In this document: positions 1 to 32,000 of the stretch, in pieces
How the letters are laid out: every line of letters begins with the position of its first letter
How positions within the stretch are numbered: position 1 is the first letter of the stretch
DNA from: Candidatus Saccharimonadota bacterium
GTDB taxonomy: Bacteria; Patescibacteriota; Gracilibacteria; BD1-5; UBA2023
Direction of reading: 5' to 3'
Assembly (NCBI GenBank): GCA_042852035.1
Contig: BAAFHK010000002.1
Location: 150,001-182,000 of the forward strand
DNA: 32,000 bases
Made by a program: the position numbers and the translations under genes
Notes under the pieces: model-generated
The model's input: the letters and a program-made list of their open reading frames with translations, nothing else
Told to the model about the DNA's origin: nothing
Databases searched by the model: none

Positions 1-1
1 T

Positions 2-1108
2 CTATCATTTTCAATGAAAGGTATAGCTGTTATTAAAAAGTTTTTTTTCTTACTCCCAAAGAAGAGGGAGGATGCGGTAATGCTTTTTACATCATGAAGC
101 GAATCTCTTCCTAAGGCAATTCTTCTTACTCATAAGAACATTCTTTGTGATATTGAGTGAGCTCTTGCTCTTGTTCCTTTTAAGAAAAATGAGACAATTA
201 TTTGATTCCTCCCACCATTTCATAGTTTTGGTTTTACAATAAATACGATTTTTCCATTCGTAGCACCAGTGCAAGCTGCCTATACACCAGACCCTGGTGA
301 TGCTCGAACTATAGGAAAGATTCTTTTACACACTCAAGCGAGTATTGTATCAGCAACTCCAACATTTCTTCGTATGATTCTTTCTGGAAATGAGGCTCAC
401 TCACTCACTTCACTCAAATTTGCTTTTGTGTGAGCAGAGAAATGTAACGATGAAGTATTTTCTCTTTTTCGAAAGAAGTGCCCTGAAGCTATTATTCTTG
501 AATGATATGGTATTACTGAGTGTAGTCCTATAGTGACGGTGAATCCTCTTTCAAAACAACTGAAATGATCAGCAGGAAAATTTCTTCCTACAATAATACC
601 AATGATTCGATCACTTGATAATAAAGAGTCTCTCAAAGCATGAGAACAATGAATGATTTACATTACGGGCCCAAGTATATTCTGATGATATATTGACCCA
701 AATTTGGAAAGTCCTTTTGATGAATTTGATTGAAAAAAATGGTATAAAACTTGAGATCTTGGTTATATAGATGAAGAATGATTTCTCTTTATTACTGGCA
801 GACTCAAGCGGTTTGTGAAAATTGCCTGAGAAATGATATCACTTCCTTTTATCGAGGGTATTCTTCTTGAAAAATATGGAAATCCTGAGGTTACAACTCT
901 TGCAATTGAGGCAAAAGAAGAAAATGGGAATGTCACAATTGTTGCATTCACAAATTTTGAAGAAAGTGTTGATGTAATCAATGATTACATACATACCCAT
1001 GGTGCATCAAATCTTGTAAAAATTGCAAGAGTAGAGAAGCTAAATGCTATTCCTATTCTTTGAACGGGAAAGACCGATTATAAGCAGTTAAAATCACTGA
1101 TTCAGTAG
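2..1108 (+). CDS. AMP-dependent synthetase/ligase (acyl-CoA/acyl-ACP synthetase-like), 5' end outside window
   Basis: Frame open from the window edge to TAG 1106-1108 with TGA=Gly. Adenylation motifs MLFTSGSESLPKAILLTH (Gly from TGA 95-97), [54 protein letters not shown]. Confidence 0.85.
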
Positions 1109-1110
1109 GC

Positions 1111-1137
1111 TTGTAATTCTCCACGATTACCTATAAT
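1111..1137 (+). promoter_or_regulatory. Candidate sigma70-like promoter (TTGTAA, 15 nt spacer, TATAAT) upstream of the diiron oxygenase gene
   Basis: TTGTAA 1111-1116 and TATAAT 1132-1137 lie in the 78-nt gap between stop 1108 and ATG 1187. The spacer is slightly short. Confidence 0.35.
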
Positions 1138-1140
1138 TGA

Positions 1141-1167
1141 GGGCAATACGTAATTTACGTATTGCCC
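1141..1167. repeat. Perfect inverted repeat GGGCAATACGTAA-T-TTACGTATTGCCC (terminator hairpin or operator)
   Basis: 13-nt arms at 1141-1153 and 1155-1167 are exact reverse complements, followed by TTT. It lies 33 nt after the upstream stop and 3 nt after the TATAAT box. Confidence 0.7.
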
Positions 1168-1186
1168 TTTAGAATTTCATTTTTTG

Positions 1187-2107
1187 ATGCAAAACAAACC
1201 TCATAATCCTATAATCAGGAATCTTACACGTATCTCACGAGAATCATCAAAAAGTTTCGAAGATTTTTTTGATTGGAATCAGTATAAGAAAGATGATGGA
1301 CAATACTACATGCCCCCAGAATTACTCTCGATATATGGATCAGAGTTATATGAAAAACTTACTGAGAAACAACTCCGAGAGCTCACCCGAATCGAAGCCA
1401 TACAAACACTTTATCTCTATGCCTATGCAGAAAGTGTGATGTGTTACTATATGGCACGCCATCTGGTAAAATCAGACTTTTGAAGTGAAGAACATGCTTT
1501 TATCCTCAGGGAACAAATCGAAGAGTATCGGCATCAGGATATGTTTCTCCGTGCATTAGAAATCCTTGGGAAAGATTATAAACCAATGTCAAAATTCACG
1601 AAATGGTGGACAGGATTTGAGGCAATAGTACTTCCGCCAAAGATTTTCTTTCTGCTTCAAATTGCAATTGAACTTGTAACACGTGAGATTTGAAGACTTA
1701 CATTTCCAGATGAGAGAATCCACCCGCTTGTCCGAGATCTCTGTATGATTCATGAAAGGGAAGAGGCTCGACACGTTACCTTTTCTAATGCATATATAGA
1801 AAATGCCTATAAAAGAGATGGATTTTTTATGAGAACAATTGCTGGTATATGCATAGCTCTCGATATAGCGTTTCTCCACCATTTCTACGTTTACCCCTGA
1901 ATGTATAAAAAGGCCTGAATCTCCGAAGATCTCAAATATTACAAAACAGCGAAGAAATTCATTTTAAGAAGTGAAGTGAAAAATATGATGACAGGAAGTG
2001 CTCGAGAATTTCTCTCCAAGCATTGATGGATAACATGGGCAAATGAATGGTTATTTCGTCTTCTTACAGGTATAACAAAAAATAAAATATATGGACCGAA
2101 TTCGTAA
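1187..2107 (+). CDS. Ferritin-like diiron oxygenase (AurF / acyl-ACP-desaturase-like)
   Basis: 306 aa. Two E...ExxH half-sites: YAESV...EEYRHQD and IELVT...EREEARH. Ends TAA 2105-2107, with 4 in-frame TGA codons. Confidence 0.7.
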
Positions 2108-3128
2108 AATCCTCCAACCAAAAATAGCAATCTACTCAATGGGGACGTATACACCAAGCCAAAAGATAACGAGTAGCGAAGTAGAAGAAAGAATCAGGAA
2201 AGAAAGTTCGTATACTGGTTTTCGAGAGAATTCCGTTTTTGAGATCTCTGGGACGTACACTCGATATTTTTCTGATAGCACAGAGGAGGCATCTACTCTA
2301 GCTTCTGAAGCTGCAAAAAAAGCACTCTCTTCTGCTTCTATGAAGATTGATGAAATAGATGCAATTATTTTTGCGAGCGCATCCCAAGATGTAATAGAAC
2401 CAGCTACTTGAAATAGGGTACAAACCCTTCTTTCAAGCAAAGCACCAGTGTTTGATATAAAAAACGCATGTAATAGTTTTCTTAATGGGCTCCAGGTAGC
2501 AAAAAGTCTCATATCCTCATGACAGTATTCATGTATTCTTGTATGTTCATGAGAGACTCCATCGAGAGCTATCCGTTGGGAAACCAAATCAGCAGCCGAC
2601 TTTAAGGATGCATTTGCTTGATACAATCTTTCAGATGCTGGTGTTGCTATGATCCTCTGAAAGCAGAAAGCAAAACTCCCAGAAATTGTTTTTACAGAAT
2701 TTCTTTCCAAGGGTGAGTATTTTGATGCAAGCATGATTCCTTGATGATGATCGTGTTTTCCTAGGGATACAGAGAAGCTTTTTTTTCGTTCTGATTCTCG
2801 TCGTCTTTCTGAGGCTTTCAATGTTGGAATATTGGATTTTACACAAAATACTCTAAAGAAACATCGATGGAAACTTTCAAAAGTGAATTATTTTCTTCCA
2901 CATATTGTTTCTCGATATTCAAAAGAAGTATTTTCCAATACATTTTCCCTCCCGCATCATAGAATTCTCAATTATAATTCTACTCACGGAAACATGGCCT
3001 CTTGTTCGGTCCCATTTGCATTTATTACTGAATATGAGAAGAAAAGATTTATTTCTCATGAACGAATTCTTATGGTATGACTTTGAGCCGGTGCATCATA
3101 TGCGCTTGTGTGAATAGAATTTCCTTAA
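2091..3128 (+). CDS. 3-oxoacyl-ACP synthase III-like thiolase (FabH/OleA family)
   Basis: 345 aa. Cys-His-Asn triad context: FDIKNACNSF (Cys codon 2469-2471), FLPHIVS, STHGNMASCSVPF. C-terminal MVGLGAGASYALV. ATG 2091 overlaps the upstream gene by 17 nt. Confidence 0.85.
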
Positions 3129-3164
3129 CTCTTGCAACTCATAGCATTATGGATACTATATTTT

Positions 3165-3170
3165 TATAAT
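3165..3170 (+). promoter_or_regulatory. TATAAT box 8 nt upstream of ATG 3179 (leaderless-type spacing)
   Basis: Exact TATAAT at 3165-3170. No purine-rich RBS lies between it and the ATG. Confidence 0.4.
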
Positions 3171-3178
3171 TGCTTTCT

Positions 3179-4216
3179 ATGAATACTCTGTATTTTTCTC
3201 CATATCTCACGCAATTGAGCGTATATTTTTTGATTATAACCTCTATAATCTTTTTATTTGTGGTATCCTACTGATTGAAGTATTATCGATATTTTTTCTG
3301 GAGATTTTCAGCTCTCCTCATATGAGTTCTTTTTTTTGAGTTTCTCACGAGTTCTTTGTGGGTAACGGCTCACCTTGGGACATATGGGTATCTCAATGGT
3401 GATGTGAGTCTTGTTCTTTCGTTTTTTTGGGCTTCTCTTATTTTCTCTTCTCGTATACTTTTTGATAAGATTTTTTTGAAGAAGACTCTTCTTTTGGAAC
3501 TAGGCTTTGTTTTGTGAATAACAACAATTTTCTGACTCCTGACTATTACTCTACTCAAAGAGATTGAAGTTTTTTCATACTCAAAAGAAATGCAGGAGAT
3601 TGTTCAGAGTGGTATAACTTTATTTGGTAGACCTCTTGAGGCATTGATCTATTTTCCTACATTTGTGTTTGTAACATATAGTTTTTATAAATATTGGGAA
3701 TTAGCGATGTACAATAAGCTCTATTTTCTTAATTATTCTATTCGCCCCACAAGAGATATATTTATAGTCCTTGGATCAGTTATAGCAATTTGATACCTTA
3801 TGCACCCGCTTCTTGTTTCGAATAATTTTTATACGTATCCTTTACTTTGTTTTTGAGCATTGATATTCCTCATTATCGTAAATTTCACAATTGCCTCTGC
3901 GACACATTTTTCTCTTTTTATTCGATATGTGTTTGGCACACTTTTGTTTTCAGTTTTCTTTGGTTCATTGTTGAGCTATCTTCTTTGAAAAGGTTGGATA
4001 CAAATTTCAGAGAGCCTTAAAATTAATTATACAGAAGCAACATTTTTTATTCCGGGATTTCACTTTACAGATTCTGAGGCAGTAGGAATTATGTTCTTTT
4101 CCTATTTGCTTATTGCCATAGTAAAATACTATAAGGTTGTTTTTTCTCATAAATCTATTTCAATCGATGACTCAAAAATGACATTTCGATGATGGAAGAG
4201 CCTCTTTAGTAGATAA
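3179..4216 (+). CDS. Polytopic integral membrane protein, unknown function
   Basis: 345 aa, continuous with TGA=Gly. Many hydrophobic segments rich in F/L/I/Y. An in-frame TAA at 3167 limits the start. Ends TAA 4214-4216. Confidence 0.75.
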
Positions 4217-4250
4217 TCGTATATAATATTTATTTTTTAACTTAAGCTCT

Positions 4251-4916
4251 ATGGGACTATCAGTAATAGTAAGTATTTTCTTTATTGTTGGCATTGTCTT
4301 TTCTGGAAAATATCCAATTCTATGAGCTATAGTGTGGTTCCTTATTATGAGTCTATGAGTTGCTTGAGGTACAGGAATTTTTGCTCTTATATTCGTTGAT
4401 TCTCAGCCTCAGATAGCAAATATGATTTGCATCGGGGGATTCATTGTTTGGCTGATTCTTACAGTTGGTATTATTCGAGCGTATCTTGCATTGCGAAAGC
4501 CACAGAATGTGAATATATGAACGAATGCCTCTTCCCAATCAAATACTACTCAAGGTACTTCTTTACCTCAGTCTCCAAAGATTTCTGATACTCCAAAAGA
4601 TTTAATCCAACAAAAGAAGTTAAGTCTCCGAGAGAAAATTGACGCTCTAGATATTGGCACAAAAGATACCGTCATCTTTTTTTATAAAGATGGTTCTGGT
4701 ATGAGGCTTCAGCTTAAAAATCTCGCGAAAATTGTTCAAGAAATAATCAATGAATTTCATAGAAGTGAATTTGCACCTTGAGAGCTTGAAAATCATTTCC
4801 ACTACATTAAAGAGAATTATGCAACAAGCCTTAATTCATCTGATTACTCTATTGTCTTGAAAGTCGTAGAAAGATTTGTAAAAGAATGAGGCAGGCTTGA
4901 TGTAACAACTTCATAG
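4251..4916 (+). CDS. Membrane protein (about 3 N-terminal TM helices plus soluble C-terminal domain), unknown function
   Basis: 221 aa, MGLSVIVSIFFIVGIVFSG..., then an S/T/Q-rich linker and a charged helical C-terminus. TATAAT at 4222-4227 upstream. Ends TAG 4914-4916. Confidence 0.7.
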
Positions 4917-4917
4917 C

Positions 4918-6387
4918 ATGATCTATCAATCATCATTACTTGATGAGATCGCAATACAGCTAGAAAAAAGCGATCCATTTATTATTCGATCTAACGGAGT
5001 AAGTATATCTAGAAATCAGTACAAACGAGAACTTGATTTTTTTACATATCAAATATCTTCATTTCTTTCTTGCGGTGATGTTTTTAGTGTTTGGATAGAT
5101 AATGAAATCCTTTTTTCTCAAATTATTCTTGCAGGTCTTCGATCTTGATCGGTTGCATGTTTAATTGATCCGGAATGATGAAATGCAATAGTTAAAAATC
5201 AAATCCTTGAGGCAAAAGTACAATATATATTTATAGAATGAAAAATATTTGATATATTTTTTCTAACGAGAAATCCACTTCTCCAACTACCAGTGCAATA
5301 TGTCATCGTATGATTTAGTGTCTTTGGTTTTCGGAGAAAGAAAATTCTTTGTGGGATCAGTGAAGTTCACCTCCCAGAAACAAAAAAACTTAATGAAAAC
5401 GAGCCTTCAATTATTGTTTTTACATGATGAACAACAGATGTTCCAAAATGAGTGGTACATACGCATAAATCACTTGTGGCTACCGCACAGAATTTACTGC
5501 CACTCTTCTCTCTCGTGAAACGTATGTATGTGGATATGCCACACTTTCTTCTCTTTGGATTACTTTTGGGTATTCCTATGGTAACAGGAAAGAATAGATT
5601 TTCGTCAAGAAAGGTATTTTCAATTATAAAAAAATATAATGTTGATGGATATTTCTCGCCACCGTATAGATATAATTTCCTTATTAAAAAAGGATATGTC
5701 CCAGCATCATTGAAGCATATATATATTTGATCGGCACCAGTCTATTATGGATTTCTCACAAGATTAATCTCTATTCTAAAATGAGATCAAAATATACATT
5801 GTATTTATTGAATGACGGAAATTCTCCCTATTGCAATGATTGATTGACGTGAAAAATTAGATTTCTGAAATGTTGCATGAGATATACTCTGAAGAGTATA
5901 TGGTAATATTGAAGTTAAATGCAGAAATCAAGAATTTCTTGTAAAATGACCACATGTGTCAGCATGATATTTATGAGATACAAAAAAAGAGTATATATCA
6001 ACGGGTGATTGTTGATATATTTCCGATGGTCTTCTCGTTCTGACTTGAAGAAAGAAAGATATGATAATTCGAAAGGATTTTAATATCTATCCTGCTCTTT
6101 ATGAGTCAATTATATCAAAGATTCCCTGAGTTATTGAGGTTGCCCTAGTTGGTGTATATGAGAGTAAAAATGCTGATGAGAAGATATTTCTCTTCTTGGA
6201 AGTATCATGAATAGTTTATAAAAAAGAAACAATTTTATCACTGCTTAAAAAATGAAAGTATTCCATTGATGAATTTGCTCTTCCTGATGAAATACTCTTT
6301 ATGAATCTTCCAAGGAAGTGAAGGCAGAAAAAAATTGATAAAGAAACACTTCGCCAATTTGCTAAAAAAAATTATTTATGAGGATAG
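4918..6387 (+). CDS. AMP-dependent synthetase/ligase (fatty-acyl-AMP/CoA ligase or OleC-like beta-lactone synthetase candidate)
   Basis: 489 aa. IIVFTGGTTDVPKGVVHTH (three motif Gly encoded by TGA at 5425-5430 and 5449-5451), IYGMTE, STGDCGYISDGLLVLTGRKKDMII, LPRKGRQKKIDK. Starts 1 nt after the upstream stop. Confidence 0.85.
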
Positions 6388-7262
6388 CTATACTGGGTGC
6401 TCTATGATTTGTTGGTCGAAATATAGTTCGATATTTCAAAAATAATAATGAAATATTCGCGTTTGTTCGTAGAATTGGGGATCATGAAGAATGAGTAGAA
6501 TATATTTTTTGGGATAATTCATATGAGCCCAATTTTTATGAAAAAATTGATGTTTGTATTGATTGTGTTTCTGATGTTGATTTTACGAAAAATGATACTT
6601 ATCTGATGGGAAATAATGTCTGAATATTGAAACAGACAAAGAAATTTCTTGAAGATACAAGCTGTGAGCATTATATTTATATATCAAGTTCTTCAGTATA
6701 TATGGGGAAAGATGGCATTCTCCATGAAGCTGATTGAATCGATATCAATAACTTGAGAAATTCCTATGCAAGATCAAAATATTTTGCTGAAGAGTATATT
6801 CGGAATAATTTTAAAAAATGAAAAATCACTATTCTTCGTCCTAGAGCTATATATGGAGATGATGATACGACGCTCCTTCCAAAGTTACTTTCATTACATT
6901 TTTTTTCCTATCTCATTTTTCCTTGAAATCAGAATATTTTTACTTCCGTTACACATATAGAAAACCTTCTTCATGCTCTTGATACGGTTATAAATAAGCA
7001 AACTGATTTGTATGGACACTATAATGTCTCAGATGAGAAGCAAGTTTTATATAAAGATTTGTATACAAAATTGGTTTTAAAATATGGATTTTCTAGAACT
7101 ATATCCCTTCCAGGTTTTATCATTTTTGTATTAAAGTATATATTACCCAATAAATGGGGATATATAGAAGATACATTCTCTAGAAATAAGCAGCTTGATA
7201 TTTCAAAAATTAAAACATTATGATACAATCCAAAGAAGGATTTAGACTCATTCCTTTCTTAA
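6378..7262 (+). CDS. NAD(P)-dependent epimerase/dehydratase-family SDR (OleD-like candidate)
   Basis: 294 aa. Rossmann motif MRIAILGALGFVGRNIV, catalytic YARSK, ILRPRAIYGDDD. Overlaps the upstream ligase by 10 nt. Confidence 0.8.
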
Positions 7263-7278
7263 AATTGATTCATTTTCT

Positions 7279-9501
7279 ATGTCACACAAAAAGGAAATAG
7301 TAGACGAAGTTACAGGACTTTTTCCTGTGAGTGTTAAAAAAATATTTACTCCTGAATCTATTGAGGATATACAGAAGATTCTTAAGGAGGAACCCTGAAA
7401 GATCTCAATTGGTTGAGGTCGATATAGCATGTGAGGACAAACAGCAGTATTGTGAGGTATTCAGATTGATATGAGAAAGATGAAAAAAATTCTTCATTTT
7501 GATGAAAAAAAGAAGTGTATTACCGTGGAAACGGGGATTACATGGAGAGATATACAAGATTATATTGACCCATACAACCTTTCGGTCATGACGATGCAGA
7601 CCTATTCGAACTTTACGGTGTGAGGTTCTCTTTCTGTAAACGTTCATGGGAGATATATCTGATATGGTCCACTTATTCTTTCTGTAGAAAGTATTAAAAT
7701 TATTCTTGCTGACGGTACAATAAAACTCGCGTCAAAGGTAGAGAATAGTGATATATTTTTTGCAGCAATCGGAGGGTATTGAGGTATATGAATTATTATT
7801 GAGGCAACTCTTCATCTCAAGGAGAATAGTATGCTCGAAAGAAAATATGAAGATATGGATTTACATCTCTATGGCGCCTGGTTTAGGGATAATGTGAGGA
7901 ATAATCGAGATGTTATTTTTCATAATGCTGATATATATCCGCCTCATTATAAAAAAGTTCGCGCCACAAGCTGGGAAAAGACAAAAAATCTTGCAACCAC
8001 TAAAGACGCCCTCATTTCAAGGAATTGATCGTATCCTATTCATCGGATAGCATACTTTCTTATGACCTATTTTAGATTTTGAAGACTTGATTTTGGAAAA
8101 TGGATTCGAGAATCTATTATAGATCCTCTTGTTTATGCTCATAAGGAAGTTCATTCTCGTAATTATGAGGCAAGTTATGATGTTGCAGAGCTCGAACCAA
8201 AAAGTCGAGAAAAAACCACATACGTTCTCGAGGAGTATTTTTGCCCTGTTGATAAAATAAATATTTTTGTTCCTAAAATGGCAGAAATATTTCAAAGACA
8301 TAATGCTAATATTGTAAATATTTCGATACGTCATGCCCTTCCTGACAATGGATCGATTCTAGCATGGGCAAAAGAAGAAGTTTTTGCTTTCGTGGTATAT
8401 TATAACCAAGAAACTACCTTACCTCGAAAGAGAGAGGTTGCAGTATGGACCCGGGAACTTATAGATGTCGTGTTATGAGTCGGTTGAAGATATTATCTTC
8501 CGTATCAACTTCATGGAAGTCTCTCGCAAATAAAGAAGGCTTACCCAAGGTTTCAAGAATATTGCGACATAAAGCAAAAGTATGATCCATCGTGAAAGTT
8601 CAGTAACTCTTTGCTTGAGAAGTATTACTTTGAGACTACAAAGAATAATAAAATACTTTCCTCTCGATTTCACACTATATATCATAATGAAGAGTGGAGA
8701 GATAAATTCTTTATTTTTCTTCAAAATATTTTTCATGTAGCACCTACGCATCTCTTCCATAGTCATATCTGGGATTTGATAGAAAAGCATAAAACAGATA
8801 AAGAAATCTATCTTGCTATACAGTCAACAATTTCTCAGATTAAGCCATTACTGGCAGATATTCGTTTTGGGATACCATCGCTCTATAAACAGAAGAATGA
8901 AATAGTTCAAGAGGTAAGTGAGCTTATTCCGAAAAAATGAAAATTTAATGGCTATCTTGAGGTGGGTTGAGCGGGAAGATATATACATCCAATGAAAAAG
9001 ACATACAGGATACATGGTCCAGTATACCTTGTTTCAGATGAGCCAATTGATTACTCTCCAGTTCGAGTTCTCGAAAGATGAAAAATTTCGAAATACAATA
9101 CAAAAAGGCTCACTTATTCTTCCGAAGACCTGGAGCATATACCTACAAATTCTCTTGATTTAGTGAGTATATTTATCGGACTTCATCATGCTCCAGTATG
9201 ACTTTTGGATAGTTTTGTATCTGCACTTTCATCGAAACTTCGTAAATGAGGAATTCTTATTTTAAGAGATCATAATGTTCATGATCCATTTATTTCCCAT
9301 TTTGTTTCGATAGCTCATGATATATATAACGCTTGAACGGGTATTTCATGGGATCAAAATGAAAGTGAACAAAGAAACTTTCGAAGTACCCAAGAATGGA
9401 AAGATTTACTCTGAAATCATGCTTTGAGATTCTGCGAGAAAGAAGTCCTACAACAACATGATCCAACACTCAATACGCTCATGTGTTTTATAAAAGAATA
9501 A
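7279..9501 (+). CDS. Fusion protein: N-terminal FAD-binding (PCMH-type) oxidase domain plus C-terminal class I SAM-methyltransferase-like domain
   Basis: 740 aa in a single frame. FAD domain ISIGGGRYSMGGQ, VGGSLSVNVHG, AAIGGYGGIGIIIEATL, GGRYYLPYQLH. MTase motifs YLEVGGAGRY (I), VYLVSDEP, LDLVSIFIGLHH (II), LRKGGILILRD (III). Confidence 0.8.
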
Positions 9502-9512
9502 AAAAATTTCTT

Positions 9513-10574
9513 ATGGGAAAAATTTTCAAAGTTATACTTCATCTTGTTTTATTCATCATTATTGTTGTTATAATTGTACTTTCATTTTCTTGGTATAATT
9601 ATAATCGAGGAGTTAAAAGTGTAGATATTGGTCTTCAGGAACGTATTTTTTCTTGAGTCTCAATAGATAATATCTTTTCGACCGATACCTGATCTATACG
9701 CAGAACATGAAATACATTTATGAGCATACCGGAATGGTATATAGTAACTCTCTCGGCAGATTATACTAAATGGCTTGAAGAAGGGAAAAATCCGAGTGAC
9801 TTTCCATACTTTCATTATCTGAGTGATATGTGGTATATGTATGGGAGAATTACCGCTATAATGGATGGGAAAATACCGAGAGATTATGAATACCATACCA
9901 TGGTGCAGGTTATATGACTTAGTACCACTTTAGAGTTTTGATCTAAAGCGATTTATGAATTAACCCTCTGAAGAATAACATCATTTTTTTGATATAACAC
10001 ACAAGAGGATCGTTATTATCGGGATTTTTCTCGGAAATATGTGAATTTTATACTTCTTCGTCCATGGTATGAATTTCCATTTCGTGAGCTTAGAGAAGGC
10101 TTCCGGTTGAGAGAGTATAGTATAAGAGGTATAGAGCGATTTGCTATAATCTCTATTGAGTTATATTTAAAAGAGAAATATGCAAAACTCATTGAAGATG
10201 CGGCCCATTCGAATTTTGCCACTCCTGATATATGGACTAGCCTGGAGTGAAATTTTTCAAAAAAAACTATAAGTACATTAGGTCTGAAAGCAGAGGAGAT
10301 GACTTGAGGGATAAGAATCCCTCGTTATTATCCATTCACTGAAATTTTTCCTGATATTATTGAGAATAGAGAAAATCGAGTATATTCTATAGCATGAAAT
10401 AAATATATCGTGAGTGAGTTTTTATGAGCTGAACAAGACACGAATGCATTTCTTTCATTTCCCCTCCCTACAGAGCCGAAAATCTTTCGATCCTATTATT
10501 TTACAAGTATTGATTGATTAAAAACAAACCTCTCTAATCCAAAAAGTACCCTTATACATATTTATGATTTTTAA
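9513..10574 (+). CDS. N-terminally membrane-anchored hypothetical protein
   Basis: 353 aa. N-terminal TM KVILHLVLFIIIVVIIVLSF. W/Y/F-rich soluble part. I recognise no family. Confidence 0.7.
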
Positions 10575-10576
10575 TT

Positions 10577-11875
10577 ATGAAAAACTATTCTCTGATTCTA
10601 AAAAATATCGATAGAACTTTTGAAAAGGCTTTGAATTCTCTGAAGAAAGATCCTATTTTTTCATCGAATCAAACTCTCTATACGGATGATGATAAAAATC
10701 GTATAGCGTTATATTGGAAAGATATTTTAAAGCCATTTTGAGAACTTCAAAGAATTATACGTTCACTCATGTGGCGGTCATTTTTTACTTTCGGAAGTAA
10801 AAATATATTTGTCGTCAAATATTCGGCAATAATCACCTATTACAATATGGTCTATGAACTTCAGCAGAGCTTTGGTCCTCATGAGGAATTTCTCAGGCAA
10901 TATCTTGATGATACATTTTCAGAGAATTATTCCACCCTTGCTCGATTTATGTACCACATAAGATTTTACAGTATTCTTTCATACCCAAGAGAGTATTTTC
11001 TCTCCCTCAGGGATGAGGTAATTCCTTCGCTTGCGCCACTTTTTGATAGACCAGAAAAGCATGCTTGAGATGTTGAGAAACGATGGAAACATGACCTCAT
11101 AAACATATGGTACTATGTAAGATATAAAATGAGCTTAGTTCTTACTTGGATATCGAAGCATGGAGGGAGACTTATGATGCACATTCATCTGAGAAAGCGA
11201 GAACATTGACTTATATCCCTTGAAAATCTCAAATCAGTAGAGAAGCTTCTTAGTCCAGGTGATATACTTCTTACTCGTGGAAATTGGGCGGCTACAAACC
11301 TCAATATTCCATGATTTTGGAAGCATATGGCAATGTATATAGGAACAGGGAAGTACTTAAAGGATTCTTATACTTATGAAAAGCTCTCACTTCTTGATGA
11401 CTCAACTCATTATATTATAGAGGCAATAGGAGTATGAGTACAGATTATCCCCCTTGAGTCTCTTTGCGGGCATAATGATTATCTCTGAGTATTACGACCG
11501 AAATTCAAAAATGAGAAAGTATCACGAGCCATAGAAAAAACCCTTAAACTTGAAGGGAAGTCCTACGATTACTCATTTAACTATTATAGTGATGTCAATT
11601 ATGTTTGTTCTACTCTTGTAACGAAGGCCTATCTTCCAGAATCATATACTGATGAAGGGATACATATATCACTTACTCGAATAGGAACAGGAATCACTTA
11701 TCCTCCGAATGATATCGTAAAAAAATATAGTGTTGAGTATATGACGAAGAAAGAGGAGCTCACATTTGTTGCATTTATTGATTGTATTGATAAGACGGGT
11801 CAAAGTTTTCTTGCTACCGAAGAGGCTTTCCGAAGTTCGGGCTTTAGACCAAAACTTTCTTTTTTTCTTCCCTAA
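10577..11875 (+). CDS. YiiX/YaeF-like permuted papain-fold (NlpC/P60 superfamily) protein with about 200-aa N-terminal extension
   Basis: 432 aa. SPGDILLTRG...FWKHMAMYIG, IIEAIGVGV, KSYDYSFNYYSDVNYVCSTLVTKAY match the family motif order. Confidence 0.7.
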
Positions 11876-12445
11876 ATGCATTTTGAGTATCATAAAAAAT
11901 CATGAGAAAAAATTGATGAAGCAAAAAAAAGTGGTTTTTTCTCTCTGGGTGATCTTTCTGATGAGAGTGTTCTTGCAAGATACTATATTTCGAGATATTT
12001 TCATGATACATATTCTTTCATTCCATTCCTAGATAAAGATAGAAATGGTTTTCCACTGCCGATAATCTCCTGAAGCCTCGGAACATTTTATTGGTCAATT
12101 TCTCACTCAGATGAATATGTTGCATGGATGATAGATAAAAATCCTTGCGGTATTGATATTGCTCAATATTTTATTCGAGATGAATCACTTCTTTCCAAAC
12201 ATGATGAAGAAGAATATGAAATACTCTGAGAAAAATCATGGAAAAATTTTTATAGACTTTGGACTTCAAAAGAGGCACTTATAAAGAAACTTTCTCTCAC
12301 TCTTGATGACATGGAGAAAATTAAGCTTTTTTCTTCAGATAAAGAACAACTCGTATTTGTATTTTTCTCCGAATCCCATACAATTACCACAATTCAAGAG
12401 GATAAAATTTTTATTTCCTTTACTCCATCATATGAATCGATTTAA
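11876..12445 (+). CDS. 4'-phosphopantetheinyl transferase (Sfp/EntD type)
   Basis: 189 aa. SISHSDEYVAWMI, PCGIDIA, FYRLWTSKEALIKK. ATG abuts the upstream stop (11873-11875). Confidence 0.8.
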
Positions 12446-13637
12446 GACATTTTCCTTATTTCTTATTCTGGTGGCGGTATGGGCACTTTTCTTTGCTACG
12501 GTGAAGTTTTTTCTTTGGGGTGATCTTTCTGAAGAATTCCAGCCTGATCTTCAGCAAATTGCTTGATATCTTTCGCTTTGATGAGCAATCGCGTTTCTTA
12601 TAGGCTGAGCCTTTGCTCAAACTTTCCTAAAAAAGTATTATCTTTTTATCATTGCTCTTCTTTCCTCAGTTTTTATTCTTTATGCTTATCTTGTAGGATT
12701 TTCGAGAGAGATACTTTTTGCTGCAACAGTTACAATTCTCTGATTTCTCTACGGATTATGGAATGTAATGAAAAGCGTTATTATCTCGATAGAGATTAAA
12801 AAGACAAACCTTCCTGAAACTGCTGTAACTGCAATTGTTGGGATGATGTTTGTGATTTGTATTATATTTTGATCTCTTCTTGGGACTATTGCTTATGAGA
12901 AAATAGGTCATCATGGATATCTTTTATTGCTAGGATATCTTCTTCTCGCAGGAATTACTTCATTCTTTCTCGACTATGACGGAGTATCTTTCAGATCCCT
13001 TCTTACAAAGTGATGGAAAAATTATCTTATGGGTCGCAAGCAAAGCCTTGCAGTATCGATGAAGGCATATATTCCAGATCTTATTTATATCACAAAACAC
13101 TATCTTCCAATTATCGTAACTTCATCACTTTTCTGGTCTATTTCAACTATTATTTCCCAGGCTTCAGTAGAATATAGTAGCGCAACTTTTGGTATAAAAA
13201 GCTCACAAGCGACGATGATTCTTCTCTATTCAGCCGTGGGAGCTATAATAGGAAGTTTTCTCTCTATAAAAATGTGAAATAATCGATGGATGTATTTTAT
13301 GATTTTTAGTATCCTTTTTTCTCTCTCTACAGCTATGATTCCTGTATTTGGTTCTTCATTTGGGAATCTTTCAATCATTGCAACAGTGCTTGGAATGTGT
13401 TTCTGAACGGCTGTAAACCTTTCAGATTCCTTTCTTTTAAAATCGTTTGGTGATGAAAATAAAAAGGAGTATGGCGCATCCACAATGGGGCTTATATTTT
13501 CTATTATACTTTTTCTATCAATGTTCTTATCAAGTATGTTACTTCAGAGGCTCTGATATCATACGGTTATGTATATTTTCTCTGGAATAATTCTTACTAT
13601 TTGAGTTTCACTTGGTATTTATAAATTAAAAAAATAA
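12432..13637 (+). CDS. Multi-pass membrane transporter (MFS-like)
   Basis: 401 aa, about 11-12 hydrophobic helices in two halves separated by a basic loop (LLTKGWKNYLMGRKQS). Overlaps the PPTase gene by 14 nt. The MFS assignment is by topology only. Confidence 0.6.
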
Positions 13638-13661
13638 TCACATTTATACCCTTTTCTTCAT

Positions 13662-16600
13662 ATGAAACATTCTTCTTTACTGGTGGTTTTGGTAGCGAGT
13701 TTTCTCACTCTTTTTGCAGGTATTTCATTGGTATCTGCCATTTCTGTACGTACAGTTGAAGCAGTGAAGGAAGAAGCTTTTACAGGAATTGAATATCCAG
13801 AAGGTGAGAGCTTTGTGAGATTGAAGCAATTGATTGATGAGACTTTTACCGTTCAAAAAACGAAATCCCGTTACTCATATTGATTTTATGGTACTTATCC
13901 TTCATGTATCTCAGATAGATGGCTTTGTACGAATTATAAGTATACAAGCCTTACCGAAAAATCAATAAAGTATATTATACTTGAAACTTATGTATGAAAT
14001 GAAAATTTTTATAGAAATCTTTTTCGATTTTCATCTTCTTACTCAAGTTATGGTGATGATACCTATGGTGGCACTTCTTCATGAAACTCGAAATCTCAAG
14101 TGGCAGAAATTCTAAAACTTGTTCCAGTAGGTAAAAGTGTACTTGCACCAGTATCAAATATTTTTTCTCAAAAATCAACATATTCCTACTACAATCCTTC
14201 AAGCAATATCTGAGCGAATCTTCTTTCCTCAAGCTTCTGAGTCGATTTTACCGAGAATAGCAGTCAAAATACTATGCTCTGAGCGATCGAACAAAAGATA
14301 AAAGATATGAAGCGATCGAAGTGTCAGAAAGAAATCCAATCACAAAATTACAATGCCATCAATTCTAAATGCCCATGGACTGGTGAAATTTCAAATCGAT
14401 ACCTTCCAACCCTTGAAGAGCTTCTTTGAGAAAATATCTATTATAATGGAAGGTCAGTAAGTATAAAGAACATAAAGGATCAATTCGAATATAGTATATC
14501 ATGATCCATCTCGGTAATCGATAGGGAAGTCACTCAGTATGACTACAATAAAAATATAATGCCCTTCTATGATAATCTTCCTTGAGAATGAGAAGTATTT
14601 TCGGGAGGTTCTGGTGAGGCGCCTTGAGTAAAAAGAGTTGCCTCTAATATGTCTTTTCTTGAAAGTAAGTGAATATCCTTAGTGGCCTCACCTTCGATTG
14701 CAAAATCAAATGAGCTCCTTGATCTTGTAAATCAAGAATTAATGTATTCACATGATGAGTCAACCAAGGCTTATCTCAATGCCCTTAAAGAGATGGGTAC
14801 GTATTATATTAATGAATTTCAAAAAGATACCCTCCTCGAACCGACCTATACTCTTCGTCTTTTGAAGAATTCGTATACTCTTGAAGAGGCAAAAGCAGAA
14901 CTAGAGAAAAAACAATCAGAAACTGACACTATTTTTCGAGGTTCGAGCTGAATTCTTTGACAACTTCCGTGTATACTCGAAGGAAGTTATATCGTTCGTT
15001 CACAGTGTGCTGCCGCAAGGGCAAATATGAATACTGTTATGACGGCACTAGGGGCTTATTATTCAGATAGAGAAACATACCCAGATACTCTAGAGGCGCT
15101 CAATACGAATTATCTTCCAAAACAACAAGTTCTAGAGGACTTCAAGAAGAATTTTTCTTATAGATCAATATCAGGAACAACAAGTTCAAGTAATGACTAT
15201 GAAATAGTCTATATAGGAAAGATTTGAGAAGGGTCTCTCTCAACTTCAGATAAGCCTGATTATAATCTCCTTCTCTCATGAGCTCAAGTTCCCGAAATTC
15301 CAGCAATTTTTTCTCGTGCCCCTTCTGATAGTGTCGTGCTTTATGTAAAAAATCCCCAGAATCTTTTTGCCCTCCTTGAGACAAAATCCAATACCTCCAC
15401 AAGACTCTCATGAATGGATGTATCTCAATCTGTAAAACAAACCATTCAAGATTTTTTTGAGTTAAAGGACTTTTCAACACTTGAAGAAAATCTCGAGCAT
15501 GAAGCACTTTTGGTGATTGAGAACCTAGATTTTAGCGCTCCAGATGTAACCCTTATACTCTCTGAAGAAGATCGTGCTGCTCTTTCTCCATCAGCAAAAG
15601 CACGAGTAGTTGGTTCAAAAGATGGATTTATCTATGTCTCAAGCTCCAAATCAACAATCGATAGATTTATGGATCTTCCTGAAGGAAAAAGTCTTTCGGA
15701 ATCTCCTGATTTTCGATATGTTTGGACAAAAAAATCAGGCCTAATAAAAGATGCTTACATGTTTGTCGGAGATGCATTTTTTGAGAGAATGCTCACGCTA
15801 GAAACATATATTACTCATTATCGAAAATTACGTGATGTTGAGCGGCTTTCAAAACTTCAAGAGCTGGTTTGGTCCTATCAGGATGCCTATGGGAAATTGC
15901 CTAAAAATCTTGATGAGTTAATTTCTCAATTTGATGCCGAAGGCAAATTAAAGCCATTTATCAGTGATTTCTCAATAACGGAAGATGGTAGGGTAGTACA
16001 TAAGAATATTGGTGCGATTGGAAGTATAAAAACTATTCCAGAAATTAATTATGATATCTCAACAATATCTCAATCGGAACTCGATGACTACAAAACAAAT
16101 GTTCTTAAGTATAGAGATACCTGGAGAGCTTCTCTTGATCCGATGGGTATTGTCATGAATCGATATGGAGATGGTATTGAAGTTGATTTCTTTATGACGC
16201 CAATTCCGAAACTTGATTGAGACTTTAAAGATATTCAAGATATTTTTGAATGAGCTACGAAAGAGTCATTCGATTATTTAAATAATCAAAAATTACGTCT
16301 TTGAATTCTTACTCTTGTTGCTGGCTTTGATCCAAAAAAGCTTCAAAATAAAGCTGCGGAAATTAAAGATTTCTGACAAGGCCTAGAACAAACCAATGCT
16401 GAACTCCTTGATGGAAAGAATATCTTTGATTACATAGGCGGAGAGTGAGCTTTTACTCTCTGAAATATTCCATCAGATATTCTCGATGGATGGAATGTGG
16501 AAAAGATTGATGCTCACTTTGCAATAGAATTTGTCTCAAAGGAGAAAGGAAAAGAGTTTATAGATATCGTAAGAAAAAAATTCCTTTCTCGTTATGAGAG

Positions 16601-17792
16601 TGCATCAGACGGATATTTCGATATGAAAAGCTTCTTTGCAAAGCCACTCATTGAGGACTATCAATGAGAACAGATATATTATATTGAGGCAATTCCTGTT
16701 CCTTTCGTTGGGAAAATTGGCTTTGCCTATACCTTTATAGATAACTTCTTTTTTATCGGACTGAATCGAACCAGTATGCGACATGTTATCGATGTTGCTA
16801 ATTCGGGTGATGATGCTCGAAAGACCTTACTTGATTGAAGTACAGTTCTAGAAAACTCGTTTTTTGTCGGACTTCTCGATGGAATTACCGCATCGAGCGA
16901 TCTCAAATGACTCTATGAAAAAAACCGTACTTCCATACCTCGCTACGCATCACTTCTTGATAAAAATGATTCTTGACTACAAGGACTCAATCAGATACTT
17001 TCCTCATATCATGTGTCTTACACAAGATCAAAGAGACTTGGTATTGATTCAAAGCCATTTGATTTCACACTTTGAGGACTTAGTATCAAAGAAATTGATG
17101 GAGATTTATGGGTTCGTATCGATGAATCGCTCCAAAATGATCTTTCAGGGACTACCCTTCAGCTTTGGGAAAATATATCATCTGATGAACGTTTTCCGAG
17201 AGCATTAGTCGGAGATATGGGTATTAAAATCCAAGAATTTCTTATGAATCCTATGAAATCTGAAATTCTAGCCTTTGAACTTATCGTAAAGCTTGATCAT
17301 GCTTTTGAATGAAATGAATCACTTCTTCGAAACTCAACCTTCTCATTGTCAGTAAATGAGAATGAGATTTGATTCCTTTCTCGAGTCTTTCGAGAAAGAG
17401 ACACTCATGGAAATACTTGAGAGACTAAAGGTATCTTTTCATGAATAAATTCTGCATATATTATTTGATGATGAGTTTTCATAGTACTTGTAATAATCCT
17501 TTGAGGAGGATTCCTGTTGTATAGCAGAAAGAAAAATATTGGACTAAACAAGAATAATCCGTCTAACTCTCAAGCTTCTCCAGGTTCATCCTTAGCAAAC
17601 TATAGCCTTCCTCCTGGGATTATCATTGGCGATGAACAATCAGTGCTTATTAAGCCAACTGCAACCCCAACTATATCCGAAATAGTGCAGTCAGTAGATC
17701 AGGCATCTTCATCATGAGAAATTGCAATAAACACATCTCAGTCACCAACAACAGGTGAATCATGAAATAATAGTCTCCCTTCCCAAAGTTAG
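13662..17792 (+). CDS. Giant secreted protein, 1376 aa, signal peptide plus C-terminal TM anchor and S/P/T-rich tail
   Basis: One uninterrupted frame with TGA=Gly, checked codon by codon. N-terminus MKHSSLLVVLVASFLTLFAGISLVSA. TM IIGGGVFIVLVIILGGGFLLY (17460-17522) followed by SRKKN and a low-complexity tail. Ends TAG 17790-17792. Confidence 0.8.
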
Positions 17793-17793
17793 T

Positions 17794-18405
17794 ATGGCAC
17801 ATATAATTGCCAAAGATATCTCATTTATTCGCTCAGGGAAAGCAATTTTTTCTCACAGAGACTTTTCGATTTATCCTGGAGAGATAGTTCTTATTAAGGG
17901 GCCATCAGGTTCTTGAAAAACCACTCTTTTAAGGGTTCTGTGATGACTTATAAAAGAAAATAGTGGAAGTATCGAACGATCTTTTTCTCAAAGAGATCGA
18001 CTACGACTGTGTGGTTTTCATTTTGTTGATGGTCCTTTCCTTGAATATCTTACAGTAATGGAGAATTTGCTTATATTAGAGCTTTTCTCGGGGATTCTTC
18101 TTTCTCGAGAATATCTTCATGAATTAGCGGAAGTTTTTGAAATTTCCCACTTACTTTCAAGAAAAATATCTTCTCTTTCATCATGACAAAGAGAAAGAGT
18201 GAGTATTATTCGTTCATTTTTACATAATCCAGAGATTGTTTTTTTAGATGAGCCTGGATCGAACCTTGATCAAGTTATGGAAGAAAAAGTAAAGCTATTC
18301 CTTCTTGAGCAAATAAAAAAAGGGAAGTCTTTAGTTTTTTCTACCCACTCTGGAACGTGGGACGTATATGCAAAATCAATTATTGAACTCCCTTTGTATG
18401 AATAA
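17794..18405 (+). CDS. ABC transporter ATP-binding protein (MacB/LolD/FtsE-like)
   Basis: 203 aa. Walker A GPSGSGKTTLL (Gly from TGA 17914-17916), signature LSSGQRERV, Walker B IVFLDEP. Confidence 0.9.
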
Positions 18406-19606
18406 GAATTTCTTTTCTCTTCTCATAGTAATGATTCGTACTCCATGGAGAAGTATTTCCATGTTCCTGGTGGTTATAATTATATCTCTCTCAGGACTCT
18501 TGCTTCTTACATGAGAAAAAAATATTCTTCGAGCCCTTGAATACTATCAATATAGTCCACTTGATGAAAGGCGTTTTACTCTCAGTATTGATACTGATAT
18601 ATTCTCTCTCTTTTCCCGTGATTCAAAGGGGATAGATCCTATAGTTTCGAAAAATTTAGAAAACGATTCAGAGATTGAGTCTATCACGCGGTTTACTCTT
18701 GTTGAGATACCAGTGCTTGCGAAGTTTGGAATGTTTACGTTTTCTCTAGAGACTGATATGCCAATATTTGCTGTATCAGATAATGCGCTTACATGATCAC
18801 ATACCCCAATGGGTATATCTCAGATTCTCATTGATTTTTATAATAAAGAATTTTCTTGAACCTCACCTTTTTTTCCTTTATTTACGAAAGATATGGTTCT
18901 TGGACAAAAGGTTACACTTGAGTTCTGAAAATCGAAACTCTTTACTTTTGATTCTCATTCATCAACTCCTCTTGCAGGTGTTATAACTTCTATAAAAAAT
19001 GACTATCCATGATTTGGTATTATGATACAAGAAACTCAAGTGAAAGAGAAACTTTCAGAAATTGGAGTTTCACTGGGAAATCCATATAAAATTATTGGGT
19101 ACATGAAAGATCCATCGTATAAGAAGGAACTTGAGAAAAAATATGGCACTGATTTTAGGCTTGAATTTGATGAAGAAGCGGTAAAAAAACTCAAGGAAAA
19201 AGCACAGGCATTCCGATATATCATAAGGACTTTATGAATTGCTCTAGCATCGATTCTTATTATCATTTTTTGATTCCTTCTTTCATGATATTCAAGAGAA
19301 CGGTCAGATGTATATAGGCTTTTTCAGATGCTCGGCATAACTGGCATACGATCTCGCGTATTTCTTCTTCTTGAGCCAGTACTTCTCGTAGCTTTTGGTA
19401 TAATAATGGGATATATTTTGTTTCGATATATTGAGAAGTATATTCTCTCTTCGTTGGCTCATATGCTTTTGAATCAATGAATTGATTTTCCACTTTTTGT
19501 TGCAAACCCCCAATCCGTTCTTATTCTCTCGCTCTTTCTTTTCTGAGTGATTCTAATTCTTATTTTTATAGAGGATATCCTTATGAGAAAGAAACAATGG
19601 CTTTAA
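18398..19606 (+). CDS. ABC transporter permease, FtsX/MacB-type (4 TM with large extracytoplasmic domain)
   Basis: 402 aa. TM1 ISMFLVVIIISLSGLLLL, a soluble loop of about 240 aa, then 3 C-terminal TMs. Overlaps the ATPase gene by 8 nt. Confidence 0.8.
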
Positions 19607-19613
19607 TTAAAAT

Positions 19614-19634
19614 ATCTTTATAAAATATAAAGAT
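19614..19634 (+). terminator. Weak AT-rich hairpin after the ABC operon
   Basis: ATCTTTATA-AAA-TATAAAGAT, 9-bp arms, 8 nt after stop 19606. Only one G:C pair, so stability is doubtful. Confidence 0.3.
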
Positions 19635-19647
19635 CTGCTAAATTTGA

Positions 19648-19676
19648 TTGATTTTTCGTTATCTTTTCCCTATAAT
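19648..19676 (+). promoter_or_regulatory. Candidate alaS promoter (TTGATT, 17 nt spacer, TATAAT)
   Basis: TTGATT 19648-19653 and TATAAT 19671-19676, 41 nt before ATG 19718. Confidence 0.45.
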
Positions 19677-19717
19677 TAGGGGCATTCCTTATTCTTATTT
19701 TTTCATTCATTATTTCC

Positions 19718-21691
19718 ATGTCACTTGCTACCGAGATTCGTACCAAATATCTAGAATACTATCGAAAACAAGGTCACGCTATTGTTCCTTCATCGCCACT
19801 CCTTCCAGAGAATGATCCTACGACACTTTTTACCGGATCTGGAATGCAGCCAATGCTTGCATATCTTCTTGGTGAGCCACATCCGTTAGGAACTCGTATA
19901 GCTGATTCACAGAAATGTTTTCGAGCCGTTGATATCGATGAAGTAGGCGACAATCGTCATACTACCTTTTTTGAAATGCTTGGAAACTGGTCACTTGGGG
20001 ATTATTTCAAAAAGGAACAAATTCCATGGATGTGGGATTTTCTTATTAATCATCTCTGACTCAATCCAAAAAATCTTTATATAACATGCCACATTGGATC
20101 AAAGGATGCTGGTATAGCTCGTGATGATGAGGCAGCAAACCTTTGGAAGGATCTTTTTAGGGAAGTGGGTATTGATGCTCGAATGAGTGAAGAAGCAGCA
20201 ACAAAGGGAATGATGCCAGGGGAGAGGATATTTTTTTATGAGGATAAGAAAAACTGGTGGAGTCGTGCCTGAGTTCCAGCAAAAATGCCAGTAGGTGAGC
20301 CTGGTGGCCCAGATTCTGAAATGTTCTGGGATTTTGATCCGAATGGAGAGAAGCGTATACATGAGCGTTCAATATGGAAAGAGCTCCCTTGTCATGTAAA
20401 TTGCGACTGTGGTCGATTTCTTGAGATTGGGAATAATGTCTTCATGGCTTACAAAAAAGAATCAGATGGATTTCGGGAGCTTGCTGGGAAGAATATAGAT
20501 TTCGGTGGTTGACTTGAGCGTATTGCTATGGCTATGCATAATACCTCGGATATTTTCATGACAGGAGTTTTTGATAAACTTCGAACAACTTTAGAACATC
20601 TTACATGAAGAAAATACGGTGAGGAGTATATAGTTACAAATTCATTCAGAATTATAATGGATCATCTCCGTGCAGCAACCTTCCTTATAGGAGATGGAGC
20701 ACTTCCTTCAAATGTTGATGCATGATATTTTGTTCGTCGTCTTATTCGACGAGCTATTCGTGCTGGTCGACGCATAGGCCTTCTTGAAAATTTTACTCAT
20801 GTTCTTGCGGAGACGGTTATTGCAGATTATGCTGATGCTTACCCAAGCCTCCTTACGGGCAAGGAAGTTATATTACGTTCGCTTTCAGAAGAGGAAGAAA
20901 AGTTTCGCCGAACACTTGAGCGTTGAGAGAGAGAAATCGAGAAACTTCTTTCAGGAAGTGAAAAAATTGATGGAAAAAAGGCTTTCTGGATTTTTGAAAC
21001 TTTTGGTTTTCCTCGAGAGATGACTGAGGAGATTATTCTTGAACATATTGCTCTTGGGCATGGGGGACTTACAGATATTGCAAATGTTGAGATACTCAGA
21101 GAGAAGCTTTATGAGGCAAAGCCAGAGCTCAGAGGTGAGATGGAGGCTTTTGCTCATGATTTTTCAGAGAGCGCAAAAGCACATGCAGATTTGTCGCGTA
21201 CTGCTGCAGCAGGGAAGTTTGCTTGATGACTTGCTGATCACTCTGATGAGACTACAGCACTTCACTCAGCATGTCATCTTATGCTCGCATGACTCCGAAA
21301 GGTTCTTGGGGCTCATGTTCACCAAGCAGGTTCAAATATCACTGCTGAGCGACTTCGTTTCGACTTCACTCACCCAGAGAAAATGACTCCAGAGCAAATT
21401 AAGTCCGTCGAAGAGTATGTAAATACCGCTATAAATGCTGGACTCACCGTCACAGTGACAAATATGGATAAAAATGAGGCGAAAGAGAGCGGTGTGGAAG
21501 GATCATTCTGGGAGAAATATCCAGATATTGTAAAAGTATATTCTATGGTCGGAGCTGATGGGGTTGCCTACTCACGAGAACTCTGCGGTGGTCCTCATGT
21601 TGAGAACTCGAAAGAAATGGGAACATTTAAGATTATCAAGGAGGAATCAAGTTCAGCAGGAGTGAGGCGTATTAAAGCAGTTCTAGAGTAG
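19718..21691 (+). CDS. alaS: Alanine--tRNA ligase, short form lacking the C-Ala domain
   Basis: 657 aa. YYRKQGH, LLFTGSGMQP, SQKCFR, RHTTFFEMLGNWSLGDYFK, FGGGLERIAMA, GAGYFVRRLIRRA. Editing-domain motifs HSACHLM and CGGPHV. Ends TAG 21689-21691 just after GVRRIKAVLE. Confidence 0.95.
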
Positions 21692-21695
21692 TAAC

Positions 21696-22379
21696 ATGAG
21701 TATGAGTCCAATCAACATTCTTATTTCTCAATATTCTTTCTTGGGACGAGAAAAGAACGGATTGTTGACAAATACAAAAGCATATTTTGATGATACATTC
21801 TTAACTGAAAAAATCCTTTTTATTTGATTTTGAGGGACTATCTCATCTTGATATAGTCCTAGCCAAGAAACTATCATTCCACTTATTGATTCCCCAGCCT
21901 TAAGAAGTGTTGATTATTTAAATAATTTCTGAATATCAGCGATAGAATATAACCACATACCTCTTTTAGCTAAAGATAGTCGAATGATAGATGATGAGGA
22001 TATCTATAAATTATTAGATGTTATATTCCTTTGTCCAAATCAGAAGATTTGTATTACAGTAGGAACATATCTTGGTCCTCGAGTTGCTCTGATTCTATTC
22101 CTACTTGCTTCGGAATTAGATAATAAAAAAGTTGTATTTACTTGAAGTATGCTTCCATCTGGTTTTGCTAGTTCAGATGCTGATGCAAACATATGGAGTG
22201 CTCTTACTCTCTTAGAAATGTATACGAAGTACTTTCAGGAAATACCAAAAGTTGCCATAGTTTTTCATGGTCGCATATATGACTCAAAAGAAGAAATAGA
22301 AAAATTAGATTTACATCCTGAAAGATCGAAAGATATTATTCTTGAATACCCAGATTTTACTATCCCAATAATATCTTAG
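21696..22379 (+). CDS. Asparaginase/glutaminase-family protein, N-terminal domain only
   Basis: 227 aa. ILFIGFGGTISSG (GGT motif), KDSRMIDDEDIYKLL, ICITVGTYLG (in place of HGTDT), KKVVFTGSMLPSGFASSDADANIWSAL. Starts 4 nt after alaS. Confidence 0.6.
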
Positions 22380-22389
22380 AACTATTTTT

Positions 22390-23670
22390 ATGTTAGGAAT
22401 CTTTCTAGGATACTATCTTTTGTTTCATTATTCGGCCAAGGTTATTTCACAAATACCTGTGGTTTCAGTGAATTATGTTGATACAGGATATAATCCTGAC
22501 TATATCGAGGTACCAAAAGGAACATTAGTCCTGTTTTTGAATCATTCGTCATATCCTATGTGGACCGCTTCAGATCCACACCCTGTACATACTGATTATT
22601 CAGTTTTTGATGCAAAAAAATCATACGGAACTGGAGAAATATTCCCATTCTTTTTTAAAGAGACGGGTACGTATGCTTGGCATAACCATGAGAAATCTGA
22701 TCATAGAGGGATTGTACGAGTTTATGATCCTAAAAATCCACTTCTATCCATAGATAAGACAAAAAAGGAACTGAGAGAAACTCGGGATAAATTTCTCGCT
22801 ATGCTTGATCCTCGAGATGATACCACAGTTGGGCATATGATAGATACGCTTGAGGCAGATACTAAACTTTCACGTAACTGCCACGATATGGCTCATGACC
22901 TTGGACATCGTGCCTATGAGTACTATGGATTTTCTCGGGCCATGACTTTTGGTACTGGAGTTGAGAATACTTCCGTCGATGATATATGTGCGGGCGGGTA
23001 TATGCATGGCATACTAGAAGAGTTGTTTCTTCATCATAAAGAACTCCAAAAAACCCCAGAAAAGGTATGTGCATCGGTGAATGAATTACATAAATGAAGT
23101 TGCTATCATGGTGTGGGACATGGCGTTATGTTTGCAATGAAACGAAATATATCTAATTCTCTTGCGTCCTGTCGCACTATTTCAAATCAGACATATGTAT
23201 ATAGATGTTTTGAATGAGTATGGATGGAGATGTTTTGGTGAGATACGGGTCATGCGGGAGCTGATTCACTTGGTTGGAATCAAGATAGACCTTTCGATCG
23301 TTGTATAAAAGCTGAGCAAGATGAAAAACCAACCTGTTTTCTTTATGCACATTTAGGATACTTACGATATCATTCTGGAGATTTTACGGGTGTGATACGA
23401 TTTTGTACAGCATCGAATCTTACCGATTCTGATAAGCAGTTTTGTTTGAAATGAGTTGGAATTACTATGATGAAGCATTTTACGAGCCATCATCTTGATA
23501 AGACAGAATGACTTGTAAAGAATCTTTCCTATAATCAGAAATTTTCATATTATCAGTGAGTTCTCTGATACTCTATATTATCTAATGTTCCACGAGCTTC
23601 ATTGGCAGGTTTTTGTGAGAAGCTTCTCAATGATACAAATATCTGTAAAGAGGCGCTCAAAACACAGTAA
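22390..23670 (+). CDS. Membrane-anchored protein: cupredoxin-like N-domain (no Cys ligand) plus Cys/His-repeat C-domain
   Basis: 426 aa. N-terminal TM. EVPKGTLVLFLNHS...GTYAWHNHEKSDHRGIVRV resembles a plastocyanin-type C-terminus with Trp where Cys is expected. Then repeated C-x2-3-[GA]-x2-H-G-like motifs. Confidence 0.6.
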
Positions 23671-23679
23671 ATATACTCT

Positions 23680-23937
23680 ATGCAATATCCAAGATTACAT
23701 TCTCGCTGGCGCCACTATAAATCTCAATGATGAGACGATCATACGTACGAGGTTCTTGGGGTATTTATCCACTCAGAATCGCATGAACCGATGGTGGTCT
23801 ATCGCCCACTCTATATGGTTCCAGAAGATTCTTGGGTCTACGGATTTCCAGGGGCAGTTCGACCACTTTCGATTTGGTATGATGAAGTCGAATATAAAGG
23901 GGAACATGTCCAGAGATTTGCAGAAATTATTTCATAA
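23680..23937 (+). CDS. DUF1653-like small protein
   Basis: 85 aa. RWRHYKSQGGDDHTYEVLGVFIHSESHEPMVVYRPLY...VRPLSIWYDEVEYKGEHVQRFAEI matches the YRHYKG...Y.V...HSE...VVY..LY...RP...F...V..RF pattern. It lies in a different frame from track ORF 23585..23959. Confidence 0.7.
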
Positions 23938-23959
23938 ATTATTTACATATGTGACTTGA

Positions 23960-24205
23960 ATGACTTGCACGATTAAAATCTGAAATTGATGCAAATGGTC
24001 TCAGAATTCATGGACCGTCGCATATCTTTATTTGAGATGAAGTGACCCCAGTCTGAAATATTACAAAAAGATGAAAAATCGTTATCCCTTTATGAACGGT
24101 TCTAAAAGTAGAAAATATACTTGTAAGAAGTCAGGATGGTGCGGGGCTTTGATTTGAAAAAAGAATCACCTTTGATTGATTAGAGGGTGAATTCTCTCCG
24201 AATAA
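23960..24205 (+). CDS. Tentative small basic Cys-containing ORF (81 aa), very uncertain
   Basis: Open only with TGA=Gly, with 6 TGA in 81 codons. CTIKIGNGC and CKKSGWC pairs. No recognisable family. A competing 38-aa ORF sits in another frame. Confidence 0.25.
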
Positions 24206-24223
24206 GTTTAAAAAACATAAATA

Positions 24224-24850
24224 ATGAAATACGTATCATACATCCCTGAAAAAATTACTTCTGATATGAAATGTATCATTATGCTCCATGGAGTATGATC
24301 AAATGAAGGGGATTTATTTTCACTTTCAGATTATTTTTGAAAAGATGTATATGTTTTTTCATTACGATGACCTTTTGTTCTTAGAATCGGGAGCTATGCA
24401 TGGTATCCTGTAGATTTTTCTAGTGGAAAGGCTATTTATAAAAGTGAAGATGTAGAAAGCTGATATAATGAAATAGCGTCTTTTATAAGCGAAATTGTCG
24501 AGAAGTATAACATCCCACCTGAAAAAATCTATCTTATGGGATTCAGTCAATGAGCTATCATGAGCTATTATACTCTCTGGAAGTCTCCAGAGACCATATG
24601 AGGGATTATAGCTCTTTCTTGAAGAATTATCAGAGAAATCCATTTCGCATCACTCGATAGCCAAAAATATAAGAATAAGAAAATATTTGTTGGACATGGT
24701 ATGATGGATCAAGTGATCCCATTTCTAGAAATAGAGGGGGTAAAAAAATACCTTTCCCAATTAGGAAGTGCCTCACAAATTCATAAATATCCAATCTGAC
24801 ATACTATCAGTACTGACGAACTTCAAGATATAAAGATTTTTCTGAAATAA
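24224..24850 (+). CDS. Phospholipase/carboxylesterase-family alpha/beta hydrolase
   Basis: 208 aa. IIMLHGVGSNEGDL, nucleophile elbow LMGFSQGA, VGHGMMDQVIP, PIGHTIS. Confidence 0.8.
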
Positions 24851-24879
24851 ATTTGCCAAATAATTATATCTATTTATAT

Positions 24880-24885
24880 TATAAT
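24880..24885 (+). promoter_or_regulatory. TATAAT box 8 nt upstream of pyk ATG (leaderless-type spacing)
   Basis: Exact TATAAT at 24880-24885, ATG at 24894. Confidence 0.4.
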
Positions 24886-24893
24886 TCATTCGT

Positions 24894-26330
24894 ATGAAAA
24901 AACGCACAAAAATAATTGCAACTGTTTGACCAGCTACAGCATCAAGTGAGATGCTTCTGGCTCTTTCTCGGGCAGGAGTGAATATTATTCGATTTAATTT
25001 TTCTCATGCGGATTATGATTCCGCTACATTGATAATCGATCGCATCCGAGACCTTAATAAAAGTGGGAAAACTTCCCTCGCTCTTCTTCTTGATACAAAA
25101 TGACCAGAGCTTCGAACCGGCGATTTGAAGGAGAAAATCCAATATCAAATAGGAGAAAGATTTCGTATTTACACTCAGGGGTCCAATTCGATATCCTGAG
25201 AAAAATCCATTACTTGCGACTATCCTTATTTAATTGAGGATATTTCTATTTGAGATGCTATTGAAATTGATAGTGGTCTTTTTCATGCAGTTGTCATAGC
25301 GAAGGGTTCTGATTTTCTTGATGTTGAAGCAAAAAATGATGCCATTATATGATCACGGAGACATGTGAATCTTCCGGGGATTAAAATCCGTATGCCAGGA
25401 ATAACAGAGAAGGATAAACAAGATCTCCTTTTTGCCATAAAAATGGGTTTTCACTTCATAGCAGCTTCATTTATAAGAACGGAGCAAAATGTGAGAGAAA
25501 TCAGGGAGTTTCTTGATGAAAACTCTGGAGATGAAATTAAAATTATTTCAAAGATTGAAAATGAAGAGGGTATAGAAAATCTTGACTCGATAGTTGGGAT
25601 ATCTGATGGTGTTATGGTTGCTCGTGGGGATCTCTGAATCGAGGTGCCAATAGAGAAAGTCCCAAAATATCAGAAACGAATTATCGATCTTTGTCGTCAA
25701 AGAGGGAAATTTGTAATCGTAGCTACCCATATGCTAGAGAGCATGATAGAACATCCGTTTCCCACGAGAGCGGAAGTTTCTGATATATTTCGGGCTGTAC
25801 TTCAGTGAGCTGATGCTACGATGCTTTCCTGAGAGACAACGACAGGAAAGTATCCCATTGAATCCGTTGATATGATGCGAAGTGTTATCCTCGAAGCAGA
25901 GTGAGAACTCGAACATAAGCACCATGAGTATGTGAGTGATTGACTTACAGAAAGGGATATCGAAAAAAAATACCTTATACGAAGCGCCTTACATATTGCT
26001 GAGGAGCTTCATCTTAAAACAGTCCTAGTATTTACAAAATCTTGACGACTTGCTCGTCTTGCCGCGGCGTATAGGCCTAATATATCCATAGAAGCTTTTT
26101 CTGGAAATCCTTCATCAGTTGGCTATATGCAGGTTCTTTATGGGGTGACGCCACATATACTTCCTCATTGGTGAGACCACCAGAAAAATCTAGAAGATGC
26201 CCTAAAGCTTCTTCTAGATGCAGGTACTATAAATCTTGATTCAAAGATTATAGCAGTTACTGATGTTGTGAAAAATTCAAAAGAAATTCCTGTAATGGAG
26301 ATTATTCGTGTCGGTGATATATTTCACTAA
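24894..26330 (+). CDS. pyk: Pyruvate kinase
   Basis: 478 aa. [89 protein letters not shown]. Several motif Gly residues are TGA. Confidence 0.95.
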
Positions 26331-26340
26331 TCATATTTTT

Positions 26341-27669
26341 ATGATGGAGTATTCTTATGGCATAACTGTAATTTCCATCATAATCTCCCTTCTCGTTATA
26401 ACAGTATTTACCTCATTGCACTACCGAAAAGTGCTCAAGAAGAATGCTTATATTGATAATCTCGAACGAGAACTCCATATCCTTGAGAAGTCTATTTCTG
26501 AAACGGTTGATCTTATTACTCTCAGGCCACTTTTAAAAAAAGAACTCACAAAGATTTTTCAAACAAAGGTAGCATCTTTAGAGATGTATCAAGAATGAGA
26601 GAATCCATGATTTTTTGAGGTTATTCGAGAGTATTTTCGAGAATATCCTTCTGATCGTGCCTTTGCAAACAATGAGAATTTTATTGCTAATCTCGATGAT
26701 GAGTTACTCAGGAAAAAACTCCAAGGTATTATCCCCCCGGAGATTGCTTTTATTTTTCCTATATTCAGTACCCAAGGCTTTCATATCGGAAATCTTCTTC
26801 TATGAATAAAACGTTCATGAATGACTTATATAAAGGATGAGGTAGAGTTTCTCAAAGAATTCTCATTTTTTATAGAAATACATCTAAAGTATATACGAAC
26901 TTATACGCTTATGCATGAGTTTTCGGCCTTACTTGATGAAAAAGTGGATACAAAAACAATCGCCTATAATAACCTCATAAATCGACAGAAAGAGTTTATT
27001 AAGGTTATATCACATGAAGTGCGTTCACCTTTAACTTCTGCAATATTTCAGGTAGAGTCAGCCATAGAGAGCCTTGAAGGTGAGAGTTTTCAAAAAAATT
27101 CAATCCTTGTAGAGCTCCAAGAACTTCGTGCTCAACTTGTTCGGACCGGGTGACTTATCTCAAAGCTTTTTTCGGTGGAGTACTATGATAATGATAATGT
27201 GAGTCTTTTTCGGGAGGCTATACATTTACCTAAGTTTCTTGAATATGAGATTGAGCTTTTTTCACGTACACACCAAGATATTGCGTTCATTTCACAGATT
27301 GATATAAATGTAGGTTTTGTTCCAATTGATAAAGTACAATTTCAGCAAGTCCTCACCAATCTTGTTGATAATGCAATAAAGTTTACCTCAACAACAAATC
27401 CAATAGTGTATCTGTCGGCAAATAAATTAGACAATAGACTCATTATTACCGTTGAAGATAACGGAAAAGGCTTTTCAAAGAATTCTATGAAATATATATT
27501 TGATAAGTATAATACAGGAATAAATAAGAATATATGACTTGGTCTCTGACTCTACTTGTGTCGTAAGATAGTTACGATGCATAATGGGACTATTAATGCC
27601 TCGAATTCTAATAAATATTGATGAGCTTGTTTTACAATAAGCATCCCAATTTCTCATCAATTTTCCTAG
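26341..27669 (+). CDS. Sensor histidine kinase (single N-terminal TM, cytoplasmic input region)
   Basis: 442 aa. TM ITVISIIISLLVITVFTSL. H-box ISHEVRSPLTS, N-box LVDNAIKF, G1 VEDNGKGF, G2 GLGLGLYLCRKIV (two Gly from TGA). ATG 26341 preferred over GTG 26308, which overlaps pyk. Confidence 0.9.
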
Positions 27670-27670
27670 T

Positions 27671-28336
27671 TTATTCGAGAATATATCATTCATTGTAGAG
27701 GGTTTTTAGAGTAAAAGGACTTCCTATCTTTCTCCTCATCTTTGATAGGGTTGCATTAATCGTATTGTCAGATACATCAGTTGATTCACGCGATCACCAT
27801 ACCGCACTTATTAGGGATTCACGATTTATAAGTCTTCATTGTTCTCGTAAAAATAACTCGAGAATTAACGATTCTTTGTGAGTAAGGTAAATTCGATTCT
27901 CTCATACATGCGTCTCCTTTTTGTCTACATTGTATTCGATATTTTTATAACGAAGTGATGCTCAAGTAAAGAGATTGAGAGGTCTTCTCATAAGTGCCCT
28001 TACTCGAGCAATCATAATTTCAGGGACGAGCGGCTTCACCATATAGTCGTCACATCCGAGGTTAAGACCATAAGTTATCCTCTCGGCATCGCCATATCAT
28101 GAGATAATGAGAATAGGAACTTTCGATTCAATGCTCTTCCTGAGCCATTCTACAATAGCAAATCCCGAACCATCAGAAAGAGATATATCTATTATGTAGA
28201 GGTGTGACTCAGTATCTGGGTGAGTCATGAATTCTTTATATCCATGATATACATTTACGACGAAGCCAGCACTTTGGAGTTTTTTCTCCATTTTAGCTGT
28301 AAGTATTTTTTCATCATCAATGAGTGTAATACGCAT
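27671..28336 (-). CDS. OmpR-family response regulator (receiver plus winged-helix)
   Basis: 221 aa. MRITLIDDE...LYIIDISLSDGSG...PILIISGYGD...GCDDYMVKP. C-terminus LRYKNIEYNVD...LTHKESLILELF...TINATLSKMRRKIG. Stop TAA (complement of 27671-27673) lies 1 nt from the kinase stop. Confidence 0.9.
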
Positions 28337-28528
28337 AGATTGAATGTGAGAATACCCCAAATATAAAATTAAATCTTAATTCAATATTAATTTTTTTATT
28401 GTATTATTATTAAATATAAAACTATTTTGATATAAAGCAAAAATATTTCATATAGCATATCCGTGAATATTATATGGTAAGATCAATTCTCTCTGTTCGA
28501 AAAAACTTCCAAAAGAGTATTTTTTTTA

Positions 28529-28534
28529 TATAAT
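28529..28534 (+). promoter_or_regulatory. TATAAT box 7 nt upstream of Nudix ATG (leaderless-type spacing)
   Basis: Exact TATAAT at 28529-28534, ATG at 28542, within a very AT-rich 205-nt divergent intergenic region. Confidence 0.4.
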
Positions 28535-28541
28535 TAGATTC

Positions 28542-29000
28542 ATGTCTCATATACTTGATACTGAAGAAAATTTTTATGTAGCAACTAAACTCTGTCTTTT
28601 TCATAAAGGTAAAGTACTGACTCTTTTTGAAAAATATCCAGGACTTCCATTATGGCGAGATCTTCCTGGGGGAAAAATATCAAAAGCTGACAAAGATCAT
28701 GACATTTTCTTTACTCTGAGTCGAGAAATTCAGGAAGAACTTTGATTAGAAATAAAATTTGACGAAAAAAATACAGAACTTTTCCTCGTTGATAAAAAAT
28801 ATGAACATACTACAAAGGGCGAGGTAAGACCGTTTATCTTTCTTTGTTATAGATATGAAATCGATATTGATCCGAAAATTATCCTTACTGAGCATAGCTC
28901 TTCTGAATGGATTACAGAAGATGAAATTGGTACCTTATCCGATTGGAGACCTGGATTTGATTTTATAGTCAAAAAAGCATTTACTCATTATTTTTCATAA
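28542..29000 (+). CDS. Nudix hydrolase
   Basis: 152 aa. Nudix box GGKISKADKDHDIFFTLSREIQEELGL (final Gly from TGA 28743-28745). Confidence 0.85.
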
Positions 29001-29009
29001 TTATCTTCT

Positions 29010-30881
29010 ATGAATTTCTCAACGAATTGGAATCTTTCTCGATACTTTTATAGTGGTCTTGATGATGCAAAGCTTCTTTCAGATATTGCTTCTATAGTAC
29101 CAATGGCGAAAGCATTTGCAGATGTATACAGGGAAAAGTTTGGAAAATTTACAGTACCAACTGAAATTCTTGAATTCTATACTGATTATACAAAGCTTTC
29201 CTATGATATAGCAAAGCCGAGTTACTATCTTTTTTATCGTTCATCACTTGATACCCAAGATCTTGATGTTACAAAGAAGATGTGAGAAGTAGACTATTTC
29301 TATACAGAGGCTTCAAACATACTTCTTTTTGTCTCTCAAGGTTGGAAGGAGATTGGCTATGATCGTATAATGGAGTGGTCTCGAGATCCAATACTCGAGA
29401 AATACAAAAACGATCTTTTATCTACAGCAGATGGCATTAAGTATATTCTCGGGGAAAGAGAAGAGTATGTTCTCAATCTCAAATCAAGACCTCTTGGTCT
29501 TGCAAATTCTCTTCATGATGAACTTACAGGATCATATGAGTTTACTATGAATATTCACTGAGAAGAGAAGGTTCTCACGGAGGAAGAGGTACGAACATAT
29601 CGACAGCATACAGATAGGAATATACGAAGAGAGGCGTATAGTTCACTTCGACGAGTTTATAATTCGAAACAAAACCAAATTGCACTTGGGAATATATATT
29701 CCTCTATCGTGAAGGATTGGAGTACAGAAATCCAGATGCGAGGATATCCAAAGAATGTCATGGCTCAAAGAAATCTTTCAGAACAGATGGATGATGAAGT
29801 TGTCGATATGCTACTTTCGGAAGTTGAACATGCATACCCGATATATGCGCGCTATCTTCGAGCAAAAGCAAAAATGCTTTGACTTCGCTATCCTGAGTGA
29901 AACGAAGACCCAAAGAAATGACAGGATCAACTAGATTCTTCCGTTCTGGTTCAGGATGAACAAGTAAATGGAAATCAACCTTTCAGTATCTGGGATACCT
30001 GAGCCCCTATAGGTCATTCTGATAAGGACTTTACCTTTGAAGAAGCTTATAATCTCCATCTTTCTGTGATGAAGGATTTCGATAAGGATTTCCATGATTA
30101 TTCGATAAGAATGATCGAAGAAGAGCGTATTGATGCCTTCCCAAGAAAAGGGAAACGAGGAGGAGCCTTTGCAAGTTATAGAAAAGGGGATGAGAGTTTT
30201 GTTCTTCTGAATTTTACGGGAAAACTTCGTGATGTCTCGACTATTTCACATGAGCTTGGTCACGCTATCCATGGACACCTCTCTCAAGTACAAGAAGCTC
30301 CTGTATACGATTCACCACTTTCGATGGCAGAGACTGCCTCTATATTTTCTGAGATGCTTCTTGGTGAGAAGGTAAAATCTCTGGTATCTGCTGAAGAATA
30401 TAAAGATTATCTCAATGAACGACTTTCTGATATTTTTGCGACCATTTTTCGACAGGTTCAGTATGTCATATTTGAGAGGAAGGTCCATGAGATTATCCAT
30501 TCTGGACAAGAAGTAACCTATAAAGAACTTAATAGCATGTGGAGAGTTGAGCAAGAGAAGCTCTATGGATGAGTAGTGAAATATGATGTTCCAGGAGAAG
30601 AAGAAAGTGGTTGGTCGATGATTCCACATATCTTCCATACACCATTTTACTGTTATGCGTATGCCTTCGGAAATCTTCTCACCTTTGCGCTCTATCATAA
30701 GGTGCATGTGGAGAAATCCCTCTCTGTAGAGGATTACAAGGATATTCTTCGTTCCTGAGGCAGTGAACGTCCACGAGATCTTCTAAATAAATACGGTATC
30801 GATATTGCTTCCCCAGAGTTTTATCGTGCAGGTCTTGCAGAGGTGGAGCATATGGTAGAGGAGTTTGAGAAACTTATATAA
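29010..30881 (+). CDS. pepF: Oligoendopeptidase F (M3B family zinc metallopeptidase)
   Basis: 623 aa. GGAFASY, zinc motif [31 protein letters not shown]. Confidence 0.9.
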
Positions 30882-30882
30882 T
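30877..30882 (+). promoter_or_regulatory. TATAAT box 8 nt upstream of ATG 30891 (leaderless-type spacing), overlapping the pepF stop
   Basis: TATAAT at 30877-30882. A second TATAAT at 30884-30889 is too close to the ATG to serve it. Confidence 0.3.
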
Positions 30883-30890
30883 TTATAATC

Positions 30891-31523
30891 ATGCCTCTCA
30901 TCCAATCTCCTCTTGCATTCACACTTCCTTGGTATGATGCTGGAATCCCTAAAGGATACTGGCAGGAAAGGGTGGTACCAGGAGGGAAAGTTCTCATGAC
31001 GCTTAACCCAAAAATACCAGGAAAACCTGTCGATAGTGAGTATCTTGGGCTTATAGCATACTCTCCGAACCCTGGTTCGGTCCGATTTACTTGAGATGAA
31101 TTTTTTCCACAATTCTCCGAAGCAGGGTATATTTGACAGTGTGTTGCATTTGCAAAGGCGGTATCTGATCAAAGAAATACCCCCACAAAAGATTGGAAGC
31201 CAGGCATTTCGCTTATCGATTTTGTGAATACTCCTGATGCGAAAAATCTATGAAAATACCAAGGAATGATGATTGCCTGTTTCGATGGAAAATCCGATTA
31301 TTCTCTTGCTTTAGCAAACCGCAAACATGTAGCTATACTTCTCAAGATAAACTTTACATCGACGGGAAAGCCTGAAAGTATTGTTGTCGTTGATCAAAAT
31401 TATTATAACTATGCTCCGTATGATTTTTATGCTTGAAAGATAGTGAAGCATACTATTGTGTGGGGTGCCCCCCTACAAAAAGGGGTAGGGTATGCTAGAA
31501 ATTATCATATTGTGAGTATATAA
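30891..31523 (+). CDS. Papain-fold CHAP/NlpC-P60-like amidase candidate (BPSL0067-like)
   Basis: 210 aa. GYIGQCVAFAKAV (Cys codon 31140-31142), later KHVAILL and VVVDQN, in the Cys...His...polar order of this fold. Confidence 0.55.
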
Positions 31524-32000
31524 ATGAAAACACTTCTTCGTAAAGACATTCCGGAGGACTTTGTTTATTATCGAACAGGATCGATAGTTTTTTTTGAGTA
31601 TTTGAAGCAGTTTCGTACCTATATAGTCCAAAAAGTTCATAAGCGATGAGATTTTTTTTCAGCTACTCAGATTTTTCCTGGATTCTGGTCCATTACTGCA
31701 GAGAAAATTGACACTGAACTTTCGAAGGTGATTCTCAAAAAATATCGAATATTTCATGGAATTATCTGGTGGACTCCCATGAGAAGAATAGCGAAACCAA
31801 AATGATGGTTAGGAATGCCAACCTGGTGGGTGAAACGAGATATTCATTCTTCCCGGAGCGCGTTCTCTATTCTTGATCAAGTAAACTATTGGGAAAAATG
31901 GTCATCTAAGGCACGAGCTCATCGCAGGAAGGTGCTGGAGCATATTGAGAATGGGAGCTTTCGTATAAGAAAAGATGTAACTCTTGATGAATTTCTTTTT
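31524..32000 (+). CDS. Hypothetical protein, possible FemAB/GNAT-like acyltransferase, 3' end outside window
   Basis: 159 codons open to the window edge. W-rich. YWEKWSSKARAHRRKVLEHIENGSFRIRKD resembles the W..l..k.R..irka.k.G motif of FemAB/Acetyltransf_6 proteins. ATG abuts the upstream stop. Confidence 0.55.

Follow-up and report, generated by a model that had tools for sequence, protein, structure and literature searches.

The window analysed here, a 32,000-nt stretch of DNA, holds 28 gene models that together cover 98% of its length when TAA and TAG are the only stops, 27 of them on the plus strand and one on the minus strand (27671-28336; Table 1). Around the small ORF at 23949..24224, the run of NCBI accessions could accommodate two CDS.

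Table 1. Features of the window. X/G/W, Pfam bit scores with TGA translated as X, Gly or Trp; GAB numbers, NCBI proteins identical to the Gly translation.
Feature	Coordinates	Strand	In-frame TGA	Stop	Matches and remarks
Whole window: genome segment almost certainly decoded with UGA = Gly (table 25)	1..32000	.			35.3% GC; 98% coding
Aas-like acyl-ACP ligase / AMP-binding enzyme, C-terminal part, 5' end cut off	2..1108	+	15 (7 opposite Gly of 4-coumarate-CoA ligase)	TAG	PF00501 X/G/W 102.8/131.0/98.1; NF006386 301.8 bits, under cutoff
AurF-like di-iron oxygenase	1187..2107	+	5	TAA	PF11583 127.5 bits
KASIII/OleA-like thiolase	2091..3128	+	11, incl. triple 2742-2750	TAA	PF08545/PF08541 G>X>W; top PDB match OleA 3row
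Apparent membrane protein (from sequence), no family match	3179..4216	+	8	TAA	
Hypothetical protein, hydrophobic N-terminus	4251..4916	+	6	TAG	
Second adenylate-forming enzyme	4918..6387	+	25 (5% of codons)	TAG	PF00501 X/G/W 60.0/92.7/57.5; PDB alignments; GAB0174959.1
NAD-dependent epimerase/reductase	6378..7262	+	7	TAA	PF01370 X/G/W 44.3/50.7/40.4
FAD-binding oxidase (FAD_binding_4 + ALO), long C-terminal extension	7279..9501	+	20	TAA	PF01565 X/G/W 75.4/84.2/69.9
Hypothetical protein	9513..10574	+	12	TAA	
C92 (YiiX-like) amidase-domain protein	10577..11875	+	6	TAA	PF05708 60.5 bits
4'-Phosphopantetheinyl transferase	11876..12445	+	3	TAA	PF01648
MFS transporter	12432..13637	+	11	TAA	PF07690, over threshold only with G translation
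1376-aa protein, no Pfam match	13662..17792	+	38, incl. triple 17466-17474	TAG	
ABC transporter ATPase	17794..18405	+	4, one in Walker A GPSGS-G-KTT (17914-17916)	TAA	PF00005 X/G/W 67.8/82.0/63.9; GAB0174967.1
FtsX-like permease	18368..19606	+	10	TAA	PF02687
Alanine-tRNA ligase (AlaRS)	19718..21691	+	9	TAG	PF01411 X/G/W 342.9/356.9/337.0; PDB alignments; GAB0174969.1
Asparaginase-like protein	21696..22379	+	5	TAG	PF00710
Hypothetical Cys/His-rich protein	22390..23670	+	7	TAA	
DUF1653 protein	23680..23937	+	2	TAA	PF07866 55.8 bits
Small hypothetical ORF, least certain gene model	23949..24224	+	8 in 92 codons	TAA	
Phospholipase/carboxylesterase (Abhydrolase_2)	24224..24850	+	8	TAA	PF02230 X/G/W 94.9/110.9/87.0; GAB0174974.1
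Pyruvate kinase	24894..26330	+	12	TAA	PF00224 X/G/W 363.6/388.9/357.2; PDB alignments; codon alignment with 9 relatives; GAB0174975.1
Sensor histidine kinase	26341..27669	+	9, incl. G2 box 27535-27537, 27547-27549	TAG	PF02518 X/G/W 69.7/82.5/65.4
OmpR-type response regulator, only minus-strand gene	27671..28336	-	6	TAA	PF00072 + PF00486
Nudix hydrolase	28542..29000	+	1, in Nudix box EEL-G-L (28743-28745)	TAA	PF00293
M3 oligoendopeptidase (PepF-like)	29010..30881	+	8	TAA	PF01432 143.9 bits
Hypothetical protein	30891..31523	+	4	TAA	
Hypothetical protein, cut off at window end	31524..32000	+	2		

The reading frames clearly show which triplets act as stops. In-frame TGA occurs in all 28 genes, 262 times among 10,480 codons, and internal in-frame TAA or TAG codons are absent from all 28 models; the two remaining frames of these genes contain 448 TAA and 292 TAG. 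All 27 stop codons that lie inside the window are TAA (20) or TAG (7), while the 28th gene runs past its 3' end. The first-pass annotation had described frames broken only by TGA and 27 CDS ending at TAA or TAG, and both descriptions hold; all 13 of the coordinates it quoted proved to be in-frame TGA triplets in the peptide context it gave. With table 11 no ORF exceeds 268 aa, and those of 100 aa or more occupy only 40% of the window, against a longest ORF of 1384 codons when TAA and TAG are the sole stops. Making TAA or TAG the sense codon in place of TGA brings no comparable gain (longest ORF 274 and 332 codons, respectively), and mononucleotide shuffles yield at most 246 codons. Pfam domains extend uninterrupted across the TGA codons.

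The identity of the inserted residue was addressed by translating TGA as X, Gly or Trp and comparing Pfam bit scores for 10 proteins. The ranking was Gly over X over Trp in all ten, with summed scores of 1434.6, 1270.8 and 1221.4 bits, so that Gly lies 213 bits ahead of Trp. A test open to all 20 residues, in which pyruvate kinase and AlaRS were aligned with four solved structures from standard-code organisms, gave 34 pairs with TGA, of which 22 had Gly and none had Trp, a Gly rate comparable to that of GGA (20/33) and GGT (22/30) in the same structures. Profile scores and residue identity at TGA columns, the two comparisons proposed in the first-pass annotation, both come out in favor of glycine. 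A by-eye tally against the top PDB matches of five proteins gave about 28 Gly and one Trp in 61. Roughly half of the TGA codons fall at variable positions where homologues have no fixed residue, and these sites therefore do not discriminate.

Codon alignments and composition agree with the protein comparisons. In pyruvate kinase from nine relatives, the codons opposite the window's TGAs are 27 TGA, 26 GGN and no TGG; conversely, the window's codons opposite the relatives' TGAs are 27 TGA, 34 GGN and no TGG. GGN (4.33%) and TGA (2.44%) together give 6.8% Gly, a normal content, and TGG at 1.04% of codons makes Trp content normal as well; UGA is the most-used single Gly codon (262 TGA against 180 GGA). 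Among 120 database homologues of pyruvate kinase, W and G are mixed at the same columns, where W appears to reflect gene callers using table 4 and G either table-25 calls or GGN codons. Because these records mix the two residues they are not independent, and we relied instead on DNA codon alignments and PDB outgroups. The triple TGA runs at 2742-2750 and 17466-17474 had been read as GGG; they are indeed in-frame TGA, but GGG was not confirmed for either run individually, the first lying opposite W-N-K of Xanthomonas OleA, where the alignment is poor, and the second within a membrane segment of the 1376-aa protein, which has no Pfam match. Taken together, the Pfam scores, the outgroup pairs and the exchange of TGA with GGN among relatives leave us nearly certain that UGA is a glycine codon here (NCBI translation table 25), with termination only at UAA and UAG.

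CGA and CGG still encode arginine, and the other codons examined keep their standard meaning. CGA accounts for 128 of 431 Arg codons (1.3% of all codons), stands opposite Arg in 17 of 32 outgroup pairs and opposite AGA or CGT in relatives; as a major Arg codon that aligns with Arg, it is not read as Trp. For CGG the evidence is thin (22 codons): Arg scores at least as well as Trp in every Pfam domain that contains CGG (about 16 bits in total), and relatives have AGA, CGT or AAA opposite it, but none of eight pairs in four outgroup alignments puts it on a conserved Arg. The AurF-like protein scores 3.7 bits higher with CGG as Arg, at a codon that occupies the Arg position of the EExRH-type di-iron motif. 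We judge a reassignment of CGG to Trp unlikely. Both CGA and CGG have been purged from pyruvate kinase in several relatives and are retained in this genome. It is very unlikely that CGG is ambiguous or unassigned here, as an intermediate stage of the reassignment that Codetta predicts in some Gracilibacteria.

The best protein matches are to Altimarinota/Gracilibacteria, and the window's proteins are 100% identical to those of a 'Candidatus Altimarinota bacterium' MAG (taxid 363464), in agreement with the Gracilibacteria/Absconditabacteria-type lineage named in the first-pass annotation; this placement rests on best matches and record names. NCBI's 'Candidatus Altimarinota' corresponds to Gracilibacteria, also called BD1-5. 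The next matches reach at most 82% identity, Gracilibacteria-named proteins among them, and Vampirococcus (Absconditabacteria) stands at 56%. The pyruvate kinase motif VARGDL-TGA-(I/V)E occurs on nine contigs in a scan of 185,579 species-representative genomes, seven titled Gracilibacteria, Absconditabacteria or 'Peribacteria' and two with titles that give no lineage; the window's own genome is not one of the GTDB species representatives, whose closest pyruvate kinase loci share at most about 70% DNA identity. The glycine translations match NCBI proteins in the range GAB0174959–975 exactly (five accessions in Table 1), all from one 289,822-bp MAG contig, and the Trp translation of pyruvate kinase was absent from the searched protein collection. 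Since the deposited proteins are exact Gly translations, table 25 has already been applied in the public record. Shulgina & Eddy list taxid 363464 as Gracilibacteria with the Codetta result UGA->G (PMC8629427), and the gTranslate preprint equates table-25 users with GTDB class JAEDAM01.

As no tRNA or release-factor genes were found within the 32,000 nt, the decoding machinery of this genome can only be inferred from its lineage. A dedicated tRNA with anticodon UCA would read UGA and would bear the glycyl-tRNA synthetase identity set G1:C72, C2:G71, G3:C70 and U73. Release factor 2 (prfB) would have been lost, which may free UGA from competition and leave UAA and UAG to RF1. Every BD1-5 genome available in 2019 lacked prfB and contained prfA (PMC6851277); the classification rule for tRNA-Gly(UCA) is that of PMC8629427, and Hanke et al. 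2014 is cited for validation by proteomics. A 74-nt tRNA(UCA) with glycine identity elements, called by ARAGORN, occurs on at least 71 recoded metagenome contigs; its GCG...CGC-U acceptor end was required by the search pattern itself. These contigs have low GC and the same TGA read-through, with ORF coverage that is mostly 0-0.7 for table 11 and rises to about 1-2.3 when only TAA and TAG are stops, and on two of them Gly is favored over Trp at TGA by 41 bits (PPDK) and 17 bits (DnaK). No cloverleaf emerged when the tRNA(UCA) was folded by minimum free energy (z = -1.46). Close homologues of the window's genes were absent from these contigs, the sole matches being a response regulator at 28% identity and a short alignment to an ABC ATPase, and the contigs are therefore not attributable to the window's species.

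Glycine is not the only conceivable meaning of a sense UGA. Tryptophan (table 4), the reading used by Mycoplasmatales and several insect endosymbionts, would equally account for UGA being clearly a sense codon, and it could draw on the W at TGA columns in many database pyruvate kinases, apparently table-4 gene calls, and on one TGA opposite a W of OleA in a poorly aligned stretch. It is nevertheless extremely unlikely: the Trp translation falls below even X in all ten Pfam comparisons, the 34 outgroup pairs contain no W, TGA is never opposite TGG in the relatives' DNA, and the genes would encode 3.5% Trp and only 4.3% Gly. The standard code, with the TGAs as true stops in heavily pseudogenised or mis-assembled sequence, as selenocysteine codons or as programmed-readthrough sites, is a formal possibility only, to which we give practically no credence. 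It would have to explain 262 in-frame TGA against no TAA or TAG throughout 28 genes, full-length Pfam domains that cross the TGAs, and TGA positions conserved between relatives, including invariant Gly sites. The 'SeC' label that ARAGORN attaches to tRNA(UCA) is purely anticodon-based; tRNAs of the selenocysteine type are roughly 90 nt, far longer than the tRNA(UCA) genes, which are ordinary 74-nt tRNAs.

The very high coding density and the single strand shared by all but one gene might also suggest a phage or other mobile element with UGA = Gly rather than a cellular chromosome. The genes nevertheless serve housekeeping and metabolism (AlaRS, pyruvate kinase, PepF, a two-component system, transporters), Pfam and NCBIfam gave no match to any phage family for structure or replication, and the sequence, with Gracilibacteria genome bins as its nearest relatives, belongs to a 290-kb MAG contig, which makes a mobile origin exceedingly improbable. 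We are highly confident that the window comes from the ordinary chromosome of an uncultured bacterium of the Gracilibacteria.

For glycine decoding of UGA, the practical consequence is that only table 25 gives a usable annotation of the window. With table 11 every gene falls to pieces and false ORFs are called, among them one of 229 aa in antisense at 2132-2821, and table 4 places Trp at about 2.5% of positions, catalytic glycines included. That this clade reads UGA as Gly was already known in 2013 and is confirmed by proteomics; nothing in it is scientifically new.

The closest known system is table 25 itself, described for Gracilibacteria (BD1-5/GN02) and Absconditabacteria (SR1) by Hanke 2014 (PMC4032931) and Sieber 2019 (PMC6851277), with UGA = Gly also credited to Campbell 2013 and Rinke 2013 as cited in PMC8629427. 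The window resembles it in having UGA as sense in every gene and on Gly positions, termination only at UAA and UAG, low GC (35%), Gracilibacteria as nearest relatives and a deposited annotation with Gly at UGA; there is no difference for UGA, the tRNA and the loss of RF2 being known only at the level of the lineage. The extended code of Absconditabacteria combines UGA = Gly with CGA and CGG = Trp, and CGG reassignment is predicted in some Gracilibacteria (PMC8629427). It shares with the window the UGA reassignment and the wider clade, but in the window CGA is Arg and not rare. Table 4 users (Mycoplasmatales, Entomoplasmatales, Hodgkinia, Nasuia, Zinderia, Stammera and others) offer a probable likeness of mechanism, in which a UCA-anticodon tRNA captures UGA and the genome is small, AT-rich and as a rule without RF2. 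The difference lies in the amino acid, which is Trp in those organisms and Gly in the window.

Under the standard code (table 11) the window, at 35.3% GC over 32,000 bp, offers a longest ORF of 268 aa, and just 40% of it falls within ORFs of 100 aa or more. Once TGA is taken as sense, an ORF of 1384 codons opens up; reading TAA (274) or TAG (332 codons) as sense brings no comparable gain, and mononucleotide shuffles of the window never exceed 246 codons. The plus strand is tiled end to end by frames running between TAA/TAG stops. Twenty-eight gene models, a count that includes an added minus-strand response regulator and two small ORFs, make up 98% of the window. They hold 262 in-frame TGA in 10,480 codons, at least one in each model, and no internal TAA or TAG, although the two remaining frames of these genes contain 448 TAA and 292 TAG. 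The first-pass annotation had stated that frames are broken by TGA and never by TAA or TAG, and that every CDS ends at TAA or TAG. Both statements hold: all 27 stop codons within the window are TAA (20) or TAG (7), and the 13 coordinates quoted there are all in-frame TGA in the peptide context described. These TGAs are crossed by uninterrupted Pfam domains, among them AMP-binding (two genes), AurF, KASIII, epimerase, FAD_binding_4/ALO, C92, PPTase, MFS, ABC and FtsX, AlaRS, asparaginase, DUF1653, Abhydrolase_2, pyruvate kinase, the HisK and OmpR pair, Nudix and M3 peptidase.

Four independent lines of evidence, from Pfam profiles, solved structures, the codons of relatives and composition, clearly show that UGA is glycine. 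For ten proteins translated with X, G or W at TGA, best-family Pfam scores summed to 1270.8, 1434.6 and 1221.4 bits, respectively. The ranking was G>X>W in all ten, so that the profile comparison proposed at first pass puts glycine best and tryptophan worst throughout; some families, such as MFS_1, reach the Pfam threshold with the G translation only. A second test left all 20 residues open. Pyruvate kinase and AlaRS carrying X at TGA were aligned to structures solved for organisms that use the standard code, two pyruvate kinases (G. stearothermophilus and E. coli) and two bacterial AlaRS, and the residue opposite each codon was tabulated. Neither tryptophan nor a lack of preference is seen at TGA columns: Gly lies opposite TGA in 22 of 34 pairs and Trp in none, a rate equal to that of GGA (20/33) and GGT (22/30), and TGG faces Trp or Phe. 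With three more divergent proteins, tallied by eye, Gly accounts for about 28 of 61 pairs and Trp for 1; the non-Gly residues opposite TGA fall at variable positions.

The same conclusion emerges from a DNA-level codon alignment of the window pyruvate kinase with the genes of nine relatives. Opposite the window's TGAs the relatives carry 27 TGA, 26 GGN and no TGG, and opposite the relatives' TGAs the window carries 27 TGA, 34 GGN and no TGG; therefore TGA evolves as a synonymous glycine codon. GGN (4.33%) and TGA (2.44%) together give a normal glycine content of 6.8%, with TGA the most-used glycine codon (262 versus 180 GGA), and TGG alone (1.04%) gives a normal tryptophan content. Table 4, in which UGA is tryptophan, would put Trp at 3.5%, and it fails on the lowest scores in ten of ten proteins, the absence of Trp from the 34 pairs and the absence of TGG opposite TGA.

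Neither a tRNA gene nor a release-factor gene is present in the window, and nothing in it matches Rfam. We scanned metagenome contigs for tRNAs that combine a UCA anticodon with GCG...CGC at the acceptor end and U73 as discriminator, the end and discriminator being the glycine identity rule in PMC8629427, and recovered at least 120 loci. At 71 of the 120 listed, ARAGORN calls an ordinary 74-nt tRNA(UCA). Across these 71 loci it is a single, strongly conserved gene in 21 sequence variants, often the first of a cluster UCA-Ala(UGC)-Tyr(GUA)-Arg(UCU)-Glu(CUC)-Leu(UAA). Position 37 of this tRNA is G instead of A (anticodon loop CUUCAGC), and its D loop has 10 nt. Almost all of its contigs are 30-40% GC, and their ORF coverage is mostly 0-0.7 under table 11 versus about 1-2.3 with TAA/TAG stops only, the read-through signature of the window. 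On two of them glycine outscores tryptophan at TGA in PPDK (24 TGA, +41 bits) and DnaK (5 TGA, +17 bits), which provides a physical link between the tRNA and the decoding of UGA as Gly. The source genome's own tRNA(UCA) would probably be close to GCGGATATGATGTAGTTGGTGTAGCATAGCAGACTTCAGCTCTGTTTGTACGGGTTCGAGTCCCGTTATCCGCT. Neither a closed Gracilibacteria genome nor any other BD1-5 genome available at the time yielded a prfB gene, whereas prfA was found in all of them (PMC6851277); the two 'Gracilibacteria' found non-recoded by Codetta have RF2 and lack the tRNA (PMC8629427).

Because CGA and CGG in Absconditabacteria, and CGG in some Gracilibacteria, are predicted to be read as Trp (PMC8629427), we checked both codons. 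CGA is a major arginine codon (128 of 431), is matched by Arg in 17 of the 32 outgroup pairs, and at conserved sites faces AGA/CGT in relatives. CGG is rare (22 codons); its eight outgroup pairs, all at variable positions, include no Arg and no Trp, and in relatives it faces AGA, CGT or AAA. Translating CGG as Trp raises no Pfam score and lowers six (AurF by 3.7 bits, PK 5.6, ALO 3.8, AlaRS 1.9, HisKA 1.2, Epimerase 0.2). Window codon use, outgroups, relatives and Pfam scores thus give no sign of a second reassignment. In five of the nine relatives (L002, L003, L005, L007, L008) the pyruvate kinase gene contains neither CGA nor CGG, which fits the reported purge and reassignment of these codons in part of the clade.

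Several features of the window merit separate description. Twelve consecutive genes resemble, from their family matches, a single gene cluster for a lipid or a secondary metabolite. Such a cluster would be unusual in a reduced CPR genome. The best solved relative of its KASIII is Xanthomonas OleA (3row); the NCBIfam matches are all far under curated cutoffs, and no carrier protein is seen among the cluster genes. A protein of 1376 aa has no Pfam match; by eye it shows a hydrophobic N-terminus, a single C-terminal membrane segment in which its TGA-TGA-TGA run sits, and a Ser/Pro-rich tail. A TGA-free ORF antisense to the KASIII gene, one of just four table-11 ORFs of at least 150 aa, would be predicted by a standard-code gene caller. 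Depletion of TAA and TAG (observed/expected 0.46 and 0.50) makes off-frame ORFs long in general. The small ORF rich in TGA is the least certain gene model, and accession numbering suggests that it is annotated at NCBI.

Features and their coordinates (window positions unless a locus is named)
Feature	Coordinates	Strand	Description
Candidate cluster	2-13637		Twelve genes
Members 1-3			Aas-like acyl-ACP ligase C-terminus; AurF-like di-iron oxygenase; KASIII
Members 4-5			Two apparent membrane proteins, no family match
Member 6			Second adenylating enzyme; weak match to olefin beta-lactone synthetase
Member 7			NAD reductase; weak OleD and thioester-reductase matches
Member 8			DprE1/ALO-like FAD oxidase, 740 aa
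Member 9	9513-10574		Hypothetical protein, no family match
Members 10-12			C92 amidase; Sfp-type PPTase; MFS transporter
Antisense ORF	2132-2821	-	229 aa under table 11
Large protein	13662-17792		1376 aa
Small ORF	23680-23937		Added model
Small ORF	23949-24224		Added model; 8 TGA in 92 codons, no family match
Response regulator	27671-28336	-	Added model
tRNA(UCA) example	L053:2084-2157		Also at L016, L021, L029 and about 67 other metagenome loci

The first-pass placement in a Gracilibacteria/Absconditabacteria type of lineage is well supported. Translated with glycine, the pyruvate kinase is 100% identical to NCBI GAB0174975.1, from a Candidatus Altimarinota bacterium MAG (taxid 363464, given as Gracilibacteria by Shulgina & Eddy, PMC8629427); after it come proteins named as Gracilibacteria, at 82% identity or less, and Vampirococcus lugosii (Absconditabacteria) stands at 56%. 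Four further proteins have exact database matches to their glycine translations: the second adenylating enzyme (GAB0174959), the ABC ATPase (967), AlaRS (969) and the esterase (974). Exact look-up found no Trp translation of the pyruvate kinase in the protein collection. The deposited annotation therefore follows table 25 already. Among the database homologues P0002-P0120, the same Gracilibacteria proteins also occur with Trp in some columns, and records named 'uncultured bacterium (gcode 4)' are among them. These are apparently table-4 gene calls, and within-clade protein alignments are therefore contaminated by spurious Trp.

The nine contigs come from a scan of 185,579 species, one genome each, in which the motif V-A-R-G-D-L-TGA-(I/V)-E-x-P of pyruvate kinase was sought, seven titled Gracilibacteria, Absconditabacteria or 'Peribacteria' and two without lineage in the title; DNA identity to the window at their pyruvate kinase loci is about 70% at most. 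Four (L001, L002, L005, L009) are species-representative MAGs titled 'uncultured Candidatus Peribacteria' whose pyruvate kinases carry 5-15 in-frame TGA, one of them at the invariant RGDL-G site. Table 11 is the code normally assumed for Peribacteria, and taxonomic label and genetic code appear to disagree in these four.

In summary, the assignment of UGA to glycine is correct but not new, and the deposited record uses it already; annotators of the window should use table 25. The window shares with the table-25 clade a sense UGA, glycine columns, termination at TAA/TAG only, low GC and lineage. It is a textbook member of that clade, in which a tRNA(UCA) gene and, according to the literature, loss of RF2 are found.

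What the first reader, a model, noticed from the sequence alone, without database searches (positions are those of the whole stretch)
2..13637. 12-gene acyl-lipid / specialised-metabolite cluster in a lineage expected to have minimal lipid biosynthesis
The genes are same-strand and have overlapping or abutting junctions (2091/2107, 4916/4918, 6378/6387, 11875/11876, 12432/12445). They encode two acyl-AMP ligases, an AurF/desaturase-like diiron oxygenase, a FabH/OleA-like thiolase with an intact Cys-His-Asn triad, an SDR and an FAD oxidase-methyltransferase fusion. They also encode a YiiX-like permuted papain, an Sfp-type PPTase, three membrane proteins of unknown function and an MFS-like exporter. 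Code-25 CPR bacteria are generally described as lacking de novo fatty-acid/lipid synthesis. An activation, condensation and tailoring cluster with its own exporter therefore suggests scavenged host fatty acids being converted into a modified lipid or secreted product. I do not recognise this gene combination as a described pathway.
Basis: inference. Interest (0 to 1): 0.8.

Follow-up and report, generated by a model that had tools for sequence, protein, structure and literature searches.

The report
Lipid-salvage locus with OleA-type cassette
In a tiny, host-dependent bacterium that reads UGA as glycine, genes for re-using scavenged fatty acids sit next to a rare cassette related to the enzymes other bacteria use to join two fatty acids head-to-head, which gives a testable route for how such lipid-auxotrophic cells handle and modify lipids.

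Summary

They are not one conserved 12-gene pathway. Comparison with related recoded contigs shows three parts.

(1) A conserved frame. It consists of an Aas-type acyltransferase–ACP–acyl-ACP-synthetase fusion (g1, cut by the window edge), a YiiX-type papain-like enzyme, an Sfp-type PPTase and an MFS transporter.

(2) A rare cassette. It consists of an AurF-like diiron oxygenase, a thiolase with the OleA hallmark Glu-Pro motif, an unnamed membrane protein, an AMP-ligase and an SDR. The thiolase, ligase and SDR are the OleA/OleC/OleD triad of olefin and β-lactone pathways. No OleB was found.

(3) An unrelated module. It is a DprE1-like oxidase/methyltransferase-like fusion plus a partner protein, and it is widespread in Proteobacteria.

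The cassette lies beside the frame in five different arrangements, which argues for functional coupling.

Most likely, scavenged fatty acids are activated, condensed head-to-head, reduced and lactonised or otherwise processed. The product is unknown.

Verdict: a new variant of a known kind. It is moderately to highly interesting, mainly because ACP-dependent lipid enzymes were reported as not found in CPR genomes.

The parts
2..1108 (+). g1: C-terminal adenylation (acyl-ACP synthetase) domain of an Aas-type protein; the gene is cut by the left end of the window. Full-length orthologues have the order acyltransferase (HX4D) - ACP - AMP-binding (872-983 aa).
   Evidence: Pfam AMP-binding 131 bits. 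NCBIfam acyl-[ACP]--phospholipid O-acyltransferase 302 bits to model positions 769-1140 of 1147, and fatty acid--[ACP] ligase 266 bits. Orthologues are 70-81% identical. The ACP domain is shown in orthologues by a profile search against the PDB (top 60 hits all ACPs, E 4.9e-9) and by Pfam PP-binding in 5 of 5. HX4D is conserved.
1187..2107 (+). g2: AurF/CmlI-type ferritin-like diiron oxygenase (cassette).
   Evidence: Pfam AurF 127.5 bits. Family-invariant E82, E113xxH116, E162 and H189xxxE193xxH196. Model pLDDT 88; best folds are AurF and CmlI, TM 0.52-0.63.
2091..3128 (+). g3: OleA-type thiolase, predicted head-to-head Claisen condensing enzyme (cassette).
   Evidence: ACP_syn_III N and C domains. 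The top PDB matches, which I recognise from memory as Xanthomonas OleA entries, score 99 bits against 89 or less for FabH-labelled entries. Glu-Pro (VIEPAT), Cys (NACNSF), His (PHIVS) and Asn (HGNMAS) are invariant in the clade. It is linked to the ligase and SDR in recoded, actinomycete and other loci.
3179..4216 (+). g4: polytopic membrane protein of a very small unnamed family; a conserved cassette member.
   Evidence: No Pfam or NCBIfam match. Homologues at 44-47% lie in the cassettes of L010/L015, L011, L095, L096 and L097. Only 54 representatives among 1.84 billion proteins. Three of 22 members give a marginal Lycopene_cyc hit. Multiple hydrophobic segments.
4251..4916 (+). g5: orphan protein with about three N-terminal TM segments and a soluble C-terminal part; not conserved in any related locus.
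   Evidence: No family match. No BLASTP hit in any related locus. Its database cluster holds only this genome's copy plus one Logan contig.
4918..6387 (+). g6: ANL-superfamily adenylating enzyme in the OleC (beta-lactone synthetase) position (cassette).
   Evidence: AMP-binding 93 bits. NCBIfam PRK06187 125, PRK09274 122, olefin beta-lactone synthetase 87 bits. This is nearly the same profile as the Actinomadura ligase of an OleA-GT-P450-ligase-SDR cluster. It is linked to the thiolase in 55 of 63 actinomycete loci and 36 of 41 metagenome loci.
6378..7262 (+). g7: extended SDR in the OleD (2-alkyl-3-oxoalkanoate reductase) position (cassette).
   Evidence: Epimerase, 3Beta_HSD and NAD_binding_4. 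OleD models score 30-32 bits and thioester reductase 49 bits. It is 28% identical (80 bits) to the Actinomadura SDR, whose top NCBIfam hit is OleD at 131 bits. GxxGxxG and YxxxK are visible in the sequence.
7279..9501 (+). g8: DprE1/ALO-like FAD oxidase fused to a class-I methyltransferase-like domain (separate module).
   Evidence: FAD_binding_4 84 bits and ALO. Model pLDDT 85; Foldseek to DprE1 gives target TM up to 0.83, E 1e-22. Full-length homologues at 46-49% occur in Proteobacteria with Methyltransf_11/23/25.
9513..10574 (+). g9: N-terminally anchored protein of unknown family; the conserved partner of g8.
   Evidence: It follows the g8 homologue in L004, L006 and L008 (49-53%) and in Andreprevotia and Cognatilysobacter (31%). 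No Pfam match and no PDB relative.
10577..11875 (+). g10: YiiX/YaeF-type permuted papain-like (NlpC/P60 clan) enzyme with an extra N-terminal domain of about 200 aa (frame).
   Evidence: Peptidase_C92 64 bits. It aligns to E. coli YiiX 2IF6, with its Cys (VCSTLV) on YCSEVV. It is 59-81% identical in L004, L006, L008, L011, L095 and L097.
11876..12445 (+). g11: Sfp-type 4'-phosphopantetheinyl transferase (frame); its likely substrate is the ACP domain of the g1-type protein.
   Evidence: ACPS 26.3 bits against a cut-off of 25. Weak NCBIfam hits to AusB, AcpT and HetI. A g11 homologue is detected in every intact related locus whose contig reaches that position; none was detected in the decayed L096.
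12432..13637 (+). g12: MFS transporter (frame); substrate and direction unknown.
   Evidence: MFS_1 36 bits. No NCBIfam hit, so it is not recognisably LplT. It is 86% identical in L008/L009 and 27-29% in L004, L006, L095 and L097.
13662..19606 (+). g13-g15: 1376-aa surface protein (N-terminal hydrophobic signal-like segment, C-terminal TM), ABC ATPase and FtsX-type permease. They are packed tightly behind the MFS and are syntenic in some relatives; whether they belong to the system is uncertain.
   Evidence: Gaps of 24, 1 and -38 nt. ABC_tran 82 bits and FtsX 23 bits. Homologues follow the MFS in L009 (63-73%) and, for g13, in L095.

Best explanation
The region is a lipid-salvage locus with a variable slot, not a single 12-gene pathway.

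Frame (g1, g10, g11, g12). An Aas-type enzyme carries its own ACP domain. The clustered PPTase converts that ACP to the holo form. The adenylation domain loads scavenged free fatty acids onto it. The HX4D acyltransferase domain passes the acyl chain to an acceptor, most plausibly a lysophospholipid as in E. coli Aas. The YiiX-type Cys enzyme and the MFS transporter are constant companions whose roles are inferred only; candidate roles are acyl-(thio)ester hydrolysis or transfer, and lipid transport.

Cassette (g2, g3, g4, g6, g7). This is an OleA/OleD/OleC-type route. g3 would condense two activated long acyl chains head-to-head to a 2-alkyl-3-keto acid. g7 would reduce it to the 2-alkyl-3-hydroxy acid. 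g6 would adenylate the carboxylate. Because no OleB-type decarboxylase is present, the default product is a long-chain beta-lactone or a lipid derived from it. The AurF-like diiron enzyme g2 and the membrane protein g4 would tailor or handle it.

g8-g9 is an unrelated module that occupies the same slot. g5 is an orphan.

Shown: the homologies, the catalytic motifs, the ACP domain in orthologues, and the synteny patterns. Inferred: substrates, the order of steps, the coupling between frame and cassette, and the product.
For: Frame.
- g1 best matches Aas and acyl-ACP synthetase models.
- Orthologues carry acyltransferase, ACP and AMP-binding domains. HX4D is conserved in all five.
- The frame is syntenic in L004, L006, L008/9, L095 and L097.
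- The Aas/LplT system acylates lysophospholipids (PMC11416262).
- CPR are enriched in lysolipids and are thought to take lipids from other cells, yet ACP-dependent enzymes were reported as not identified in the CPR genomes of that study (bioRxiv 10.1101/465690).

Cassette.
- g3 has the Glu-Pro general-base motif. PMC7064751 describes this mechanism as unique to OleA within the thiolase superfamily.
- g3, g6 and g7 homologues are linked in 55-61 of 63 actinomycete loci and in 35-36 of 41 other loci.
- The Actinomadura locus has the same layout as the Actinoplanes atraurantiacus OleA-GT-OleC-P450-OleD cluster, whose OleA was active in the published assay.
- g6 scores like that cluster type's ligase, and that cluster type's SDR is OleD-like.
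- OleACD or NltABCD without OleB gives beta-lactones (PMC7064751; bioRxiv 10.1101/856955).

Coupling.
- The cassette lies beside the Aas and PPTase genes in five different gene orders: window, L011-13, L010/L015, L095 and L097.
- TGA supplies 32-61% of Gly codons in cassette genes, so the cassette is long resident in this lineage.
- The window contains no FAS II gene, no stand-alone ACP gene and no OleB-type gene.
Against: - All equivalog-level HMM scores are far below their curated cut-offs: OleA-containing model 151 against 285, OleC 87 against 900, OleD 30-32 against 580.
- g7 scores higher to the thioester-reductase model (49 bits) than to OleD.
- Known OleA enzymes use acyl-CoA. Whether this organism has CoA thioesters, or whether g3 accepts the ACP-bound acyl chain, is unknown.
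- All documented AurF-family enzymes are N-oxygenases, and the cluster offers no nitrogen-containing substrate. The role of g2 is therefore unexplained.
- In L010/L015 the Aas-type protein has lost its adenylation domain, so the g6-type ligase may load the ACP instead of making a lactone.
- Gene adjacency in a compact, almost single-strand genome is weak evidence of co-function on its own.
- The frame occurs without the cassette in three genomes.
- g12 is not recognisably LplT.
- g1 is incomplete in the window, so its acyltransferase and ACP domains are inferred from orthologues.
Confidence: 0.55

Rival explanations
1. Branched membrane-lipid route. The cassette makes 2-alkyl-3-hydroxy (mycolate-like) acids. 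The g6 ligase adenylates these and loads them onto the ACP domain of the Aas-type protein, and the acyltransferase domain esterifies them to lysolipids. The end product is an unusual very-long-chain membrane lipid, not a free beta-lactone.
For: The cassette stays next to the AT-ACP protein and the PPTase in five arrangements. In L010/L015 the AT-ACP protein lacks its own adenylation domain, and the g6-type ligase is the only adenylating enzyme in that cluster. L095 adds PAP2 and FA_hydroxylase membrane enzymes to the cassette, which fits membrane-lipid tailoring. The products of OleABCD in other bacteria are membrane lipids (PMC7064751).
Against: No OleC-type enzyme is known to transfer its substrate to a carrier protein. 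The truncated AT-ACP protein of L010/L015 may simply be a relic. There is no lipid data for this lineage. g6 scores like the ligases of OleB-less clusters that are predicted to make lactones.
Confidence: 0.2
2. All twelve genes form one dedicated pathway, from activation through condensation, tailoring (including g8 oxidation and methylation) and export, that makes a single secreted specialised metabolite.
For: The genes are on one strand with overlapping or abutting junctions. All the recognisable enzymes can be assigned acyl or lipid chemistry. An MFS transporter closes the set.
Against: g8-g9 occurs with the frame but without the cassette in L004, L006 and L008. The cassette occurs without g8-g9 in L011, L015, L095 and L097. 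g8-g9 stands alone with DUF805 in Proteobacteria. g5 is not conserved. The tight packing continues into g13-g15 and is typical of the whole window.
Confidence: 0.1
3. Unrelated neighbours. The frame, the cassette and g8-g9 are functionally independent and share a recombination-prone slot in a small genome. The cassette acts on acyl-CoA as a self-contained secondary-metabolite (beta-lactone) cluster.
For: The slot between the Aas gene and the C92 gene varies in content. L096 shows transposases and gene decay at this locus. The same AurF-OleA-ligase-SDR unit exists without any frame genes in a standard-code 6.9-Mb genome, L169. Actinomycete OleACD clusters have no Aas or PPTase neighbours.
Against: The cassette remains adjacent to the Aas and PPTase genes through five distinct rearrangements, including one where it sits after the MFS (L097) and one where only the AT-ACP and PPTase genes remain beside it (L015). 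Chance retention in every intact case seen is unlikely.
Confidence: 0.12
4. Housekeeping reading. g3 is an ordinary FabH and g1/g6 are FadD-type ligases that feed a FAS II or phospholipid pathway encoded elsewhere.
For: Generic FabH models score nearly as well as the OleA-containing model (150 against 151 bits). Database annotations call these proteins 'ketoacyl-ACP synthase III' and 'acyl-CoA synthetase'.
Against: Glu-Pro replaces the FabH sequence at the OleA general-base position throughout the clade. The thiolase is linked to the ligase and SDR across phyla rather than to fab genes. The clade is rare, with 1 of 185,579 species-representative genomes and 1 metagenome contig holding a close relative, which does not fit a housekeeping gene. 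No fab gene lies in the window or in the related loci examined.
Confidence: 0.03

Closest known systems
OleACD / NltABCD / Lst-type beta-lactone pathways and OleABCD olefin pathway (Xanthomonas campestris, Nocardia brasiliensis, Streptomyces toxytricini; Actinoplanes atraurantiacus OleA-GT-OleC-P450-OleD cluster)
   Same: A thiolase with Cys-His-Asn plus the Glu-Pro general base, an ANL-family ligase and an extended SDR are linked in one cluster. There is no OleB, as in the lactone-forming clusters. An oxygenase gene sits inside the cluster (a P450 in Actinoplanes, a diiron enzyme here).
   Different: Sequence identity is only 30-40% to the nearest non-CPR members, and all equivalog HMM cut-offs are missed. 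The partner oxygenase is AurF-type, which is seen in only 2 of 158 non-recoded loci examined (one adjacent at 32% identity, one weak hit). A conserved unnamed membrane protein (g4) belongs to the unit. The unit is physically tied to an Aas-type AT-ACP-synthetase and a PPTase, which suggests ACP-bound rather than CoA-bound substrates. The host is a code-25 CPR bacterium of a group described as lacking fatty-acid synthesis.
Aas (2-acyl-GPE acyltransferase / acyl-ACP synthetase) with LplT of Gram-negative bacteria; stand-alone fatty acid-[ACP] ligase (NCBIfam PRK06334)
   Same: An N-terminal HX4D acyltransferase and a C-terminal acyl-ACP synthetase domain that best matches the Aas models. An MFS transporter is encoded nearby. 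The proposed role is re-acylation of lysophospholipids with exogenous fatty acids.
   Different: An ACP domain is fused between the two catalytic domains, and a dedicated PPTase is clustered with the gene. The MFS is not detectably LplT. A YiiX-type enzyme is a constant partner.
AurF / CmlI arylamine N-oxygenases (Pfam PF11583)
   Same: The Pfam match is well above its cut-off. The seven-ligand diiron site (4 carboxylates and 3 His, including HxxxExxH) is intact. AurF and CmlI are the best structural matches.
   Different: phmmer finds no solved structure at E 0.01 or better, and Foldseek identity to AurF/CmlI is 11-14%. The cluster contains no arylamine or other amine-forming enzyme. The context is fatty-acyl chemistry, for which no AurF-family activity is documented.
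DprE1 / L-galactonolactone dehydrogenase (VAO-type FAD oxidases, ALO subfamily)
   Same: The N-terminal ~470 residues of g8 have this fold (target TM up to 0.83) and match FAD_binding_4 plus ALO.
   Different: It is fused to a methyltransferase-like domain, is always followed by a ~350-aa extracytoplasmic partner of unknown family, and is often accompanied by DUF805. Substrate and function are unknown in every organism.

Membership tests
OleA (head-to-head condensing thiolase) | KAS III/thiolase fold with a Cys-His-Asn catalytic triad | tested here: met
   Pfam ACP_syn_III N and C domains. Cys, His and Asn align to X. campestris OleA and are invariant in 20 sequences.
OleA (head-to-head condensing thiolase) | Glu117-Pro general base contributed by the partner subunit, described as unique to OleA within the thiolase superfamily (PMC7064751) | tested here: met
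   g3 VIEPAT aligns to OleA YLEPST. E-P is invariant in the g3 clade, in the actinomycete tier and in L169.
OleA (head-to-head condensing thiolase) | Clustered with OleC- and OleD-type genes | tested here: met
   The ligase and SDR are adjacent in all recoded loci. Homologues are linked in 55-61 of 63 actinomycete loci and 35-36 of 41 other loci.
OleA (head-to-head condensing thiolase) | Score above a curated family cut-off | tested here: not met
   The best NCBIfam model, PRK09258, scores 151 bits against a cut-off of 285. A generic FabH subfamily model scores 150 bits.
OleA (head-to-head condensing thiolase) | Claisen condensation of two long-chain acyl thioesters; p-nitrophenyl ester hydrolysis | not testable with these tools
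   This needs enzyme assays.
OleC (beta-lactone synthetase) | ANL-superfamily adenylating enzyme encoded next to OleA and OleD | tested here: met
   AMP-binding and the synteny.
OleC (beta-lactone synthetase) | Recognised as a beta-lactone synthetase by a family model or classifier | tested here: inconclusive
   The NCBIfam olefin beta-lactone synthetase model scores 87 bits against a cut-off of 900, ranks fourth, and gives a partial alignment. The ligase of the actinomycete OleA-GT-P450-ligase-SDR cluster behaves the same way (78 bits). The AdenylPred classifier (bioRxiv 10.1101/856955) could not be run.
OleD (2-alkyl-3-oxoalkanoate reductase) | Extended SDR of the 3beta-HSD type with a GxxGxxG motif and YxxxK | tested here: met
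   Pfam Epimerase, 3Beta_HSD and NAD_binding_4. GALGFVG and YARSK are visible in the sequence.
OleD (2-alkyl-3-oxoalkanoate reductase) | Direct match to the OleD family models | tested here: not met
   30-32 bits against a cut-off of 580, while the thioester-reductase model scores higher at 49 bits. The link is only transitive, through the Actinomadura SDR (80 bits to g7, and 131 bits to OleD).
OleB (beta-lactone decarboxylase) | Dehalogenase-like alpha/beta-hydrolase with an Asp nucleophile, encoded in the cluster | tested here: not met
   There is no alpha/beta-hydrolase among g1-g15. g20 belongs to the Abhydrolase_2 carboxylesterase family. The cassette-linked hydrolase of L095 has a Ser elbow, GHSIG, and esterase-type hits. 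That OleB uses an Asp nucleophile is from my own knowledge.
AurF/CmlI diiron N-oxygenases | PF11583 membership, the 4-carboxylate/3-His diiron site, and the ferritin-like fold | tested here: met
   127.5 bits against a cut-off of 29.6. The ligands are invariant. Foldseek's top hits are AurF and CmlI.
AurF/CmlI diiron N-oxygenases | N-oxygenation of an amine substrate | not testable with these tools
   No amine-forming gene is in the cluster, and all documented activities of the family are N-oxygenations.
Aas (acyltransferase / acyl-ACP synthetase) | HX4D acyltransferase domain followed by an Aas-type adenylation domain | tested here: met
   This was met in orthologues that are 70-81% identical to g1: PF01553 plus NHPALVD, and the Aas models are the top NCBIfam hits. 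The window itself holds only the adenylation part.
Aas (acyltransferase / acyl-ACP synthetase) | Curated equivalog cut-off; LplT partner | tested here: not met
   412 bits against a cut-off of 1221 for the 1147-aa fusion model, and 260 against 886 for the E. coli-type model. g12 matches no NCBIfam model.
Carrier protein plus Sfp-type PPTase pair | ACP fold with a DSL serine; PPTase of the ACPS superfamily | tested here: met
   An ACP profile search against the PDB gives E 4.9e-9 with the DSLD serine aligned. PP-binding is found in 5 of 5 orthologues. g11 scores 26.3 bits to ACPS against a cut-off of 25, plus weak hits to AusB, AcpT and HetI. The PPTase score is marginal.
YiiX/YaeF permuted papain-like enzymes (Peptidase_C92) | PF05708 match with the conserved Cys | tested here: met
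   64 bits against a cut-off of 27. The alignment to 2IF6 places g10 VCSTLV on YCSEVV. That this Cys is the catalytic residue, and the biochemical function of the family, rest on my own knowledge or are unknown.

The most novel reading that the evidence does not exclude
A lipid-auxotrophic CPR bacterium does not merely recycle host lipids. It rebuilds them. Scavenged fatty acids are loaded onto an ACP that is fused inside an Aas-type enzyme, joined head-to-head by an OleA-type thiolase acting on carrier-bound chains, oxidised by an AurF-family diiron enzyme with a non-N-oxygenase activity, and processed by a new membrane enzyme (g4). The result would be a lipid class (a beta-lactone, or a mycolate-like or hydrocarbon lipid) not yet seen in Patescibacteria, either for the unusual membrane of ultra-small cells or as a lipase/hydrolase-inhibiting weapon against the host.
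Probability: 0.2. Interest if true: 0.85.

Novelty: new variant of a known kind. Interest (0 to 1): 0.62.

Why it matters
How CPR/Patescibacteria obtain and maintain membranes without fatty-acid synthesis is an open question. Lipidomics pointed to uptake of host lipids and enrichment of lysolipids, but the same study reported that no enzymes producing or requiring ACP were identified in the CPR genomes it examined.

The frame found here is a self-contained candidate for the missing re-acylation step. It is an Aas-type acyltransferase with a built-in ACP, plus its own PPTase, conserved across several Gracilibacteria lineages, and it can be tested directly in vitro.

The attached cassette would extend OleA-type head-to-head condensation to a code-25 CPR lineage. 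It would also link that chemistry to an AurF-family diiron enzyme and a new membrane protein. That implies either a new tailoring chemistry for this enzyme family or a reactive beta-lactone made by an episymbiont or predator.

Separately, the g8-g9 module is a widespread, wholly uncharacterised DprE1-like system in Proteobacteria.

Tried and rejected
I worked around this with database ids that are identical or 98% identical to the window proteins (P0001, P0121, P0241, P0269).
- The source contig itself could not be fetched. The missing N-terminus of g1 was therefore inferred from orthologues.
- LplT identity of the MFS: no NCBIfam hit; rejected as a claim.
- OleB: searched for in the window and in related loci. 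Only serine-type esterase-like hydrolases were found. The L004 hydrolase belongs with the g8 module (34% identical to the Andreprevotia neighbour), not with the cassette.
- Recent horizontal import of the cassette from a standard-code donor: rejected, because cassette genes use TGA-Gly as heavily as their neighbours and show no GC anomaly.
- Ether-lipid (AGPS-like) reading of g8: rejected. AGPS scores only 22 bits, while DprE1 and ALO-type enzymes dominate by both sequence and fold.
- g9 and the g8 C-terminal domain against the PDB by sequence: nothing found.
- g4: the exhaustive HMMER search found only a tiny family, and only a marginal Lycopene_cyc hit in 3 of 22 members. That is too weak to use.
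- Promoter and terminator scans: no signal above shuffled sequence. tRNA scan: none found.
- Literature searches for OleA in CPR, for AurF-like enzymes acting on lipids, and for lipid genes in Gracilibacteria found no prior description.

Full report

Yes. Under table 11 the window gives only fragments: 2,504 aa in ORFs of 100 aa or more. With UGA read as sense, a contiguous + strand gene array appears.

In-frame TGA codons sit on canonical glycines, such as the AMP-ligase motifs TSgSESLPK and ggTTDVPKgV and the Walker A motif GPSGSgKTT. Twelve of 20 TGA sites in g8 and 7 of 11 in g3 align with a Gly majority in standard-code homologues, against a background of 5.8%. None aligns with Trp. The code is therefore 25, not 4.

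g8 is 100% identical to a protein of a 'Candidatus Altimarinota bacterium' MAG on a 289,822-bp contig. g4 and g5 are HHAS10_08360 and HHAS10_08370 of the same record, both annotated 'hypothetical protein'.

Four caveats apply.
- g1 is only the last 368 residues of a longer gene.
- The methyltransferase part of g8 is supported by homologues, a motif and the model rather than by Pfam on this protein.
- Tight same-strand packing continues to position 19606, so it does not define a 12-gene unit.
- Promoter and terminator scans carry no signal.

**2. Anatomy from comparison with relatives**

I used homologues of g8, g3 and g2, look-ups of their contigs, a scan of 185,579 species-representative genomes and a metagenome scan. 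I re-annotated the recoded loci under table 25 and compared them with the window by BLASTP and tblastn. Three components separate out.

(a) A frame. It consists of an Aas-type gene (g1), a Peptidase_C92 gene (g10), a PPTase (g11) and an MFS transporter (g12). In some relatives g13 and the ABC/FtsX pair follow. The frame is syntenic in L004, L006, L008/9, L095 and L097, with 59-81% identity for g1 and g10.

(b) A cassette. It consists of g4, an AurF-like gene (g2), a thiolase (g3), a ligase (g6) and an SDR (g7). It is present in the window, L011-13, L010/L015, L095 and L097, and in decayed form with transposases in L096.

(c) The pair g8-g9. In L004, L006 and L008 it lies in the slot between the Aas gene and the C92 gene, and those loci have no cassette. 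It is absent from the four other cassette-bearing lineages. In Proteobacteria it is a stand-alone module with DUF805 at 46-49% identity. In some genomes a serine α/β-hydrolase is attached (L004 against Andreprevotia: 34% over 270 aa).

g5 has no homologue in any related locus.

The cassette occurs in five different gene orders, yet it is next to the Aas-type gene in every intact locus and next to the PPTase in all of those whose contig reaches that position (the decayed L096 shows neither).
- Window: Aas | AurF-OleA-g4-g5-ligase-SDR | g8-g9 | C92-PPT-MFS.
- L011-13: Aas | g4-AurF-OleA-ligase-SDR | C92-PPT.
- L010/L015: truncated AT-ACP | g4-AurF-OleA-ligase-SDR | PPT.
- L095: Aas | OleA-g4-PAP2-FA_hydroxylase-AurF-ligase-hydrolase-SDR | pyruvate kinase | C92-PPT-MFS-g13.
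- L097: Aas-C92-PPT-MFS | g4-AurF-OleA-ligase-SDR.

**3. The frame**

g1 best matches Aas and acyl-ACP-synthetase models: 302 bits to positions 769-1140 of a 1147-residue model, and 266 bits to the stand-alone fatty acid-[ACP] ligase model.

Full-length orthologues (872-983 aa) have an N-terminal PlsC-type acyltransferase with a conserved HX4D motif, NHPALVD. Between that domain and the adenylation domain lies a segment carrying an invariant DSLD.

A profile of that segment from five orthologues retrieves only acyl carrier proteins from the PDB. The top 60 hits are all ACPs, the best E-value is 4.9e-9, and the serine aligns to the phosphopantetheine site. All five orthologues match Pfam PP-binding. 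The clustered Sfp-type PPTase g11 therefore has an obvious substrate.

In E. coli, Aas together with LplT re-acylates lysophospholipids (PMC11416262). Here an MFS transporter is present, but it is not recognisably LplT.

g10 is a YiiX-type permuted papain-like protein whose conserved Cys is in place. Its role is unknown. A function as an acyl-(thio)esterase or acyltransferase is inference from the NlpC/P60-LRAT clan and rests on my own knowledge.

The context matters. CPR are described as lacking fatty-acid and lipid synthesis (PMC10221324; PMC8080830). Probst et al. found lysolipids enriched in CPR and proposed uptake from other cells, and they state that enzymes producing or requiring ACP were not identified in the CPR genomes of that study (bioRxiv 10.1101/465690).

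**4. The cassette**

The best solved-structure matches of g3 are the 3ROW/3S20/4KTI/5VXD series, which I recognise from memory as Xanthomonas OleA. They score 99 bits, above the entries labelled FabH (89 bits or less).

The mBio study of OleA diversity reports that nearly all OleA proteins carry Glu117 followed by Pro. It also reports that this glutamate, supplied by the partner subunit, is essential, and that the mechanism is unique to OleA within the thiolase superfamily (PMC7064751). g3 has VIEPAT aligned to OleA YLEPST. The Glu-Pro pair and the Cys/His/Asn triad are invariant in g3, in eight close relatives and in ten more distant relatives, mostly actinomycete. They are also present in L169.

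The nearest non-recoded relatives (36-42% identity) are Thermomonosporaceae, Streptosporangiaceae and other actinomycetes. In those loci a g6-like ligase accompanies the thiolase in 55 of 63 loci with full flanks, and a g7-like SDR in 61 of 63. In a broader metagenome set the figures are 36 of 41 and 35 of 41.

The Actinomadura locus L014 has the order thiolase-GT2-P450-ligase-SDR. That is the layout described for Actinoplanes atraurantiacus, whose OleA was active and whose OleB-less cluster is predicted to make a β-lactone.

As a calibration, the L014 ligase scores against NCBIfam almost exactly as g6 does: PRK06187 144 against 125 bits, PRK09274 125 against 122, and olefin β-lactone synthetase 78 against 87. 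The L014 SDR has OleD as its top hit at 131 bits. g7 itself reaches only 30-32 bits on the OleD models, so its assignment is transitive.

The chemistry OleA/NltAB, then OleD/NltD, then OleC/NltC has been reconstituted in vitro for nocardiolactone (bioRxiv 10.1101/856955).

No OleB-type hydrolase is present in the window. The hydrolases inside or beside the L095 and L011 cassettes are serine esterase-like.

**5. The unusual partners**

g2 is a true AurF-family protein. It scores 127 bits on Pfam. The family-invariant residues are E82, E113xxH116, E162 and H189xxxE193xxH196. A confident model (pLDDT 88) has AurF and CmlI as its best structural matches, followed by fatty-acid-binding R2lox proteins and acyl-ACP desaturases.

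All documented activities of AurF-like enzymes are N-oxygenations, and nothing in the cluster provides an amine.

An AurF-like gene accompanies the thiolase in every recoded locus. Among the 158 non-recoded loci examined it appears in only 2: L169, where it is adjacent at 32% identity, and one actinomycete locus with a weak hit (24%, 80 bits). L169 is from a standard-code genome of GC 47% and 6.9 Mb, and it has the same four genes in the same order at about 31-32% identity.

g4 is a polytopic membrane protein of a tiny family, with 54 representatives among 1.84 billion proteins. Only 3 of 22 members give a marginal lycopene-cyclase-domain hit.

By analogy with the P450 of the Actinoplanes cluster, g2 may oxidise an alkyl chain. 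This is inference with low confidence.

Cassette genes use TGA for 32-61% of their Gly codons, as heavily as their neighbours. The cassette is therefore long established in this lineage. It is also rare: only one species-representative genome and one metagenome contig carry a close g3 relative. Cassette genes diverge faster than frame genes, at 39-45% against 62-72% between the window and L095.

**6. g8-g9**

The g8 model (pLDDT 85) superimposes on M. tuberculosis DprE1 (target TM up to 0.83) and on L-galactonolactone dehydrogenase. Residues of about 555-740 form a β/α domain that carries a methyltransferase motif I.

g9 has an N-terminal anchor, which is replaced by a signal-peptide-like N-terminus in the proteobacterial homologues. 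It has no Pfam match and no PDB relative.

The function is unknown in every organism. I see no evidence that this module belongs to the acyl pathway.

**7. Mechanism, rivals and confidence**

The best-supported model (0.55) has two coupled parts: lipid salvage by the Aas-ACP/PPTase frame, and an OleA/OleD/OleC-type head-to-head condensation cassette. The default product of the cassette, in the absence of OleB, is a long-chain β-lactone or a lipid derived from it.

The main alternative (0.2) is that the ligase loads the branched hydroxy acid onto the fused ACP for transfer into membrane lipids. It is suggested by L010/L015, where the AT-ACP protein has lost its own adenylation domain.

The other rivals are a single 12-gene pathway (0.1), functionally unrelated neighbours (0.12) and housekeeping FabH/FadD genes (0.03).

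Weaknesses: all equivalog cut-offs are missed; the substrate carrier (CoA or ACP) is unknown; the role of g2 is unexplained; and g1 is incomplete in the window.

**8. Novelty**

The triad is a known kind of system and the Aas function is known. Several things appear to be new.
- The ACP fusion with a dedicated PPTase in a CPR lineage.
- The AurF-type and g4 partners of an OleACD unit.
- The persistent physical coupling of the two systems.

I found no prior description of any of these.

I rate this a new variant of a known kind, with interest 0.62.

Noticed in passing
window 7279-10574; L001 9636-13269; L003 9637-13326: g8-g9 (a DprE1-like FAD oxidase fused to a methyltransferase-like domain, plus a ~350-aa extracytoplasmic partner) is a module conserved at 46-49% identity in many Proteobacteria. 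There it comes with DUF805, either separate or fused, and sometimes with a serine alpha/beta-hydrolase. No function is known anywhere.
   Followed up: partly
L169 9120-13521: A standard-code genome (GC 47%, 6.9-Mb contig) carries the same AurF-like, OleA-like, ligase and SDR genes in the same order and tightly packed. Its database annotations are generic ('hypothetical protein', 'KAS III', 'acyl-CoA synthetase'). The organism was not identified.
   Followed up: partly
window 13662-19606: A 1376-aa surface protein (N-terminal hydrophobic signal-like segment, C-terminal TM, no Pfam match), an ABC ATPase and an FtsX-type permease are packed directly behind the MFS. They are syntenic in L009 and, for g13, in L095. 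This may be a MacB/Lol-like system that belongs to the same locus.
   Followed up: partly
window 24224-24850: g20 is a phospholipase/carboxylesterase-family hydrolase (Abhydrolase_2, 111 bits). A 56%-identical homologue lies near the cluster in L004. It could supply lysolipids or free fatty acids.
   Followed up: no
L095 8520-9967 and 12425-13255: In a more divergent 1.08-Mb genome the cassette additionally holds a PAP2_3 protein, a His-box FA_hydroxylase protein and a serine hydrolase (GHSIG). A pyruvate kinase sits where the window has g8-g9.
   Followed up: partly
L096 (GCA_030949885.1), whole locus: A contig of GC 20% carries a decayed version of the cassette (fragmented thiolase and SDR) interspersed with several transposase genes.
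   Followed up: no
window 4251-4916: g5 (about three TM segments plus a soluble domain) is an orphan. Its database cluster holds only this genome's copy plus one Logan contig, and it has no homologue in any related locus.
   Followed up: partly
window 1187-2107 and 7279-9501: Two enzyme types that normally use O2, a diiron oxygenase and a VAO-type flavin oxidase, are encoded in a lineage usually described as anaerobic and fermentative.
   Followed up: no
proteins P0122, P0124 and alignment A1: Several public database entries for this lineage show Trp at conserved Gly positions. They were evidently translated with code 4 instead of code 25.
   Followed up: partly
window 22390-23670 and 23585-24205: g18 is a 426-aa Cys/His-rich protein with no Pfam match. 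The overlapping ORF g19 (23585-24205) was not scanned against any family library and may not be a real gene.
   Followed up: no
window 26308-28336: A histidine kinase (+ strand) sits next to an OmpR-type response regulator (27671-28336), which is the only clear minus-strand gene in the window.
   Followed up: no

What the first reader, a model, noticed from the sequence alone, without database searches (positions are those of the whole stretch)
2091..7262. OleA/OleC/OleD-like logic without OleB: possible beta-lactone (not olefin) chemistry
A FabH-like thiolase (2091-3128) is followed by an AMP-ligase (4918-6387) that overlaps an NAD(P)-dependent SDR (6378-7262) by 10 nt. Thiolase, SDR reductase and AMP-dependent beta-lactone synthetase make up the established OleA/OleD/OleC enzyme set, and oleC-oleD adjacency is typical. 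No alpha/beta-hydrolase (OleB decarboxylase) lies in the cluster. The only such fold in the window is the unrelated esterase at 24224-24850. This pattern is seen in beta-lactone natural-product clusters. The assignment rests on family membership only. I cannot distinguish OleA from KAS III or OleC from FadD by eye.
Basis: inference. Interest (0 to 1): 0.65.

Follow-up and report, generated by a model that had tools for sequence, protein, structure and literature searches.

The report
OleA/OleC/OleD-like lipid genes in Gracilibacteria
A tiny, host-dependent bacterium that reads the stop codon TGA as glycine carries a gene set resembling the one other bacteria use to join two fatty acids head to head, but it lacks the final decarboxylase, so it probably makes a branched hydroxy-acid or beta-lactone lipid rather than a hydrocarbon.

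Summary
The three genes exist at the stated coordinates, but only if TGA is read as glycine (code 25, Gracilibacteria-like).

- **Thiolase:** it is OleA-like rather than a true FabH. Its best solved-structure matches are all X. campestris OleA. It keeps the Cys-His-Asn triad and the OleA-specific Glu117 (I-E-P), where E. coli FabH has Phe87.
- **Reductase (SDR):** its orthologues in relatives match NCBI's OleD model best.
- **Ligase:** it belongs to one family with ligases that sit beside OleA/OleD homologues in about 70 actinomycete species. That family groups with genuine OleC in 91-98% of neighbour-joining bootstraps, but profile scores are equivocal.
- **OleB:** no homologue is present in the window.

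All three proteins fall far below NCBI's curated Ole cut-offs, and no product is known even for the closest actinomycete clusters. The "oleACD without oleB" reading is therefore supported as logic, but beta-lactone formation is unproven.

The operon also holds an AurF-like diiron oxygenase, an orphan membrane protein, an Aas-like acyltransferase/carrier/ligase, a phosphopantetheinyl transferase and an MFS transporter. This suggests remodelling of scavenged fatty acids. I rate it a new variant of a known kind.

The parts
14..1108 (+). C-terminal AMP-binding half of an Aas-like protein (acyltransferase, carrier domain, acyl-carrier ligase); the N-terminus is cut by the window start
   Evidence: Pfam AMP-binding at 6.5e-38. 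Best NCBIfam match is acyl-[ACP]--phospholipid O-acyltransferase at 302 bits, below its cut-off. It is 32% identical to E. coli Aas over 354 aa. The 86%-identical orthologue in L007 is 874 aa with a PlsC acyltransferase domain, a CDSLD carrier motif and an AMP-binding domain.
1187..2107 (+). AurF-family (PF11583) ferritin-like diiron oxygenase; overlaps the thiolase start by 17 nt
   Evidence: Pfam AurF at 127.5 bits, cut-off 29.6. Two ExxH motifs (EEYRH, EEARH) are visible in the translation. It is conserved next to the thiolase in L003/L009, L007, L008 and Parcubacteria L006. It has no close solved structure.
2091..3128 (+). OleA-like thiolase (KAS III fold)
   Evidence: The top 12 PDB sequence hits are X. 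campestris/X. oryzae OleA entries at 98.8 bits; the best FabH scores 89. Cys127, His271, Asn301 and Glu103 (= OleA C143, H285, N315, E117) are invariant in 13- and 40-sequence alignments. E. coli FabH has Phe at the Glu position. The top NCBIfam model is PRK09258 at 150.7 bits, the model that genuine OleA hits at 477 bits.
3179..4216 (+). Orphan polytopic membrane protein, conserved partner of the cluster in Gracilibacteria
   Evidence: Only 20 homologue clusters in 5.8 billion proteins and 81 representatives in 1.84 billion. No Pfam match. The AF2 model is confident (pLDDT 83.6, pTM 0.87) but has no PDB neighbour, best E 2.1. It is syntenic in L003/L009, L007 and L008. Three of 10 distant members show faint sub-threshold Lycopene_cyc hits.
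4251..4916 (+). Small membrane-anchored protein of unknown function; its stop lies 1 nt before the ligase start
   Evidence: ORF under code 25. No Pfam match. Conserved only in the closest relative L007 at 72%.
4918..6387 (+). Class I adenylate-forming enzyme in the OleC position; candidate beta-lactone synthetase or acyl-AMP/thioester ligase
   Evidence: Pfam AMP-binding. NCBIfam scores are PRK06187 124.6, PRK09274 122.4 and OleC-Xan 87.4 bits. It is 34% identical to the Actinomadura cluster ligase, E 1e-51. The clade OleC + actinomycete + window-type ligases has 91-98% NJ bootstrap support. A 'TE-x-LP-[IV]-A' stretch is shared with OleC. Profile scores are equivocal.
6378..7262 (+). OleD-like extended SDR (GALGFVG Rossmann motif, YARSK catalytic motif); overlaps the ligase by 10 nt
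   Evidence: Pfam Epimerase/3Beta_HSD/NAD_binding_4. It is 26% identical over its full length to the Actinomadura SDR, whose best NCBIfam hit is OleD at 123 bits. Orthologues in L003, L005 and L008 each match OleD best at 76 bits. The window protein itself scores only 30-32 bits on the OleD models, against 49 bits for a partial thioester-reductase match.
7279..9501 (+). FAD-linked (PCMH-type) oxidase of the DprE1/aldonolactone-oxidase kind, fused to a methyltransferase-like C-terminal region
   Evidence: Pfam FAD_binding_4 at 84 bits and ALO at 29 bits. The nearest PDB entries are L-galactonolactone dehydrogenase and DprE1. The C-terminal 284 aa give only sub-threshold hits to five methyltransferase families. 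It is 85% conserved in L007.
9513..10574 (+). Membrane-anchored protein of unknown function
   Evidence: ORF under code 25 with an N-terminal hydrophobic helix. No Pfam match.
10577..11875 (+). YiiX/YaeF-type permuted papain-like amidase (Peptidase_C92)
   Evidence: Pfam PF05708 at 64 bits.
11876..12445 (+). Sfp-type 4'-phosphopantetheinyl transferase
   Evidence: Pfam ACPS at 26.3 bits. NCBIfam AusB/AcpT-type PPTases. Conserved in L003/L009 directly after the SDR, and in L005.
12432..13637 (+). MFS transporter
   Evidence: Pfam MFS_1. Homologues lie in the same clusters in L005 and L008 at 35-39% identity. There is no BLAST similarity to E. coli LplT.

Best explanation
The window comes from a code-25 (Gracilibacteria-type) bacterium. 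Genes 2091-3128, 4918-6387 and 6378-7262 form a divergent OleA/OleC/OleD-type module with no OleB. The inferred steps are as follows. First, the OleA-like thiolase loads one long acyl chain on Cys127. Glu103, supplied by the partner subunit, deprotonates its alpha-carbon, and the enzyme condenses it without decarboxylation with a second acyl thioester to give a 2-alkyl-3-keto acid. Second, the OleD-like SDR reduces this to the 2-alkyl-3-hydroxy acid. Third, the adenylate-forming enzyme activates the carboxylate. It then either closes a beta-lactone ring, as OleC does, or hands the acyl group to a thiol or carrier. With no OleB decarboxylase, no olefin is expected. In Gracilibacteria the module is embedded in an operon with an O2-dependent diiron oxygenase (probably chain hydroxylation or desaturation, the role a P450 has in the actinomycete clusters). 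The operon also holds an orphan membrane protein, an Aas-like acyltransferase-carrier-ligase, a PPTase and an MFS transporter. The substrates are therefore most likely fatty acids scavenged from a host, and the product is a membrane-associated or secreted branched lipid. What is shown: gene structure, genetic code, family membership, conserved catalytic residues, synteny across lineages and absence of OleB in the window. What is inferred: all of the chemistry.
For: - **Code 25:**
- **Thiolase:** OleA entries are the best solved relatives. Glu117 and the C-H-N triad are invariant, while E. coli FabH has Phe there. PMC8180931 states that OleAs carry [LIVYF]-E-P at E117 and that E117A abolishes condensation. 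A 53%-identical homologue is labelled acyl-CoA:acyl-CoA alkyltransferase by JGI. A family profile scores Xc OleA at 187 bits against 152 for E. coli FabH.
- **Synteny:** thiolase, ligase and SDR co-occur in 5 Gracilibacteria loci and in about 70 actinomycete species, with ligase and SDR adjacent. This is the same architecture as the Actinoplanes oleA-GT-oleC-P450-oleD cluster of PMC7064751.
- **SDR:** OleD is the best NCBIfam model for the actinomycete orthologue and three Gracilibacteria orthologues.
- **Ligase:** it is sister to genuine OleC with 91-98% NJ bootstrap support across three column sets and two distance measures. The OleC profile's best non-OleC hits are window-type ligases.
- **OleB:** none found.
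Against: All three proteins are far below the curated NCBIfam cut-offs: OleA model 150.7 against 285; OleC 87 against 900; PRK09274 122 against 478; OleD 30-32 against 580. The window-type ligase profile scores FadD13 (102 bits) and FadD5 (96) above OleC (68-91), and Xc OleC hits the Aas-like domain as well as it hits the ligase. The NJ tree has only 10 outgroups and long branches. LstC and NltC could not be included. The window's own SDR scores higher on a thioester-reductase model (49 bits, partial) than on OleD. Foldseek ranks FabH structures practically level with OleA. Ligase homologues also occur alone in Bacteroidia. The Actinoplanes OleA of the nearest cluster type hydrolysed p-nitrophenyl hexanoate but gave no Claisen product in vitro. 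Only 32 kb of the genome was available, so an oleB elsewhere cannot be excluded.
Confidence: 0.55

Rival explanations
1. The condensation and reduction are the same (OleA-like and OleD-like), but the ligase is not a lactone synthetase. Instead it adenylates a fatty acid or the 2-alkyl-3-hydroxy acid and loads it on the phosphopantetheine arm of the Aas-like protein's carrier domain (or on CoA). The PlsC-type acyltransferase domain then installs the branched, mycolate-like acyl chain on a lysolipid. The logic resembles FadD32/Pks13/CmrA in corynomycolate synthesis (own knowledge).
For: A PPTase and a PlsC-carrier(-AMP) protein are conserved in the Gracilibacteria clusters. In Gracilibacteria LF-bin-37 (L009) the PlsC-carrier protein lacks its own AMP-binding domain, so the stand-alone ligase is the only adenylating enzyme in the cluster. 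Ligase profile scores are as high for the CoA ligases FadD13 and FadD5 as for OleC. The A10 lysine and A8 hinge motifs are intact.
Against: The same ligase family sits in about 70 actinomycete clusters that have no carrier protein, PPTase or acyltransferase. The NJ tree groups it with OleC rather than with Aas or FadD. The ligase-SDR translational coupling mirrors oleC-oleD.
Confidence: 0.22
2. The three genes are ordinary, functionally unlinked lipid enzymes. On this view they are a FabH-type KAS III, a fatty-acyl-CoA synthetase and a sugar-nucleotide epimerase/dehydratase-type SDR, which resemble Ole proteins only at superfamily level.
For: NCBIfam FabH-type models score almost as high as the OleA model (149.9 against 150.7 bits). 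Foldseek ranks FabH about level with OleA. The best Pfam hit of the SDR is Epimerase. Generic FACS models top the ligase list.
Against: The Glu in place of FabH's Phe87 is invariant in 40 family members. The protein is below the FabH cut-off (TIGR00747 139.5 against 292). There are no fabD/fabG/acpP/fabF genes in the window. The trio is syntenic in two very distant phyla. SDR orthologues match OleD best, not the epimerases.
Confidence: 0.12
3. The ligase, a carrier domain and the SDR act as a split carboxylic-acid-reductase-like system (A-T-R). Together they would reduce a fatty acid to an aldehyde or alcohol. The thiolase and oxygenase would serve another step.
For: The window SDR's best NCBIfam hit is the thioester-reductase domain (49 bits), with Pfam NAD_binding_4 at 42 bits. 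A PPTase and a carrier domain are in the operon.
Against: The thioester-reductase match covers only residues 55-165. Orthologues match OleD better (76 bits against 45-65). The actinomycete counterpart is clearly OleD-like (123 bits against 51) and has no carrier or PPTase nearby.
Confidence: 0.07

Closest known systems
Actinomycete 'oleA-glycosyltransferase-P450-oleC-oleD' clusters lacking oleB (Actinoplanes atraurantiacus type; Smith et al. 2020, mBio, PMC7064751)
   Same: These hold the closest named relatives of all three window proteins: thiolase 35-42% identical, ligase 27-37%, SDR 24-31%. The order is the same (thiolase ... ligase-SDR), there is no OleB, and one oxygenase is present in the cluster.
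   Different: The actinomycetes use a P450 and a GT2 glycosyltransferase. The window instead has an AurF-like diiron enzyme, an orphan membrane protein, an Aas-like acyltransferase/carrier, a PPTase and an MFS transporter. The host is a code-25 Candidate Phyla Radiation (CPR) bacterium. The product of the actinomycete clusters is itself unknown.
OleABCD long-chain olefin pathway (Xanthomonas campestris; genuine locus recovered here as L142)
   Same: The thiolase keeps C143, H285, N315 and E117. A ligase and an SDR are adjacent downstream. The chemical logic is the same up to the 2-alkyl-3-hydroxy acid.
   Different: Identity to Xc OleA, OleC and OleD is only about 25-27%. No OleB is present. 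The window ligase lacks two OleC insertions. All scores are below the equivalog cut-offs.
Lipstatin (LstA-D) and nocardiolactone (NltA-D) beta-lactone clusters (bioRxiv 10.1101/856955)
   Same: They have an oleACD-type gene set without oleB, and the end product is a di-alkyl beta-lactone.
   Different: Those clusters encode two OleA homologues (LstA/B, NltA/B), whereas the window has a single thiolase. I could not obtain their sequences, so similarity was not measured.
E. coli Aas/LplT lysophospholipid re-acylation system
   Same: The first gene of the operon is 32% identical to Aas, and an MFS gene lies in the same operon.
   Different: In relatives the Gracilibacteria protein carries its own carrier domain. 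The MFS protein shows no detectable similarity to LplT.

Membership tests
OleA (acyl-CoA:acyl-CoA alkyltransferase) | KAS III-type thiolase fold with a Cys-His-Asn catalytic triad (C143, H285, N315) | tested here: met
   Cys127, His271 and Asn301 align with the OleA residues and are invariant in 13 and 40 sequences. The AF2 model has pLDDT 91.6 and superposes on OleA at TMq 0.85-0.88.
OleA (acyl-CoA:acyl-CoA alkyltransferase) | Catalytic base Glu117 in a [LIVYF]-E-P motif, supplied by the partner subunit (PMC8180931) | tested here: met
   The window has I-E-P-A-T with Glu103 aligned to Glu117, and E-P-A-T is invariant in 40 relatives. E. coli FabH has A-F-P-S-A there. Whether the Glu reaches the partner's active site was not modelled.
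OleA (acyl-CoA:acyl-CoA alkyltransferase) | Score above the curated cut-off of the NCBIfam model that genuine OleA hits (PRK09258, cut-off 285) | tested here: not met
   150.7 bits against 477 bits for genuine Xc OleA. It is still the top model, but it is level with the FabH-type PRK09352 at 149.9 bits.
OleA (acyl-CoA:acyl-CoA alkyltransferase) | Non-decarboxylative Claisen condensation of two long-chain acyl-CoAs | not testable with these tools
   This needs an enzyme assay. The nearest tested relative type (Actinoplanes) was active on p-nitrophenyl hexanoate but not on the acyl-CoAs tried.
OleC (olefin beta-lactone synthetase) | ANL-superfamily enzyme with intact adenylation motifs | tested here: met
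   Pfam AMP-binding. TGGTTDVPKG, GRKKD and the C-terminal K-I-D lysine are visible in the alignment.
OleC (olefin beta-lactone synthetase) | Score above the NCBIfam OleC equivalog cut-offs (900/850) or PRK09274 (478) | tested here: not met
   87.4 bits on OlefBLtnSynXan and 122.4 bits on PRK09274. Genuine OleC scores 1048.7 and 760.5.
OleC (olefin beta-lactone synthetase) | Falls in the monophyletic beta-lactone synthetase clade (bioRxiv 10.1101/856955 reports a tight clade) | tested here: inconclusive
   It is sister to six genuine OleC sequences in 91-98% of NJ bootstraps against 10 other ANL enzymes. However, profile scores do not prefer OleC, and LstC, NltC and the FAALs were not sampled.
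OleC (olefin beta-lactone synthetase) | Gene adjacent to oleD | tested here: met
   There is a 10-nt overlap with the SDR gene. In the genuine locus L142, oleC and oleD are adjacent.
OleD (2-alkyl-3-oxoalkanoate reductase) | Extended SDR of the 3-beta-HSD type with GxxGxxG and YxxxK motifs | tested here: met
   GALGFVG and Y-A-R-S-K in the translation. Pfam 3Beta_HSD at 2e-10 and Epimerase at 2e-13.
OleD (2-alkyl-3-oxoalkanoate reductase) | Score above the NCBIfam OleD cut-off (580) | tested here: not met
   The window protein scores 29.6 and 32.2 bits. Orthologues score 76 bits with OleD as the top hit, the Actinomadura counterpart 123 bits and genuine OleD 625.6 bits.
OleABCD olefin pathway | OleB beta-lactone decarboxylase (haloalkane-dehalogenase-like alpha/beta-hydrolase) in the cluster | tested here: not met
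   tblastn of Xc OleB against the window under code 25 gives a best E of 0.72, and there is no hit in the code-25 relatives' loci. The hydrolase in L008 has a GHSIGS serine nucleophile motif. The rest of the genome was not available.
FabH (true KAS III of type II fatty acid synthesis) | Score above the TIGR00747 cut-off (292.1) and a fab-gene context | tested here: not met
   139.5 bits. No fabD, fabG, acpP or fabF is found in the 32-kb window.

The most novel reading that the evidence does not exclude
Gracilibacteria are epibiotic or predatory CPR bacteria believed unable to make fatty acids. On this reading they use an OleA-type head-to-head condensation on fatty acids scavenged from the host to build very long branched lipids. 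These would be mycolate-like 2-alkyl-3-hydroxy acyl chains or beta-lactones, tailored by an O2-dependent diiron enzyme. A lineage-specific membrane protein of unknown fold (3179-4216) would carry out the membrane step, either as a cofactor-free replacement for OleB or as a transfer or cyclisation catalyst. The product would be either an envelope lipid unique to this lineage or a serine-hydrolase-inhibiting weapon against the host.
Probability: 0.2. Interest if true: 0.8.

Novelty: new variant of a known kind. Interest (0 to 1): 0.58.

Why it matters
CPR bacteria such as Gracilibacteria are thought to depend on hosts for lipids, and almost nothing is known about how they modify what they take. 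This is a conserved operon that couples fatty-acid capture (Aas-like protein, PPTase, MFS transporter) to an OleA-type condensing enzyme, a reductase, an adenylating enzyme and oxygenases. It would be the first indication of head-to-head fatty-acid chemistry in this radiation. It also yields concrete candidates for expression assays. If the product is a beta-lactone, it is a potential lipase or protease inhibitor used in an epibiotic or predatory lifestyle. If it is a mycolate-like lipid, it changes the picture of CPR envelopes. In addition, the link to about 70 actinomycete clusters whose product is also unknown means one characterisation would annotate both groups.

Tried and rejected
1. The table-11 ORF list is useless here; all gene calls were redone with code 25.
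2. Looking up the window's own contig to see upstream DNA failed because no record was held. Upstream content was inferred from the relatives L007 and L008.
3. The MFS protein as an LplT orthologue was rejected: no BLAST similarity.
4. The alpha/beta-hydrolase between ligase and SDR in relative L008 as an OleB was rejected: it has a Ser nucleophile motif (GHSIGS) and no tblastn match to Xc OleB.
5. A fold search of the thiolase model to separate OleA from FabH was not discriminating.
6. A fold search of the orphan membrane protein found no neighbour. A profile search of 1.84 billion proteins found only 81 relatives, with at best faint Lycopene_cyc hits.
7. The AurF-like protein has no solved-structure relative by sequence. 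BioE (PMC12704756) is only a precedent for diiron enzymes acting on acyl thioesters, not a demonstrated relative.
8. A sterol-modification reading (Rieske, FA_hydroxylase, 3-beta-HSD and an FAD enzyme in relatives) was considered and dropped. It does not explain the thiolase Glu or the actinomycete synteny.
9. Literature searches for Ole or beta-lactone genes in Gracilibacteria/CPR found nothing relevant.
10. LstA-D and NltA-D sequences could not be fetched, so they are absent from the trees.
11. No tRNA genes are in the window, so no tRNA-Gly(UCA) check was possible.

Full report
**1. Observation**

Under the standard bacterial code the reported genes are broken: 2091..2411 is only 106 aa. 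Straight translation of the three intervals shows many in-frame TGA codons at positions where glycine is expected. Examples are GAL*FVG (the Rossmann motif) and FT**TTDVPK*V (the adenylation motif). With TGA as a sense codon the + strand is tiled by long ORFs.
- thiolase 2091-3128 (345 aa);
- ligase 4918-6387 (489 aa);
- SDR 6378-7262 (294 aa), overlapping the ligase by 10 nt.

The 43 TGA codons in these genes align with Gly in 265 of 444 homologue residues, with Ala in 75 and never with Trp. The code is therefore 25. The best species-level genome hit is a Candidatus Gracilibacteria MAG. Pfam confirms the three families. The finding did not mention the recoding, the two membrane-protein genes between thiolase and ligase, or the AurF-like gene that overlaps the thiolase start.

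**2. The thiolase is OleA-like**

- Sequence search of the PDB ranks every X. campestris/X. oryzae OleA entry first (98.8 bits). FabHs follow (89, 82 ... 59 bits for E. coli).
- The alignment to 3ROW puts identical residues at OleA's Cys143, His285 and Asn315, and at Glu117, the base supplied by the partner subunit.
- These four residues are invariant in a 13-sequence alignment that includes Xc OleA and in 40 family members. E. coli FabH has Phe at the Glu position.
- PMC8180931 states that demonstrated or predicted OleAs carry [LIVYF]-E-P here and that E117A abolishes condensation.
- NCBIfam's top model is PRK09258 (150.7 bits). I showed that genuine OleA hits this model at 477 bits. The score is below the cut-off of 285 and level with a FabH-type model (149.9 bits).
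- A family profile prefers Xc OleA (187 bits) over E. coli FabH (152 bits).
- A confident AF2 model (pLDDT 91.6) matches OleA first, but FabH structures are practically level, so the fold does not discriminate.

**3. Relatives and synteny**

The nearest named homologues (38-41% identity) are in Actinomadura, Spirillospora and other actinomycetes. Some are labelled acyl-CoA:acyl-CoA alkyltransferase by JGI. In 79 actinomycete species-representative loci the thiolase is followed by GT2, P450, an AMP-ligase and an SDR. The window's ligase and SDR hit exactly those partners, at 27-37% and 24-31% identity. This is the architecture that Smith et al. [quoted passage not shown] That enzyme was active in the p-nitrophenyl hexanoate screen but gave no Claisen product when purified.

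In code-25 relatives the trio recurs:
- L003/L009 have AurF-thiolase-ligase-SDR-PPTase as one contiguous block.
- L007 has the window's gene order.
- L005 and L008 carry extra oxygenases.
- A Parcubacteria contig has thiolase-ligase plus AurF.

**4. SDR and ligase**

I recovered a genuine X. campestris ole locus (L142; OleA 100% identical to the PDB sequence) and verified OleA, OleB, OleC and OleD with NCBIfam.

*SDR.* The Actinomadura SDR matches OleD best (123 bits; the next model scores 52). Three Gracilibacteria orthologues also match OleD best, at 76 bits each. The window's own copy is more diverged (30-32 bits) and scores 49 bits on a partial thioester-reductase match.

*Ligase.*
- NCBIfam gives PRK06187 at 124.6 bits, PRK09274 at 122.4 and OleC-Xan at 87.4. 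Genuine OleC hits PRK09274 at 760 bits.
- A 44-sequence neighbour-joining analysis included six OleC, ten actinomycete ligases, 18 window-type ligases and ten other ANL enzymes (FadD, FadD5, FadD13, two MenE, EntE, two Aas, 4CL, AAE3). It recovers (OleC + actinomycete + window-type) in 91-98% of bootstraps. This holds across two distance measures and three column sets.
- The three groups share a TE-x-LP-[IV]-A stretch.
- Profile scores are equivocal. The window-type profile scores FadD13 (102 bits) and FadD5 (96) above OleC (68-91). The OleC profile's best outside hits are window-type ligases (70-80 bits), just ahead of FadD5 (67).
- Some ligase homologues stand alone in Bacteroidia.

Affinity to beta-lactone synthetases is therefore real but moderate, and membership in the OleC family is not established.

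**5. OleB**

Xc OleB finds nothing in the window (best E 0.72) or in the relatives' loci. The esterase at 24224-24850 is an Abhydrolase_2 serine esterase. The hydrolase between ligase and SDR in L008 has a serine nucleophile motif.

**6. Wider context**

All genes from 14 to 13637 are on one strand with small gaps or overlaps:
- an Aas-like protein whose N-terminus is cut by the window. Its orthologue in L007 has a PlsC domain, a CDSLD carrier motif and an AMP-binding domain;
- an AurF-family diiron protein with two ExxH motifs;
- the thiolase;
- an orphan membrane protein;
- a small membrane protein;
- the ligase and the SDR;
- an FAD oxidase fused to a methyltransferase-like tail;
- an unknown membrane-anchored protein;
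- a YiiX-type amidase;
- an Sfp-type PPTase and an MFS transporter.

Aas-like, PPTase and MFS genes travel with the trio in divergent Gracilibacteria. In LF-bin-37 the PlsC-carrier protein lacks an AMP domain, which leaves the stand-alone ligase as the only adenylating enzyme in that cluster.

The orphan membrane protein has only 20 relatives in 5.8 billion proteins and 81 representatives in 1.84 billion. Its AF2 model is confident but has no PDB neighbour, and only faint Lycopene_cyc similarity appears in distant members.

**7. Interpretation**

The best-supported reading is an OleA/OleD-type head-to-head condensation and reduction, followed by carboxylate activation, with no decarboxylation. 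In actinomycetes this core is tailored by a P450 and a glycosyltransferase. In Gracilibacteria it is tailored by diiron oxygenases and coupled to capture of exogenous fatty acids.

Whether the ligase closes a beta-lactone or loads a carrier for acyl transfer (a mycolate-like lipid) remains open. I give 0.55 to the Ole-type module overall, and within that roughly two-thirds to a beta-lactone end product.

The rivals are carrier-loading (0.22), unrelated housekeeping enzymes (0.12) and a split CAR-like reductase (0.07).

**8. Novelty**

"oleACD without oleB" is a published category (PMC7064751; bioRxiv 10.1101/856955). What appears new is its occurrence in a code-25 CPR lineage and its fusion into an operon with Aas-like/PPTase/MFS, diiron and orphan-membrane components. 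Two literature searches found no report. I rate it a new variant of a known kind, of moderate to high interest. Everything beyond sequence, residues and synteny is inference.

Noticed in passing
window 1-32000 (all genes): The whole window uses TGA as a glycine codon (code 25). Gene callers using table 11 shatter every gene, and relatives in public databases are often translated with Trp at these sites (W where G is expected in P0002-P0009).
   Followed up: yes
window 3179-4216: An orphan 345-aa membrane protein that looks like a tandem duplication of a unit of about 170 aa (many profile hits match in two stretches, or are 170-190-aa proteins). It has PLE and DSE motifs in the two halves, a confident AF2 model and no structural neighbour. 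Three distant relatives give faint Lycopene_cyc (PF18916) hits.
   Followed up: partly
window 7279-9501: A 740-aa fusion of a DprE1/aldonolactone-oxidase-like FAD domain with a C-terminal region. That region matches class I methyltransferases only below threshold (YLEVGGAGRY motif). It is conserved at 85% in relative L007.
   Followed up: partly
window 10577-11875: A YiiX/YaeF permuted papain-like amidase (Peptidase_C92) with a roughly 220-aa N-terminal extension, inside the same operon. Its role is unknown.
   Followed up: no
window 13662-17792: A 1376-aa secreted protein with a signal peptide, a C-terminal transmembrane helix and a Ser/Pro/Gln-rich tail. ABC ATPase and FtsX-like permease genes follow at 17794-19606. 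It may be a surface or attachment protein.
   Followed up: no
L008 7166-12324 (code-25 relative): The equivalent cluster carries extra genes between thiolase and SDR: a Rieske oxygenase, a DUF3419 (BtaA-like) protein, an FA_hydroxylase-family membrane diiron enzyme and a serine alpha/beta-hydrolase. The Aas-like protein there has two carrier motifs.
   Followed up: partly
L034, L038, L041, L044, L050, L064, L082 (Nonomuraea): A reduced actinomycete variant has thiolase-P450-SDR only, without the GT2 and the ligase. The ligase is therefore dispensable in some lineages.
   Followed up: no
L074 about 8437 and L083 about 8420 (Streptosporangium), minus strand: A weak AurF-like homologue (24-25% identity to the window's) lies just upstream of the actinomycete thiolase cluster, on the opposite strand.
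   Followed up: no
window 21696-22379: A 227-aa protein matching only the N-terminal domain of asparaginase (PF00710). It sits next to a 426-aa Cys/His-rich protein (22390-23670) with no Pfam match.
   Followed up: no

Follow-up and report, generated by a model that had tools for sequence, protein, structure and literature searches.

A giant envelope protein is clustered with a type VII ABC ATPase and permease in Gracilibacteria and may act with them on acylated envelope molecules

The closest described counterparts of the locus analysed here are the ABC systems LolCDE-LolA, MacAB-TolC with YknXYZ and Spr0693-0694-0695, FtsEX with its partners EnvC, PcsB, CwlO or RipC, and YbbAP-TesA. In E. 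coli, Lnt activity is linked to Lol recognition. MacAB-type systems have a mechanotransmission architecture, and in spr0693-0694-0695 and yknXYZ the gene order is partner-ATPase-permease. In FtsEX, the ABC unit serves to drive a partner outside the cytoplasm instead of transport; the extracytoplasmic domain of FtsX lacks the Sabre subdomain and is about half the size of the one described below. In YbbAP-TesA of E. coli, a type VII ABC is tied, both genetically and physically, to a lipid-acting enzyme outside the cytoplasm, which sets a precedent for such pairings, and the proposed task of the complex is the removal of hydrophobic molecules or lysolipids from the membrane (PMC12646458).

We analysed a 32,000-nucleotide stretch of a Gracilibacteria genome, hereafter the window. 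Under table 11, positions 13662-19606 contain no long ORF, and the 1376-aa protein of the original prediction is absent. Its frame holds 38 in-frame TGA codons and terminates at TAG. UGA codons (x) stand at the invariant glycine of the ATPase Walker A motif (GPSGSxKT) and in the ABC signature (LSSxQ), as well as in pyruvate kinase (MVARGDLx/KxPE) and at conserved glycines of AlaRS, and UGA is the commonest Gly codon in the window, with 217 uses versus 154 for GGA. This genome uses genetic code 25 (UGA = Gly), and the gene models of the trio formed by giant protein, ATPase and permease (table 1) are valid under that code only. Read in this way, the predicted protein is present with its signal peptide, C-terminal TM helix and tail. 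The tight gene junctions were also recovered: 1 nt separates the TAG of the giant gene (17790-17792) from the ATPase ATG, and the ATPase gene overlaps the permease ATG by 8 nt (ATGAATAA). Of the 14 related loci that have this order, 13 show a giant-to-ATPase spacing between an overlap and +28 nt (100 nt in L021); ATPase and permease overlap or lie at most 6 nt apart. Promoter and terminator scans at the locus gave nothing above chance, so it is from gene spacing only that we infer a single operon.

Table 1. Coordinates of the trio, its parts and its upstream neighbours in the window.
Feature	Position	Strand	Basis
YiiX/Peptidase_C92 permuted NlpC/P60 enzyme	10577-11875	+	recurrent trio neighbour, context only
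4'-phosphopantetheinyl transferase (PPTase)	11876-12445	+	recurrent trio neighbour, context only
MFS transporter	12435..13637	+	Pfam MFS_1; 24-nt gap before giant gene
Giant envelope protein, 1376 aa	13662..17792	+	code 25 reading
Giant, predicted signal peptide region (MKHSSLLVVLVASFLTLFAGISLVSA, then IS)	13662..13742	+	hydropathy; putative cleavage from V-S-A motif
Giant, conserved core, residues 457-1049, common to standard-code relatives	15030..16808	+	hhalign
Giant, C-terminal TM, basic stop-transfer and low-complexity cytoplasmic tail	17445..17792	+	hydropathy, family comparison
ABC ATPase, 203 aa	17794..18405	+	Pfam ABC_tran 8e-23; motifs
Type VII (MacB/LolCE/FtsX-fold) permease, 402 aa	18398..19606	+	AF2 model, Foldseek, Pfam

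The ATPase conserves the Walker A motif, the signature LSSGQ, the Walker B glutamate and the H-loop histidine, with the Q-loop glutamine exchanged for Asp/Glu. Every NCBIfam match fell below cut-off, the best, a lactococcin-972-type export ATPase, by far; FtsE was among these sub-threshold matches. In its AF2 model (pLDDT 76), the permease has TM1, followed by an extracytoplasmic domain of Porter/Sabre type (residues ~53-257, about 205-235 aa) and a further three TM helices. The original prediction likewise had four helices, with a domain of ~240 aa. The top Foldseek matches were all type VII permeases. LolE/LolC, YbbP, MacB, YtrF, BceB and FtsX were matched at probability 1.00, and HrtB-type permeases and the isolated periplasmic domains of LolE, LolC and MacB also matched. 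LolE came first (9rlc_E, E = 3.7e-11) and YbbP fifth (9ge6_A, E = 2.8e-9), with MacB at 5e-9 (5gko_A, TM 0.48), Spr0695 at 3.3e-7 (5xu1_M) and the FtsX structures, at E = 3e-5 to 5e-4, ranking well under LolCE, MacB, YbbP and YtrF. Pfam FtsX scored 22.9 bits, and 26.1 in one relative; across family members, scores for this domain fall close to the threshold or exceed it. The modelled fold assigns the permease to the type VII ABC class, and the description of the pair as MacB/FtsX-type is thereby borne out; the top rank of LolE/LolC does not discriminate among type VII folds at TM-scores of 0.3-0.5 and 13% identity.

The giant protein starts with a hydrophobic segment (residues 3-29, ending VSA) that probably represents a Sec-type signal peptide spanning residues 1 to ~26, with a putative cleavage site. 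Beyond it lie an ectodomain of ~1235 aa, in which three Cys pairs are conserved, a single TM helix at ~1262-1288, the stop-transfer sequence RKKN and a tail of 88 aa rich in S/P/T (36% S+P+T versus 20% in the whole protein), an arrangement in agreement with the positive-inside rule. All 15 family members compared keep the C-terminal helix, basic stretch and tail; the tails (46-151 aa, 31-61% S+P+T) are alike in features but not conserved in sequence. Conservation is high over a core of ~600-700 residues (column identity 60-84%), and residues ~281-395 form an insert that varies among species. The structure model was unreliable (pLDDT 46.6) and returned no significant fold match.

Profile comparison with hhalign placed residues 457-1049 in a widespread uncharacterised family (probability 100%, E = 7e-46), and the giant is thus not an isolated novelty. 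Members share the signal peptide, large ectodomain, C-terminal TM helix and basic tail, and the core occurs in other lineages of the CPR as well as in free-living-type bacteria (Pseudomonadota-like contigs). The ~400 N-terminal residues of the Gracilibacteria proteins are specific to that clade, which is also the only one linked to the ABC pair. DUF3352 (PF11832) is weakly matched by 8 of 26 distant members (best E = 7.8e-7), in a part corresponding to giant residues ~915-1045, whereas the Gracilibacteria proteins themselves gave no DUF3352 match in the domain search; we found no mention of this domain in the literature searched.

Loss of synteny in relatives had been named beforehand as an outcome that would refute the prediction, and it was not observed. 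The three genes were clustered in 15/15 related Gracilibacteria loci (giant identity 40-65%) while their flanks changed, with MFS or Lnb_N genes upstream and AlaRS, Aas or others downstream; in L020 the order is permuted to ATPase-permease-DUF2339-Lnb_N-giant. An adjacent ABC pair was absent from all six more distant members inspected (two other code-25 lineages, Doudnabacteria, a proteobacterium-like contig and two others), and the pairing is therefore clade-specific. The gene pairing accordingly holds for the Gracilibacteria loci and not as a property of the giant family.

The module usually comprises five genes, the trio being joined by a Lnb/DUF4105-type permuted NlpC/P60 enzyme (Lnb_N) and the polytopic membrane protein DUF2339. 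The Lnb_N gene, with invariant His117 and Cys218, lies immediately upstream of the giant in 12 of the 15 loci, and DUF2339 is additionally present in nine. These are not obligatory neighbours, since the window, L001 and L007 lack both. The window instead has an MFS gene in the Lnb_N position, in a synteny shared with L001 and L007; it has no NCBIfam LplT match and may be cotranscribed with the trio, a connection that is uncertain. An Aas-like acyltransferase often adjoins the trio (acyl-[ACP]-phospholipid O-acyltransferase match at 6.6e-124). DUF4105 is the Bacteroides lipoprotein N-acyltransferase, and YiiX and DUF4105 are lipid-targeting clades of permuted NlpC/P60 enzymes (PMC11573676, PMC12994826). 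With the Lnb/DUF4105-type, DUF2339, Aas-like, YiiX-like and PPTase genes near the trio, acylated envelope molecules would therefore be the likeliest substrates. We tentatively favour the reading that the trio is a conserved, uncharacterised cell-envelope module of Gracilibacteria, built on a type VII (MacB/LolCDE/FtsEX-class) ABC, in which a mechanotransducer and a giant ectoprotein work on such molecules.

Each known system resembles this module in part. LolCDE provides the best structural matches, the 4-TM, Porter/Sabre architecture with a separate ATPase and, in relatives, the link to a lipoprotein-N-acyltransferase-type gene. It differs in its LolC/LolE heterodimer, a single permease gene here implying a homodimer, and in its partner, which here is a 1376-aa membrane-anchored protein; the organism is also presumed to be a monoderm lacking an outer membrane as target. 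Grouping with lipoprotein-release systems had been named as evidence against a new pairing: the likeness does not extend beyond the fold (identity is 13%, and the NCBIfam LolC/E and LolD models gave nothing at cut-off), and the locus has no LolA/LolB-like gene. YbbAP-TesA also combines a type VII ABC with a lipid-acting enzyme, but YbbP carries 10 TM helices and two extracytoplasmic domains in one fused chain and TesA is a small soluble SGNH hydrolase, whereas the candidate enzyme here is a permuted NlpC/P60 enzyme absent from the window itself, and the Gracilibacteria module has a giant anchored protein in addition. MacAB-TolC, YknXYZ and Spr0693-0694-0695 share the mechanotransmission architecture, the latter two resemble the module in gene order, and the fold matches to MacB and Spr0695 are significant. 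The giant, however, is no membrane-fusion or periplasmic adaptor (no HlyD/MFP Pfam match), is anchored C-terminally instead of N-terminally and is about four times larger; in MacB, moreover, ATPase and permease are fused. Among the known partner types, no MFP/HlyD, EnvC/PcsB, LolA or BceS-like gene was found at the locus.

Alternatively, the ABC unit might move no substrate and switch the state of the giant, as FtsEX does with its partners, and thereby govern division or the remodelling of cell wall or envelope. FtsX and FtsE do appear among the permease fold matches and the sub-threshold ATPase matches, respectively, type VII systems of monoderms commonly regulate extracytoplasmic proteins (PMC7828314, PMC6705773), one distant giant homolog (L016) directly follows rsmH and an FtsL-sized gene, and the trio in the window does without a Lnb_N neighbour. 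We nevertheless consider this unlikely: the permease domain is about twice that of FtsX, FtsX ranks low in Foldseek, domain searches of the giant found no hydrolase, LytM, CHAP or coiled-coil EnvC/PcsB-type domain, and the recurrent neighbours are lipid-acyl enzymes, not cell-wall genes.

The pair could also be a MacB/Bce-type resistance or efflux pump for antimicrobial peptides, toxins or heme, next to an unrelated giant gene held in place by gene-order inertia. Consistent with this, among the PDB sequences closest to the ATPase are PsdA, BceA, a heme exporter ATPase (7w78) and Spr0694, its best NCBIfam match is an export ATPase, and MacB, Spr0695, HrtB-type permeases and BceB are among the permease fold matches. 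Inertia leaves unexplained, however, the cohesion of the trio amid changing flanks, the permuted order in L020 and the 1-nt and overlapping junctions. No Bce/Hss-type two-component sensor or MFP adaptor adjoins the trio, the two-component genes of the window lying ~7 kb downstream (26308-28360) with five genes between. A pump of this kind appears improbable.

The original prediction of a regulated adhesin or host-interaction device, in which the giant would bind a host surface and be extended, retracted or activated by the ABC motor, fares no better, and we give it little credence. The giant is large, surface-exposed and membrane-anchored, and the lineage is regarded as host-dependent (PMC11452946). 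Divergence of the trio (giant 40-48%, permease 29-44% identity) outpaces that of its housekeeping neighbours (57-78%), and the variable insert and weak pseudopilin-like helix motifs (residues ~447-484 and ~720-750; T2SSG 20.7 bits, marginal) would suit such a role. Domain and repeat searches of the giant, however, detected no adhesin-type repeats, Ig/cadherin/lectin domains or tandem repeats, and no test spoke in its favour. A well-conserved core that recurs in Pseudomonadota-like contigs and in other CPR lineages is more readily explained by a housekeeping role in the envelope than by a host-specific ligand, and the Lnb/DUF4105-like enzyme, DUF2339 and surrounding lipid-acyl enzymes point to lipid or lipoprotein handling, not adhesion. 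A folding or secretion-quality-control scaffold, with the giant as chaperone or holdase and the ABC recycling or releasing clients, has the least chance: fusions to parvulin (PF00639/PF13616), cyclophilin (PF00160) or thioredoxin/DsbA (PF13098/PF01323/PF13462) domains fit this role as well as a lipid role, but occur in a few distant members and in none of the Gracilibacteria proteins searched, and no type VII ABC is known to act on a chaperone.

In the envelope module that we favour, ATP binding and hydrolysis by the ATPase, together with a permease homodimer, would move the Porter/Sabre domains by mechanotransmission. The giant, exported through Sec and held by its C-terminal helix, would be the extracytoplasmic partner that receives this work. 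Acylated substrates (lipoproteins, lysolipids or other lipids) would be extracted from the membrane and passed to, or processed on, the giant, by analogy with LolCDE-LolA and YbbAP-TesA; in most relatives the co-encoded Lnb/DUF4105-type enzyme, an acyltransferase or hydrolase, and DUF2339 may take part. Gracilibacteria are reported to rely on external fatty acids (PMC6851277). Since the six distant homologs lack a neighbouring ABC pair, the giant family works without this ABC elsewhere.

Translated with the standard bacterial code (table 11), the region holding the giant gene and its two neighbours gave short ORFs only. The frame of the giant gene was interrupted by 38 stops, every one a TGA, and closed at a TAG. 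Reading TGA as sense turned the 32-kb window into a tight plus-strand gene array. TGA occupied invariant-glycine positions in the ATPase (Walker A GPSGSxKT and signature LSSxQ), in pyruvate kinase (MVARGDLx and KxPE) and at several glycines of alanyl-tRNA synthetase (AlaRS), and it was the commonest glycine codon of the window (217 uses). The TGA-only interruptions and the invariant-glycine sites therefore identify code 25 (UGA = Gly), as used by Gracilibacteria and Absconditabacteria. The named homologues were all tagged Candidatus Gracilibacteria, 'Peribacteria' or Patescibacteria. The table-11 ORF calls and translation of the giant region were discarded in view of this recoding. Under the standard code the trio genes become invisible or are mis-called, as tools and databases that assume table 11 fragment code-25 genes. 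Many database homologues carry Trp at UGA positions, having been translated with code 4. In one public record (locus L021), four antisense 'genes' of 190, 253, 333 and 184 aa stand in place of a single 1334-aa giant gene, an annotation artefact that masks the synteny.

The original prediction had described a 1376-aa surface protein with a signal peptide, one C-terminal transmembrane (TM) helix and an S/P/T-rich tail, in one operon with an ABC pair. This gene structure was reproduced provided that code 25 was used. The protein starts with a hydrophobic segment ending in VSA and has a single C-terminal TM helix (approx. 1262–1288) followed by RKKN, with a tail of 88 aa containing 36% S+P+T. Its TAG stop lies 1 nt before the ATPase ATG, and the ATPase and permease genes overlap by 8 nt (ATGAATAA). 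Cleavage of the signal peptide and co-transcription of the three genes are thus likely. Promoter and terminator scans performed at chance level, no better than on shuffled sequence, and searches of the window for tRNA genes and Rfam families returned no matches.

Coordinates of the features discussed, in the window and in database loci with giant-protein homologues
Sequence	Position	Strand	Feature	Details
Window	14–13637		Lipid-type gene cluster upstream of the trio	Aas-like acyl-ACP synthetase/acyltransferase C-terminus, AurF-like di-iron oxygenase, KAS III, two unknown membrane proteins, second AMP-binding enzyme, NAD-dependent epimerase/reductase, 740-aa FAD_binding_4/ALO oxidase, unknown 353-aa protein, YiiX/C92 enzyme, 4'-phosphopantetheinyl transferase (PPTase), MFS transporter
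Window	13662–17792	+	Giant gene	1376 aa
Window	17794–18405	+	ATPase	203 aa
Window	18398–19606	+	Permease	402 aa
Window	19718–21691		AlaRS	657–681 aa length class
Window	23585–24205		206-aa ORF	Possibly not a real gene; 86-nt overlap with the end of the preceding gene, odd low-complexity-like sequence, yet a short 45%-identity match in L009
Window	26308–27669	+	Histidine kinase	No link to the trio seen
Window	27671–28360	-	OmpR-type response regulator	Only clear minus-strand gene in the window; no link to the trio seen
L002	11796–12600		Frameshifted trio ATPase gene	1.29-Mb JGI contig; C-terminal half (Walker B onward) in another frame; either assembly error or pseudogene
L017	1931–8196		DUF2339 gene and giant homologue	883-aa DUF2339 protein directly upstream, 9-nt gap
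L018	9835–13560		CRISPR array directly downstream of giant homologue	GCA_942490775.1, another code-25 genome; about 60 copies of 36-nt repeat ATTTAAAACCCCCAAGAAATTTCTACTTTTGTAGAT, period 62–63 nt
L021	3268–7272		Giant gene	Public table-11 calls antisense to it

We then looked at the conservation of the trio. Fourteen full-length giant homologues, 40–65% identical, were found. The contexts of three of them and of ten species-representative genomes were annotated anew under code 25, with gene labels from BLASTP. This revealed the order giant, ATPase, permease in 13 of 13 loci. A search from the permease side added L020 and L021, the former with the order ATPase-permease-DUF2339-Lnb_N-giant. The three genes were thus clustered in all 15 related loci, and the synteny on which the original prediction had made itself dependent is present. 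Of the 14 loci with the order giant, ATPase, permease, 13 had a giant-ATPase junction between an overlap and +28 nt, and L021 had one of 100 nt. The ATPase and permease genes overlapped or lay at most 6 nt apart. The flanks were not conserved: upstream of the giant gene we found an MFS gene in the window, L001 and L007, an unidentified gene in L006 and an Lnb_N-type gene in the remaining 12 related loci, and downstream of the trio AlaRS, an Aas-like gene or others. The trio stayed together although its surroundings were rearranged and its order was once permuted, which, as judged from gene order, favours functional linkage over inertia. AlaRS often followed the trio (window, L002, L004, L007, L009 and L013) and came in two length classes. 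The longer one comprises the window and L004 (84% identical); the other (601–620 aa) is about 50% identical to the AlaRS of the window, which points to two distinct AlaRS lineages in Gracilibacteria.

To place the permease, an AlphaFold2 model was built from eight homologues (pLDDT 76.3). It contains helices at 16–52, 258–301, 317–359 and 371–401, with a mixed alpha/beta extracytoplasmic domain between the first two. This topology of TM1, large extracytoplasmic domain and TM2–4 is that of the FtsX-type four-helix unit. Foldseek returned 41 PDB matches at E <= 1e-3, and all those listed were type VII permeases or their periplasmic domains (probability 1.00), including LolE (3.7e-11), LolC, YbbP, MacB (TM-score 0.48), YtrF, Spr0695, BceB, a heme exporter and FtsX, as well as the isolated periplasmic domains of LolE, LolC, MacB and YknZ. 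By sequence, the permease scored 22.9 bits against the FtsX Pfam model (PF02687; cut-off 25.5), its relatives 26.1, 25.1 and 17.1; it had 0 NCBIfam matches, and its profile found no match among PDB sequences. The overlapping gene encodes a cognate ATPase with catalytic motifs. With this modelled topology and fold, the adjacent ATPase and a borderline Pfam score, the ABC pair belongs to the type VII superfamily, so that the earlier label 'MacB/FtsX-type' is correct at the level of the fold. By the size of its extracytoplasmic domain and the matches of that domain to Porter+Sabre-type periplasmic domains, the permease is closer to LolCE, MacB and YbbP than to FtsX, and a single permease gene implies a homodimer.

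The ATPase is a bona fide ABC domain (ABC_tran PF00005, 8e-23). Walker A, signature, Walker B with its catalytic Glu and the H-loop His were kept across 14 orthologues. All 14 family members carry Asp or Glu instead of the Q-loop Gln (F[IV][DE]GPF), the remaining catalytic motifs being intact. The protein fitted no curated subfamily, as every NCBIfam score was far under its cut-off; models of type VII partners (Lcn972-type, DevA, LolD (TIGR02211), DarD and FtsE (TIGR02673)) were prominent among these top matches. Among its best PDB sequence matches were PsdA, BceA, an HrtA-type ATPase, Spr0694, MacB and LolD, interspersed with MalK and ABCE1.

We compared the pair with the characterized type VII systems. 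FtsEX has a small extracytoplasmic domain (approx. 100 aa), whereas that of this permease spans approximately 205–235 aa, matching the isolated LolE, LolC and MacB domains, and the ATPase reached 79.8 bits against the 264.85 of the FtsE equivalog. Like FtsEX, the pair could be a pure regulator of the giant protein, a role that we consider unlikely. LolCDE relies on a LolC/LolE (or LolF) heterodimer, LolA and an outer membrane, whereas each of the 15 loci has one permease gene. Equivalog scores were not reached by the permease (0 NCBIfam matches, none to LolC/LolE) or the ATPase (86 bits against 307.75 for LolD), and no LolA/LolB-like gene was present in the window or flanks, the monoderm status of the lineage being assumed from the literature. 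For MacAB, no HlyD/MFP adaptor was matched by Pfam or NCBIfam in the giant protein or any neighbour. BceAB combines a 10-TM permease with an adjacent BceRS-like two-component system, whereas this permease has 4 TM helices and the closest two-component genes lie approximately 7 kb downstream of the trio with five genes between. By equivalog scores, partner types and TM number, the pair is therefore outside LolCDE, FtsEX, MacAB and BceAB as curated. It could also be a resistance or efflux pump, with which its BceA- and HrtA-type matches are compatible and to which the giant protein would be an unrelated neighbour; the constant clustering of the three genes speaks for linkage, and we regard such a pump as improbable. 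Export of a giant adhesin by a type I secretion system was rejected on three grounds: the Sec signal peptide of the giant protein, an ABC pair of type VII instead of a 6-TM exporter, and the lack of an MFP. A known anti-phage defence system was ruled out with PADLOC, which gave 0 matches for the giant protein and the permease and generic P-loop similarity only for the ATPase.

The whole giant protein had no Pfam, NCBIfam or PDB sequence match. Its alignment shows a variable insert (approx. 281–395), a strongly conserved core (approx. 530–1245), three conserved Cys pairs (82/89, 221/237 and 437/449) and a tail that is not conserved in sequence and is S/P/T-rich in every member. Sortase-type anchoring was rejected (no LPXTG, and 88 aa follow the TM helix), as was a lipoprotein (no lipobox Cys, the first Cys being residue 82). 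Two helices within the protein look like the pseudopilin motif (...AL..YY.D...YP...L). T2SSG (PF08334) scored 20.7 bits against 21 on the excised segment and 14.3 bits in the full protein, in 2 of 15 members; being sub-threshold, internal and lacking a prepilin leader, this assignment was rejected and stays as a lead. Other excised segments gave chance-level TRCF and BORCS6 matches only. PDB sequence searches with three profiles (A1, A2 and A6, the last a deeper profile of the giant protein from 46 sequences) found no match. An AlphaFold2 model of residues 60–1259 from an eight-sequence alignment was unreliable (pLDDT 46.6) and its Foldseek hits were not significant (none below E = 0.13), so that the top matches to DcrB, TiME and PsbP-like proteins were disregarded.

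A profile search of 1.84 billion representatives revealed 290 relatives of the giant protein at E <= 1e-3, many of them fragments from gene calling with the wrong code. Full-length relatives from standard-code organisms, among them Candidatus Doudnabacteria and Pseudomonadota, measure 860–1220 aa and share the plan of signal peptide, large ectodomain, C-terminal TM helix and basic tail. The two family profiles aligned by hhalign with a probability of 100% (E = 7e-46, giant residues 457–1049). Eight of 26 distant members had weak, sub-threshold matches to DUF3352 (PF11832; best 7.8e-7; P0103 at 15.8 bits against 26.8) in a part that aligns with giant residues of approximately 915–1045. The giant protein of the window has no Pfam match to DUF3352, the relation being indirect through the profile alignment. 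By these profile comparisons, the family appears widespread, uncharacterized and distantly DUF3352-like. In the literature searched, we found no publication on DUF3352 or describing the trio.

These relatives bear on the regulated adhesin or host-interaction device that the original prediction had proposed. The trio has diverged faster than housekeeping genes (giant 40–48%, ATPase 34–46% and permease 29–44% identity, against 57–78% for housekeeping neighbours), which would suit such a role, as would the variable insert. The core is, however, common to non-symbiotic bacteria and there are no adhesin-type domains, which argues against this reading and leaves it with little probability. A few distant relatives carry extra parvulin, cyclophilin, DsbA/thioredoxin, SLH or LamG domains. 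The PPIase and DsbA fusions suggest a protein-folding scaffold, which we nonetheless judge the least probable of the roles considered.

We further examined six distant contexts: L014 (Doudnabacteria), L015 (a proteobacterium-like contig), L016, L019 (an SLH-bearing member), and L017 and L018 (two other code-25 lineages). Public gene calls and HMM searches under the appropriate code revealed no ABC ATPase or FtsX-type permease in any of them. By these contexts, the giant family works without this pair elsewhere, and the pairing arose within one Gracilibacteria clade. The idea of a dedicated giant partner is thus unaffected as to linkage inside the clade and weakened as to an obligate partner across the family. 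In L017, where the ABC pair and Lnb_N are absent, a DUF2339 gene adjoins the giant homologue, and the link between these two genes may predate the one with the ABC pair. In L018, the CRISPR repeats end in TCTACTTTTGTAGAT, which we take to be a Cas12a-type handle, and the array is immediately followed by the start of a large ORF (called 1152 aa).

In 12 of the 15 related loci, the giant gene is immediately preceded by an Lnb_N gene (PF13387, formerly DUF4105) whose product of approximately 300 aa has an N-terminal TM helix, and in nine loci a gene for a DUF2339 polytopic membrane protein of approximately 670 aa comes before it. DUF4105 was identified experimentally as the Bacteroides lipoprotein N-acyltransferase, whose catalytic His49 and Cys148 are 99 residues apart (PMC11573676). 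In the Lnb_N-like proteins of these loci, His117 and Cys218 are invariant and 101 residues apart. Like YiiX, DUF4105 forms a clade of the permuted NlpC/P60 enzymes that target lipids (PMC12994826), and YiiX-type (Peptidase_C92) genes recur by the trio, together with PPTase and Aas-like acyl-[ACP]-phospholipid O-acyltransferase/acyl-ACP synthetase genes (6.6e-124 to NF006386, under its full-length cut-off). The arrangement Aas-C92-PPTase-MFS lies upstream of the trio in L001 and L002. Its C92-(PPTase)-MFS part is found in the window and L007, the Aas-like gene of the window being approximately 12 kb further upstream, and in L003, L005, L006, L008 and L010 an Aas-like gene directly follows the permease. 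The MFS neighbour had no NCBIfam match as LplT, and the analogy with LplT-Aas was dropped on this ground. The window has no Lnb_N or DUF2339 homologue, so that these are frequent and not obligatory neighbours. One would not expect the lipid-type cluster upstream of its trio in a lineage described as lacking fatty-acid synthesis.

Taken together, we tentatively favour, at somewhat below even confidence, the trio as a type VII mechanotransducer with the giant protein as its extracytoplasmic partner, handling acylated envelope molecules. The ATPase and a permease homodimer would form the mechanotransducer. The giant protein would be exported by Sec, be anchored at its C-terminus with the low-complexity tail on the cytoplasmic side, and contact the permease. 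The system would act on acylated molecules in the manner of LolCDE-LolA and YbbAP-TesA (PMC12646458), the direction of transfer being presumed like the substrate, and the Lnb_N-like enzyme, where present, may be an accessory catalyst. A more far-reaching version seems rather unlikely. In it, the five genes for DUF2339, the Lnb_N-like enzyme, the giant protein, the ATPase and the LolE-like permease would work with their Aas-like, YiiX-like, PPTase and MFS neighbours as one machine that traffics lipids or lipoproteins, in an episymbiont that has a cell wall and is auxotrophic for fatty acids. Acylated molecules would be drawn out of a membrane by the type VII motor, and the giant protein would span the envelope as conduit or acceptor, serving host-lipid acquisition or remodelling, or surface export of acylated proteins. 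If true, a monoderm would have a functional counterpart of the Lol and Lpt bridges that employs an unrelated giant protein as partner.

What defines a type VII ABC transporter is its extracytoplasmic target, be it EnvC, LolA, MacA or TesA. New partners are unsurprising in themselves, and each has revealed a new envelope process. In the literature found, no type VII system has a described counterpart to this partner set, namely a C-terminally anchored protein of approximately 1300 aa that an Lnb/DUF4105-like enzyme and DUF2339 may or may not accompany. The trio is a solid, conserved and unannotated envelope module, plausibly connected with lipid or lipoprotein handling, in a lineage that is poorly understood. 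A whole clade of uncultivated, host-dependent, recoded bacteria keeps a type VII motor tied to an anchored protein of 1300 residues, whose family is widespread and unstudied, in most members next to a relative of the recently discovered Bacteroides acyltransferase. The cluster is a concrete, testable candidate for how CPR bacteria acquire and handle lipids without fatty-acid synthesis and build their surface.
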